Assembly (NCBI GenBank): GCA_964016885.1
Contig: OZ024747.1
Coordinates: 90,396,001 to 90,460,000 of the forward strand
DNA from: Eledone cirrhosa
Taxonomy: Eukaryota
Length of the DNA: 64,000 nucleotides
Direction: 5' to 3'
Numbering within the stretch: the first letter of the stretch is position 1; every line of letters begins with the position of its first letter. This document shows, in pieces, positions 1 through 64,000 of this stretch. The notes beneath the pieces are model-generated. The model made no database searches and had not been told where the DNA came from. It saw only the letters and a program-made list of their open reading frames with translations. A program made the position numbers and the translations under genes.

Positions 1-3000
1 TCCCTTTCCTTATCTCACCCCTATGTCTGTAAACACACTATGTCTCCCTTTCCTTATCTCATCTCTATCTTTATAAACACACTATGTCTTCCTTTCCTTA
101 TCTCACCTCTATCTCTGTAAACACACTATGTCTCCCTTTCCTTATCTCACCTCTATCTCTGTAAACACACTATGTCTCCCTTTCCTTATCTCACCTCTAT
201 CTCTGTAAACACACTATGTCTCCCTTTCCTTATCTCACCTCTATCTCTGTAAACACACTATGTCTCCCTTTCCTTATCTCACCTCTATCTATGTAAACAC
301 ACTATGTCTCCCTTTCCTTATCTCACCTCTATCTCTATAAACACACTATGTCTCCCTTTCCTTATCTCACCCCTATCTCTGTAAACACACTATGTCTCCC
401 TTTCCTTATCTCACCTCTATCTCTGTAAACACACTATGTCTCCCTTTCCTTATCTCACCTCTATCTCTATAAACACACTATGTCTCCCTTTCCTTATCTC
501 ACCTCTATCTTTATAAACACACTATGTCTCCCTTTCCTTATCTCACCTCTATCTCTGTAAACACACTATGTCTCCCTTTCCTTATCTCACCTCTATCTAT
601 GTAAACACACTATGTCTCCCTTTCCTTATCTCACCTCTATCTCTGTAAACACACTATGTCTCCCTTTCCTTATCTCACCTCTATCTTTATAAACACACTA
701 TGTCTCCCTTTCCTTATCTCACCTCTATCTCTGTAAACACACTATGTCTCCCTTTCCTTATCTCACCTCTATCTCTGTAAACACACTATGTCTCCCTTTC
801 ATTATCTCACCTCTAACTCTGTAAACACACTATGTCTCCCTTTCCTTATCTCACCTCTCTCTCTGTAAACACACTATGTCTCCCTTTCCTTATCTCACCT
901 CTATCTCTGTAAACACACTATGTCTCCCTTTCCTTATCTCACCTCTATCTCTGTAAACACACTATGTCTCCCTTTCATTATCTCACCTCTAACTCTGTAA
1001 ACACACTATGTCTCCCTTTCCTTATCTCACCTCTAACTCTGTAAACACACTATGTCTCCCTTTCCTTATCTCACCTCTATCTCTGTAAACACACTATGTC
1101 TCCCTTTCCTTATCTCACCTCTATCTTTATAAACACACTATGTCTCCCTTTCCTTATCTCACCTCTATCTCTGTAAACACACTATGTCTCCCTTTCCTTA
1201 TCTCACCTCTATCTCTGTAAACACACTATGTCTCCCTTTCATTATCTCACCTCTAACTCTGTAAACACACTATGTCTCCCTTTCCTTATCTCACCTCTCT
1301 CTCTGTAAACACACTATGTCTCCCTTTCCTTATCTCACCTCTATCTCTGTAAACACACTATGTCTCCCTTTCCTTATCTCACCTCTATCTCTGTAAACAC
1401 ACTATGTCTCCCTTTCATTATCTCACCTCTAACTCTGTAAACACACTATGTCTCCCTTTCCTTATCTCACCTCTAACTCTGTAAACACACTATGTCTCCC
1501 TTTCCTTATCTCACCTCTATCTCTGTAAACACACTATGTCTCCCTTTCCTTATCTCACCTCTATATTTTATAAACACACTGTGTCTTCCTTTCCTTATCT
1601 CACCCCTATCTTTATAAACACACTATGTCTCCCTTTCCTTATCTCACCTCTATCTTTGTAAACACACTATGTCTCCCTGTCCTTATCTCACCTCTATCTC
1701 TGTAAACACACTATGTCTCCCTTTCCTTATCTCACCTCTATCTTTGTAAACACACTATGTCTCTCTTTCCTTATCTCACCCCTATGTCTGTAAACACACT
1801 ATGTCTCCCTTCCCTTATCTCACCCCTATCTTTATAAACACACTATGTCTCCCTTTCCTTATCTCACCCCTATGTCTGTAAACACACTATGTCTCCCTTT
1901 CCTTATCTCATCTCTATCTTTATAAACACACTATGTCTTCCTTTCCTTATCTCACCTCTATCTCTGTAAACACACTATGTCTCCCTTTCCTTATCTCACC
2001 TCTATCTCTGTAAACACACTATGTCTCCCTTTCCTTATCTCACCTCTATCTCTGTAAACACACTATGTCTCCCTTTCCTTATCTCACCTCTATCTCTGTA
2101 AACACACTATGTCTCCCTTTCCTTATCTCACCTCTATCTATGTAAACACACTATGTCTCCCTTTCCTTATCTCACCTCTATCTCTATAAACACACTATGT
2201 CTCCCTTTCCTTATCTCACCCCTATCTCTGTAAACACACTATGTCTCCCTTTCCTTATCTCACCTCTATCTCTGTAAACACACTATGTCTCCCTTTCCTT
2301 ATCTCACCTCTATCTCTATAAACACACTATGTCTCCCTTTCCTTATCTCACCTCTATCTTTATAAACACACTATGTCTCCCTTTCCTTATCTCACCTCTA
2401 TCTCTGTAAACACACTATGTCTCCCTTTCCTTATCTCACCTCTATCTATGTAAACACACTATGTCTCCCTTTCCTTATCTCACCTCTATCTCTGTAAACA
2501 CACTATGTCTCCCTTTCCTTATCTCACCTCTATCTTTATAAACACACTATGTCTCCCTTTCCTTATCTCACCTCTATCTCTGTAAACACACTATGTCTCC
2601 CTTTCCTTATCTCACCTCTATCTCTGTAAACACACTATGTCTCCCTTTCATTATCTCACCTCTAACTCTGTAAACACACTATGTCTCCCTTTCCTTATCT
2701 CACCTCTCTCTCTGTAAACACACTATGTCTCCCTTTCCTTATCTCACCTCTATCTCTGTAAACACACTATGTCTCCCTTTCCTTATCTCACCTCTATCTC
2801 TGTAAACACACTATGTCTCCCTTTCATTATCTCACCTCTAACTCTGTAAACACACTATGTCTCCCTTTCCTTATCTCACCTCTAACTCTGTAAACACACT
2901 ATGTCTCCCTTTCCTTATCTCACCTCTCTCTCTGTAAACACACTATGTCTCCCTTTCCTTATCTCACCTCTATCTCTGTAAACACACTATGTCTCCCTTT

Positions 3001-6000
3001 CCTTATCTCACCTCTATCTCTGTAAACACACTATGTCTCCCTTTCATTATCTCACCTCTATCTCTGTAAACACACTATGTCTCCCTTTCCTTATCTCACC
3101 TCTATCTCTGTAAACACACTATGTCTCCCATCCCTTATCTCACCCCTATCTTTATAAACACACTTTGTCACCCTTTCCTTATCTCACCTCTATCTTTGTA
3201 AACACAATATGTCTCCCCTTCCTTATCTCACCCCTATGTCTGTAAACACACTATGTCTCTCTTTCCTTATCTCACCTCTATCTTTATAAACACACTTTGT
3301 CTCCCTTTGCTTATCTCACCTCTATCTCTGTAAACACACTATGTCTCCCTTTCCTTATCTCACCTCTATCTCTGTAAACACACTATGTCTCCCTTTCCTT
3401 ATCTCACCTCTATCTTTGTAAACACACTATGTCTCCCTTTCCTTATCTCACCTCTATCTTTATAAACACACTATGTCTCCCTTTCCTTATCTCACCCCTA
3501 TCTTTGTAAACACACTATGTCTCTCTTTCCTTATCTCACCTCTATCTCTGTAAACACACTATGTCTCTCTTTCCTTGTCTCACCTCTATCTTTGTAAACA
3601 CACTATGTCTCCCTTTCCTTATCTCACCTCTATCTCTGTAAACACACTATGTCTCCCTTTCCTTATCTCACCTCTATCTTTATAAACACACTATGTCTCC
3701 CTTTCCTTATCTCACCGCTATCTCTGTAAACACACTATGTCTCCCTTTGCTTATCTCACCTCTATCTTTATAAACACACTTTGTCTCCCTTTGCTTATCT
3801 CACCTCTATCTCTGTAAACACACTATGTCTCCCTTTCCTTATCTTACCTCTATCTCTGTAAACACACTATGTCTCCCTTTCCTTATCTTACCTCTATCTC
3901 TGTAAACACACTATGTCTCCCTTTCCTTATCTCACCGCTATCTCTGTAAACACACTATGTCTCCCTTTCCTTATCTCACCTCTATCTTTATAAACACACT
4001 ATGTCTCCCTTTCCTTATCTCACCTCTATCTTTATAAACACACTATGTCTCCCTTTCCTTATCTCACCTCTATCTCTGTAAACACACTATGTCTCCCTTT
4101 CCTTATCTCACCCCTATCTTTATAAACACACTATGTCTCCCTTTCCTTATCTCACCTCTATCTCTGTAAACACATTATGTCCCCCTTTCCTTATCTCACC
4201 TCTATCTTTGTAAACACACTATGTCCCCCTTTCCTTATCTCACCTCTATCTTTATAAACACACTATGTCTCCCTTTCCTTATCTCACCTCTATCTTTATA
4301 AACACACTATGTCTCCCTTTCCTTATCTCACCTCTATCTCTGTAAACACATTATGTCCCCCTTTCCTTATCTCACCTCTATCTTTGTAAACACACTATGT
4401 CTCCCTTTCCTTATCTCACCTCTAACTCTGTAAACACACTATGTCTCCCTTTCCTTATCTCACCCCTATGTCTGTAAACACACTATGTCTCCCTTTCCTT
4501 ATCTCACCTCTATCTTTGTAAACACACTATGTCTCTCTTTCCTTATCTCACCCCTATGTCTGTAAACACACTATGTCTCCCTTCCCTTATCTCACCCCTA
4601 TCTTTATAAACACACTATGTCTCCCTTTCCTTATCTCACCCCTATGTCTGTAAACACACTATGTCTCCCTTTCCTTATCTCATCTCTATCTTTATAAACA
4701 CACTATGTCTTCCTTTCCTTATCTCACCTCTATCTCTGTAAACACACTATGTCTCCCTTTCCTTATCTCACCTCTATCTCTGTAAACACACTATGTCTCC
4801 CTTTCCTTATCTCACCTCTATCTCTGTAAACACACTATGTCTCCCTTTCCTTATCTCACCTCTATCTCTGTAAACACACTATGTCTCCCTTTCCTTATCT
4901 CACCTCTATCTATGTAAACACACTATGTCTCCCTTTCCTTATCTCACCTCTATCTCTATAAACACACTATGTCTCCCTTTCCTTATCTCACCCCTATCTC
5001 TGTAAACACACTATGTCTCCCTTTCCTTATCTCACCTCTATCTCTGTAAACACACTATGTCTCCCTTTCCTTATCTCACCTCTATCTCTATAAACACACT
5101 ATGTCTCCCTTTCCTTATCTCACCTCTATCTTTATAAACACACTATGTCTCCCTTTCCTTATCTCACCTCTATCTCTGTAAACACACTATGTCTCCCTTT
5201 CCTTATCTCACCTCTATCTATGTAAACACACTATGTCTCCCTTTCCTTATCTCACCTCTATCTCTGTAAACACACTATGTCTCCCTTTCCTTATCTCACC
5301 TCTATCTTTATAAACACACTATGTCTCCCTTTCCTTATCTCACCTCTATCTCTGTAAACACACTATGTCTCCCTTTCCTTATCTCACCTCTATCTCTGTA
5401 AACACACTATGTCTCCCTTTCATTATCTCACCTCTAACTCTGTAAACACACTATGTCTCCCTTTCCTTATCTCACCTCTCTCTCTGTAAACACACTATGT
5501 CTCCCTTTCCTTATCTCACCTCTATCTCTGTAAACACACTATGTCTCCCTTTCCTTATCTCACCTCTATCTCTGTAAACACACTATGTCTCCCTTTCATT
5601 ATCTCACCTCTAACTCTGTAAACACACTATGTCTCCCTTTCCTTATCTCACCTCTAACTCTGTAAACACACTATGTCTCCCTTTCCTTATCTCACCTCTC
5701 TCTCTGTAAACACACTATGTCTCCCTTTCCTTATCTCACCTCTATCTCTGTAAACACACTATGTCTCCCTTTCCTTATCTCACCTCTATCTCTGTAAACA
5801 CACTATGTCTCCCTTTCATTATCTCACCTCTATCTCTGTAAACACACTATGTCTCCCTTTCCTTATCTCACCTCTATCTCTGTAAACACACTATGTCTCC
5901 CATCCCTTATCTCACCCCTATCTTTATAAACACACTTTGTCACCCTTTCCTTATCTCACCTCTATCTTTGTAAACACAATATGTCTCCCCTTCCTTATCT

Positions 6001-9000
6001 CACCCCTATGTCTGTAAACACACTATGTCTCTCTTTCCTTATCTCACCTCTATCTTTATAAACACACTTTGTCTCCCTTTGCTTATCTCACCTCTATCTC
6101 TGTAAACACACTATGTCTCCCTTTCCTTATCTCACCTCTATCTCTGTAAACACACTATGTCTCCCTTTCCTTATCTCACCTCTATCTTTGTAAACACACT
6201 ATGTCTCCCTTTCCTTATCTCACCTCTATCTTTATAAACACACTATGTCTCCCTTTCCTTATCTCACCCCTATCTTTGTAAACACACTATGTCTCTCTTT
6301 CCTTATCTCACCTCTATCTCTGTAAACACACTATGTCTCTCTTTCCTTGTCTCACCTCTATCTTTGTAAACACACTATGTCTCCCTTTCCTTATCTCACC
6401 TCTATCTCTGTAAACACACTATGTCTCCCTTTCCTTATCTCACCTCTATCTTTATAAACACACTATGTCTCCCTTTCCTTATCTCACCGCTATCTCTGTA
6501 AACACACTATGTCTCCCTTTGCTTATCTCACCTCTATCTTTATAAACACACTTTGTCTCCCTTTGCTTATCTCACCTCTATCTCTGTAAACACACTATGT
6601 CTCCCTTTCCTTATCTTACCTCTATCTCTGTAAACACACTATGTCTCCCTTTCCTTATCTTACCTCTATCTCTGTAAACACACTATGTCTCCCTTTCCTT
6701 ATCTCACCGCTATCTCTGTAAACACACTATGTCTCCCTTTCCTTATCTCACCTCTATCTTTATAAACACACTATGTCTCCCTTTCCTTATCTCACCTCTA
6801 TCTTTATAAACACACTATGTCTCCCTTTCCTTATCTCACCTCTATCTCTGTAAACACACTATGTCTCCCTTTCCTTATCTCACCCCTATCTTTATAAACA
6901 CACTATGTCTCCCTTTCCTTATCTCACCTCTATCTCTGTAAACACATTATGTCCCCCTTTCCTTATCTCACCTCTATCTTTGTAAACACACTATGTCCCC
7001 CTTTCCTTATCTCACCTCTATCTTTATAAACACACTATGTCTCCCTTTCCTTATCTCACCTCTATCTTTATAAACACACTATGTCTCCCTTTCCTTATCT
7101 CACCTCTATCTCTGTAAACACATTATGTCCCCCTTTCCTTATCTCACCTCTATCTTTGTAAACACACTATGTCTCCCTTTCCTTATCTCACCTCTAACTC
7201 TGTAAACACACTATGTCTCCCTTTCCTTATCTCACCCCTATGTCTGTAAACACACTATGTCTCCCTTTCCTTATCTCACCTCTATCTTTATAAACAGACT
7301 ATGTCTCCCTTTCCTTATCTCACCTCTATCTCTGTAAACACACTATGTCTTCCTTTCCTTATCTCACCTCTATCTTTATAAACACACTATATCTCCCTTT
7401 CCTTATCTCACCTCTATCTATGTAAACACACTATGTCTCCCTTTCCTTATCTCACCTCTATCTCTATAAACACACTATGTCTCCCTTTCCTTATCTCACC
7501 CCTATGTCTGTAAACACACTATGTCTCCCTTTCCTTATCTCACCTCTATCTTTATAAACACACTATGTCTCCCTTTCCTTATCTCACCTCTATCTCTGTA
7601 AATACACTATGTCTCCCTTTCCTTATCTCACCTCTATCTCTGTAAATACACTATGTCTCCCTTTCCTTATCTCACCTCTAACTCTGTAAACACACTATGT
7701 CTCCCTTTCCTTATCTCACCTCTAACTCTGTAAACACACTATGTCTCCCTTTCCTTATCTCACCTCTATCTCTGTAAACACACTATGTCTCCCTTTCCTT
7801 ATCTCACCTCTATCTCTGTAAACACACTATGTCTCCCTTTCCTTATCTCACCTCTAACTCTGTAAACACACTATGTCTCCCTTTCCTTATCTCACCTCTA
7901 TCTCTGTAAACACACTATGTCTCCCTTTCCTTATCTCACCTCTATCTCTGTAAACACACTATGTCTCCCTTTCCTTATCTCACCTCTATCTCTGTAAACA
8001 CACTATGTCTCCCTTTCCTTATCTCACCTCTATCTATGTAAACACACTATGTCTCCCTTTCCTTATCTCACCTCTATCTCTGTAAACACACTATGTCTCC
8101 CTTTCCTTATCTCACCCCTATGTCTGTAAACACACTATGTCTCCCTTTCCTTATCTCACCTCTATCTCTGTAAACACACTGTGTCTCCCTTTCCTTATCT
8201 CACCTCTATCTCTGTAAACACACTATGTCTCCCTTTCCTTATCTCACCTCTATCTCTGTAAACACACTATGTCTCCCTTTCCTTATCTCACCCCTATCTC
8301 TGTAAACACACTATGTCTCCCTTTCCTTATCTCACCTCTATCTCTGTAAACACACTATGTCTCCCTTTCCTTATCTCACCTCTATCTCTGTAAACACACT
8401 ATGTCTCCCTTTCCTTATCTCACCTCTCTCTCTGTAAACACACTATGTCTCCCTTTCCTTATCTCACCTCTATCTTTATAAACACACTATGTCTCTCATT
8501 CCTTATCTCACCTCTATCTCTGTAAACACACTATGTCTCCCTTTCCTTATCTCACCTCTATCTCTATAAACACACTATGTCTCCCTTTCCTTATCTCACC
8601 TCTATCTTTATAAACACACTATGTCTCTCATTCCTTATCTCACCTCTATCTCTGTAAACACACTATGTCTCCCTTTCCTTATCTCACCTCTATCTCTGTA
8701 AACACACTGTGTCTCCCTTTCCTTATCTCACATCTATCTCTGTAAACACACTATGTCTCCCTTTCCTTATCTCACCTCTATCTCTGTAAACACACTATGT
8801 CTCCCTTTCCTTATCTCACCTCTCTCTCTGTAAACACACTATGTCTCCCTTTCCTTATCTCACCTCTATCTTTATAAACACACTATGTCTCTCATTCCTT
8901 ATCTCACCTCTATCTCTGTAAACACACTATGTCTCCCTTTCCTTATCTCACCTCTATCTCTATAAACACACTATGTCTCCCTTTCCTTATCTCACCTCTA

Positions 9001-12000
9001 TCTTTATAAACACACTATGTCTCTCATTCCTTATCTCACCTCTATCTCTGTAAACACACTATGTCTCCCTTTCCTTATCTCACCTCTATCTTTGTAAACA
9101 CACTATGTCTCTCTTTCCTTATCTCACCTCTATCTTTGTAAACACACTATGTCTCCCTTTCCTTATCTCACCTCTATCTCTGTAAACACACTGTGTCTCC
9201 CTTTCCTTATCTCACCCCTATCTTTATAAACACACTATGTCTCCCTTTCCTTATCTCACCTCTATCTTTGTAAACACACTATGTCTCCCTGTCCTTATCT
9301 CAACTCTATCTCTGTAAACACACTATGTCTCCCTTTCCTTATCTCACCCCTATCTTTATAAACACACTATGTCTCCCTTTCCTTATCTCACCTCTATCTC
9401 TGTAAACACACTATGTCTCCCTTTCCTTATCTCACCTCTAACTCTGTAAACACACTATGTCTCCCTTTCCTTATCTCACCTCTATCTCTGTAAACACACT
9501 ATGTCTCCCTTTCCTTATCTCACCTCTATCTATGTAAACACACTATGTCTCCCTTTCCTTATCTCACCTCTATCTCTATAAACACACTATGTCTCCCTTT
9601 CCTTATCTCACCCCTATCTCTGTAAACACACTATGTCTCCCTTTCCTTATCTCACCTCTATCTCTGTAAACACACTATGTCTCCCTTTCCTTATCTCACC
9701 TCTATCTCTATAAACACACTATGTCTCCCTTTCCTTATCTCACCTCTATCTTTATAAACACACTATGTCTCCCTTTCCTTATCTCACCTCTATCTCTGTA
9801 AACACACTATGTCTCCCTTTCCTTATCTCACCTCTATCTATGTAAACACACTATGTCTCCCTTTCCTTATCTCACCTCTATCTCTGTAAACACACTATGT
9901 CTCCCTTTCCTTATCTCACCTCTATCTTTATAAACACACTATGTCTCCCTTTCCTTATCTCACCTCTATCTCTGTAAACACACTATGTCTCCCTTTCCTT
10001 ATCTCACCTCTATCTCTGTAAACACACTATGTCTCCCTTTCATTATCTCACCTCTAACTCTGTAAACACACTATGTCTCCCTTTCCTTATCTCACCTCTC
10101 TCTCTGTAAACACACTATGTCTCCCTTTCCTTATCTCACCTCTATCTCTGTAAACACACTATGTCTCCCTTTCCTTATCTCACCTCTATCTCTGTAAACA
10201 CACTATGTCTCCCTTTCATTATCTCACCTCTAACTCTGTAAACACACTATGTCTCCCTTTCCTTATCTCACCTCTAACTCTGTAAACACACTATGTCTCC
10301 CTTTCCTTATCTCACCTCTATCTCTGTAAACACACTATGTCTCCCTTTCCTTATCTCACCTCTATATTTTATAAACACACTGTGTCTCCCTTTCCTTATC
10401 TCACCCCTATCTTTATAAACACACTATGTCTCCCTTTCCTTATCTCACCTCTATCTTTGTAAACACACTATGTCTCCCTGTCCTTATCTCACCTCTATCT
10501 CTGTAAACACACTATGTCTCCCTTTCCTTATCTCACCTCTATCTTTGTAAACACACTATGTCTCTCTTTCCTTATCTCACCCCTATGTCTGTAAACACAC
10601 TATGTCTCCCTTCCCTTATCTCACCCCTATCTTTATAAACACACTATGTCTCCCTTTCCTTATCTCACCCCTATGTCTGTAAACACACTATGTCTCCCTT
10701 TCCTTATCTCATCTCTATCTTTATAAACACACTATGTCTTCCTTTCCTTATCTCACCTCTATCTCTGTAAACACACTATGTCTCCCTTTCCTTATCTCAC
10801 CTCTATCTCTGTAAACACACTATGTCTCCCTTTCCTTATCTCACCTCTATCTCTGTAAACACACTATGTCTCCCTTTCCTTATCTCACCTCTATCTCTGT
10901 AAACACACTATGTCTCCCTTTCCTTATCTCACCTCTATCTATGTAAACACACTATGTCTCCCTTTCCTTATCTCACCTCTATCTCTATAAACACACTATG
11001 TCTCCCTTTCCTTATCTCACCCCTATCTCTGTAAACACACTATGTCTCCCTTTCCTTATCTCACCTCTATCTCTGTAAACACACTATGTCTCCCTTTCCT
11101 TATCTCACCTCTATCTCTATAAACACACTATGTCTCCCTTTCCTTATCTCACCTCTATCTTTATAAACACACTATGTCTCCCTTTCCTTATCTCACCTCT
11201 ATCTCTGTAAACACACTATGTCTCCCTTTCCTTATCTCACCTCTATCTTTATAAACACACTATGTCTCTCATTCCTTATCTCACCTCTATCTCTGTAAAC
11301 ACACTATGTCTCCCTTTCCTTATCTCACCTCTATCTCTATAAACACACTATGTCTCCCTTTCCTTATCTCACCTCTATCTTTATAAACACACTATGTCTC
11401 TCATTCCTTATCTCACCTCTATCTCTGTAAACACACTATGTCTCCCTTTCCTTATCTCACCTCTATCTCTGTAAACACACTGTGTCTCCCTTTCCTTATC
11501 TCACATCTATCTCTGTAAACACACTATGTCTCCCTTTCCTTATCTCACCTCTATCTCTGTAAACACACTATGTCTCCCTTTCCTTATCTCACCTCTATCT
11601 CTGTAAACACACTATGTCTCCCTTTCCTTATCTCACCTCTCTCTCTGTAAACACACTATGTCTCCCTTTCCTTATCTCACCTCTATCTTTATAAACACAC
11701 TATGTCTCTCATTCCTTATCTCACCTCTATCTCTGTAAACACACTATGTCTCCCTTTCCTTATCTCACCTCTATCTCTATAAACACACTATGTCTCCCTT
11801 TCCTTATCTCACCTCTATCTTTATAAACACACTATGTCTCTCATTCCTTATCTCACCTCTATCTCTGTAAACACACTATGTCTCCCTTTCCTTATCTCAC
11901 CTCTATCTTTGTAAACACACTATGTCTCTCTTTCCTTATCTCACCTCTATCTTTGTAAACACACTATGTCTCCCTTTCCTTATCTCACCTCTATCTCTGT

Positions 12001-15000
12001 AAACACACTGTGTCTCCCTTTCCTTATCTCACCCCTATCTTTATAAACACACTATGTCTCCCTTTCCTTATCTCACCTCTATCTTTGTAAACACACTATG
12101 TCTCCCTGTCCTTATCTCAACTCTATCTCTGTAAACACACTATGTCTCCCTTTCCTTATCTCACCCCTATCTTTATAAACACACTATGTCTCCCTTTCCT
12201 TATCTCACCTCTATCTCTGTAAACACACTATGTCTCCCTTTCCTTATCTCACCTCTAACTCTGTAAACACACTATGTCTCCCTTTCCTTATCTCACCTCT
12301 ATCTCTGTAAACACACTATGTCTCCCTTTCCTTATCTCACCTCTATCTATGTAAACACACTATGTCTCCCTTTCCTTATCTCACCTCTATCTCTATAAAC
12401 ACACTATGTCTCCCTTTCCTTATCTCACCCCTATCTCTGTAAACACACTATGTCTCCCTTTCCTTATCTCACCTCTATCTCTGTAAACACACTATGTCTC
12501 CCTTTCCTTATCTCACCTCTATCTCTGTAAACACACTATGTCTCTCTTTCCTTATCTCACCTCTATCTCTGTAAACACACTATGTCTCCCTTTCCTTATC
12601 TCACCTCTATCTCTATAAACACACTATGTCTCCCTTTCCTTATCTCACCTCTATCTTTATAAACACACTATGTCTCCCTTTCCTTATCTCACCTCTATCT
12701 CTGTAAACACACTATGTCTCCCTTTCCTTATCTCACCTCTATCTCTGTAAACACACTATGTCTCCCTTTCCTTATCTCACCTCTCTCTCTGTAAACACAC
12801 TATGTCTCCCTTTCCTTATCTCACCTCTATCTTTATAAACACACTATGTCTCTCATTCCTTATCTCACCTCTATCTCTGTAAACACACTATGTCTCCCTT
12901 TCCTTATCTCACCTCTATCTCTATAAACACACTATGTCTCCCTTTCCTTATCTCACCTCTATCTTTATAAACACACTATGTCTCTCATTCCTTATCTCAC
13001 CTCTATCTCTGTAAACACACTATGTCTCCCTTTCCTTATCTCACCTCTATCTCTGTAAACACACTGTGTCTCCCTTTCCTTATCTCACATCTATCTCTGT
13101 AAACACACTATGTCTCCCTTTCCTTATCTCACCTCTATCTCTGTAAACACACTATGTCTCCCTTTCCTTATCTCACCTCTCTCTCTGTAAACACACTATG
13201 TCTCCCTTTCCTTATCTCACCTCTATCTTTATAAACACACTATGTCTCTCATTCCTTATCTCACCTCTATCTCTGTAAACACACTATGTCTCCCTTTCCT
13301 TATCTCACCTCTATCTCTATAAACACACTATGTCTCCCTTTCCTTATCTCACCTCTATCTTTATAAACACACTATGTCTCTCATTCCTTATCTCACCTCT
13401 ATCTCTGTAAACACACTATGTCTCCCTTTCCTTATCTCACCTCTATCTTTGTAAACACACTATGTCTCTCTTTCCTTATCTCACCTCTATCTTTGTAAAC
13501 ACACTATGTCTCCCTTTCCTTATCTCACCTCTATCTCTGTAAACACACTGTGTCTCCCTTTCCTTATCTCACCCCTATCTTTATAAACACACTATGTCTC
13601 CCTTTCCTTATCTCACCTCTATCTTTGTAAACACACTATGTCTCCCTGTCCTTATCTCAACTCTATCTCTGTAAACACACTATGTCTCCCTTTCCTTATC
13701 TCACCCCTATCTTTATAAACACACTATGTCTCCCTTTCCTCATCTCACCTCTATCTCTGTAAACACACTATGTCTCCCTTTCCTTATCTCACCTCTAACT
13801 CTGTAAACACACTATGTCTCCCTTTCCTTATCTCACCTCTATCTCTGTAAACACACTATGTCTCCCTTTCCTTATCTCACCTCTATCTATGTAAACACAC
13901 TATGTCTCCCTTTCCTTATCTCACCTCTATCTCTATAAACACACTATGTCTCCCTTTCCTTATCTCACCCCTATCTCTGTAAACACACTATGTCTCCCTT
14001 TCCTTATCTCACCTCTATCTCTGTAAACACACTATGTCTCCCTTTCCTTATCTCACCTCTATCTCTATAAACACACTATGTCTCCCTTTCCTTATCTCAC
14101 CTCTATCTTTATAAACACACTATGTCTCCCTTTCCTTATCTCACCTCTATCTCTGTAAACACACTATGTCTCCCTTTCCTTATCTCACCTCTATCTATGT
14201 AAACACACTATGTCTCCCTTTCCTTATCTCACCTCTATCTCTGTAAACACACTATGTCTCCCTTTCCTTATCTCACCTCTATCTTTATAAACACACTATG
14301 TCTCCCTTTCCTTATCTCACCTCTATCTCTGTAAACACACTATGTCTCCCTTTCCTTATCTCACCTCTATCTCTGTAAACACACTATGTCTCCCTTTCAT
14401 TATCTCACCTCTAACTCTGTAAACACACTATGTCTCCCTTTCCTTATCTCACCTCTCTCTCTGTAAACACACTATGTCTCCCTTTCCTTATCTCACCTCT
14501 ATCTCTGTAAACACACTATGTCTCCCTTTCCTTATCTCACCTCTATCTCTGTAAACACACTATGTCTCCCTTTCATTATCTCACCTCTAACTCTGTAAAC
14601 ACACTATGTCTCCCTTTCCTTATCTCACCTCTAACTCTGTAAACACACTATGTCTCCCTTTCCTTATCTCACCTCTATCTCTGTAAACACACTATGTCTC
14701 CCTTTCCTTATCTCACCTCTATATTTTATAAACACACTGTGTCTCCCTTTCCTTATCTCACCCCTATCTTTATAAACACACTATGTCTCCCTTTCCTTAT
14801 CTCACCTCTATCTTTGTAAACACACTATGTCTCCCTGTCCTTATCTCACCTCTATCTCTGTAAACACACTATGTCTCCCTTTCCTTATCTCACCTCTATC
14901 TTTGTAAACACACTATGTCTCTCTTTCCTTATCTCACCCCTATGTCTGTAAACACACTATGTCTCCCTTACCTTATCTCACCCCTATCTTTATAAACACA

Positions 15001-18000
15001 CTATGTCTCCCTTTCCTTATCTCACCCCTATGTCTGTAAACACACTATGTCTCCCTTTCCTTATCTCATCTCTATCTTTATAAACACACTATGTCTTCCT
15101 TTCCTTATCTCACCTCTATCTCTGTAAACACACTATGTCTCCCTTTCCTTATCTCACCTCTATCTCTGTAAACACACTATGTCTCCCTTTCCTTATCTCA
15201 CCTCTATCTCTGTAAACACACTATGTCTCCCTTTCCTTATCTCACCTCTATCTCTGTAAACACACTATGTCTCCCTTTCCTTATCTCACCTCTATCTATG
15301 TAAACACACTATGTCTCCCTTTCCTTATCTCACCTCTATCTCTATAAACACACTATGTCTCCCTTTCCTTATCTCACCCCTATCTCTGTAAACACACTAT
15401 GTCTCCCTTTCCTTATCTCACCTCTATCTCTGTAAACACACTATGTCTCCCTTTCCTTATCTCACCTCTATCTCTATAAACACACTATGTCTCCCTTTCC
15501 TTATCTCACCTCTATCTTTATAAACACACTATGTCTCCCTTTCCTTATCTCACCTCTATCTCTGTAAACACACTATGTCTCCCTTTCCTTATCTCACCTC
15601 TATCTTTATAAACACACTATGTCTCTCATTCCTTATCTCACCTCTATCTCTGTAAACACACTATGTCTCCCTTTCCTTATCTCACCTCTATCTCTATAAA
15701 CACACTATGTCTCCCTTTCCTTATCTCACCTCTATCTTTATAAACACACTATGTCTCTCATTCCTTATCTCACCTCTATCTCTGTAAACACACTATGTCT
15801 CCCTTTCCTTATCTCACCTCTATCTCTGTAAACACACTGTGTCTCCCTTTCCTTATCTCACATCTATCTCTGTAAACACACTATGTCTCCCTTTCCTTAT
15901 CTCACCTCTATCTCTGTAAACACACTATGTCTCCCTTTCCTTATCTCACCTCTATCTCTGTAAACACACTATGTCTCCCTTTCCTTATCTCACCTCTCTC
16001 TCTGTAAACACACTATGTCTCCCTTTCCTTATCTCACCTCTATCTTTATAAACACACTATGTCTCTCATTCCTTATCTCACCTCTATCTCTGTAAACACA
16101 CTATGTCTCCCTTTCCTTATCTCACCTCTATCTCTATAAACACACTATGTCTCCCTTTCCTTATCTCACCTCTATCTTTATAAACACACTATGTCTCTCA
16201 TTCCTTATCTCACCTCTATCTCTGTAAACACACTATGTCTCCCTTTCCTTATCTCACCTCTATCTTTGTAAACACACTATGTCTCTCTTTCCTTATCTCA
16301 CCTCTATCTTTGTAAACACACTATGTCTCCCTTTCCTTATCTCACCTCTATCTCTGTAAACACACTGTGTCTCCCTTTCCTTATCTCACCCCTATCTTTA
16401 TAAACACACTATGTCTCCCTTTCCTTATCTCACCTCTATCTTTGTAAACACACTATGTCTCCCTGTCCTTATCTCAACTCTATCTCTGTAAACACACTAT
16501 GTCTCCCTTTCCTTATCTCACCCCTATCTTTATAAACACACTATGTCTCCCTTTCCTTATCTCACCTCTATCTCTGTAAACACACTATGTCTCCCTTTCC
16601 TTATCTCACCTCTAACTCTGTAAACACACTATGTCTCCCTTTCCTTATCTCACCTCTATCTCTGTAAACACACTATGTCTCCCTTTCCTTATCTCACCTC
16701 TATCTATGTAAACACACTATGTCTCCCTTTCCTTATCTCACCTCTATCTCTATAAACACACTATGTCTCCCTTTCCTTATCTCACCCCTATCTCTGTAAA
16801 CACACTATGTCTCCCTTTCCTTATCTCACCTCTATCTCTGTAAACACACTATGTCTCCCTTTCCTTATCTCACCTCTATCTCTGTAAACACACTATGTCT
16901 CTCTTTCCTTATCTCACCTCTATCTCTGTAAACACACTATGTCTCCCTTTCCTTATCTCACCTCTATCTCTATAAACACACTATGTCTCCCTTTCCTTAT
17001 CTCACCTCTATCTTTATAAACACACTATGTCTCCCTTTCCTTATCTCACCTCTATCTCTGTAAACACACTATGTCTCCCTTTCCTTATCTCACCTCTATC
17101 TATGTAAACACACTATGTCTCCCTTTCCTTATCTCACCTCTATCTCTGTAAACACACTATGTCTCCCTTTCCTTATCTCACCTCTATCTTTATAAACACA
17201 CTATGTCTCCCTTTCCTTATCTCACCTCTATCTCTGTAAACACACTATGTCTCCCTTTCCTTATCTCACCTCTATCTCTGTAAACACACTATGTCTCCCT
17301 TTCATTATCTCACCTCTAACTCTGTAAACACACTATGTCTCCCTTTCCTTATCTCACCTCTCTCTCTGTAAACACACTATGTCTCCCTTTCCTTATCTCA
17401 CCTCTATCTCTGTAAACACACTATGTCTCCCTTTCCTTATCTCACCTCTATCTCTGTAAACACACTATGTCTCCCTTTCATTATCTCACCTCTAACTCTG
17501 TAAACACACTATGTCTCCCTTTCCTTATCTCACCTCTAACTCTGTAAACACACTATGTCTCCCTTTCCTTATCTCACCTCTATCTCTGTAAACACACTAT
17601 GTCTCCCTTTCCTTATCTCACCTCTATATTTTATAAACACACTGTGTCTCCCTTTCCTTATCTCACCCCTATCTTTATAAACACACTATGTCTCCCTTTC
17701 CTTATCTCACCTCTATCTTTGTAAACACACTATGTCTCCCTGTCCTTATCTCACCTCTATCTCTGTAAACACACTATGTCTCCCTTTCCTTATCTCACCT
17801 CTATCTTTGTAAACACACTATGTCTCTCTTTCCTTATCTCACCCCTGTGTCTGTAAACACACTATGTCTCCCTTCCCTTATCTCACCCCTATCTTTATAA
17901 ACACACTATGTCTCCCTTTCCTTATCTCACCCCTATGTCTGTAAACACACTATGTCTCCCTTTCCTTATCTCATCTCTATCTTTATAAACACACTATGTC

Positions 18001-21000
18001 TTCGTTTCCTTATCTCACCTCTATCTCTGTAAACACACTATGTCTCCCTTTCCTTATCTCACCTCTATCTCTGTAAACACACTATGTCTCCCTTTCCTTA
18101 TCTCACCTCTATCTCTGTAAACACACTATGTCTCCCTTTCCTTATCTCACCTCTATCTCTGTAAACACACTATGTCTCCCTTTCCTTATCTCACCTCTAT
18201 CTATGTAAACACACTATGTCTCCCTTTCCTTATCTCACCTCTATCTCTGTAAACACACTATGTCTCCCTTTCCTTATCTCACCTCTATCTTTATAAACAC
18301 ACTATGTCTCCCTTTCCTTATCTCACCTCTATCTCTGTAAACACACTATGTCTCCCTTTCCTTATCTCACCTCTATCTCTGTAAACACACTATGTCTCCC
18401 TTTCATTATCTCACCTCTAACTCTGTAAACACACTATGTCTCCCTTTCCTTATCTCACCTCTCTCTCTGTAAACACACTATGTCTCCCTTTCCTTATCTC
18501 ACCTCTATCTCTGTAAACACACTATGTCTCCCTTTCCTTATCTCACCTCTATCTCTGTAAACACACTATGTCTCCCTTTCATTATCTCACCTCTAACTCT
18601 GTAAACACACTATGTCTCCCTTTCCTTATCTCACCTCTATCTTTATAAACACACTGTGTCTCCCTTTCCTTATCTCACCCCTATCTTTATAAACACACTA
18701 TGTCTCCCTTTCCTTATCTCACCTCTATCTTTGTAAACACACTATGTCTCCCTTTCCTTATCTCACCTCTATCTCTGTAAACACACTATGTCTCCCTTTC
18801 CTTATCTCACCCCTATCTCTGTAAACACACTATGTCTCCCTTTCCTTATCTCACCTCTATCTCTGTAAACACACTATGTCTCCCTTTCCTTATCTCACCT
18901 CTATCTCTGTAAACACACTATGTCTCCCTTTCCTTATCTCACCTCTAACTCTGTAAACACACTATGTCTCCCTTTCCTTATCTCACCTCTATCTCTGTAA
19001 ACACACTATGTCTCTCTTTCCTTATCTCACCTCTATCTCTGTAAACACACTATGTCTTCCTTTCCTTATCTCACCTCTATCTTTATAAACACACTATGTC
19101 TCTCATTCCTTATCTCACCTCTATCTCTGTAAACACACTATGTCTCCCTTTCCTTATCTCACCTCTATCTTTGTAAACACACTATGTCTCTCTTTCCTTA
19201 TCTCACCTCTATCTCTGTAAACACACTATGTCTCCCTTTCCTTATCTCACCTCTATCTTTGTAAACACACTATGTCTCTCTTTCCTTATCTCACCTCTAT
19301 CTTTGTAAACACACTATGTCTCCCTTTCCTTATCTCACCTCTATCTTTATAAACACACTGTGTCTCCCTTTCCTTATCTCACCCCTATCTTTATAAACAC
19401 ACTATGTCTCCCTTTCCTTATCTCACCTCTATCTTTGTAAACACACTATGTCTCCCTGTCCTTATCTCACCTCTATCTCTGTAAACACACTATGTCTCTC
19501 TTTCCTTATCTCACCCCTATGTCTGTAAACACACTATGTCTCCCTTTCCTTATCTCACCTCTAACTCTGTAAACACACTATGTCTCCCTTTCCTTATCTC
19601 ACCTCTATCTCTGTAAACACACTATGTCTCCCTTTCCTTATCTCACCTCTATCTTTGTAAACACACTATGTCTCTCTTTCCTTATCACACCCCTATCTTT
19701 ATAAACACACTATGTCTCCCTTTCCTTATCTCACCTCTATCTTTGTAAACACACTATGTCTCCCTGTCCTTATCTCACTTCTATCTCTGTAAACACACTA
19801 TGTCTCCCTTTCCTTATCTCACCTCTATCTTTGTAAACACACTATGTCTCCCTGTCCTTATCTCACTTCTATCTCTGTAAACACATTATGTCTCCCTTTC
19901 CTTATCTCACCTCTATCTTTGTAAACACACTATGTCTCTCTTTCCTTATCTCACCCCTATGTCTGTAAACACACTGTCTCTCTTTCCTTATCTCACCCCT
20001 ATGTCTGTAAACACACTATGTCTCCCTTTCCTTATCTCACCTCTATCTTTATAAACACACTATGTCTCCCTTTCCTTATCTCACCTCTATCTCTGTAAAC
20101 ACACTATATCTCCCTTTCCTTATCTCACCTCTAACTCTGTAAACACACTATGTCTCCCTTTCCTTATCTCACCTCTATCTCTGTAAACACACTATGTCTC
20201 CCTTTCCTTATCTCACCTCTATCTCTGTAAACACACTATGTCTCCCTTTCCTTATCTCACCTCATCTTTGTAAACACACTATGTCTCCCTTTCCTTATCT
20301 CACCTCTATCTCTGTAAACACACTATGTCTCTCTTTCCTTATCTCACCTCTATCTCTGTAAACACACTATGTCTCCCTTTCCTTATCTCACCTCTATCTT
20401 TGTAAACACACTATGTCTCTCTTTCCTTATCTCACCTCTATCTTTGTAAACACACTATGTCTCCCTTTCCTTATCTCACCTCTATCTTTATAAACACACT
20501 GTGTCTCCCTTTCCTTATCTCACCCCTATCTTTATAAACACACTATGTCTCCCTTTCCTTATCTCACCTCTATCTTTGTAAACACACTATGTCTCCCTGT
20601 CCTTATCTCACCTCTATCTCTGTAAACACACTATGTCTCCCTTTCCTTATCTCACCCCTATCTTTATAAACACACTATGTCTCCCTTTCCTTATCTCACC
20701 TCTATCTTTATAAACACACTGTGTCTCCCTTTCCTTATCTCACCCCTATCTTTATAAACACACTATGTCTCCCTTTCCTTATCTCACCTCTATCTTTATA
20801 AACACACTATGTCTCCCTTTCCTTATCTCACCTCTAACTCTGTAAACACACTATGTCTCCCTTTCCTTATCTCACCTCTATCTTTATAAACACACTATGT
20901 CTCCCTTTCCTTATCTCACCTCTATCTTTATAAACACACTATGTCTCCCTTACCTTATCTCACCCCTATCTTTATAAACACACTATGTCTCCCTTTCCTT

Positions 21001-24000
21001 ATCACACCTCTATCTTTATAAACACACTATGTCTCCCTTTCCTTATCTCACCTCTATCTCTGTAAACACACTATGTCTCCCTTACCTTATCTCACCCCTA
21101 TCTTTATAAACACACTATGTCTCTCTTTCCTTATCTCACCCCTATGTCTGTAAACACACTATGTCTCCCTTTCCTTATCTCACCTCTATCTCTGTAAACA
21201 CACTATGTCTCCCTTTCCTTATCTCACCTCTATCTTTGTAAACACACTATGTCTCTCTTTCCTTATCTCACCCCTATGTCTGTAAACACACTGTCTCTCT
21301 TTCCTTATCTCACCCCTATGTCTGTAAACACACTATGTCTCCCTTTCCTTATCTCACCTCTATCTTTATAAACACACTATGTCTCCCTTTCCTTATCTCA
21401 CCTCTATCTTTATAAACACACTATGTCTCCCTTTCCTTATCTCACCTCTATCTTTGTAAACACACTATGTCTCTCTTTCCTTATCTCACCCCTATGTCTG
21501 TAAACACACTGTCTCCCTTTCCTTATCTCACCTCTATCTCTGTAAACACACTATGTCTCCCTTTCCTTATCTCACCTCTATCTCTGTAAACACACTATGT
21601 CTCCCTTTCCTTATCTCACCTCTAACTCTGTAAACACACTATGTCTCCCTTTCCTTATCTCACCTCTATCTCTGTAAACACACTATGTCTCCCTTTCCTT
21701 ATCTCACCTCTATCTATGTAAACACACTATGTCTCCCTTTCCTTATCTCACCTCTATCTCAGTAAACACACTATGTCTCCCTTTCCTTATCTCACCCCTA
21801 TGTCTGTAAACACACTATGTCTCCCTTTCCTTATCTCACCTCTATCTTTGTAAACACACTATGTCTCCCTGTCCTTATCTCACCTCTATCTCTGTAAACA
21901 CACTATGTCTCCCTTTCCTTATCTCACCTCTATCTTTATAAACACACTATGTCTCTCTTTCCTTATCTCACCCCTATGTCTGTAAACACACTATGTCTCC
22001 CTTTCCTTATCTCACCTCTAACTCTGTAAACACACTATGTCTCCCTTTCCTTATCTCACCCCTATGTCTGTAAACACACTATGTCTCCCTTTCCTTATCT
22101 CACCTCTATCTTTATAAACACACTATGTCTCCCTTTCCTTATCTCACCTCTATCTCTGTAAACACACTATGTCTCCCTTTCCTTATCTCACCTCTATCTC
22201 TGTAAACACACTATGTCTCCCTTTCCTTATCTCACCTCTAACTCTGTAAACACACTATGTCTCCCTTTCCTTATCTCACCTCTATCTCTGTAAACACACT
22301 ATGTCTCCCTTTCCTTATCTCACCTCTAACTCTGTAAACACACTATGTCTCCCTTTCCTTATCTCACCTCTATCTCTGTAAACACACTATGTCTCCCTTT
22401 CGTTATCTTACCTCTATCTCTGTAAACACACTATGTCTCCCTTTCCTTATCTCACATCTATCTCTGTAAAGACACTATGTCTCCCTTTCCTTATCTCACC
22501 TCTATCTCTGTAAACACACTATGTCTCCCTTTCCTTATCTCACCTCTATCTCTGTAAACACACTATGTCTCCCTTTCCTTATCTCACCCCTATGTCTGTA
22601 AACACACTATGTCTCCCTTTCCTTATCTCACCTCTATCTTTATAAACACACTATGTCTCCCTTTCCTTATCTCACCCCTATCTCTGTAAACACATTATGT
22701 CCCCCTTTCCTTATCTCACCTCTATCTTTGTAAACACACTATGTCTTCCTTTCCTTATCTCACCTCTATCTCTGTAAACACACTATGTCTCCCCTTCCTT
22801 ATCTCACCTCTATCTTTGTAAACACACTATGTCGCCCTTTCCTTATCTCACCTCTATCTCTGTAAACACACTATGTCTCCCTTTCCTTATCTCACCTCTA
22901 ACTCTGTAAACACACTATGTCTCCCTTTCCTTATCTCACATCTATCTCTGTAAACACACTATGTCTCCCATTCCTTATCTCACCTCTATCTCTGTAAACA
23001 CACTATATCTCCCTTTCCTTATCTCACCTCTATCTCTGTAAAGACACTATGTCTCCCTTTCCTTATCTCACATCTATCTCTGTAAAGACACTATGTCTCC
23101 CTTTCCTTATCTCACCTCTATCTCTGTAAACACACTATGTCTCCCTTTCCTTATCTCACCTCTATCTCTGTAAACACACTATGTCTTCCTTTCCTTATCT
23201 CACCTCTATCTTTATAAACACACTATGTCTCTCATTCCTTATCTCACCTCTATCTCTGTAAACACACTATGTCTCCCTTTCCTTATCTCACCTCTATCTT
23301 TGTAAACACACTATGTCTCTCTTTCCTTATCTCACCTCTATCTCTGTAAACACACTATGTCTCCCTTTCCTTATCTCACCTCTATCTTTGTAAACACACT
23401 ATGTCTCTCTTTCCTTATCTCACCTCTATCTTTGTAAACACACTATGTCTCCCTTTCCTTATCTCACCTCTATCTTTATAAACACACTGTGTCTCCCTTT
23501 CCTTATCTCACCCCTATCTTTATAAACACACTATGTCTCCCTTTCCTTATCTCACCTCTATCTTTGTAAACACACTATGTCTCCCTGTCCTTATCTCACC
23601 TCTATCTCTGTAAACACACTATGTCTCCCTTTCCTTATCTCACCTCTATCTCTGTAAACACACTATGTCTCCCTTTCCTTATCTCACCCCTATGTCTGTA
23701 AACACACTATGTCTCCCTTTCCTTATCTCACCTCTATCTTTATAAACACACTATGTCTCCCTTTCCTTATCTCACCTCTATCTCTGTAAACACATTATGT
23801 CCCCCTTTCCTTATCTCACCTCTATCTTTGTAAACACACTATGTCTTCCTTTCCTTATCTCACCTCTATCTCTGTAAACACACTATGTCTCCCTTTCCTT
23901 ATCTCACCTCTATCTTTGTAAACACACTATGTCGCCCTTTCCTTATCTCACCTCTATCTCTGTAAACACACTATGTCTCCCTTTCCTTATCTCACCTCTA

Positions 24001-27000
24001 TCTCTGTAAACACACTATGTCTCCCTTTCCTTATCTCACCCCTATCTTTATAAACACACTATGTCTCCCTTTCCTTATCTCACCTCTATCTTTGTAAACA
24101 CACTATGTCTCCCTGTCCTTATCTCACCTCTATCTTTGTAAACACACTATGTCTCCCTGTCCTTATCTCACCTCTATCTTTGTAAACACACTATGTCTCC
24201 CTTTCCTTATCTCACCTCTATCTTTATAAACACACTATGTCTCCCTTTCCTTATCTCACCTCTATCTCTGTAAACACACTATGTCTCCCTTTCCTTATCT
24301 CACCTCTATCTTTGTAAACACACTATGTCTCCCTTTCCTTATCTCACCTCTATCTCTGTAAACACACTATGTCTCTCTTTCCTTATCTCACCCCTATGTC
24401 TGTAAACACACTATGTCTCCCTTTCCTTATCTCACCTCTATCTTTATAAACACACTATGTCTCCCTTTCCTTATCTCACCTCTATCTCTGTAAACACACT
24501 ATGTCTCCCTTTCCTTATCTCACCTCTATCTTTATAAACACACTATGTCTCTCATTCCTTATCTCACCTCTATCTCTGTAAACACACTATGTCTCCCTTT
24601 CCTTATCTCACCTCTATCTCTGTAAACACACTATGTCTCCCTTTCCTTATCTCACCTCTATCTCTGTAAACACACTATGTCTCCCTTTCCTTATCTCACC
24701 TCTATCTTTATAAATACACTATGTCTCCCTTTCCTTATCTCACCTCTATCTCTGTAAACACACTATATCTCCCTTTCCTTATCTCACCTCTAACTCTGTA
24801 AACACACTATGTCTCCCTTTCCTTATCTCACCTCTATCTCTGTAAACACACTATGTCTCCCTTTCCTTATCTCACCTCTAACTCTGTAAACACACTATGT
24901 CTCCCTTTCCTTATCTCACCTCTATCTCTGTAAACACACTATGTCTCCCTTTCCTTATCTCACCTCTATCTCTGTAAACACACTATGTCTCCCTTTCCTT
25001 ATCTCACCTCTATCTCTGTAAACACACTATATCTCCCTTTCCTTATCTCACCTCTATCTCTGTAAACACACTATGTCTCCCTTTCCTTATCTCACCTCTA
25101 TCTTTGTAAACACACTATGTCTCCCTTTCCTTATCTCACCTCTATCTCTGTAAACACACTATGTCTCCCTTTCCTTATCTCACCTCTATCTCTGTAAACA
25201 CACTATGTCTCCCTTTCCTTATCTCGCCTCTATCTCTGTAAACACACTATGTCTCCCTTTCCTTATCTCACCTCTATCTTTGTAAACACACTATGTCTCC
25301 CTTTCCTTATCTCACCTCTATCTCTGTAAACACACTATGTCTCCCTTTCCTTATCTCACCTCTATCTCTGTAAACACACTATGTCTCCCTTTCCTTATCT
25401 CACCTCTATCTCTGTAAACACACTATGTCTCCCTTTCCTTATCTCACCTCTATCTCTGTAAACACACTATGTCTCCCTTTCCTTATCTCACCTCTATCTC
25501 TGTAAACACACTATGTCTCCCTTTCCTTATCTCACCTCTATCTTTGTAAACACACTATGTCTCCCTTTCCTTATCTCACCTCTATCTCTGTAAACACACT
25601 ATGTCTCCCTTTCCTTATCTCACCTCTAACTCTGTAAACACACTATGTCTCCCTTTCCTTATCTCACCTCTATCTCTGTAAACACACTATGTCTCCCTTT
25701 CCTTATCTCACCTCTATCTATGTAAATACACTATGTCTCCCTTTCCTTATCTCACCTCTATCTCTGTAAACACACTATGTCTCCCTTTCCTTATCTCACC
25801 CCTATGTCTGTAAACACACTATGTCTCCCTTTCCTTATCTCACCTCTATCTCTGTAAACACACTATGTCTCCCTTTCCTTATCTCACCTCTATCTTTGTA
25901 AACACACTATGTCTCCCTTTCCTTATCTCACCTCTATCTCTGTAAACACACTATGTCTCCCTTTCCTTATCTCACCTCTATTTCTGTAAACACACTATGT
26001 CTCCCTTTCCTTATCTCACCTCTATCTCTGTAAACACACTATGTCTCCCTTTCCTTATCTCACCTCTATCTTTGTAAACACACTATGTCTCCCTTTCCTT
26101 ATCTCACCTCTATCTCTGTAAACACACTATGTCTCCCTTTACTTATCTCACCTCTATCTCTGTAAACACACTATGTCTCCCTTTCCTTATCTCACCTCTA
26201 TCTCTGTAAACACACTATGTCTCCCTTTCCTTATCTCACCTCTATCTCTGTAAACACACTATGTCTCCCTTTCCTTATCTCACCCCTATGTCTGTAAACA
26301 CACTATGTCTCCCTTTCCTTATCTCACCTCTATCTTTATAAACACACTATGTCTCCCTTTCCTTATCTCACATCTATCTCTGTAAACACATTATGTCCCC
26401 CTTTCCTTATCTCACCTCTATCTTTGTAAACACACTATGTCTTCCTTTCCTTATCTCACCTCTATCTCTGTAAACACACTATGTCTCCCTTTCCTTATCT
26501 CACCTCTATCTCTGTAAACACACTATGTCTCCCTTTCCTTATCTCACCTCTATCTCTGTAAACACACTATGTCGCCCTTTCCTTATCTCACCTCTATCTC
26601 TGTAAACACACTATGTCTCCCTTTCCTTATCTCACCTCTATCTTTGTAAATACACTATGTCTCCCTTTCCTTATCTCACCTCTATCTTTGTAAACACACT
26701 ATGTCTCCCTTTCCTTATCTCACCCCTATGTCTGTAAACACACTATGTCTCCCTTTCCTTATCTCACCTCTAACTCTGTAAACACACTATGTCTCCCTTT
26801 CCTTATCTCACCTCTATCTTTGTAAACACACTATGTCTCCCTTTCCTTATCTCACCTCTATCTTTGTAAACACACTATGTCTCTCTTTCCTTATCTCACC
26901 CCTATGTCTGTAAACACACTATGTCTCCCTTTCCTTATCTCACCTCTAACTCTGTAAACACACTATGTCTCCCTTTCCTTATCTCACCTCTATCTCTGTA

Positions 27001-30000
27001 AACACACTATGTCTCCCTTTCCTTATCTCACCTCTAACTCTGTAAACACACTATGTCTCCCTTTCCTTATCTCACCTCTATCTCTGTAAACACACTATGT
27101 CTCCCTTTCCTTATCTCACCTCTATCTCTGTAAACACACTATGTCTCTCTTTCCTTATCTCACCCCTATGTCTGTAAACACACTGTCTCTCTTTCCTTAT
27201 CTCACCCCTATGTCTGTAAACACACTATGTCTCCCTTTCCTTATCTCACCTCTATCTCTGTAAACACACTATGTCTCCCTTTCCTCATCTCACCTCTATC
27301 TCTGTAAACACACTATGTCTCTCTTTCCTTATCTCACCTCTATTTCTGTAAACACACTATGTCTCCCTTTCCTTATCTCACCTCTATCTCTGTAAACACA
27401 CTATGTCTCCCTTTCCTCATCTCACCTCTATCTTTGTAAACACACTATGTCTCCCTTTCCCTATCTCACCTCTATCTCTGTAAACACACTATGTCTCTCT
27501 TTCCTTATCTCACCCCTATGTCTGTAAACACACTATGTCTCCCTTTCCTTATCTCACCTCTATCTTTATAAACACACTATGTCTCCCTTTCCTTATCTCA
27601 CCTCTATCTCTGTAAACACACTATATCTCCCTTTCCTTATCTCACCTCTAACTCTGTAAACACACTATGTCTCCCTTTCCTTATCTCACCTCTATCTCTG
27701 TAAACACACTATGTCTCCCTTTCCTTATCTCACCTCTATCTCTATAAACACACTATGTCTCTCTTTCCTTATCTCACCCCTATGTCTGTAAACACACTAT
27801 GTCTCCCTTTCCTTATCTCACCTCTAACTCTGTAAACACACTATGTCTCCCTTTCCTTATCTCACCTCTATCTCTGTAAACACACTATGTCTCCCTTTCC
27901 TTATCTCACCTCTATCTCTGTAAACACACTATGTCTCCCTTTCCTTATCTCACCCCTATGTTTGTAAACACACTATGTCTCCCTTTCCTTATCTCACCTC
28001 TATCTTTATAAACACACTATGTCTCCCTTTCCTTATCTCACCTCTATCTCTGTAAACACACTATGTCTCCCTTTCCTTATCTCACCTCTATCTCTGTAAA
28101 CACACTATGTCTCCCTTTCCTTATCTCACCCCTATGTTTGTAAACACACTATGTCTCCCTTTCCTTATCTCACCTCTATCTTTATAAACACACTATGTCT
28201 CCCTTTCCTTATCTCACCTCTATCTTTATAAACACACTATGTCTCCCTTTCCTTATCTCACCTCTATCTCTGTAAACACACTATGTCTCCCTTTCCTTAT
28301 CTCACCTCTATCTTTGTAAACACACTATGTCTCCCTTTCCTTATCTCACCTCTATCTCTGTAAACACACTATGTCTCTCTTTCCTTATCTCACCCCTATG
28401 TCTGTAAACACACTATGTCTCCCTTTCCTTATCTCACCTCTATCTTTATAAACACACTATGTCTCCCTTTCCTTATCTCACCTCTATCTCTGTAAACACA
28501 CTATGTCTCCCTTTCCTTATCTCACCTCTATCTTTATAAACACACTATGTCTCTCATTCCTTATCTCACCTCTATCTCTGTAAACACACTATGTCTCCCT
28601 TTCCTTATCTCACCTCTATCTCTGTAAACACACTATGTCTCCCTTTCCTTATCTCACCTCTATCTCTGTAAACACACTATGTCTCCCTTTCCTTATCTCA
28701 CCTCTATCTTTATAAATACACTATGTCTCCCTTTCCTTATCTCACCTCTATCTCTGTAAACACACTATATCTCCCTTTCCTTATCTCACCTCTAACTCTG
28801 TAAACACACTATGTCTCCCTTTCCTTATCTCACCTCTATCTCTGTAAACACACTATGTCTCCCTTTCCTTATCTCACCTCTAACTCTGTAAACACACTAT
28901 GTCTCCCTTTCCTTATCTCACCTCTATCTCTGTAAACACACTATGTCTCCCTTTCCTTATCTCACCTCTATCTCTGTAAACACACTATGTCTCCCTTTCC
29001 TTATCTCACCTCTATCTCTGTAAACACACTATATCTCCCTTTCCTTATCTCACCTCTATCTCTGTAAACACACTATGTCTCCCTTTCCTTATCTCACCTC
29101 TATCTTTGTAAACACACTATGTCTCCCTTTCCTTATCTCACCTCTATCTCTGTAAACACACTATGTCTCCCTTTCCTTATCTCACCTCTATCTCTGTAAA
29201 CACACTATGTCTCCCTTTCCTTATCTCGCCTCTATCTCTGTAAACACACTATGTCTCCCTTTCCTTATCTCACCTCTATCTTTGTAAACACACTATGTCT
29301 CCCTTTCCTTATCTCACCTCTATCTCTGTAAACACACTATGTCTCCCTTTCCTTATCTCACCTCTATCTCTGTAAACACACTATGTCTCCCTTTCCTTAT
29401 CTCACCTCTATCTCTGTAAACACACTATGTCTCCCTTTCCTTATCTCACCTCTATCTCTGTAAACACACTATGTCTCCCTTTCCTTATCTCACCTCTATC
29501 TCTGTAAACACACTATGTCTCCCTTTCCTTATCTCACCTCTATCTTTGTAAACACACTATGTCTCCCTTTCCTTATCTCACCTCTATCTCTGTAAACACA
29601 CTATGTCTCCCTTTCCTTATCTCACCTCTAACTCTGTAAACACACTATGTCTCCCTTTCCTTATCTCACCTCTATCTCTGTAAACACACTATGTCTCCCT
29701 TTCCTTATCTCACCTCTATCTATGTAAATACACTATGTCTCCCTTTCCTTATCTCACCTCTATCTCTGTAAACACACTATGTCTCCCTTTCCTTATCTCA
29801 CCCCTATGTCTGTAAACACACTATGTCTCCCTTTCCTTATCTCACCTCTATCTCTGTAAACACACTATGTCTCCCTTTCCTTATCTCACCTCTATCTTTG
29901 TAAACACACTATGTCTCCCTTTCCTTATCTCACCTCTATCTCTGTAAACACACTATGTCTCCCTTTCCTTATCTCACCTCTATTTCTGTAAACACACTAT

Positions 30001-33000
30001 GTCTCCCTTTCCTTATCTCACCTCTATCTCTGTAAACACACTATGTCTCCCTTTCCTTATCTCACCTCTATCTTTGTAAACACACTATGTCTCCCTTTCC
30101 TTATCTCACCTCTATCTCTGTAAACACACTATGTCTCCCTTTACTTATCTCACCTCTATCTCTGTAAACACACTATGTCTCCCTTTCCTTATCTCACCTC
30201 TATCTCTGTAAACACACTATGTCTCCCTTTCCTTATCTCACCTCTATCTCTGTAAACACACTATGTCTCCCTTTCCTTATCTCACCCCTATGTCTGTAAA
30301 CACACTATGTCTCCCTTTCCTTATCTCACCTCTATCTTTATAAACACACTATGTCTCCCTTTCCTTATCTCACATCTATCTCTGTAAACACATTATGTCC
30401 CCCTTTCCTTATCTCACCTCTATCTTTGTAAACACACTATGTCTTCCTTTCCTTATCTCACCTCTATCTCTGTAAACACACTATGTCTCCCTTTCCTTAT
30501 CTCACCTCTATCTCTGTAAACACACTATGTCTCCCTTTCCTTATCTCACCTCTATCTCTGTAAACACACTATGTCGCCCTTTCCTTATCTCACCTCTATC
30601 TCTGTAAACACACTATGTATCCCTTTCCTTATCTCACCTCTATCTTTGTAAATACACTATGTCTCCCTTTCCTTATCTCACCTCTATCTTTGTAAACACA
30701 CTATGTCTCCCTTTCCTTATCTCACCCCTATGTCTGTAAACACACTATGTCTCCCTTTCCTTATCTCACCTCTAACTCTGTAAACACACTATGTCTCCCT
30801 TTCCTTATCTCACCTCTATCTTTGTAAACACACTATGTCTCCCTTTCCTTATCTCACCTCTATCTTTGTAAACACACTATGTCTCTCTTTCCTTATCTCA
30901 CCCCTATGTCTGTAAACACACTATGTCTCCCTTTCCTTATCTCACCTCTAACTCTGTAAACACACTATGTCTCCCTTTCCTTATCTCACCTCTATCTCTG
31001 TAAACACACTATGTCTCCCTTTCCTTATCTCACCTCTAACTCTGTAAACACACTATGTCTCCCTTTCCTTATCTCACCTCTATCTCTGTAAACACACTAT
31101 GTCTCCCTTTCCTTATCTCACCTCTATCTCTGTAAACACACTATGTCTCTCTTTCCTTATCTCACCCCTATGTCTGTAAACACACTGTCTCTCTTTCCTT
31201 ATCTCACCCCTATGTCTGTAAACACACTATGTCTCCCTTTCCTTATCTCACCTCTATCTCTGTAAACACACTATGTCTCCCTTTCCTCATCTCACCTCTA
31301 TCTCTGTAAACACACTATGTCTCTCTTTCCTTATCTCACCTCTATTTCTGTAAACACACTATGTCTCCCTTTCCTTATCTCACCTCTATCTCTGTAAACA
31401 CACTATGTCTCCCTTTCCTCATCTCACCTCTATCTTTGTAAACACACTATGTCTCCCTTTCCCTATCTCACCTCTATCTCTGTAAACACACTATGTCTCT
31501 CTTTCCTTATCTCACCCCTATGTCTGTAAACACACTATGTCTCCCTTTCCTTATCTCACCTCTATCTTTATAAACACACTATGTCTCCCTTTCCTTATCT
31601 CACCTCTATCTCTGTAAACACACTATATCTCCCTTTCCTTATCTCACCTCTAACTCTGTAAACACACTATGTCTCCCTTTCCTTATCTCACCTCTATCTC
31701 TGTAAACACACTATGTCTCCCTTTCCTTATCTCACCTCTATCTCTATAAACACACTATGTCTCTCTTTCCTTATCTCACCCCTATGTCTGTAAACACACT
31801 ATGTCTCCCTTTCCTTATCTCACCTCTAACTCTGTAAACACACTATGTCTCCCTTTCCTTATCTCACCTCTATCTCTGTAAACACACTATGTCTCCCTTT
31901 CCTTATCTCACCTCTATCTCTGTAAACACACTATGTCTCCCTTTCCTTATCTCACCCCTATGTTTGTAAACACACTATGTCTCCCTTTCCTTATCTCACC
32001 TCTATCTTTATAAACACACTATGTCTCCCTTTCCTTATCTCACCTCTATCTCTGTAAACACACTATGTCTCCCTTTCCTTATCTCACCTCTATCTCTGTA
32101 AACACACTATGTCTCCCTTTCCTTATCTCACCTCTAACTCTGTAAACACACTATGTCTCCCTTTCCTTATCTCACCTCTATCTCTGTAAACACACTATGT
32201 CTCCCTTTCCTTACCTCACCTCTAACTCTGTAAACACACTATGTCTCCCTTTCCTTATCTCACCTCTATCTCTGTAAACACACTATGTCTCCCTTTCCTT
32301 ATCTCACCTCTATCTCTGTAAACACACTATGTCTCCCTTTCCTTATCTCACCTCTATCTCTGTAAACACACTATGTCTCCCTTTCCTTATCTCACCTCTA
32401 TCTCTGTAAACACACTATGTCTCCCTTTCCTTATCTCACCCCTATGTCTGTAAACACACTATGTCTCCCTTTCCTTATCTCACCTCTATCTCTGTAAACA
32501 CACTATGTCTCCCTTTCCTTATCTCACCTCTATCTTTGTAAACACACTATGTCTTCCTTTCCTTATCTCACCTCTATCTCTGTAAACACACTATGTCTCC
32601 CTTTCCTTATCTCACCTCTATCTTTGTAAACACACTATGTCTCCCTTTCCTTATCTCACCTCTATCTTTGTAAACACACTATGTCTCCCTTTCCTTATCT
32701 CACCTCTATCTCTGTAAACACACTATGTCTCCCTTTCCTTATCTCACCTCTATCTTTGTAAATACACTATGTCTCCCTTTCCTTATCTCACCTCTATCTT
32801 TGTAAACACACTATGTCTCCCTTTCCTTATCTCACCCCTATGTCTGTAAACACACTATGTCTCCCTTTCCTTATCTCACCTCTATCTTTGTAAACACACT
32901 ATGTCTCCCTTTCCTTATCTCACCTCTATCTCTGTAAACACACTATGTCTCCCTTTCCTTATCTCACCTCTATCTTTGTAAACACACTATGTCTCCCTTT

Positions 33001-36000
33001 CCTTATCTCACCTCTATCTTTGTAAACACACTATGTCTCCCTTTCCTTATCTCATCTCTATATTTATAAACACACTATGTCTTCCTTTCCTTATCTCACC
33101 TCTATCTTTGTAAACACACTATGTCTCCATTTCCTTATCTCATCTCTATATTTATAAACACACTATGTCTTCCTTTCCTTATCTCACCTCTATCTTTATA
33201 AACACACTATGTCTCTCATTCCTTATCTCACCTCTATCTCTGTAAACACACTATGTCTCCCTTTCCTTATCTCACCTCTATCTTTGTAAACACACTATGT
33301 CTCCCTTTCCTTATCTCACCCCTATGTCTGTAAACACACTATGTCTCTCTTTCCTTATCTCACCTCTATCTTTATAAACACACTTTGTCTCCCTTTGCTT
33401 ATCTCACCTCTATCTCTGTAAACACACTATGTCTCCCATTCCTTATCTCACCTCTATCTCTTTAAACACACTATGTCTCCCTTTCCTTATCTCACCTCTA
33501 TCTCTGTAAACACACTATGTCTCCCTTTCCTTATCTCACCTCTATCTCTGTAAACACACTATGTCTCCCTTTGCTTATCTCACCTCTATCTCTGTAAACA
33601 CACTATGTCTCCCATTCCTTATCTCACCTCTATCTCTGTAAACACACTATGTCTCCCTTTCCTTATCTCACCTCTATCTCTGTAAACACACTATGTCTCC
33701 CTTTCCTTATCTCACCTCTATCTTTATAAACACACTTTGTCTCCCTTTGCTTATCTCACCTCTATCTTTGTAAACACACTATGTCTCCCATTCCTTATCT
33801 CACCTCTATCTCTGTAAACACACTATGTCTCCCTTTCCTTATCTCACCTCTATCTCTGTAAACACACTATGTCTCCCTTTCCTTATCTCACCTCTATCTC
33901 TGTAAACACACTATGTCTCCCTTTCCTTATCTCACCTCTATCTCTGTAAACACAATATGTCTCCCTTTCCTTATCTCACCTCTATCTCTGTAAACACACT
34001 ATGTCTCCCATTCCTTATCTCACCTCTATCTCTTTAAACACACTATGTCTCCCTTTCCTTATCTCACCTCTATCTTTATAAACACACTTTGTCTCCCTTT
34101 GCTTATCTCACCTCTATCTTTGTAAACACACTATGTCTCCCTTTCCTTATCTCACCCCTATCTTTATAAACACACTATGTCTCCCTTTCCTTATCTCACC
34201 CCTATCTTTATAAACACATTATGTCTCCCTTTCCTTATCTCACCTCTATCTTTATAAACACACTATGTCTCCCTTTCCTTATCTCACCTCTATCTTTGTA
34301 AACACACTATGTCTCCCTTTCCTTATCTCACCCCTATCTTTATAAACACACTATGTCTCTCTTTCCTTATCTCACCTCTATCTCTGTAAACACACTATGT
34401 CTCTCTTTCCTTATCTCACCTCTATCTCTGTAAACACACTATGTCTCTCTTTCCTTATCTCACCTCTATCTCTGTAAACACACTATGTCTCCCTTTCCTT
34501 ATCTCACCCCTATCTTTATAAACACACTATTCCCTCCGTTTCCTTATCTCACCCCTATCTTTATAAACACATTATGTCTCTCTTTCCTTATCTCACCTCT
34601 ATCTTTGTAAACACACTATGTCTCCCTTTCCTTATCTCACCTCTATCTTTATAAACACACTATGTCTCCCTTTCATTATCTCACCTCTATCTTTGTAAAC
34701 ACACTATGTCTCCCTTTCCTTATCTCACCCCTATCTTTATAAACACACTATGTCTCTCTTTCCTTATCTCACCTCTATCTCTGTAAACACACTATGTCTC
34801 TCTTTCCTTATCTCACCTCTATGTCTGTAAACACACTATGTCTCTCTTTCCTTATCTCACCTCTATCTCTGTAAACACACTATGTCTCTCTTTCCTTATC
34901 TCACCTCTATCTCTGTAAACACACTATGTCTCTCTTTCCTTATCTCACCTCTAACTCTGTAAACACACTATGTCTCCCTTTCCTTATCTCACCTCTATCT
35001 CTGTAAACACACTATGTCTCCCTTTCCTTATCTCACCTCTATCTCTGTAAACACACTATGTCTCCCTTTCCTTATCTCACCTCTATCTTTATAAACACAC
35101 TATGTCTCCCTTTCCTTATCTCACCTCTATCTTTGTAAACACACTATGTCTCCCTTTCCTTATCTCACCCCTATCTTTATAAACACACTATGTCTCTCTT
35201 TCCTTATCTCACCTCTATCTCTGTAAACACACTATGTCTCTCTTTCCTTATCTCACCTCTATGTCTGTAAACACACTATGTCTCTCTTTCCTTATCTCAC
35301 CTCTATCTCTGTAAACACACTATGTCTCTCTTTCCTTATCTCACCTCTATCTCTGTAAACACACTATGTCTCTCTTTCCTTATCTCACCTCTAACTCTGT
35401 AAACACACTATGTCTCCCTTTCCTTATCTCACCTCTATCTCTGTAAACACACTATGTCTCCCTTTCCTTATCTCACCTCTATCTCTGTAAACACACTATG
35501 TCTCCCTTTCCTTATCTCACCTCTATCTTTGTAAACACACTATGTCTCCCTTTCCTTATCTCACCTCATCTTTGTAAACACACTATGTCTCCCTTTCCTT
35601 ATCTCACCTCATCTTTGTAAATACACTATGTCTCTCTTTCCTTATCTCACCTCTATCTTTGTAAACACACTATGTCTCCCTTTCCTTATCTCACCTCTAT
35701 CTTTATAAACACACTGTGTCTCCCTTTCCTTATCTCACCTCTATCTTTGTAAACACACTATGTCTCCCTTTCCTTATCTCACCTCTATCTTTGTAAACAC
35801 ACTATGTCTCCCTTTCCTTATCTCACCTCATCTTTGTAAATACACTATGTCTCTCTTTCCTTATCTCACCTCTATCTTTGTAAACACACTATGTCTCCCT
35901 TTCCTTATCTCACCTCTATCTTTATAAACACACTGTGTCTCCCTTTCCTTATCTCACCTCTATCTTTGTAAACACACTATGTCTCCCTTTCCTTATCTCA

Positions 36001-38871
36001 CCCCTATCTTTATAAACACACTATGTCTCCCTTTCCTTATCTCACCTCTATCTTTGTAAACACACTATGTCTCCCTTTCCTTATCTCACCTCTATCTTTA
36101 TAAACACACTGTGTCTCCCTTTCCTTATCTCACCTCTATCTTTGTAAACACACTATGTCTCCCTTTCCTTATCTCACCCCTATCTTTATAAACACACTAT
36201 GTCTCCCTTTCCTTATCTCACCTCTATCTTTGTAAACACACTATGTCTCCCTTTCCTTATCTCACCCCTATCTTTATAAACACACTATGTCTCCCTTTCC
36301 TTATCTCACCTCTATCTTTGTAAACACACTATGTCTCCCTTTCCTTATCTCACCTCTATCTCTGTAAACACACTATGTCTCTCTTTCCTTATCTCACCTC
36401 TATCTCTGTAAACACACTATGTCTCCCTTTCCTTATCTCACCTCTATCTTTATAAACACACTGTGTCTCCCTTTCCTTATCTCACCTCTATCTTTATAAA
36501 CACACTGTGTCTCTCTTTCCTTATCTCACCTCTATCTTTGTAAACACACTATGTCTCCCTTTCCTTATCTCACCCCTATCTTTATAAACACACTATGTCT
36601 CCCTTTCCTTATCTCACCTCTATCTTTATAAACACACTATGTCTCCCTTTCCTTATCTCACCTCTATCTTTGTAAACACACTATGTCTTCCTTTCCTTAT
36701 CTCACCTCTATCTCTGTAAACACACTATGTCTCCCTTTCCTTATCTCACCTCTATCTTTGTAAATATACTATGTCTCCCTTTCCTTATCTCACCTCTATC
36801 TTTGTAAACACACTATGTCTCCCTTTCCTTATCTCACCCCTATGTCTGTAAACACACTATGTCTCCCTTTCCTTATCTCACCTCTATCTTTGTAAACACA
36901 CTATGTCTCCCTTTCCTTATCTCACCTCTATCTCTGTAAACACACTATGTCTCCCTTTCCTTATCTCACCTCTATCTCTGTAAACACACTATGTCTCCCT
37001 TTCCTTATCTCACCTCTATCTTTATAAACACACTATGTCTCCATTTCCTTATCTCATCTCTATCTTTATAAACACACTATGTCTTCCTTTCCTTATCTCA
37101 CCTCTATCTTTATAAACACACTATGTCTCTCATTCCTTATCTCACCTCTATCTCTGTAAACACACTATGTCTCCCTTTCCTTATCTCACCTCTATCTCTG
37201 TAAACACACTATGTCTCCCTTTCCTTATCTCACCTCTATCTCTGTAAACACACTATGTCTCCCTTTCCTTATCTCACCTCTATCTCTGTAAACACACTAT
37301 GTCTCCCTTTCCTTATCTCACCCCTATGTCTGTAAACACACTATGTCTCCCTTTCCTTATCTCACCTCTATCTTTATAAACACACTATGTCTCCCTTTCC
37401 TTATCTCACCTCTATCTCTGTAAACACACTATGTCTCCCTTTCCTTATCTCACCTCTATCTCTGTAAACACACTATGTCTCCCTTTCCTTATCTCACCTC
37501 TATCTCTGTAAACACACTATGTCTCCCTTTCCTTATCTCACCTCTAACTCTGTAAACACACTATGTCTCCCTTTCCTTATCTCACCTCTATCTCTGTAAA
37601 CACACTATGTCTCCCTTTCCTTATCTCACCTCTAACTCTGTAAACACACTATGTCTCCCTTTCCTTATCTCACCTCTATCTCTGTAAACACACTATGTCT
37701 CCCTTTCTTTATCTCACCTCTATCTCTGTAAACACACTATGTCTCCCTTTCCTTATCTCACCTCTATCTCTGTAAACACACTATGTCTCCCTTTCCTTAT
37801 CTCACCTCTAACTCTGTAAACACACTATGTCTCCCTTTCCTTATCTCACCTCTATCTCTGTAAACACACTATGTCTCCCTTTCTTTATCTCACCTCTATC
37901 TCTGTAAACACACTATGTCTCCCTTTCCTTATCTCACCTCTATCTTTATAAACACACTATGTCTCCATTTCCTTATCTCATCTCTATCTTTATAAACACA
38001 CTATGTCTTCCTTTCCTTATCTCACCTCTATCTTTATAAACACACTATGTCTCTCATTCCTTATCTCACCTCTATCTCTGTAAACACACTATGTCTCCCT
38101 TTCCTTATCTCACCTCTATCTCTGTAAACACACTATGTCTCCCTTTCCTTATCTCACCTCTATCTCTGTAAACACACTATGTCTCCCTTTCCTTATCTCA
38201 CCCCTATGTCTGTAAACACACTATGTCTCCCTTTCCTTATCTCACCTCTATCTTTATAAACACACTATGTCTCCCTTTCCTTATCTCACCTCTATCTCTG
38301 TAAACACACTATGTCTCCCTTTCCTTATCTCACCTCTATCTTTGTAAACACACTATGTCTTCCTTTCCTTATCTCACCTCTATCTCTGTAAACACACTAT
38401 GTCTCCCTTTCCTTATCTCACCTCTATCTTTGTAAACACACTATGTCTCCCTTTCCTTATCTCACCTCTATCTCTGTAAACACACTATGTCTCCCTTTCC
38501 TTATCTCACCTCTATCTTTGTAAATACACTATGTCTCCCTTTCCTTATCTCACCTCTATCTTTGTAAACACACTATGTCTCCCTTTCCTTATCTCACCCC
38601 TATGTCTGTAAACACACTATGTCTCCCTTTCCTTATCTCACCTCTATCTTTGTAAACACACTATGTCTCCCTTTCCTTATCTCACCTCTATCTCTGTAAA
38701 CACACTATGTCTCCCTTTCCTTATCTCACCAATATCTTTGTAAACACACTATGTCTCCCTTTCCTTACCTCACCTCTATCTCTGTAAACACACTATGTCT
38801 CCATTTCCTTATCTCATCTCTATCTTTATAAACACACTATGTCTTCCTTTCCTTATCTCACCTCTATCTTT
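1..38871. repeat. 44-bp tandem satellite, block 1 (about 880 monomers; continues beyond the left edge)
   Basis: AAACACAC recurs every 44 nt (e.g. 251 and 295). The consensus has 9 A, 16 C, 17 T, 2 G and no CpG. Recurrent variants include ..TCTGT/TTTGT/TTTAT/TATGT, CCCCTATGTC, CTAACTC and CTCATT, plus occasional 1-2 nt indels. Confidence 0.99.
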
Positions 38872-40384
38872 TGATAACAACAACACCACCAACGACAACA
38901 ACAACACAAACAAACAAAATTTCTCCTTCGCCGAGACGACAAGGAAAACTCTCGACTATCTGCCAGTAGATATAACAAAAGCGAAGGAGCTACTGGCGGA
39001 TGCGAAAAAATATATAGTGTACGGGGAAAATGGTTCATTCACAATCCATTCCCCCCCGGAACTAAAAAGCCAGAGACTCCTAAACACGGTCATGTTTAGG
39101 ACAATCTCGAACAAAAGTAAAAAACCAGCTCAACCATCACAGAGCGAGATAGAGCTGGTTTTAAAAGACGTCATGAAGGACATCACCTTCATTCAGAAGG
39201 ATAGACTCTACGGGAGTCTATCCATTCTCATGAAGGACAGGGACACAGCAGTGAAACTGTCCATCAAACCAATCACATCCACCGCATACACCTTCTACCC
39301 TACGTACATGGGTAGAAGAACACAAAAAATAAAAATCCACACCATCCTGCCGATTATGGACATATGGTGGGTTTTGACAGGTTTTCTGGACCTGGAGGAT
39401 GACATGCTGGTGTCCATGGGAAAGGCATCGGGTGACGCGTTCAGTGGAACGAGCCTCGAACTTGTAGTTCAAATGAGGCCCGAAAGGATCGCCCAGATCC
39501 CTGAACGCGTCATACTGGATGATCTAACCTTCATCAACATTACCGTTGAGGGTAGACGGCCCTCGTGTTACCTCTGCGGAACCAGAGGTCACCTGAGGGC
39601 TGTCTGTCCCCAACTTAATAAGAAAACCCCAATCCTGCCTACACCACCAACAACTGCACAACCAACACAATCACCACAACTACCACTACAAAAACAACCA
39701 CCACAGCTCAAACCAAAACAAAACAATGTCCAACCCATCCCCTCCACTCAAAAAACAAAAACAATTTCCAAAACACCCGTACCGCAAACACAACCCGAAA
39801 ATATACCCCTCCCCTCCAACGCGGAAGATGACCCTAGTTCGTCGTCAGACGAGGAGGAGCACTTCCACACAATCAAAAGAAAAAAAAGAAAACACACCTC
39901 AGACACACAAATGAAAAAAAACCCTCCCCAAAACATAACACTGACACCAACACAAAAGAGCTCACAACAGCAAACAAAAAACACCACACAAAAACAAAAA
40001 CATGCATACACATACATAAATACAAGAAACAAAAAACTGTTAAACATTGTGTACAACAACAATCTAATAAAAACACAAGGGCCTAACTTCACCCAGGCAG
40101 GGGATTTCCCCCACCTCAAAATGATTAAGGCCCCACAGGACACCTATAAAACTTTAAAAAACAATTTTAAAGAGGACGTGGGTCCCCCCTGCGTCGGGCC
40201 CATTAACCGCGTCCTCCTAAAAAACTATCCCACCCCCTCCCCAAACACCCTCACAACTCCAAGCTCCCCAACCACACAACACACTGATGCCCCCACACTT
40301 CCACAAACCACCACCCCACCCAACAACCCATCCCCCACCCTAATGGAAATTGTGCAGCCCGATACCCGGGACGCAGAGAGGTAA
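38872..40384 (+). pseudogene. 5'-truncated ORF1 of copy A (lacks about 93 N-terminal codons)
   Basis: Near-identical to copy B ORF1 from DNNNTTND onward. The ORF-track start at 38795 lies in the satellite. Confidence 0.88.
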
Positions 40385-40408
40385 GTGCCTTTTCTCTTCA
40401 CCACCAAC

Positions 40409-43400
40409 ATGGCTATGCTAAGAGTAGGCTGTTTAAATGCGCGTGGCCTGGGCTCAACTTGGAAGCAAGCAATGCTTCTAAATGACCTCAGGTCACAACG
40501 TATAGATGTGATGGTTATTTGCGAGGCCCGGATCAGCAACGTGCGACAGCTGGCCCCCACCTTTGATGACTTTGAGATGCACGCATCTCTCTGTCAGCCC
40601 GGAGGTGGGGGTGGAGTTGTCGTTCTGCTGCAAAAACATCTGGGTCTCGCAACACAGATGGTACATTTGGACCCGGAGGGTCGACTAGTGGTTCTGGACC
40701 TTGGCAGTGGTAAAGGCGGAGCGTTTAGGTTGGTAGCCGCCTACGGCTCTTTCGGGTCAATGCGGCCGGACTTCTTCCATCGTCTGGAGACTTTTCTAGG
40801 GACGTCCCGCTCCTTGCTATTAGTGGGGGACTGGAATGGTATCCTAGATGCACGCTGGGACTACGTAGGGGCCTGCCCCGATAGAGAGGGGTGTAATAGC
40901 CTCAAAGGGTTAATCGGTCGATTTGACCTGGCCGATAGATATCGACTAGATTTTCCGACTGCGTCAACCTGGACTTGGGCAAATCGTAGCGGATCATCTA
41001 GGTCGTACCTAGATAGGTTCTTAGTTAGAATTAAGGATAAGGACTTTTTAAGTTGTCCAAAAATGCGCATGGTTGGCTATTCAGACCACAAATTAGTGAC
41101 CTGCATGGTCAACCTTGACAGAACTCATAGACAGGGCCCCGGTTACTGGAAGCTCAACTTGTCCTTGCCGGCAAGTAGAGCCTACAGGAATCGGATTAGT
41201 ACGTTAGTTAAGGAACGGTTGACTGGAGCGATCGTCAACAGCAGGTGGTGGGTATCTCTAAAGAGAGAGATTAGAGTAGTCTCGATAGAATTTAGTAAGG
41301 TTCTAGCTGCGGATAGGAATAGGAAGGAAAGGGAGCTAATAGATAGAGTAGAAGAGGCAATTAGAAGCGGCGACGTGGCCAGAGTGCTAGCGTCGAGAAC
41401 GGCTTTGAGCCAGTTTTTCGACGCGAAGCACGAAGGCTGCGTTGTCCGAAGTAAAATACGTGCTCTAGGGAACGAGGGGACCAAAGCTGTTAGCTGGGCC
41501 CGCGTGACAGAGGCCAACAGTGGAACTAAATCCACCATCCGGTCTTTGCGAGACCTGGATGGACGGGCGATTCTTGAGCCTAAGCAGATGTGTGAGGCCT
41601 TTCAAAGGCACTTTGCCCGACTGTTCGGGAGGGGCGGGGAGCCGGTTGGGAACGTGGACTTCGGTCCATACCTCGACGGCCTGCCGCGCCTCTCGGACAG
41701 GGAGGCGAAGTCCTGCGAGGAGCCGATTTCGGCCGCTGAGATAGAGGACGTGCTGAGCCAATGCGCAAAACGCAAATCCCCGGGTCTCGATGGTCTTCCT
41801 TACGAATTATATCTAGCTATGCCGGACTTGTTCCCCGATCTCCTCGAGGCGGTCTACTGCAACTGGCAACAGAACGGGAGAATTCCTTGTACTGTGACCA
41901 AGGGCGTAGTCACGCTAGTGAGGAAGGACGAGAACAAGGGGGACGAAATAAGTAACTTCAGGCCCATAACACTGCTAAATACAGAGTTACAGATTTTGGC
42001 CAAGGTGCTAGCAAAGAGGTTGGCGCTTGTCGTGGGCAACCTGGTGGGAGATGCGCAGACATGCGCTATCCCATCCAGGTCCATCCATGACAACCTCCAC
42101 CTCATGCGATACATCATAGAGAGGGTTGGGAACGAACCCGGCTTTGGTGGGGCTCTGATCAACTTGGATCAATCTAAGGCGTTCGATAGGGTCGACCATG
42201 GTTACCTGGATGCGGTGCTAGCGGCGGCAGGCTTCGGACCCGTTTTCAGGGGCTGGATCACTGCTATGCACAGCAGCCGCATCTGCTCTAGGGTCAAGGT
42301 GAACGGCTACCTCTCGGAGCCGTTCAAAGTCGCGCGGTCCATCCGACAAGGGTGCCTTCTCTCCTCCCTTCTGTATGTATTGACTCTCGAGCCACTACTG
42401 CGGAAGTTGGAGTTGTTGCAGGGCATCCCTTTGGAACCGGGATTGCGGAAAGCGGTGTCGGCCTACGCCGATGACGTGACAGTAATGGTGTCGACGGCCT
42501 CCGAAATCGAGGCGGTCGGCACCTTACTGGAGGAGTACGAAAAGTTCACAGGGGCTAAGCTGAACCGGGACAAGTCGATCGGTTTGCAACTCGGCACGTG
42601 GAGGGGCAGACCGATGCCCTCCGATAGCGTCGTCGGACGCTGGACGGAGGGCCCGGTGAAGTTGCTCGGGGTCTGGTTCGGACCGGACCTCCAGGTGGAG
42701 AAAAACTGGACGGAGGTTACGAACAGGGTGTTTGCACTGACCCAGAAGTGGGCCAGTTGCAAACTATCCCTGAAAGGTCGGGCGGAGGTGGCGAACACCT
42801 ACATAGCGTCCGTCATCTACTACCGCCTGACCGTAGTGCCCTGCCCAAGGGAAACCCTCACCAAGATGGAGCGCGCGCTCTTCCAATTCCTTTGGAAGAG
42901 GCGGGCTCCTATGGTGAGGAGATCCATCTGCTGTCAACACCCTTCGAAAGGAGGGCTGGGGATGCCGTGGCTAATGATGCGTAAACACGCATTAAGGCTA
43001 CGGCACCTCTACGTATTCCTCACCGGACAACCGGTGTGGGCCTCGTTTGTGAGACGAACCTTTCCCAGACTCGTCTCACTCACCGAGCTGCAATCCTGGG
43101 TCAAGCAAAGACCGAGAAAACTGGGCGCCTGGCACACTGAGTGTGCCCAGGCGCTCACCGCCCTCTGGCAGGCGGATCCGGTTATCAGTGGAGACTCCAC
43201 CGCAACATTCTATAGAGGGCTGGTACGCAGCAGGTGCGACGACGCCCTCGGAGAAGCCCTAGACATGGAGGAGGACGAACTGGCCAGCCTGTTCGGTAGG
43301 ACATTCAGCCCGGGACCTATGGACAACTTCCAGAAGTCCCTGGCCTGGCAGTGCTACCGAGGGGCTTTACCCGTTCGAGAAAGGCTCTACAGACACGGGC

Positions 43401-43846
43401 GCCCGGGTAGGGACCTCGCCAAAAAGATCTGTCCCAGATGCGTGTGCGACGAGGAAACCGTTGCACACGCATTAGTACACTGCTCGGGCGTAGCCGATCT
43501 GTGGGGCTATGTCGAACAACTGCTGTCAAGGGTGGGACCGATCCGGTTGACCACCGAGTCTATTGTAATGATCAAGCCGCCTCCCCCCTTCAAAGATGAA
43601 GCAGAGGCGGTGTTTCTGTGCGTAATAGCCATGGCGAAAGAGGTTGTATGGTGGACGCGTCTGAAAGGACTGAGGTCGGGCACCTTTCTCTCTGGCCAAC
43701 AACTGGTCCGTTTCTTCCGATATCATTTCGGAAGAAGGATCAGGATGGAGAGAGAGGTGCTGCACCCCAGCCGTTTCTATGAAAGATGGGTGAAAGTGGC
43801 GAGAATGGCCCGTGTGAATGGGCCTTCACTCTACATCAGACTATAG
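40409..43846 (+). CDS. ORF2: APE endonuclease + reverse transcriptase + C-terminal zinc finger (about 1145 aa from the first ATG), copy A
   Basis: APE motifs CLNARGL, ICE, GDWNG, YLDRF and SDH. Linker GPGYWKLN. RT motifs KSPGLDG, FRPITLLN, LDQSKAFDRVDH, RQGC(L)LS and YADD. Also GGLG and the C-terminal CPRC..ETVAHALVHC. First ATG at 40409 (AACATGG); the frame is open from 40385. Confidence 0.95.
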   Translation: MAMLRVGCLNARGLGSTWKQAMLLNDLRSQRIDVMVICEARISNVRQLAPTFDDFEMHASLCQPGGGGGVVVLLQKHLGLATQMVHLDPEGRLVVLDLGSGKGGAFRLVAAYGSFGSMRPDFFHRLETFLGTSRSLLLVGDWNGILDARWDYVGACPDREGCNSLKGLIGRFDLADRYRLDFPTASTWTWANRSGSSRSYLDRFLVRIKDKDFLSCPKMRMVGYSDHKLVTCMVNLDRTHRQGPGYWKLNLSLPASRAYRNRISTLVKERLTGAIVNSRWWVSLKREIRVVSIEFSKVLAADRNRKERELIDRVEEAIRSGDVARVLASRTALSQFFDAKHEGCVVRSKIRALGNEGTKAVSWARVTEANSGTKSTIRSLRDLDGRAILEPKQMCEAFQRHFARLFGRGGEPVGNVDFGPYLDGLPRLSDREAKSCEEPISAAEIEDVLSQCAKRKSPGLDGLPYELYLAMPDLFPDLLEAVYCNWQQNGRIPCTVTKGVVTLVRKDENKGDEISNFRPITLLNTELQILAKVLAKRLALVVGNLVGDAQTCAIPSRSIHDNLHLMRYIIERVGNEPGFGGALINLDQSKAFDRVDHGYLDAVLAAAGFGPVFRGWITAMHSSRICSRVKVNGYLSEPFKVARSIRQGCLLSSLLYVLTLEPLLRKLELLQGIPLEPGLRKAVSAYADDVTVMVSTASEIEAVGTLLEEYEKFTGAKLNRDKSIGLQLGTWRGRPMPSDSVVGRWTEGPVKLLGVWFGPDLQVEKNWTEVTNRVFALTQKWASCKLSLKGRAEVANTYIASVIYYRLTVVPCPRETLTKMERALFQFLWKRRAPMVRRSICCQHPSKGGLGMPWLMMRKHALRLRHLYVFLTGQPVWASFVRRTFPRLVSLTELQSWVKQRPRKLGAWHTECAQALTALWQADPVISGDSTATFYRGLVRSRCDDALGEALDMEEDELASLFGRTFSPGPMDNFQKSLAWQCYRGALPVRERLYRHGRPGRDLAKKICPRCVCDEETVAHALVHCSGVADLWGYVEQLLSRVGPIRLTTESIVMIKPPPPFKDEAEAVFLCVIAMAKEVVWWTRLKGLRSGTFLSGQQLVRFFRYHFGRRIRMEREVLHPSRFYERWVKVARMARVNGPSLYIRL

Positions 43847-44110
43847 GTGAGGAAGATGAAAGACCAAGGGAGCACCCCTTCTCTGTGCTCCTGAGGAGAA
43901 GGGTTGCACACTTTATTCGGGGGTGTGTGCGACCCCCCAAGGCGCCTCCTCTCTATTGAGGATTTTGTTAAAAATTTTATTTTTTGTTATATCTTATTTT
44001 ATTTTTATATTTTGTTATTGCCTCCTCCTTATTGAGGACGCCTTTTTGTGTAAACTCCCCCCTTTGTACTTGTCCCACTTTTGATGCCCTAGTGGCAAAT
44101 AAAAGAAATA
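43847..44110 (+). other. 3'UTR of copy A, with AATAAA at 44098-44103 and no poly(A) tail
   Basis: Follows the ORF2 TAG. Contains several stem-loops and a U-rich tract, and ends AATAAAAGAAATA. Confidence 0.8.
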
Positions 44111-47100
44111 TATCTTTATAAACACACTATGTCTCTCATTCCTTATCTCACCTCTATCTCTGTAAACACACTATGTCTCTCTTTCCTTATCTCACCTCTA
44201 TGTCTGTAAACACACTATGTCTCTCTTTCCTTATCTCACCTCTATCTTTATAAACACACTTTGTCTCCCTTTGCTTATCTCACCTCTATCTCTGTAAACA
44301 CACTATGTCTCCCTTTCCTTATCTCACCTCTATCTCTTTAAACACACTATGTCTCCCTTTCCTTATCTCACCTCTATCTCTGTAAACACACTATGTCTCC
44401 CTTTCCTTATCTCACCTCTATCTCTGTAAACACACTATGTCTCCCTTTCCTTATCTCACCTCTATCTCTGTAAACACACTATGTCTCCCTTTCCTTATCT
44501 CACCTCTATCTCTGTAAACACGCTATGTCTCTCTTTCCTTATCTCACCTCTATCTTTATAAACACACTATGTCTCCCTTTCATTATCTCACCTCTATCTC
44601 TGTAAACAACTATGTCTCTCTTTCCTTATCTCACCTCTATCTCTGTAAACACACTTTGTCTCCCTTTGCTTATCTCACCTCTATCTCTGTAAACACACTA
44701 TGTCTCTCTTTCCTTATCTCACCTCTATCTTTATAAACACACTATGTCTCCCTTTCCTTATCTCACCCCTATCTTTATAAACACATTATGTCTCTCATTC
44801 CTTATCTCACCTCTATCTTTGTAAACACACTATGTCCCCCTTTCCTTATCTCACCTCTATCTCTGTAAACACACTATGTCTCCCTTTCCTTATCTCACCT
44901 CTATCTCTGTAAACACACTATGTCTCCCTTTCATTATCTCACCTCTATCTCTGTAAACACACTATGTCTCCCTTTCCTTATCTCACCTCTATCTTTATAA
45001 ACACACTATGTCTCCCTTTCCTTATCTCACCTCTATCTTTGTAAACACACTATGTCTCCCTTTCCTTATCTCACCCCTATCTTTATAAACACACTATGTC
45101 TCTCTTTCCTTATCTCACCTCTATCTCTGTAAACACACTATGTCTCTCTTTCCTTATCTCACCTCTATCTCTGTAAACACACTATGTCTCTCTTTCCTTA
45201 TCTCACCTCTATCTCTGTAAACACACTATGTCTCCCTTTCCTTATCTCACCCCTATGTCTGTAAACACACTATGTCTCCCATTCCTTATCTCACCTCTAT
45301 CTTTGTAAACACACTATGTCTCCCTTTCCTTATCTCACCTCATCTTTGTAAACACACTATGTCTCCCTTTCCTTATCTCACCTCTATCTTTATAAACACA
45401 CTATATCTCCCTTTCCTTATCTCACCTCTATCTCTGTAAACACACTATGTCTCCCTTTCCTTATCTCACCTCTATCTCTGAAAACACACTATGTCTCCCT
45501 TTCCTTATCTCACCTCTATCTCTGTAAACACACTATGTCTCCCTTTCCTTATCTCACCTCTATCTCTGTAAACACATTATGTCTCTCTTTCCTTATCTCA
45601 CCTCTATCTCTGTAAACACACTATGTCTCCATTTCCTTATCTCACCTCTATCTCTGTAAACACATTATGTCTACCTTTCCTTATCTCACCTCTATCTGTA
45701 TAAACACACTATGTCTCCCTTTCCTTATCTCACCTCTATCTTTATAAACACACTATGTCTCCCTTTCCTTATCTCACCTCTATCTCTGTAAACACACTAT
45801 GTCTCCCTTTCCTTATCTCACCTCTATCTTTGTAAACACACTATATCTCCCTTTCCTTATCTCACCTCTATCTTTATAAACACACTATGTCTCCCTTTCC
45901 TTATCTCATCTCTATCTTTATAAACACACTATGTCTTCCTTTCCTTATCTCATCTCTATCTTTATAAACACACTATGTCTCCCTTACCTTATCTCACCCC
46001 TATCTTTATAAACACACTATGTCTCCCTTTCCTTATCTCACCTCTATCTTTATAAACACACTATGTCTCCCTTTCCTTATCTTACCTCTATCTCTGTAAA
46101 CACACTATGTCTCCCTTTCCTTATCTCACCTCTATCTCTGTAAACACACTATGTCTCTCTTTCCTTATCTCACCTCTATCTCTGTAAACACGCTATGTCT
46201 CTCTTTCCTTATCTCACCTCTATCTCTGTAAACACACTATGTCTCCCTTTCCTTATCTCACCTCTATCTCTGTAAACACACTATGTCTCCCTTTCCTTAT
46301 CTCACCTCTAACTCTGTAAACACACTATGTCTCCCTTTCCTTATCTCACCTCTAACTCTGTAAACACACTATGTCTCCCTTTCCTTATCTCACCTCTATC
46401 TCTGTAAACACACTATGTCTCCCTTTCCTTATCTCACCTCTATCTCTGTAAACACACTATGTCTCCCTTTCCTTATCTCACCCCTATGTCTGTAAACACA
46501 CTATGTCTCCCTTTCCTTATCTCACCTCTATCTTTGTAAACACACTATGTCTCCCTTTCCTTATCTCACCTCTAACTCTGTAAACACACTATGTCTCCCT
46601 TTCCTTATCTCACCTCTATCTCTGTAAACACACTATGTCTCCCTTTCCTTATCTCACCTCTAACTCTGTAAACACACTATGTCTCCCTTTCCTTATCTCA
46701 CCTCTATCTCTGTAAACACACTATGTCTCCCTTTCCTTATCTCACCTCTATCTCTGTAAACACACTATGTCTTCCTTTCCTTATCTCACCTCTATCTCTG
46801 TAAACACACTATGTCTCCCTTTCCTTATCTCACCTCTATCTCTGTAAACACACTATGTCTCCCTTTCCTTATCTCACCTCTATCTCTGTAAACACACTAT
46901 GTCTCTCTTTCCTTATCTCACCTCTATCTCTGTAAACACACTATGTCTCCCTTTCCTTATCTCACCTCTATCTTTGTAAACACACTATGTCTCCCTTTCC
47001 TTATCTCACCTCTATCTTTGTAAACACACTATGTCTCCCTTTCCTTATCTCACCTCTATCTTTATAAACACACTATGTCTCCCTTTCCTTATCTCACCTC

Positions 47101-50100
47101 TATCTTTATAAACACACTATGTCTCCCTTTCCTTATCTCACCTCTATTTTTATAAACACACTATGTCTCCCTTTCCTTATCTCACCTCTATCTTTGTAAA
47201 CACACTATGTCTCCCTTTCCTTATCTCACCTCTATCTTTATAAACACACTATGTCTCACTTTCCTTATCTCACCTCTATCTCTGTAAACACACTATGTCT
47301 CCCTTTCCTTATCTCACCTCTATCTTTATAAACACACTATGTCTCCCTTTCCTTATCTCACCTCTATCTCTGTAAACACACTATGTCTCCCTTTCCTTAT
47401 CTCACCTCTATCTTTATAAACACACTATGTCTCCCTTTCCTTATCTCACCTCTATCTTTATAAACACACTATGTCTTCCTTTCCTTATCTCACCTCTATC
47501 TCTGTAAACACACTATGTCTCCCTTTCCTTATCTCACCTCTATCTCTGTAAACACACTATGTCTTCCTTTCCTTATCTCATCTCTATCTCTGTAAACACA
47601 CTATGTCTCCCTTTCCTTATCTCACCTCTATCTCTGTAAACACACTATGTCTCCCTTTCCTTATCTCACCTCTATCTCTGTAAACACACTATGTCTCCCT
47701 TTCCTTATCTCACCTCTATCTTTATAAACACACTATGTCTCCCTTTCCTTATCTCACCTCTATCTCTGTAAACACACTATGTCTCCCTTTCCTTATCTCA
47801 CCTCTATCTCTGTAAACACACTATGTCTCTCTTTCCTTATCTCACCTCTATTTTTATAAACACACTATGTCTCCCTTTCCTTATCTCACCTCTATCTTTG
47901 TAAACACACTATGTCTCCCTTTCCTTATCTCACCTCTATCTCTGTAAACACACTATGTCTCCCTTTCCTTATCTCACCTCTATCTCTGTAAACACACTAT
48001 GTCTCTCTTTCCTTATCTCACCTCTATTTTTATAAACACACTATGTCTCCCTTTCCTTATCTCACCTCTATCTCTGTAAACACACTATGTCTCCCTTTCC
48101 TTATCTCACCTCTATCTCTGTAAACACACTATGTCTCCCTTTCCTTATCTCACCTCTATCTCTGTAAACACACTATGTCTCTCTTTCCTTATCTCACCTC
48201 TATTTTTATAAACACACTATGTCTCCCTTTCCTTATCTCACCTCTATCTTTATAAACACACTATGTCTCCCTTTCCTTATCTCACCCCTATCTTTATAAA
48301 CACACTATATCTCCCTTTCTTTATCTCACCCCTATCTTTATAAACACATTATGTCTCTCTTTCCTTATCTCACCTCTATCTTTGTAAACACACTATGTCT
48401 CCCTTTCCTTATCTCACTTCTATCTTTATAAACACACTATGTCTCCCTTACCTCATCTCACCCCTATCTTTATAAACACACTATGTCTCCCTTTCCTTAT
48501 CTCACCTCTATCTTTATAAACACACTATGTCTCCCTTTCCTTATCTCACCTCTATCTCTGTAAACACACTATGTCTCCCTTTCCTTATCTCACCTCTATC
48601 TCTGTAAACACACTATGTCTCCCTTTCCTTATCTCACCTCTATCTCTGTAAACACACTATGTCTCCCTTTCCTTATCTCACCTCTATCTCTGTAAACACA
48701 CTATGTCTCCCTTTCCTTATCTCACCTCTATCTTTGTAAACACACTATGTCTCTATTTCCTTATCTCACCTCTATCTCTGTAAACACACTATGTCTCCCT
48801 TTCCTTATCTCACCTCTATCTCTGTAAACACACTATGTCTCCCTTTCCTTATCTCACCTCTATCTTTGTAAACACACTATGTCTCCCTTTCCTTATCTCA
48901 CCTCTATCTTTATAAACACACTATGTCTCCCTTTCCTTATCTCACCTCTATCTTTATAAACACACTATGTCTTCCTTTCCTTATCTCACCTCTATCTCTG
49001 TAAACACACTATGTCTCCCTTTCCTTATCTCACCTCTATCTCTGTAAACACACTATGTCTCCCTTTCCTTATCTCACCTCTATCTCTGTAAACACACTAT
49101 GTCTCCCTTTCCTTATCTCACCTCTATCTCTGTAAACACACTATGTCTCCCTTTCCTTATCTCACCTCTATCTCTGTAAACACACTATGTCTCCCTTTCC
49201 TTATCTCACCTCTATCTCTGTAAACACACTATGTCTCCCTTTCCTTATCTCACCTCTATCTCTGTAAACACACTATGTCTCCCTTTCCTTATCTCACCTC
49301 TATCTCTGTAAACACACTATGTCTCCCTTTCCTTATCTCACCTCTATCTCTGTAAACACACTATGTCTCCCTTTCCTTATCTCACCTCTATCTCTGTAAA
49401 CACACTATGTCTCCCTTTCCTTATCTCACCTCTATCTCTGTAAACACACTATGTCTCCCTTTCCTTATCTCACCTCTATCTTTGTAAACACACTATGTCT
49501 CCCTTTCCTTATCTCACCTCTATCTTTATAAACACACTATGTCTCCCTTTCCTTATCTCACCTCTATCTTTATAAACACACTATGTCTTCCTTTCCTTAT
49601 CTCACCTCTATCTCTGTAAACACACTATGTCTCCCTTTCCTTATCTCACCTCTATCTCTGTAAACACACTATGTCTCCCTTTCCTTATCTCACCTCTATC
49701 TCTGTAAACACACTATGTCTCCCTTTCCTTATCTCACCTCTATCTCTGTAAACACACTATGTCTCCCTTTCCTTATCTCACCTCTATCTCTGTAAACACA
49801 CTATGTCTCCCTTTCCTTATCTCACCTCTATCTCTGTAAACACACTATGTCTCCCTTTCCTTATCTCACCTCTATCTCTGTAAACACACTATGTCTCCCT
49901 TTCCTTATCTCACCTCTATCTCTGTAAACACACTATGTCTCCCTTTCCTTATCTCACCTCTATCTCTGTAAACACACTATGTCTCCCTTTCCTTATCTCA
50001 CCTCTATCTCTGTAAACACACTATGTCTCCCTTTCCTTATCTCACCTCTATCTCTGTAAACACACTATGTCTCCCTTTCCTTATCTCACCTCTATCTCTG

Positions 50101-52775
50101 TAAACACACTATGTCTCCCTTTCCTTATCTCACCTCTATCTCTGTAAACACACTATGTCTCCCTTTCCTTATCTCACCTCTATTTTTATAAACACACTAT
50201 GTCTCCCTTTCCTTATCTCACCTCTATCTCTGTAAACACACTATGTCTCCCTTTCTTTATCTCACCTCTATCTTTGTAAACACACTATGTCTCCCTTTCC
50301 TTATCTCACCTCTATCTTTATAAACACACTATGTCTCCCTTTCCTTATCTCACCTCTATCTCTGTAAACACACTATGTCTCCCTTTCCTTATCTCACCTC
50401 TATCTTTGTAAACACACTATGTCTCTATTTCCTTATCTCACCTCTATCTCTGTAAACACACTATGTCTCCCTTTCCTTATCTCACCTCTATCTCTGTAAA
50501 CACACTATGTCTCCCTTTCCTTATCTCACCTCTATCTTTGTAAACACACTATGTCTCCCTTTCCTTATCTCACCTCTATCTTTATAAACACACTATGTCT
50601 CCCTTTCCTTATCTCACCTCTATCTTTATAAACACACTATGTCTTCCTTTCCTTATCTCACCTCTATCTCTGTAAACACACTATGTCTCCCTTTCCTTAT
50701 CTCACCTCTATCTCTGTAAACACACTATGTCTCCCTTTCCTTATCTCACCTCTATCTCTGTAAACACACTATGTCTCCCTTTCCTTATCTCACCTCTATC
50801 TTTGTAAACACACTATGTCTCCCTTTCCTTATCTCACCTCTATCTCTGTAAACACACTATGTCTCCCTTTCCTTATCTCACCTCTATCTTTATAAACACA
50901 CTATGTCTTCCTTTCCTTATCTCACCTCTATCTCTGTAAACACACTATGTCTCTCATTCCTTATCTCACCTCTATCTTTGTAAACACACTATGTCTCCCT
51001 TTCCTTATCTCACCTCTATCTCTGTAAACACACTATGTCTCCCTTTCCTTATCTCACCTCTATCTCTGTAAACACACTATGTCTCCCTTTCCTTATCTCA
51101 CCTCTATCTCTGTAAACACACTATGTCTCCCTTTCCTTATCTCACCTCTATCTCTGTAAACACACTATGTCTCCCTTTCCTTATCTCACCTCTATCTCTG
51201 TAAACACACTATGTCTCCCTTTCCTTATCTCACCTCTATCTCTGTAAACACACTATGTCTCCCTTTCCTTATCTCACCTCTATCTCTGTAAACACACTAT
51301 GTCTCCCTTTCCTTATCTCACCTCTATCTCTGTAAACACACTATGTCTCTCTTTCCTTATCTCACCTCTATTTTTATAAACACACTATGTCTCCCTTTCC
51401 TTATCTCACCTCTATCTCTGTAAACACACTATGTCTCCCTTTCTTTATCTCACCTCTATCTTTGTAAACACACTATGTCTCCCTTTCCTTATCTCACCTC
51501 TATCTTTATAAACACACTATGTCTCCCTTTCCTTATCTCATCTCTATCTTTATAAACACACTATGTCTCCCTTTCCTTATCTCATCTCTATCTTTATAAA
51601 CACACTATGTCTTCCTTTCCTTATCTCACCTCTATCTCTGTAAACACACTATGTCTCCCTTTCCTTATCTCACCTCTATCTTTATAAACACACTATGTCT
51701 CCCTTTCCTTATCTCACCTCTATCTCTGTAAACACACTATGTCTCCCTTTCTTTATCTCACCTCTATCTTTGTAAACACACTATGTCTCTCTTTCCTTAT
51801 CTCACCTCTATCTTTATAAACACACTATGTCTCCCTTTCCTTATCTCATCTCTATCTTTATAAACACACTATGTCTCCCTTTCCTTATCTCACCTCTATC
51901 TCTGTAAACACACTATGTCTCCCTTTCCTTATCTCACCTCTATCTCTGTAAACACACTGTCTCCCTTTCCTTATCTCACCTCTATCTTTATAAACACACT
52001 ATGTCTCCCTTTCCTTATCTCATCTCTATCTTTATAAACACACTATGTCTCCCTTTCCTTATCTCACCTCTATCTTTATACACACACTATGTCTCCCTTT
52101 CCTTATCTCATCTCTATCTTTATAAACACACTATGTCTCCCTTTCCTTATCTCATCTCTATCTTTATAAACACACTATGTCTTCCTTTCCTTATCTCACC
52201 TCTATCTCTGTAAACACACTATGTCTCCCTTTCCTTATGTCACCTCTATCTATGTAAACACACTATGTCTCCCTTTCCTTATCTCACCTCTATCTCTGTA
52301 AACACACTGTCTCCCTTTCCTTATCTCACCTCTATCTCTGTAAACACACTGTCTCCCTTTCCTTATCTCACCTCTATCTTTATAAACACACTATGTCTCC
52401 CTTTCCTTATCTCACCTCTATCTCTGTAAACACACTATGTCTCCCTTTCCTTATCTCACCTCTATCTCTGTAAACACACTGTCTCCCTTTCCTTATCTCA
52501 CCTCTATCTTTATAAACACACTATGTCTCCCTTTCCTTATCTCACCTCTATCTCTGTAAACACACTATGTCTCCCTTTCCTTATCTCACCTCTATCTCTG
52601 TAAACACACTATGTCTCTCTTTCCTTATCTCACCTCTATTTTTATAAACACACTATGTCTCCCTTTCCTTATCTCACCTCTATCTCTGTAAACACACTAT
52701 GTCTCCCTTTCCTTATCTCACCTCTATCTTTGTAAACACACTATGACTCCCTCTCCTTATCTCACCTCTATCTTT
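44111..52775. repeat. 44-bp satellite, block 2 (197 monomers plus 7 bp)
   Basis: Same monomer and orientation as block 1. The length of 8665 equals 197x44 + 7 - 10, where the 10 nt are visible deletions (about 44628, 45341, 51959, 52309, 52351, 52481). Confidence 0.98.
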
Positions 52776-52993
52776 CTCTGGGATGGACACACGCGTATAA
52801 CTTGCTGAGTAAGTTCTGTTTAAATTTCTATAGAAATTCTTGTCTGATAACTTTAATTTTTGTACCATTTTGTAGAGGGACTGCCAGGTCAAACTTTGAT
52901 CTGGTCAGTCTCTCAAAATATTCTACGCCTTTAGGCGAAATAGTTAAACAAAAAAAAAAAGTTTTTTCTTGTTGAAAAGTCAATATTTTTTAA
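52776..52993 (+). promoter_or_regulatory. 5'UTR of copy B (possible internal promoter; structured)
   Basis: Lies between the satellite junction and the ORF1 ATG. Contains palindrome AATTTCTATAGAAATT (52823-52838) and a long hairpin (52875-52914). The promoter role is inferred only from L1-clade biology. Confidence 0.55.
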
Positions 52994-54784
52994 ATGGCCG
53001 AAGCTTCTTCACCAAAATTCGAAGGAGGAAAGGGGAAGATGAACTTACAGCTTCCTCCTGCCACTGTCACAGTAGCAGAGGTCAAGAAGATAGGTCAGCC
53101 AGAGGAAGAATTCTCTCCACCTGTTAACCGACAACTTGACGTTGCCATGGCAACAACCCAAAGAACCAGCAGCAACAGCAACAACAACAACAATGCGACG
53201 GACGAAAACAACACCAATAACAATAACAACAACAACAACAACAAGACCAATAACGGTGACAACAACAACAATGATAACAACAACACCACCAACGACAACA
53301 ACAACACAAACAAACAAAATTTCTCCTTCGCCGAGACGACAAGGAAAACCCTCGACTATCTGCCAGTAGATATAACAAAAGCGAAGGAGCTACTGGCGGA
53401 TGCGAAAAAATATATAGTGTACGGGGAAAATGGTTCATTCACAATCCATTCCCCCCCGGAACTAAAAAGCCAGAGACTCCTAAACACGGTCATGTTTAGG
53501 ACAATCTCGAACAAAAGTAAAAAACCAGCTCAACCATCACAGAGCGAGATAGAGCTGGTTTTAAAAGACGTCATGAAGGACATCACCTTCATTCAGAAGG
53601 ATAGACTCTACGGGAGTCTATCCATTCTCATGAAGGACAGGGACACAGCAGTGAAACTGTCCATCAAACCAATCACATCCACCGCATACACCTTCTACCC
53701 TACGTACATGGGTAGAAGAACACAAAAAATAAAAATCCACACCATCCTGCCGATTATGGACATATGGTGGGTTTTGACAGGTTTTCTGGACCTGGAGGAT
53801 GACATGCTGGTGTCCATGGGAAAGGCATCGGGTGACGCGTTTAGTGGAACGAGCCTCGAACTTGTAGTTCAAATGAGGCCCGAAAGGATCGCCCAGATCC
53901 CTGAACGCGTCATACTGGATGATCTAACCTTCATCAACATTACCGTTGAGGGTAGACGGCCCTCGTGTTACCTCTGCGGAACCAGAGGTCACCTGAGGGC
54001 TGTCTGTCCCCAACTTAATAAGAAAACCCCAATCCTGCCTACACCACCAACAACTGCACAACCAACACAATCACCACAACTACCACTACAAAAACAACCA
54101 CCACAGCTCAAACCAAAACAAAACAATGTCCAACCCATCCCCTCCACTCAAAAAACAAAAACAATTTCCAAAACACCCGTACCGCAAACACAACCCGAAA
54201 ATATACCCCTCCCCTCCAACGCGGAAGATGACCCTAGTTCGTCGTCAGACGAGGAGGAGCACTTCCACACAATCAAAAGAAAAAAAAGAAAACACACCTC
54301 AGACACACAAATGAAAAAAAACCCTCCCCAAAACATAACACTGACACCAACACAAAAGAGCTCACAACAGCAAACAAAAAACACCACACAAAAACAAAAA
54401 CATGCATACACATACATAAATACAAGAAACAAAAAACTGTTAAACATTGTGTACAACAACAATCTAATAAAAACACAAGGGCCTAACTTCACCCAGGCAG
54501 GGGATTTCCCCCACCTCAAAATGATTAAGGCCCCACAGGACACCTATAAAACTTTAAAAAACAATTTTAAAGAGGACGTGGGTCCCCCCTGCGTCGGGCC
54601 CATTAACCGCGTCCTCCTAAAAAACTATCCCACCCCCTCCCCAAACACCCTCACAACTCCAAGCTCCCCAACCACACAACACACTGATGCCCCCACACTT
54701 CCACAAACCACCACCCCACCCAACAACCCATCCCCCACCCTAATGGAAATTGTGCAGCCCGATACCCGGGACGTAGAGAGGTAA
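52994..54784 (+). CDS. ORF1 (gag-like nucleic-acid-binding protein, 596 aa) of copy B
   Basis: ATG in strong context (AAAATGG-like, TAAATGG). Contains an Asn-rich tract, the zinc knuckle CYLCGTRGHLRAVC (CX2CX4HX4C), a Pro/Gln/Thr-rich region, and acidic SSSSDEEE followed by basic KRKKRK (NLS-like). Its position upstream of APE-RT is typical of L1/Tx1 ORF1. Confidence 0.88.
   Translation: MAEASSPKFEGGKGKMNLQLPPATVTVAEVKKIGQPEEEFSPPVNRQLDVAMATTQRTSSNSNNNNNATDENNTNNNNNNNNNKTNNGDNNNNDNNNTTNDNNNTNKQNFSFAETTRKTLDYLPVDITKAKELLADAKKYIVYGENGSFTIHSPPELKSQRLLNTVMFRTISNKSKKPAQPSQSEIELVLKDVMKDITFIQKDRLYGSLSILMKDRDTAVKLSIKPITSTAYTFYPTYMGRRTQKIKIHTILPIMDIWWVLTGFLDLEDDMLVSMGKASGDAFSGTSLELVVQMRPERIAQIPERVILDDLTFINITVEGRRPSCYLCGTRGHLRAVCPQLNKKTPILPTPPTTAQPTQSPQLPLQKQPPQLKPKQNNVQPIPSTQKTKTISKTPVPQTQPENIPLPSNAEDDPSSSSDEEEHFHTIKRKKRKHTSDTQMKKNPPQNITLTPTQKSSQQQTKNTTQKQKHAYTYINTRNKKLLNIVYNNNLIKTQGPNFTQAGDFPHLKMIKAPQDTYKTLKNNFKEDVGPPCVGPINRVLLKNYPTPSPNTLTTPSSPTTQHTDAPTLPQTTTPPNNPSPTLMEIVQPDTRDVER
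53170..53308 (+). repeat. Imperfect (AAC)n microsatellite encoding poly-Asn in ORF1
   Basis: Runs of AACAACAAC translate as SNSNNNNN...NNNNNNNNN. Confidence 0.9.
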
Positions 54785-54808
54785 GTGCCTTTTCTCTTCA
54801 CCACCAAC

Positions 54809-57800
54809 ATGGCTATGCTAAGAGTAGGCTGTTTAAATGCGCGTGGCCTGGGCTCAACTTGGAAGCAAGCAATGCTTCTAAATGACCTCAGGTCACAACG
54901 TATAGATGTGATGGTTATTTGCGAGGCCCGGATCAGCAACGTGCGACAGCTGGCCCCCACCTTTGATGACTTTGAGATGCACGCATCTCTCTGTCAGCCC
55001 GGAGGTGGGGGTGGAGTTGTCGTTCTGCTGCAAAAACATCTGGGTCTCGCAACACAGATGGTACATTTGGACCCGGAGGGTCGACTAGTGGTTCTGGACC
55101 TTGGCAGTGGTAAAGGCGGAGCGTTTAGGTTGGTAGCCGCCTACGGCCCTTTCGGGTCAATGCGGCCGGACTTTTTCCATCGTCTGGAGACTTTTCTAGG
55201 GACGTCCCGCTCCTTGCTATTAGTGGGGGACTGGAATGGTATCCTAGATGCACGCTGGGACTACGTAGGGGCCTGCCCCGATAGAGAGGGGTGTAATAGC
55301 CTCAAAGGGTTAATCGGTCGATTTGACCTGGCCGATAGATATCGACTAGATTTTCCGACTGCGCCAACCTGGACTTGGGCAAATCGTAGCGGATCATCTA
55401 GGTCGTACCTAGATAGGTTCTTAGTTAGAATTAAGGATAAGGACTTTTTAAGTTGTCCAAAAATGCGCATGGTTGGCTATTCAGACCACAAATTAGTGAC
55501 CTGCATGGTCAACCTTGACAGAACTCATAGACAGGGCCCCGGTTACTGGAAGCTCAACTTGTCCTTGCCGGCAAGTAGAGCCTACAGGAATCGGATTAGT
55601 ACGTTAGTTAAGGAACGGTTGACTGGAGCGATCGTCAACAGCAGGTGGTGGGTATCTCTAAAGAGAGAGATTAGAGTAGTCTCGATAGAATTTAGTAAGG
55701 TTCTAGCTGCGGATAGGAATAGGAAGGAAAGGGAGCTAATAGATAGAGTAGAAGAGGCAATTAGAAGCGGCGACGTGGCCAGAGTGCTAGCGTCGAGAAC
55801 GGCTTTGAGCCAGTTTTTCGACGCGAAGCACGAAGGCTGCGTTGTCCGAAGTAAAATACGTGCTCTAGGGAACGAGGGGACCAAAGCTGTTAGCTGGGCC
55901 CGCGTGACAGAGGCCAACAGTGGAACTAAATCCACCATCCAGTCTTTGTGAGACCTGGATGGACGGGCGATTCTTGAGCCTAAGCAGATGTGTGAGGCCT
56001 TTCAAAGGCACTTTGCCCGACTGTTCGGGAGGGGCGGGGAGCCGGTTGGGAACGTGGACTTCGGTCCATACCTCGACGGCCTGCCGCGCCTCTCGGACAG
56101 GGAGGCGAAGTCCTGCGAGGAGCCGATTTCGGCCGCTGAGATAGAGGACGTGCTGAGCCAATGCGGCAAACGCAAATCCCCGAGTCTCGATGGTCTTCCT
56201 TACGAATTATATCTAGCTATGCCGGACTTGTTCCCCGATCTCCTCGAGGCGGTCTACTGCAACTGGCAACAGAACGGGAGAATTCCCTGTACTGTGACCA
56301 AGGGCGTAGTCACGCTAGTGAGGAAGGACGAGAACAAGGGGGACGAAATAAGTAACTTCAGGCCCATAACACTGCTAAATACAGAGTTACAGATTTTGGC
56401 CAAGGTGCTAGCAAAGAGGTTGGCGCTTGTCGTGGGCAACCTGGTGGGAGATGCGCAGACATGCGCTATCCCGTCCAGGTCCATCCATGACAACCTCCAC
56501 CTCAAGCGATACATCATAGAGAGGGTTGGGAACGAACCTGGCTTTGGTGGGGCTCTGATCAACTTGGATCAATCTAAGGCGTTCGATAGGGTCGACCATG
56601 GTTACCTGGATGCGGTGCTAGCGGCGGCAGGCTTCGGACCCGTTTTCAGGGGCTGGATCACTGCTATGCACAGCAGCCGCATCTGCTCTAGGGTCAAGGT
56701 GAACGGCTACCTCTCGGAGCCGTTCAAAATCGCGCGGTCCATCCGACAAGGGTGCCCTCTCTCCTCCCTTCTGTATGTGTTGACTCTCGAGCCACTACTG
56801 CGGAAGTTGGAGTTGTTGCAGGGCATCCCTTTGGAACCGGGATTGCGGAAAGCGGTGTCGGCCTACGCCGATGACGTGACAGTAATGGTGTCGACGGCCT
56901 CCGAAATCGAGGCGGTCGGCACCTTACTGGAGGAGTACGAAAAGTTCACAGGGGCTAAGCTGAACCGGGACAAGTCGATCGGTTTGCAACTCGGCACGTG
57001 GAGGGGCAGACCGATGCCCTCCGATAGCGTCGTCGGACGCTGGACGGAGGGCCCGGTGAAGTTGCTCGGGGTCTGGTTCGGACCGGACCTCCAGGTGGAG
57101 AAAAACTGGGCGGAGGTTACGAACAGGGTGTTTGCACTGACCCAGAAGTGGGCCAGTTGCAAACTATCCCTGAAAGGTCGGGCGGAGGTGGCGAACACCT
57201 ACATAGCGTCCGTCATCTACTACCGCCTGACCGTAGTGCCCTGCCCAAGGGAAACCCTCACCAAGATGGAGCACGCGCTCTTCCAATTCCTTTGGAAGAG
57301 GCGGGCTCCTATGGTGAGGAGATCCATCTGCTGTCAACACCCTTCGAAAGGAGGGCTGGGGATGCCGTGGCTAATGATGCGTAAACACGCATTAAGGCTA
57401 CGGCACCTCTACGTATTCCTCACCGGACAACCGGTGTGGGCCTCGTTTGTGAGACGAACCTTTCCCAGACTCGTCTCACTCACCGAGCTGCAATCCTGGG
57501 TCAAGCAAAGACCGAGAAAACTGGGCGCCTGGCACACTGAGTGTGCCCAGGCGCTCACCGCCCTCTGGCAGGCGGATCCGGTTATCAGTGGAGACTCCAC
57601 CGCAACATTCTATAGAGGGCTGGTACGCAGCAGGTGCGACGACGCCCTCGGAGAAGCCCTAGACATGGAGGAGGACGAACTGGCCAGCCTGTTCGGTAGG
57701 ACATTCAGCCCGGGACCTATGGACAACTTCCAGAAGTCCCTGGCCTGGCAGTGCTACCGAGGGGCTTTACCCGTTCGAGAAAGGCTCTACAGACACGGGC

Positions 57801-58246
57801 GCCCGGGTAGGGACCCCGCCAAAAAGATCTGTCCCAGATGCGTGTGCGACGAGGAAACCGTTGCACACGCATTAGTACACTGCTCGGGCGTAGCCAATCT
57901 GTGGGGCTATGTCGAACAACTGCTGTCAAGGGTGGGACCGATCCGGTTAACCACCGAGTCTATTGTAATGATCAAGCCGCCTCCCCCCTTCAAAGATGAA
58001 GCAGAGGCGGTGTTTCTGTGCGTAATAGCCATGGCGAAAGAGGTTGTATGGTGGACGCGTCTGAAAGGACTGAGGTCGGGCACCTTTCTCTCTGGCCAAC
58101 AACTGGTCCGTTTCTTCCGATATCATTTCGGAAGAAGGATCAGGATGGAGAGAGAGGTGCTGCACCCCAGCCGTTTCTATGAAAGATGGGTGAAAGTGGC
58201 GAGAATGGCCCGTGTGAATGGGCCTTCACTCTACATCAGACTATAG
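54809..58246 (+). pseudogene. ORF2 of copy B, interrupted by a nonsense codon
   Basis: CGA in copy A (41549-41551) is TGA at 55949-55951, splitting the frame into the 388-aa and 752-aa ORFs. The QGCPLS and YADD motifs are retained. Confidence 0.93.
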
Positions 58247-58510
58247 GTGAGGAAGATGAAAGACCAAGGGAGCACCCCTTCTCTGTGCTCCTGAGGAGAA
58301 GGGTTGCACACTTTTTTCGGGGGTGTGTGCGACCCCCCAAGGCGCCTCCTCTCTATTGAGGATTTTGTTAAAAATTTTATTTTTTGTTATATCTTATTTT
58401 ATTTTTATATTTTGTTATTGCCTCCTCCTTATTGAGGACGCCTTTTTGTGTAAACTCCCCCCTTTGTACTTGTCCCACTTTTGATGCCCTAGTGGCAAAT
58501 AAAAGAAATA
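58247..58510 (+). other. 3'UTR of copy B, with AATAAA at 58498-58503
   Basis: Matches the copy A 3'UTR except for one substitution (58315 vs 43915). Confidence 0.8.
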
Positions 58511-61500
58511 TATCTTTATAAACACACTATGTCTCCCTTTCCTTATCTCACCTCTATCTTTGTAAACACACTATGACTCCCTTTCCTTATCTCACCTCTA
58601 TCTTTGTAAACACACTATGTCTCCCTTTCCTTATCTCACCCCTATGTCTGTAAACACACTATGTCTCTCTTTCCTTATCTCACCTCTATCTTTGTAAACA
58701 CACTATGTCTCCCTTTCCTTATCTCACCTCTATCTTTGTAAACACACTATGTCTCCCTTTCCTTATCTCACCTCTATCTTTATAAACACACTATGTCTCC
58801 CTTTCCTTATCTCACCTCTATCTTTATAAACACACTTTGTCTCCCTTTGCTTATCTCACCTCTATCTCTGTAAACACACTATGTCTCCCTTTCCTTATCT
58901 CGCCTCTATCTTTGTAAACACACTATGTCTCCCTTTCCTTATCTCACCTCTATCTTTGTAAACACACTATGTCTCCCTTTCCTTATCTCACCTCTATCTT
59001 TATAAACACACTATGTCTCCCTTTCCTTATCTCATCTCTATCTTTATAAACACACTATGTCTCCCTTTCCTTATCTCATCTCTATCTTTATAAACACACT
59101 ATGTCTCCCTTTCCTTATCTCACCTCTATCTTTGTAAACACACTATGTCTCCCTTTCCTTATCTCATCTCTATCTTTATAAACACACTATGTCTCCCTTT
59201 CCTTATCTCACCTCTATCTTTGTAAACACACTATGTCTCCCTTTCCTTATCTCACCCCTATGTCTGTAAACACACTATGTCTCCCTTTCCTTATCTCACC
59301 TCTATCTTTGTAAACACACTATGTCTCCCTTTCCTTATCTCACCTCTATCTTTGTAAACACACTATGTCTCCCTTTCCTTATCTCACCTCTATCTTTATA
59401 AACACACTATGTCTCCCTTTCCTTACCTCATCTCTATCTTTATAAACACACTATGTCTCCCTTTCCTTATCTCACCTCTATCTTTATAAACACACTATGT
59501 CTCCCTTTCCTTATCTCATCTCTATCTTTATAAACACACTATGTCTCCCTTTCCTTATCTCACCTCTATCTTTATAAACACACTATGTCTCCCTTTCCTT
59601 ATCTCATCTCTATCTTTGTAAACACACTATGTCTCCCTTTCCTTATCTCACCCCTATGTCTGTAAACACACTATGTCTCCCTTTCCTTATCTCACCTCTA
59701 TCTCTGTAAACACACTATGTCTCCCTTTCCTTATCTCACCTCTATCTCTGTAAACACACTATGTCTCCCTTTCCTTATCTCACCTCTATCTCTGTAAACA
59801 CACTATGTCTCCCTTTCCTTATCTCACCTCTATCTCTGTAAACACACTGTCTCCCTTTCCTTATCTCACCTCTATCTTTATAAACACACTATGTCTCCCT
59901 TTCCTTATCTCACCTCTAACTCTGTAAACACACTATGTCTCCCTTTCCTTATCTCACCTCTATCTCTGTAAACACACTATGTCTCCCTTTCCTTATCTCA
60001 CCTCTATCTCTGTAAACACACTATGTCTCCCTTTCCTTATCTCACCTCTATCTTTGTAAACACACTATGTCTCTATTTCCTTATCTCACCTCTATCTCTG
60101 TAAACACACTATGTCTCCCTTTCCTTATCTCACCTCTATCTCTGTAAACACACTATGTCTCCCTTTCCTTATCTCACCTCTATCTTTGTAAACACACTAT
60201 GTCTCCCTTTCCTTATCTCACCTCTATCTTTATAAACACACTATGTCTCCCTTTCCTTATCTCATCTCTATCTTTATAAACACACTATGTCTTCCTTTCC
60301 TTATCTCACCTCTATCTTTGTAAACACACTATGTCTCCCTTTCCTTATCTCACCTCTATCTCTGTAAACACATTATGTCTCTCTTTCCTTATCTCACCTC
60401 TATTTTTATAAACACACTATGTCTCCCTTTCATTATCTCACCTCTAACTCTGTAAACACACTATGTCTCCCTTTCCTTATCTCACCTCTAACTCTGTAAA
60501 CACACTATGTCTCCCTTTCCTTATCTCACCTCTATCTCTGTAAACACACTATGTCTCCCTTTCCTTATCTCACCTCTATCTCTGTAAACACACTATGTCT
60601 CCCTTTCCTTATCTCACCTCTATCTCTGTAAACACACTGTCTCCCTTTCCTTATCTCACCTCTATTTTTATAAACACACTATGTCTCCCTTTCCTTATCT
60701 CACCTCTATCTCTGTAAACACACTATGTCTCCCTTTCCTTATCTCACCTCTATCTCTGTAAACACACTATGTCTCCCTTTCCTTATCTCACCTCTATCTC
60801 TGTAAACACACTATGTCTCTCTTTCCTCATCTCACCTCTATCTCTGTAAACACACTATGTCTCCCTTTCCTTATCTCACCTCTATCTCTGTAAACACACT
60901 ATGTCTCTCTTTCCTCATCTCACCTCTATCTCTGTAAACACACTATGTCTCCCTTTCCTTATCTCACCTCTATCTCTGTAAACACACTATGTCTCCCTTT
61001 CCTTATCTCACCTCTATCTCTGTAAACACACTATGTCTCTCTTTCCTCATCTCACCTCTATCTCTGTAAACACACTATGTCTCCCTTTCCTTATCTCACC
61101 TCTATCTCTGTAAACACACTATGTCTCCCTTTCCTTATCTCACCTCTAACTCTGTAAACACACTGTCTCCCTTTCCTTATCTCACCTCTATCTTTATAAA
61201 CACACTATGTCTCCCTTTCCTTATCTCATCTCTATCTTTATAAACACACTATGTCTTCCTTTCCTTATCTCACCTCTATCTCTGTAAACACACTATGTCT
61301 CCCTTTCCTTATCTCACCTCTATCTTTATAAACACACTATGTCTCCCTTTCCTTATCTCATCTCTATCTTTATAAACACACTATGTCTTCCTTTCCTTAT
61401 CTCACCTCTATCTTTGTAAACACACTATGTCTCCCTTTCCTTATCTCATCTCTATCTTTATAAACACACTATGTCTTCCTTTCCTTATCTCACCTCTATC

Positions 61501-63241
61501 TTTGTAAACACACTATGTCTTCCTTTCCTTATCTCACCTCTATCTTTATAAACACACTATGTCTCCCTTTCCTTATCTCATCTCTATCTTTATAAACACA
61601 CTATGTCTTCCTTTCCTTATCTCACCTCTATCTCTGTAAACACACTATGTCTCCCTTTCCTTATCTCACCTCTATCTTTATAAACACACTATGTCTCCCT
61701 TTCCTTATCTCATCTCTATCTTTATAAACACACTATGTCTTCCTTTCCTTATCTCACCTCTATCTTTGTAAACACACTATGTCTCCCTTTCCTTATCTCA
61801 CCTCTATCTCTGTAAACACACTATGTCTCTCTTTCCTTATCTCACCTCTATCTCTGTAAACACACTATGTCTCTCTTTCCTTATCTCACCTCTATCTCTG
61901 TAAACACACTATGTCTCCCTTTCCTTATCTCACCTCTATCTCTGTAAACACACTATGTCTCCCTTTCCTTATCTCACCTCTATCTCTGTAAACACACTAT
62001 GTCTCTCTTTCCTTATCTCACCACTATTTTTATAAACACACTATGTCTCCCTTTCCTTATCTCACCTCTATCTCTGTAAACACACTATGTCTCCCTTTCC
62101 TTATCTCACCTCTATCTTTGTAAACACACTATGTCTCCCTTTCCTTATCTCACCTCTATCTTTATAAACACACTATGTCTCCCTTTCCTTATCTCATCTC
62201 TATCTTTATAAACACACTATGTCTCCCTTTCCTTATCTCACCTCTATCTTTATAAACACACTATGTCTCCCTTTCCTTATCTCACCTCTATCTTTATAAA
62301 CACACTATGTCTCCCTTTCCTTATCTCATCTCTATCTTTATAAACACACTATGTCTCCCTTTCCTTATCTCACCTCTATCTTTATAAACACACTATGTCT
62401 CCCTTTCCTTATCTCACCTCTATCTTTATAAACACACTATGTCTCCCTTTCCTTATCTCACCTCTATCTTTATAAACACACTATGTCTCCCTTTCCTTAT
62501 CTCACCTCTATCTCTGTAAACACACTATGTCTCCCTTTCCTTATCTCATCTCTATCTTTATAAACACACTATGTCTCCCTTTCCTTATCTCACCTCTATC
62601 TCTGTAAACACACTATGTCTCCCTTTCCTTATCTCACCTCTAACTCTGTAAACACACTATGTCTTCCTTTCCTTATCTCACCTCTATCTCTGTAAACACA
62701 CTATGTCTCCCTTTCCTTATGTCACCTCTATCTCTGTAAACACACTATGTCTCCCTTTCCTTATCTCACCTCTATCTCTGTAAACACACTATGTCTCTCT
62801 TTCCTTATCTCACCTCTATCTCTGTAAACACACTCTGTCTCTCTTTCCTTATCTCACCTCTATCTCTGTAAACACACTATGTCTCCCTTTCCTTATCTCA
62901 CCTCTAACTCTGTAAACACACTATGTCTCCCTTTCCTTATCTCACCTCTATCTCTGTAAACACACAATGTCTCCCTTTCCTTATCTCACCTCTGTCTCTG
63001 TAAACACACTATGTCTCCCTTTCCTTTTCTCAGCTCTACCTTTATAAACACACTATGTCTCCCTTTCCTCATCTCACCTCTATCTCTGTAAACACACTAT
63101 GTCTCCCTTTCCTTATCTCACCTCAATCTCTGTAAACACACTATGTCTCCCTTTCCTTATCTCACCTCTATCTTTGTAAACACACTATGTCTCCCTTTCC
63201 TTATCTCACCTCTATCTCTGTAAACACACTATGTCTCCCTT
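58511..63241. repeat. 44-bp satellite, block 3 (about 107 monomers), right end of the array
   Basis: Same monomer. The last few units are more degenerate, and the block stops mid-monomer at ..ATGTCTCCCTT. Confidence 0.98.
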
Positions 63242-64000
63242 ACAAGCGACATAGCTAACTTATTCATGGTATGGTGGGACAGTAGACTTAAACTTAAACT
63301 TAAAGAACAATTAGAAGACCCTTTAACCCTGATAATGTACTCCCGCTACGTTGATGATATAAACATCGTAGTTAAGACACCCCCACTAGCGAACAGTCAG
63401 GAACTAGAGAATAACACAATGGAAAGCATCCAGCAAATAGCAAACTCCATCCACCAGAGCATTAGAGTTACTATAGACTACCCAAGTAAACACCCCAACC
63501 ATCGATTACCTGTACTAGACACAGAGCTCTGGTTAGATACCATTAACAACAAAAAACAAATCCTCCATTCCCATTATGCCAAACCCATGACTTCCAAACA
63601 TCTGATCCACCGAAAGTCGGCCGTTTCGGACCATACCAAAATCAACATACTGATTGCGAATTTGGTACGGGTGATGAGAAATGTGTCCCGCATGTGCAAC
63701 CCCGAAGAACTAGAGAGACACATACAACACTTCATCCACCGTATGCAGTTCTCTGGCTACAATCAGAAAGATAAAATCAGAGTGTATAGAGGAGCCAGAA
63801 CCAAATGGGAAAAAATGATAAATAATGACATAAATGGGACCTGCCCCTTGTATAGGAGCAAATTTTGGAATAGAATAGAAAGAACTAGGAACAAGGCTAA
63901 TAGAATAAACTCATGGTATGATAGTTCATCGATACAACCCCTAGAGGTGAATTAACTTACAAATTTAGAAGGGCCCTAAATAAACATAAACTCAATATTA
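63242..64000 (+). mobile_element. 5'-truncated, frameshifted Penelope-like element RT fragment (continues beyond the window)
   Basis: The frame is open from the junction: TSDIANLFMVWWD (RT motif-B-like), YSRYVDDINI (catalytic YxDD), LPVLD, HYAKP..HRKSA and MQFSGY. These resemble PLE RT thumb and C-terminal motifs. The ORF-track ORF is 63266-63955. No GIY-YIG domain is visible within the window. Confidence 0.75.

Follow-up and report, generated by a model that had tools for sequence, protein, structure and literature searches.

Copies A and B, two retrotransposon inserts in a 44-bp satellite, very probably arose by separate insertion events of a young LINE family with about 2,000 members. The 3′ ends of this family almost always run into TAT(C/A)T, in most cases within (TATC)n tracts. 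The satellite was likely entered as the best local match to this motif. The initial annotation of the window, the whole stretch of 64,000 nt analysed here, had proposed that the family seeks out a single position in the satellite, which would offer it a safe harbour in many copies.

Two inserts in a single-locus satellite array

The satellite forms a single array, 71 kb long with about 1,600 monomers, that starts about 24.8 kb ahead of the window. All exact 34-mer matches in the genome (1,111/1,111) lie inside this array, and a satellite at one locus does not provide the multicopy harbour that had been proposed. The monomer variants include TATCTTTAT (319 of 1,594 monomers), TATCTCTGT and TATCTTTGT. 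When the whole array was surveyed, only three inserts of this kind were found: A, B and a sister-family copy, C. The features in the window are:

1..38871, + strand: satellite array, left part
38865..38871, + strand: 5′ repeat of A, apparent 7-bp target-site duplication TATCTTT
38872..44110, + strand: copy A, L1/Tx1-type LINE, 5′-truncated by 496 nt, without the 5′ UTR and the ORF1 start
40409..43846, + strand: ORF2 of A, open, 1,145 aa, with APE endonuclease, RT and zf-RVT
44111..44117, + strand: 3′ repeat of A (TATCTTT), running on into a TATCTTTAT monomer
44111..52775, + strand: about 197 satellite monomers that separate A from B
52681..52775, + strand: candidate 95-bp duplication at B, 5′ copy, with a rare variant at 52743 and TATCTTT as its final 7 nt
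52769..52775, + strand: 5′ TATCTTT repeat of B
52776..58510, + strand: copy B, full-length element, 5,735 nt
52994..54784, + strand: ORF1 of B, 596 aa; it contains an Asn-rich stretch, and residues 325-338 form its single CX2CX4HX4C knuckle
54809..58246, + strand: ORF2 of B, with a premature stop at 55949-55951
58247..58510, + strand: 3′ UTR of B, which has no poly(A) tail and closes with AATAAAAGAAA-NN
58511..58517, + strand: 3′ TATCTTT repeat of B
58511..63241, + strand: satellite, right part, opening with the TATCTTT repeat and holding the second rare variant at 58573
63242..64000, + strand: unrelated RT-like fragment, by its motifs likely of Penelope type, that closes the array at another monomer phase

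A and B are co-oriented and share the junction CACCTC-TATCTTT-element-TATCTTT-ATAAACACAC. Over the 5,239 nt in common they differ by 24 substitutions and no indels, and the 5′ end of B, which extends 496 nt beyond that of A, is the 5′ end common to 334 genomic copies. The orientation, junction structure, truncation and approximate number of substitutions given in the initial annotation were thus reproduced, and the independence of the two copies is supported. A comparison with 30 close copies in the genome gave 13 private changes for A and 11 for B, none of them shared; the two minority alleles common to A and B are each present in 14 of the 30. It is improbable that the copies go back to a single insertion, A being derived from B or both from a common ancestral insertion by satellite duplication and a later 496-nt deletion. 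Such an origin would fit the same 7-bp junction repeat on both copies, which is shorter than elsewhere in the family, and the repeat pattern indicates that local duplication occurs in the array, where three rare monomer variants reappear at a lag of 88 monomers. However, A and B each differ from copies on another contig at 19-24 positions and from one another at 24, so that they are as close or closer to those copies than mutually. Their flanking monomers are unlike, the rare variant beside B is not found beside A, and the deletion would have needed to start at the junction phase.

Duplications elsewhere in the family measure 11-22 bp at about a dozen readable loci chosen by eye, that of C is 15 bp, and those of A and B are apparently 7 bp. 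Both A and B join after exactly TATCTTT, despite these longer duplications and the truncation of A. Around B, positions 52681-52775 and 58511-58605 are identical at 92 of 95 nt, with two of the mismatches within the first 8 nt. Since the array contains just two monomers of one rare variant, the first to the left of B (52743) and the second to its right (58573), the real duplication at B may, judged from these repeats, be about 95 bp and not 7. A 95-bp duplication with two mismatches in its first 8 nt is unexplained by a simple 7-bp model. For A, duplications of 51 and 95 bp were ruled out by 4 and 12 mismatches, respectively.

The element has two ORFs, and ORF2 combines an N-terminal APE, an RT and a C-terminal zinc-binding region, which matches the L1 group (L1/Tx1). 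Pfam recognised Exo_endo_phos and RVT_1, with zf-RVT below the cut-off (E 6e-5), and the motifs NARG, GDWN, SDH and YADD are present. Against the PDB, human LINE-1 ORF2p (8sxt and others) was the best solved relative across endonuclease and RT (E 8e-46) and R2 scored E 7e-18 or weaker; "closer to L1" here means L1 versus R2, in a comparison set without CR1, RTE and Jockey references. The named ORF2 homologues were plant L1-type proteins and one tunicate pol-like protein, with no named Tx1 sequence among the homologues returned by searches with the element protein. In ORF1 the CX2CX4HX4C knuckle scored below the Pfam cut-off as zf-CCHC (E 0.051), and the Pfam search gave no match to Transposase_22 or an RRM. 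The ORF1 of the Tx1 clade is described as RRM/zf-CCHC type, not Transposase_22, in PMC5203782. By its sequence features, the family is an L1/Tx1-type APE LINE.

Copy A also carries a donor-like AG|GTAAGT at 40382 and acceptor-like sites near 43838-43845; one exact DNA pattern for a genomic copy with ORF2 spliced out had 0 matches. No RNA run was listed among the sequencing runs that contain the element. In the 4 of 24 listed runs that were aligned, near-identical pieces from runs labelled organisms C and D had a depth of about 2-10; as these may be stray DNA, they were not read as a sign of transfer between species.

Target preference across the genome

Genomic copies were counted by exact patterns, which gave 1,986 3′ ends and 334 5′ ends of the family; copies can be truncated at the 5′ end, the 3′ end is constant, and target-site duplications occur. 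The copies are young, about 0.4-0.9% apart. After NN, TAT(C/A)T follows 1,928 of the 3′ ends (97%) and TATCTATC follows 1,290 (65%), whereas only 2 of the 1,986 join the 44-bp satellite. Most copies therefore lie in other flanks, the outcome named beforehand as speaking against homing to the satellite, and that part of the proposal was abandoned. The part that describes a sequence-specific L1/Tx1-type APE LINE stands, with TAT(C/A)T and not the satellite as the target. None of the first 30 loci among the matches listed lay in the satellite.

The flanks were sampled from the first matches listed, all on contig C1. For the 5′ side, 12 of 80 rows were set aside because they had another upstream part, were rearranged or were incomplete. 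Of the 68 true junctions left, 48 are rich in TATC and 8 in TA, and 12 are of other kinds. Since 48 of the 68 5′ flanks are TATC-rich, the repeat is the target and not just a tail. According to the text of PMC4494074, target specificity is assigned when >20% of copies lie beside one repeat type, a share far exceeded by both the 1,290 3′ ends and the 48 5′ flanks.

The satellite monomer contains a 7-nt match, TCTATCT, to (TATC)n. A matrix built from 86 non-array 3′ flanks assigns 0.85-0.94 of the array weight to the phase and strand of the inserts. The other TATCT of the monomer gets no more than 0.013, and the minus strand no more than 0.005. The initial annotation had put the chance of a second insert matching phase and strand at 1 in 88; since 85-94% of the motif weight falls on the phase and strand used, that null, which ignores sequence preference, is wrong. 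The TATCTTTAT variant receives only 0.21-0.48 of the weight; A, B and C all have it on their 3′ side.

Homing to one satellite position, with the array as a multicopy harbour, is extremely improbable. It would account for A, B and the sister copy C sharing phase and strand, and for the presence of two insertions in a 71-kb array where a uniform distribution would give 0.047 (P about 0.001), an excess of about 40-fold. But the genome-wide motif already predicts the phase, the satellite lies at one locus with only the three inserts, and use per site in the array is 2 of about 1,350 TATCT-N-T sites (0.0015). This is not higher than for (TATC)n, at 1,290 of 260,720 positions (at most 0.005), a denominator from which short tracts are missing and in which tracts that grew through the insertions are counted. 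We conclude that the satellite is an incidental insertion site for this LINE family.

Copy C, with an ORF2 of 83% identity, lies 24 kb upstream at the same satellite site as A and B. Its own family has 1,429 3′ ends; among 30 sampled, 29 were followed by TAT(C/A)T and none by the satellite.

Proposed insertion mechanism

From the known biology of L1 and Tx1 elements, the APE endonuclease would nick the GATA-reading strand of a TATC-like site. [quoted passage not shown] Since the RNA end resembles the target, the first nick can be placed only to within a few bases. The junction of B is one base off a perfect (TATC)n-element join, and the 5′ join was for this reason probably aided by pairing of a leading TATC repeat in the cDNA with the target TATCTTT. 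Each duplication leaves TATC on both sides, which is likely why sister families stack in shared tracts.

Alternatively, pairing between the target and an RNA tail made by read-through could largely decide the site, rather than the endonuclease alone, so that daughters of a satellite donor re-home to the array. The family 3′ end passes without a poly(A) tail straight into a target-like repeat, TATCTTTAT stands on the 3′ side of all three inserts, and if the duplication at B is taken as 95 bp, its 3′ copy opens with TATCTTTA, as if supplied by the RNA, where the 5′ copy has TATCTCTG. We consider tail pairing improbable all the same. At the non-microsatellite loci L014, L117, L145 and L146 the sequence after the element agrees with the local 5′ flank past TAT, so any RNA tail is short. 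The genome-wide 3′-end pattern count found a satellite tail on none of the copies outside the array, the full-length B cannot derive from the truncated A, and C belongs to another family and reads TATCTTTAT in its 5′ duplicate too. It is equally doubtful that the 95-bp duplication of B records the tail of a satellite donor, as in a microsatellite-seeking LINE starting to switch to a complex satellite.

Relation to known targeted elements

As an APE-type LINE with a (TATC)n/(GATA)n target, the family likely works, by analogy, like Kibi, Koshi and the crocodilian Tx1 families. In PMC4494074 and PMC3812793, Kibi (TC)n and Koshi (TTC)n are microsatellite-specific members of the teleost Tx1 clade, and as here an APE-type LINE enters the pyrimidine-rich strand; unlike them, the present family has the unit TATC and tolerates TA and degenerate sites. 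The crocodilian Tx1-1_Crp, Tx1-5_Crp, Tx1-6_Crp, Tx1-1_Gav and Tx1-2/3/5/8_AMi, listed on (TTCC)n or (TTTC)n in PMC4494074, share with it a tetranucleotide preference across several sister families of one genome, whereas the unit here is TATC and the family is young. Since the target unit is TATC or TA and not TC, TTC, TTCC or TTTC, the family works like a microsatellite-targeting Tx1 element of the Kibi/Koshi type but is none of them. It differs from human LINE-1 by the CCHC knuckle in an ORF1 with no Transposase_22 match and by the missing poly(A) tail.

Other clades, R1 and R4, contain Waldo, Mino and Dong. These are microsatellite-specific non-LTR elements as well, with the different units ACAY, AC and TAA, in PMC3812793, where the target of human LINE-1 is TTAAAA as against TAT(C/A)T here. 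The Fig. 3 legend in PMC4494074 labels some Tx1 families "Sat, satellites"; they target satellites, which the present family does not, and with such targeting on record satellite homing would be no new category. That figure and its supplement list targets and could include a TATC-type entry. Among listed titles and the openings of abstracts in the open literature, no paper on a Tx1 element with a TATC or GATA target was found.

How APE elements choose microsatellites is not well understood, as stated in PMC3812793. If Repbase has no such entry, (TATC)n/(GATA)n joins the microsatellites chosen by L1/Tx1-type elements, a modest advance. The satellite insertions are useful here: they lie outside a simple repeat, so every base of their junctions can be assigned, they reveal the site degeneracy that is tolerated (TATCTTTAT), and they offer ready substrates for nick mapping.

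Two LINE copies in a single satellite array

The 44-bp satellite filled nearly the entire window and was interrupted by two long inserts, A and B, while a third, C, was located upstream on the same contig (C7).

Long inserts in the array and the flanks of B
38872-44110, + strand: copy A, TATCTTT repeats on either side
52776-58510, + strand: copy B, TATCTTT repeats on either side
52681-52775 and 58511-58605: possible 95-bp duplication flanking B; each side holds one copy of a variant that occurs only twice in the array
C7:90371603-90377403 (L103/L104), ~24 kb before the window: insert C, same monomer site as A and B, clean 15-bp duplication

A and B were inserted at the identical monomer position in matching orientation, which confirms the shared junction described in the initial annotation. 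Its unlike 5' ends and roughly 24 substitutions were also recovered: B extends 496 nt further at its 5' end, and 24 substitutions but no indels separate the copies across 5,239 nt. In B, ORF1 encodes 596 residues with one CCHC knuckle and ORF2 is interrupted by a stop codon (55949-55951), whereas in A, ORF2 is open (1,145 aa) and ORF1 lacks its start. Since ORF2 carries APE endonuclease, RT and zf-RVT domains (the last below the cut-off) and its closest solved structure is human L1 ORF2p, the family is assigned by its sequence to the L1-group LINEs. A tentative Tx1 label would fit the ORF1 type (excerpts of PMC5203782) and the insertion habit; the homologue search returned no named Tx1 sequence. 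The 3' end has no poly(A) tail and terminates in AATAAAAGAAA-NN. The ORF1 stop is embedded in a donor-like AG|GTAAGT (40380-40387) and the end of ORF2 coincides with an acceptor-like CAG/TAG (43838-43845), with equivalents in B; one exact pattern found no DNA copy in the genome with ORF2 spliced out.

All 1,111 exact 34-mer satellite matches in the assembly lay within the 104 kb fetched around the window, so that every array position was surveyed. The satellite is a single array at one locus with three long inserts in total, and not the multicopy safe harbour proposed earlier. It starts at G000:C7:90371223 (L103), immediately following a (CTT)n/(CCT)n tract. Within window 1-63241, each of three rare monomer variants reappears 88 monomers further along, which suggests a past block duplication of ~3.9 kb. 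At 63242-64000 an unrelated RT-like fragment with a YVDD motif closes the satellite at a different phase. By its motifs we take it to be a likely 5'-truncated Penelope-type element; HTH_animal, found in 19% of one Atlas cluster, offers a lead.

TATC repeats as the genomic target

Element 3' ends were counted by exact patterns in the 3.0-Gb genome, yielding 1,944 matches, or 1,986 with a slightly shorter version. Next to these 1,986 ends, NN-TAT(C/A)T was present at 1,928 (97%) and NN-TATCTATC at 1,290 (65%). The satellite followed only two, both in the window, with a pattern spanning about half of the same-strand phases. Flanks were then read at 80 loci, a non-random sample of the first listed hits on another contig, C1. 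The 3' junction was TAT(C/A)T in all 80. Twelve loci were excluded (nine with a different upstream part, seven of these with a diverged ORF1; two rearranged; one cut off), and the 5' flanks of the remaining 68 were TATC-rich in 48, TA-rich in 8 and other in 12. The TATC repeat is the insertion target and not merely the element's tail. Duplications of 11-22 bp beginning at TAT were readable at about 12 loci with non-pure-repeat flanks, chosen by eye. Other minisatellites also hold family copies at TAT(C/A)T sites (L065, L087, L088, L117, L145, L146, L014), so insertions such as A and B are not peculiar to this array. Head-to-tail stacks, in which a short TATC tract or a duplicated target lies between neighbouring copies, were seen at L023-L025 (G000:C1:42.27 Mb), L039, L041, L134 and L140.

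The mapping of genomic 3' ends that the initial annotation had named as its check therefore contradicts homing to the satellite: the insertions of A and B are real and independent, but the satellite was the wrong target.

Independence of the inserts and choice of the monomer position

To compare A and B with their relatives, 40 loci were fetched via their 5' ends, and the 38 exceeding 5 kb were aligned with both. Against the 30 closest copies, A carried 13 changes absent from B, and B 11 absent from A; 23 of these 24 occurred in none of the 30. Only two minority alleles were common to A and B, each present in 14 of the 30. A and B differ at 24 positions, and each has C1 copies at a distance of 19-24. 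Such a pattern is typical of a young, star-like subfamily from which A and B were inserted separately, and separate insertion is what was first proposed; duplication of one copy into the other would be expected to leave it only if the copying had followed insertion very soon.

Precisely where the elements join, the monomer reads TCTATCT, which agrees with (TATC)n over 7 nt. A weight matrix was built from 86 distinct 3' flanks outside the array. Across the array, the phase and + strand actually used received 0.85-0.94 of the weight, the monomer's other TATCT at most 0.013 and the minus strand at most 0.005. With the weight so concentrated, the probability of a second insert sharing the position of the first is roughly 0.7-0.9 and not the 1 in 88 calculated earlier. 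The two insertions in this 71-kb array surpass the uniform null (expected 0.047). Per-site use was 0.0015 in the array (0.006 for the TATCTTTAT variant) versus at most 0.005 in (TATC)n, a figure with a rough denominator of 260,720 positions. The TATCTTTAT variant, 319 of 1,594 monomers, lies on the 3' side of A, B and C alike; the matrix gives it a partial preference only (0.21-0.48), and the motif model fits this recurrence poorly.

C is a full-length sister-family LINE with both ORFs open, 83% identical to the A/B family in ORF2 and 46% in ORF1. Its family has 1,429 3' ends; among 30 sampled, TAT(C/A)T followed 29 and the satellite none. That two families, alike in their preference for this microsatellite, chose one site is what a shared short motif would predict. 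At L109, L111, L124, L130, L137, L151 and L162 a diverged ORF1 (~55% identity) is joined to an ORF2 and 3' end of the A/B family, switching at element positions ~1,800-1,900, which suggests ORF1 exchange among sister families. L107 and L108 had no ORF1 match upstream.

Insertion mechanism and known target units

By established L1/Tx1 biology, the APE endonuclease would nick the GATA-reading strand and reverse transcription would start there, while the target-site duplication would result from another nick further downstream. Since the element ends in AATAAAAGAAA-NN and not in poly(A), the position of the nick is uncertain by a few bases. In most full-length copies, ATCT directly precedes the first bases of the element, and the 5' junction of B is one base off this join, which suggests that leading TATC on the cDNA pairs with the target there. 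Each duplication would leave TATC on both sides of the insert; this likely accounts for the stacked sister elements in many flanks.

A and B were both joined after exactly TATCTTT, shorter than the duplications at other loci. One copy of the rare variant lies to the left of B and the other to the right, at a spacing of two monomers if B is taken out, and the flanking 95 nt match at 92 positions, two of the three differences falling within the first 8 nt. Because 646 of 1,614 ordinary windows are equally similar at the two-monomer lag, only the rare variant is informative, and one other of 14 rare variants shows this lag without an element. Either the duplication of B spans ~95 bp, or satellite turnover may have duplicated two monomers before or after insertion. 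That target choice is guided partly by a read-through RNA tail pairing with the nicked DNA, a reading built on this match, is improbable.

In excerpts of the literature, Kibi targets (TC)n and Koshi (TTC)n (PMC4494074, PMC3812793), crocodilian Tx1 families target (TTCC)n or (TTTC)n, and a figure legend lists satellites among known Tx1 targets (both PMC4494074). An excerpt on Octopus vulgaris tabulates recently active L1-Tx1 families and gives no targets (PMC13282606). Article listings and abstracts showed no TATC or GATA target; an entry of this type may exist in Repbase, in Dfam or in the PMC4494074 supplement. Microsatellite targeting by such LINEs is already known, and judged against these excerpts the novelty of the A/B family lies in its target unit only, TATC instead of TC, TTC, TTCC or TTTC.

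Follow-up and report, generated by a model that had tools for sequence, protein, structure and literature searches.

How did the same rare satellite variant come to lie on both sides of a single LINE insertion? The window, which is the whole stretch of 64,000 nucleotides analysed here, contains a 44-bp satellite array (positions 1–63241; this and all features below are on the + strand), in which 1186 whole monomers were scored, and the LINE copies A (38872–44110) and B (52776–58510) lie within it. An earlier note on this DNA proposed that the insertion of copy B duplicated 95 bp of its target, with a second-strand cut two monomers away and a target-like tail supplied by the element, and gave as its alternative a 7-bp duplication within a dimer that was already doubled. 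The variant itself is as rare as had been claimed: TATGACTCC starts only at 52742 and 58572 on the + strand of the window, compared with 949 occurrences of the common form TATGTCTCC, and its distinguishing A (52746 and 58576), at monomer position 22, is carried by 2 of the 1186 monomers. When published rates of long duplications are used, the odds are approximately even between a pair made by the array, which has an even chance of being correct, and a long duplication made by the insertion, which is possible at somewhat less than even probability.

Copy B is apparently full length (5735 bp), and copy A is truncated at its 5′ end inside ORF1; both lack poly(A). They differ by 24 substitutions in 5239 bp, at least 10 of which are changes private to B, absent from A and from the compared contigs. 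Descent of A and B from one segmental duplicate was rejected, because their flanks and 5′ ends differ. ORF1 (52994–54784, 596 aa) has a CX2CX4HX4C knuckle at residue 325; Pfam reported zf-CCHC only below its cut-off (E = 0.051), and the nearest Atlas features were those of CCHC clusters (0.92). ORF2 (54809–58246) comprises a predicted APE endonuclease, a reverse transcriptase, and a C-terminal zinc motif. In B, its frame is broken by a stop (codon 381); in A, the frame is open (1145 aa), and there RVT_1 (2.4e-25) and Exo_endo_phos (1.8e-07) scored above the Pfam cut-off and zf-RVT (5.7e-05) below it. The motifs NARG, GDWN, SDH, and YADD were present, as was CX2C..HX4C at residue 1008. The best solved relative of ORF2 was human L1 ORF2p (E = 8e-46, residues 8–857, 10 matches in all), and R2 proteins matched at 7e-18 or weaker. 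Judged from its sequence, the element is an APE-type non-LTR retrotransposon of the L1 group, with a separate upstream ORF1, a cysteine motif at the ORF2 C-terminus, and 5′ truncation (copy A) as marks of that group. We presume it to be Tx1-like; no sequence named Tx1 was found among the ORF2 homologues, 75 of 76 of which were unnamed, with no name on the cluster members read.

Most monomers of the array carry a C-head (TATCTCTG, ∼60%), an A-head (TATCTTTATA, ∼21%), or a G-head (∼14%). Elsewhere in the array, higher-order repeats are distinguished down to single bases, and one higher-order duplication is exact over 2819 bp at an offset of 2772. To the left of copy B, the second-last whole monomer, P (52681–52724), has a C-head and is followed by monomer Q (52725–52768), which carries the rare A (position 22) together with a C at position 29 (52753) found nowhere else in the window, and then by TATCTTT (52769–52775), monomer positions 1–7, which forms the 5′ junction in the same phase as that of copy A (38865–38871). 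To the right, the first downstream monomer (58511–58554) has an A-head and differs from P only at positions 6 and 8. It is followed by monomer Q′ (58555–58598), with the rare A and without the C at position 29, and by monomer R (58599–58642; head TATCTTTG, 43C), the first 7 bases of which close the apparent duplication. The first 5 bases of copy B, CTCTG, equal positions 4–8 of a C-head monomer, and a contig of public run X5 starts at 52777, one base inside the copy.

The match of 92 of 95 nt between 52681–52775 and 58511–58605 was reproduced exactly, with mismatches at offsets 6, 8, and 73, yet of 1069 comparisons of 95-nt stretches taken without the element at a spacing of 88 bp, 366 also had three or fewer mismatches. 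This identity is not above chance and was dropped as evidence of target duplication; the rare A at position 22 is therefore the sole informative base. The longest exact match was 64 nt (52689–52752 and 58519–58582). Extension past the left-only C gave a shared block of 87 bp up to the junction, the longest duplicated block free of the seam (left copy 52689–52775, one mismatch to 58519–58605), and the minimum block was 30 bp (52746–52775). The duplicated block marked by the rare A is thus 30–87 bp and not necessarily 95 bp. Identical copies of 95 bp were not found, two of the three mismatches being common head variants and the seam-free block being at most 87 bp. A duplication of 51 bp was rejected at A (4 mismatches) and at B (3 mismatches, the rare A among them), and one of 139 bp or more was rejected at B (8 or more mismatches). 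The earlier note expected duplications of 7, 51, or 95 bp at other copies; copy A, when scored, showed an apparent 7-bp duplication, TATCTTT, and none longer (12 mismatches at 95 bp).

The straddling of copy B by a variant found only twice in the window is nevertheless above chance. Sites straddled by another doubleton within two monomers numbered 2 of 1186, rising to 5 of 1186 when variants present up to three times were admitted and to 16 of 1186 when the limit was 13 copies, whereas 35 of 1185 two-monomer windows contained a unique variant and would show the pattern had the insertion made the duplication. The comparison of doubletons with unique-variant windows gives a likelihood ratio of roughly 7–27 against a pair made by the array, which the low prior for long duplications offsets.

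We infer, with even confidence, that the doubled monomer at B arose within the array itself, by slippage or unequal exchange over two monomers, and that B lies inside the middle monomer of the pair. Target-primed reverse transcription (TPRT) at the head of a 44-bp monomer would have left TATCTTT on both sides, as seen in 2 of 2 copies with the nick positions inferred, and the exchange, either before the insertion or at its flank afterwards, would have doubled the rare monomer. This is essentially the alternative of the earlier note, and it has two element-free precedents in which a monomer pair has the same X-Q-Y-Q-Z shape (19738/19826 and 33059/33147; 12 such pairs when variants with up to 40 copies are counted). 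Copy A has only its 7-bp repeat and lies in a monomer order seen three times without the element. Array turnover since the arrival of B, which has accumulated its private changes in an array containing the long exact duplicate, also favours an array-made pair, as does the native order, in which an A-head came next after (4T,8A)(C-head)(G-head) in all 3 of the cases without an element; copy B shows the same succession. Duplications of more than 20 bp were reported for 0 of 37 L1 inserts in DT40 cells (PMC4245944) and 1 of 25 ZfL2-2 inserts (PMC2666801); in published cases it is mostly the element that determines the length of the duplication, which also speaks for the array. Apart from the frequency of straddling, the order of the monomers stands against this origin: a C-head precedes the subsequent block (G-head, 43C, 4G) at 15 of the 16 places where it occurs without an element (these places not being independent), and the unusual head of B is situated exactly at the 3′ end of the element. 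A simple 88-bp duplication cannot yield that head from the flanking monomers P and R (at least one base differs), whereas the middle head was explained by its neighbours in 12 of 12 element-free pairs; without a read-through tail, an array-made pair therefore needs one more change.

The alternative in which the insertion itself made the duplication is a live one, although we consider it somewhat less than evenly probable, and it is not ahead of the array-made pair. In this scheme, the first nick would fall at position 9 or later of P, the read-through tail of the RNA would pair with the primer and supply positions 1–8, the second nick would fall at the usual position 7 but two monomers downstream, and the C at 52753 would have arisen later. 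The true duplication would then be 30–87 bp, with 7 + 88 only its apparent length. A single event would account for the A on both sides, for both mismatches within the first 8 nt, and for the retained 5′ phase, and the likelihood ratio over the array-made pair was about 14 (range 7–27, with the null taken from one doubleton pair). Before the insertion, the site would have read C-head, G-head, 43C, 4G, a common native order, and the age of B would allow ∼0.2–0.4 new changes in two 87-bp copies. Long duplications are known, such as 126 bp in R9 (cited in PMC6895275) and the many of more than 20 bp in one HeLa data set for L1 (PMC4245944). However, copy A has no long duplication, the order (4T,8A)(C)(G)(43C) was found in 0 of 3 element-free cases, and the scheme needs a second nick set by sequence, for which the sole evidence is the shared phase, equally explained by a fixed 7-bp stagger. 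The L1-type nick site has the consensus TT/AAAA, and among the three common monomers its only one-mismatch match was TT|ATAA at positions 7/8 of A-head monomers; with a nick there, the A at position 8 would be a target base. A prior of 1–5% makes an insertion-made duplication unlikely.

Two frequencies in the calculation of the odds were measured and most other inputs were guessed. With the middle prior, the long duplication came out slightly below even and the array-made pair slightly above it; the low prior made the former unlikely and the latter probable, and the high prior made the former fairly probable and the latter doubtful. When the null included commoner variants, the long duplication fell to about a third in both forms of the calculation and the array-made pair rose to about two-thirds.

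A third explanation, which we consider very improbable, is that copy B has a 7-bp duplication like that of A in a target with A-head, 22A, and 43C, and that 44 nt of 58562–58605 were copied upstream as extra 5′ bases, with the C at 52753 a copying error. It requires only one mismatch and no tail. Extra 5′ bases of ZfL2-2 are largely copies of flanking DNA (PMC4245944), and R2 5′ junctions have 21–26 bp copies of upstream or downstream target, substitutions included (PMC3774820). What B would share with these systems is inexact copying of neighbouring target sequence next to the 5′ end, but their copies are often present in most insertions, whereas that of B would be 44 bp and is absent from the 5′-truncated A. 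The implied empty site is also unlike the array, where none of the 6 element-free occurrences of (4T,8A)(C-head) had an A-head next and an A-head preceded G-head/43C/4G in 1 of 16, and the left G-head monomer already fits the native order. Just as improbable is an assembly or polishing artefact, in which two haplotypes or two copies supplied the two sides of B or a base call was transferred from one side to the other: assembly is difficult where a satellite array contains 5-kb inserts that are 99.5% identical, and none of the contigs listed spans the copy B stretch, but the common base was kept in 949 other monomers, the private C of the left copy, seven bases from the rare A, is missing from the right copy, and single-base differences between repeats are preserved elsewhere in the array.

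An array-made origin of the pair would leave a place for a tail at the 3′ end of the RNA. The element has AATAAA (58498–58503 in B; likewise at 44098 in A) within a 264-nt 3′ UTR, 7 nt before the satellite. Having no terminator of its own except this signal, the RNA would probably run 3–23 nt into the downstream satellite before cutting and polyadenylation. If the target-like stretch primes, no poly(A) would be copied, and the first downstream head may come from the RNA. A short read-through tail is favoured, at somewhat better than an even chance, by the position of AATAAA and the head of B that its neighbours cannot supply, neither of which the earlier note cited, and by the lack of poly(A) in 2 of 2 copies; against it, the native successor of the left flank of B is also an A-head. 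The earlier note rested the tail partly on copy A, and this part failed. TATCTTTATA does follow both copies (44111 and 58511), but it heads 236 of 1186 monomers (27 of 80 around copy B) and is native in 24 of the 25 other monomers of the type that follows A, so copy A was rejected as evidence. Besides copies A and B, one low-depth contig joint bears on whether the same head follows every copy. Since positions 1–8 written by RNA would limit the nick-to-nick duplication to at most 87 bp and make 7 + 44n only an apparent length, the 95 bp and the element-supplied tail cannot both be literal. With a tail, the first downstream head would be TATCTTTA in nearly all copies rather than following array head frequencies, and poly(A) would lie 3–23 nt or more inside the satellite, not directly after AAGAAATA.

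Both junction phases were common to 2 of 2 copies with different flanks (chance ∼1 in 44 each), and the LINE may be target-preferring for one satellite site (n = 2 copies, both in the same phase). A broader proposal, which we regard as unlikely, is that the satellite head sequence rather than distance sets both nicks, that duplications are stepped by the monomer (apparent 7, 51, 95 … bp), and that the head directly downstream of each copy is overwritten by the read-through tail. Insertions could then lengthen the array by whole monomers and propagate a single type of head, and the two nick positions of every genomic copy would be recorded in the polymorphic array. Second-strand cutting in LINE insertion is still poorly understood (PMC6895275), and in one model the distance of the cut is fixed and particular to each LINE (PMC4245944). 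The question lends itself to testing with a site-preferring LINE in a short polymorphic satellite, as a distance rule would give one length and a sequence rule 44-bp steps, and head variants would show which bases came from RNA. A single copy cannot decide, whereas a long-read assembly could, the family being plentiful in public runs. If the array made the pair, satellite turnover has merely coincided with an insertion, and lengths of duplications read within tandem repeats call for caution.

Precedents among other LINEs exist for long duplications and, separately, for read-through tails. The Tx1-clade LINEs (Tx1L, Keno, Kibi, and Koshi) likewise have two ORFs, APE and RT domains, an ORF1 CCHC knuckle, and one repeated site in a tandem repeat (PMC4494074), and satellite-targeting Tx1 families are marked ‘Sat’ in the tree legend of that paper; the target here is instead the head of a 44-bp satellite (TATCT motif). 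In a bdelloid rotifer, R9 has a far-downstream second nick that yields its 126-bp duplication (PMC6895275). In cultured cells, L1 and ZfL2-2 also place the second nick far downstream, with duplications of tens to hundreds of bases (PMC2666801, PMC4245944), but these lengths are not tied to a repeat period, whereas here the length would step by the monomer, in 1 of 2 copies. The R2Ol RNA carries target sequence at its 3′ end that pairs with the target after nicking, and 100 nt of this sequence raised insertion efficiency from 12% to 96% (PMC6530143). The uniform rDNA targets of R2Ol would make overwriting invisible, and the polymorphic heads here could show it. R1Bm reportedly uses read-through target RNA as R2Ol does. 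R9, unlike the element here, has a restriction-like endonuclease, and its duplication is said to be of fixed length. ATHILA in CEN180 resembles this locus in that homogenisation and copying continue once the element is in place and variants are concentrated at its boundaries (bioRxiv 10.1101/2021.05.30.446350), but ATHILA are LTR elements with short duplications, and the portion of the preprint consulted describes no monomer-stepped duplication.

Among the 24 public runs listed, 20 contained part of the element, all as collapsed contigs, and no RNA run was among those listed as carrying it. Four of the 24 were compared over 52737–58554. No other letters at 58516, 58518, or 52746 appeared among the 40 of 295 other-letter positions, 19 of 1098 loose ends, and 15 of 104 joints listed. 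Pattern scans gave no match for the 3′ end of the element in metagenome contigs or for the satellite in viral contigs and prokaryote genomes, and the 78 pattern matches to the ORF2 C-terminus in metagenome contigs included no confirmed one. The 44-bp satellite was absent from the 19 loose ends of relatives listed of 1098; these adjoined other neighbours, some of them (TATC)n-like.

The rare variant that the earlier note placed on both sides of LINE copy B (52776-58510) was confirmed: TATGACTCC is present twice in the window, with its A at 52746 and 58576, corresponding to position 22 of the 44-bp satellite monomer, and this A is carried by 2 of 1186 monomers. Classified by the type of monomer start (head) and by the base at diagnostic monomer positions, the order at B is P (52681-52724, C-head), Q (52725-52768, 22A and 29C), TATCTTT, the element, Y (58511-58554, A-head), Q′ (58555-58598, 22A) and R (58599-58642, 43C). 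The 95-nt flanks, previously proposed to be a 95-bp target duplication, differ at three sites, two in the first monomer (positions 6 and 8) and one in the second (position 29). Although this 92/95 match is real, it carries little information, because an equal or better match was obtained in 366 of 1069 element-free comparisons with equal spacing. The evidence for doubling is the single A at position 22. On this basis the flanks share no less than 30 bp (52746-52775), and if one mismatch is allowed the shared block reaches 87 bp, starting at 52689 and 58519; 95 bp requires two more mismatches. The doubled variant is genuine and correctly read, and its unusual part rests on one copy and one base.

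To evaluate the array as a source of the pair, we counted, among 1186 possible insertion points, those with another rare variant on both sides at a distance of up to two monomers. There were 2 for two-copy variants, 5 for variants with up to 3 copies and 16 for up to 13 copies. Straddling is uncommon, yet it is produced by the array itself, and element-free pairs shaped like that at B occur at 19738/19826 and 33059/33147. These precedents favor the alternative already raised, a pair that pre-existed in the array, while their rarity weighs against it. We give about an even chance that array slippage or unequal exchange doubled the monomer.

That the insertion itself duplicated 30-87 bp is a possible but less probable origin. 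Two-monomer windows with a unique variant number 35 of 1185 (27 of 436 beyond 33 kb, B's own 52753 included), and we took 35/1185 as a fair estimate of the chance that an insertion-made duplication catches such a variant. The resulting likelihood ratio over an array-made pair is ∼14 (range 7-27), with a denominator of one pair. Against this, the prior is low: duplications >20 bp were found in 0/37 L1 inserts in DT40 cells (PMC4245944) and 1/25 ZfL2-2 inserts (PMC2666801), although many were present in one HeLa data set (PMC4245944). In addition, B shares the 5′ phase of A, so that a long duplication requires sequence to determine where the second nick falls. At a prior of 2-25%, the calculation gave 0.45 for long duplication versus 0.52 for an array-made pair; the values were 0.22 versus 0.73 with 1-5% and 0.66 versus 0.32 with 10-30%, and less closely matched versions of the calculation put the two at ∼0.33 and ∼0.65. 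Because the inputs are guesses except for two measured frequencies, we regard the two origins as close to equal, with a slight lean to the array. Templating of 44 bases at the 5′ junction of B has precedents (PMC4245944 and PMC3774820), but the implied empty site was seen in 0/6 cases, making it very improbable. An assembly artefact is equally improbable.

The proposal that the element supplies a target-like tail had drawn on the TATCTTTATA head that follows both copies. This argument failed at copy A (38872-44110). The head is common (236 of 1186 monomers; 27 of 80 around B), and excising A restores the order (27A,41T)(25T)(26T,28A), found three times without an element. Since 24 of 25 other (26T,28A) monomers have the TATCTTTATA head, its presence after A is expected. 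Copy A has an apparent 7-bp duplication and nothing longer (4 mismatches at 51 bp).

Three other observations speak for a short tail. Poly(A) is absent from both copies, and in each the satellite begins 7 nt after the end of AATAAA. Cleavage usually occurs 10-30 nt past AATAAA, which would place it inside the first monomer; CA dinucleotides lie there at a distance of 19-24 nt, and a T-rich stretch comes after them. Among element-free two-monomer pairs (44-nt monomers, variants of no more than 40 copies), the middle head was derivable from its neighbors in all 12, whereas the Y head was not, which counts for the tail whichever origin the pair has. A contig of depth 5 from public sequencing run X1 departs at 58520, 10 bases into the head, and continues with 13 other letters and then the element at 55477; it may be a chimera and is a weak point for the tail.

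Monomer order at B is ambiguous. In 15 of 16 element-free cases (many of them mutual copies), a C-head precedes the block of G-head, 43C and 4G that lies after Q′, fitting an original P-Q-R with a foreign Y head. The left flank of B, (4T,8A)(C-head)(G-head), is followed by an A-head in 3/3 element-free cases, fitting a native one. The nick site of L1-type elements is TT/AAAA, and the sole one-mismatch site in the three common monomers is TT/ATAA, at positions 7/8 of A-heads. With a nick there, this A would be a base preferred in the target, and TATCTTT would be what the RNA wrote. This and the 3/3 native successors count against the tail; a head with at least 8 bases written from the RNA is rather probable. 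The tail and a literal 95 bp are mutually exclusive; with the tail, the nick-to-nick length at B is at most 87 bp.

The flanks of B may also differ from their state at insertion. At least 10 of the 24 differences between A and B (5239 aligned bases) are among the 40 variant entries listed, with the contigs reading as A there, giving a private change in B of at least 0.19%. The array, in contrast, contains an exact 2819-bp duplicate, indicating that it was altered after B inserted. Copying after insertion has been described for ATHILA in CEN180 (bioRxiv 10.1101/2021.05.30.446350). Between 1 and 33000, higher-order duplications of the array are nested in one another: stretches of 2819, 2434 and 2131 bp recur without mismatch 63, 91 and 99 monomers away, respectively, and just 4 of 749 monomers carry a window-unique variant.

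A and B are two independent insertions of equal phase at both ends, without poly(A), and the rare variant flanks B. Target-primed reverse transcription would begin at a monomer head, and read-through RNA could prime via its target-like end. Long duplications and read-through target RNA are already known in other elements, the latter also in R1Bm. In R2Ol, read-through target RNA anneals and helps insertion (PMC6530143), and R9 has a 126-bp target duplication (as cited in PMC6895275). The preferred targets in the Tx1 clade are transposons, snRNA genes and microsatellites, and a tree legend also names satellites as targets (PMC4494074). Within the open literature covered, which does not extend to subscription journals or Repbase reports, we found no description of target duplications whose length steps with a satellite monomer. 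A family rule of monomer-stepped duplications with an RNA-written head, under which the second nick would follow sequence and not distance, is doubtful.

The 24 runs listed for the element are collapsed contigs and include no RNA source. In the four of them that were compared with B, the family is abundant (12 to 21850 contigs per run), and among the matches listed for these four none lies at the deciding positions. Four pattern scans of metagenome contigs, viral contigs and prokaryote genomes gave no confirmed element or satellite match. [quoted passage not shown] The 19 loose ends of related copies listed, of 1098, include (TATC)n-like neighbors at 58117 (X5) and 57662 (X1), and the target of the family may be a TATCT motif in general and not this satellite alone. 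At 53056, 53091, 54321 and 57874, A and B share letters unlike most contigs covering these positions; either A and B belong to a sub-lineage of their own, or the sequenced material is from a related population or species.

The LINE is of an ordinary kind, which we take to be Tx1-like. Its ORF2 contains both APE endonuclease and RT (Pfam), with human L1 ORF2p the nearest solved structure (E 8e-46, search of solved structures), ORF1 has a CCHC knuckle, and 75 of 76 homologues are without a name. B is apparently full length, but its ORF2 is interrupted by a stop at codon 381; copy A is 5′-truncated and starts inside ORF1. A (CAA)n-type tract of ∼44 units (53173-53306), encoding poly-Asn in ORF1, contains the truncation point of A. 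The satellite (1-63241), interrupted by both copies, is ended by an unrelated third element (63242-64000), possibly Penelope-like, which joins at monomer position 29/30, a phase different from that of A and B. It begins mid-RT, with a YVDD-type motif and 237 open codons. A Pfam search of this element returned no family; Atlas features matched clusters at 0.96, and PF26215 HTH_animal was present in 19% of one cluster's members. Array edges are enriched in unique variants, as 5 of 19 unique-variant monomers are among the last 10 before this element (62817-63168), and another unique variant lies at 38689 (region 38689-38776), four monomers left of copy A.
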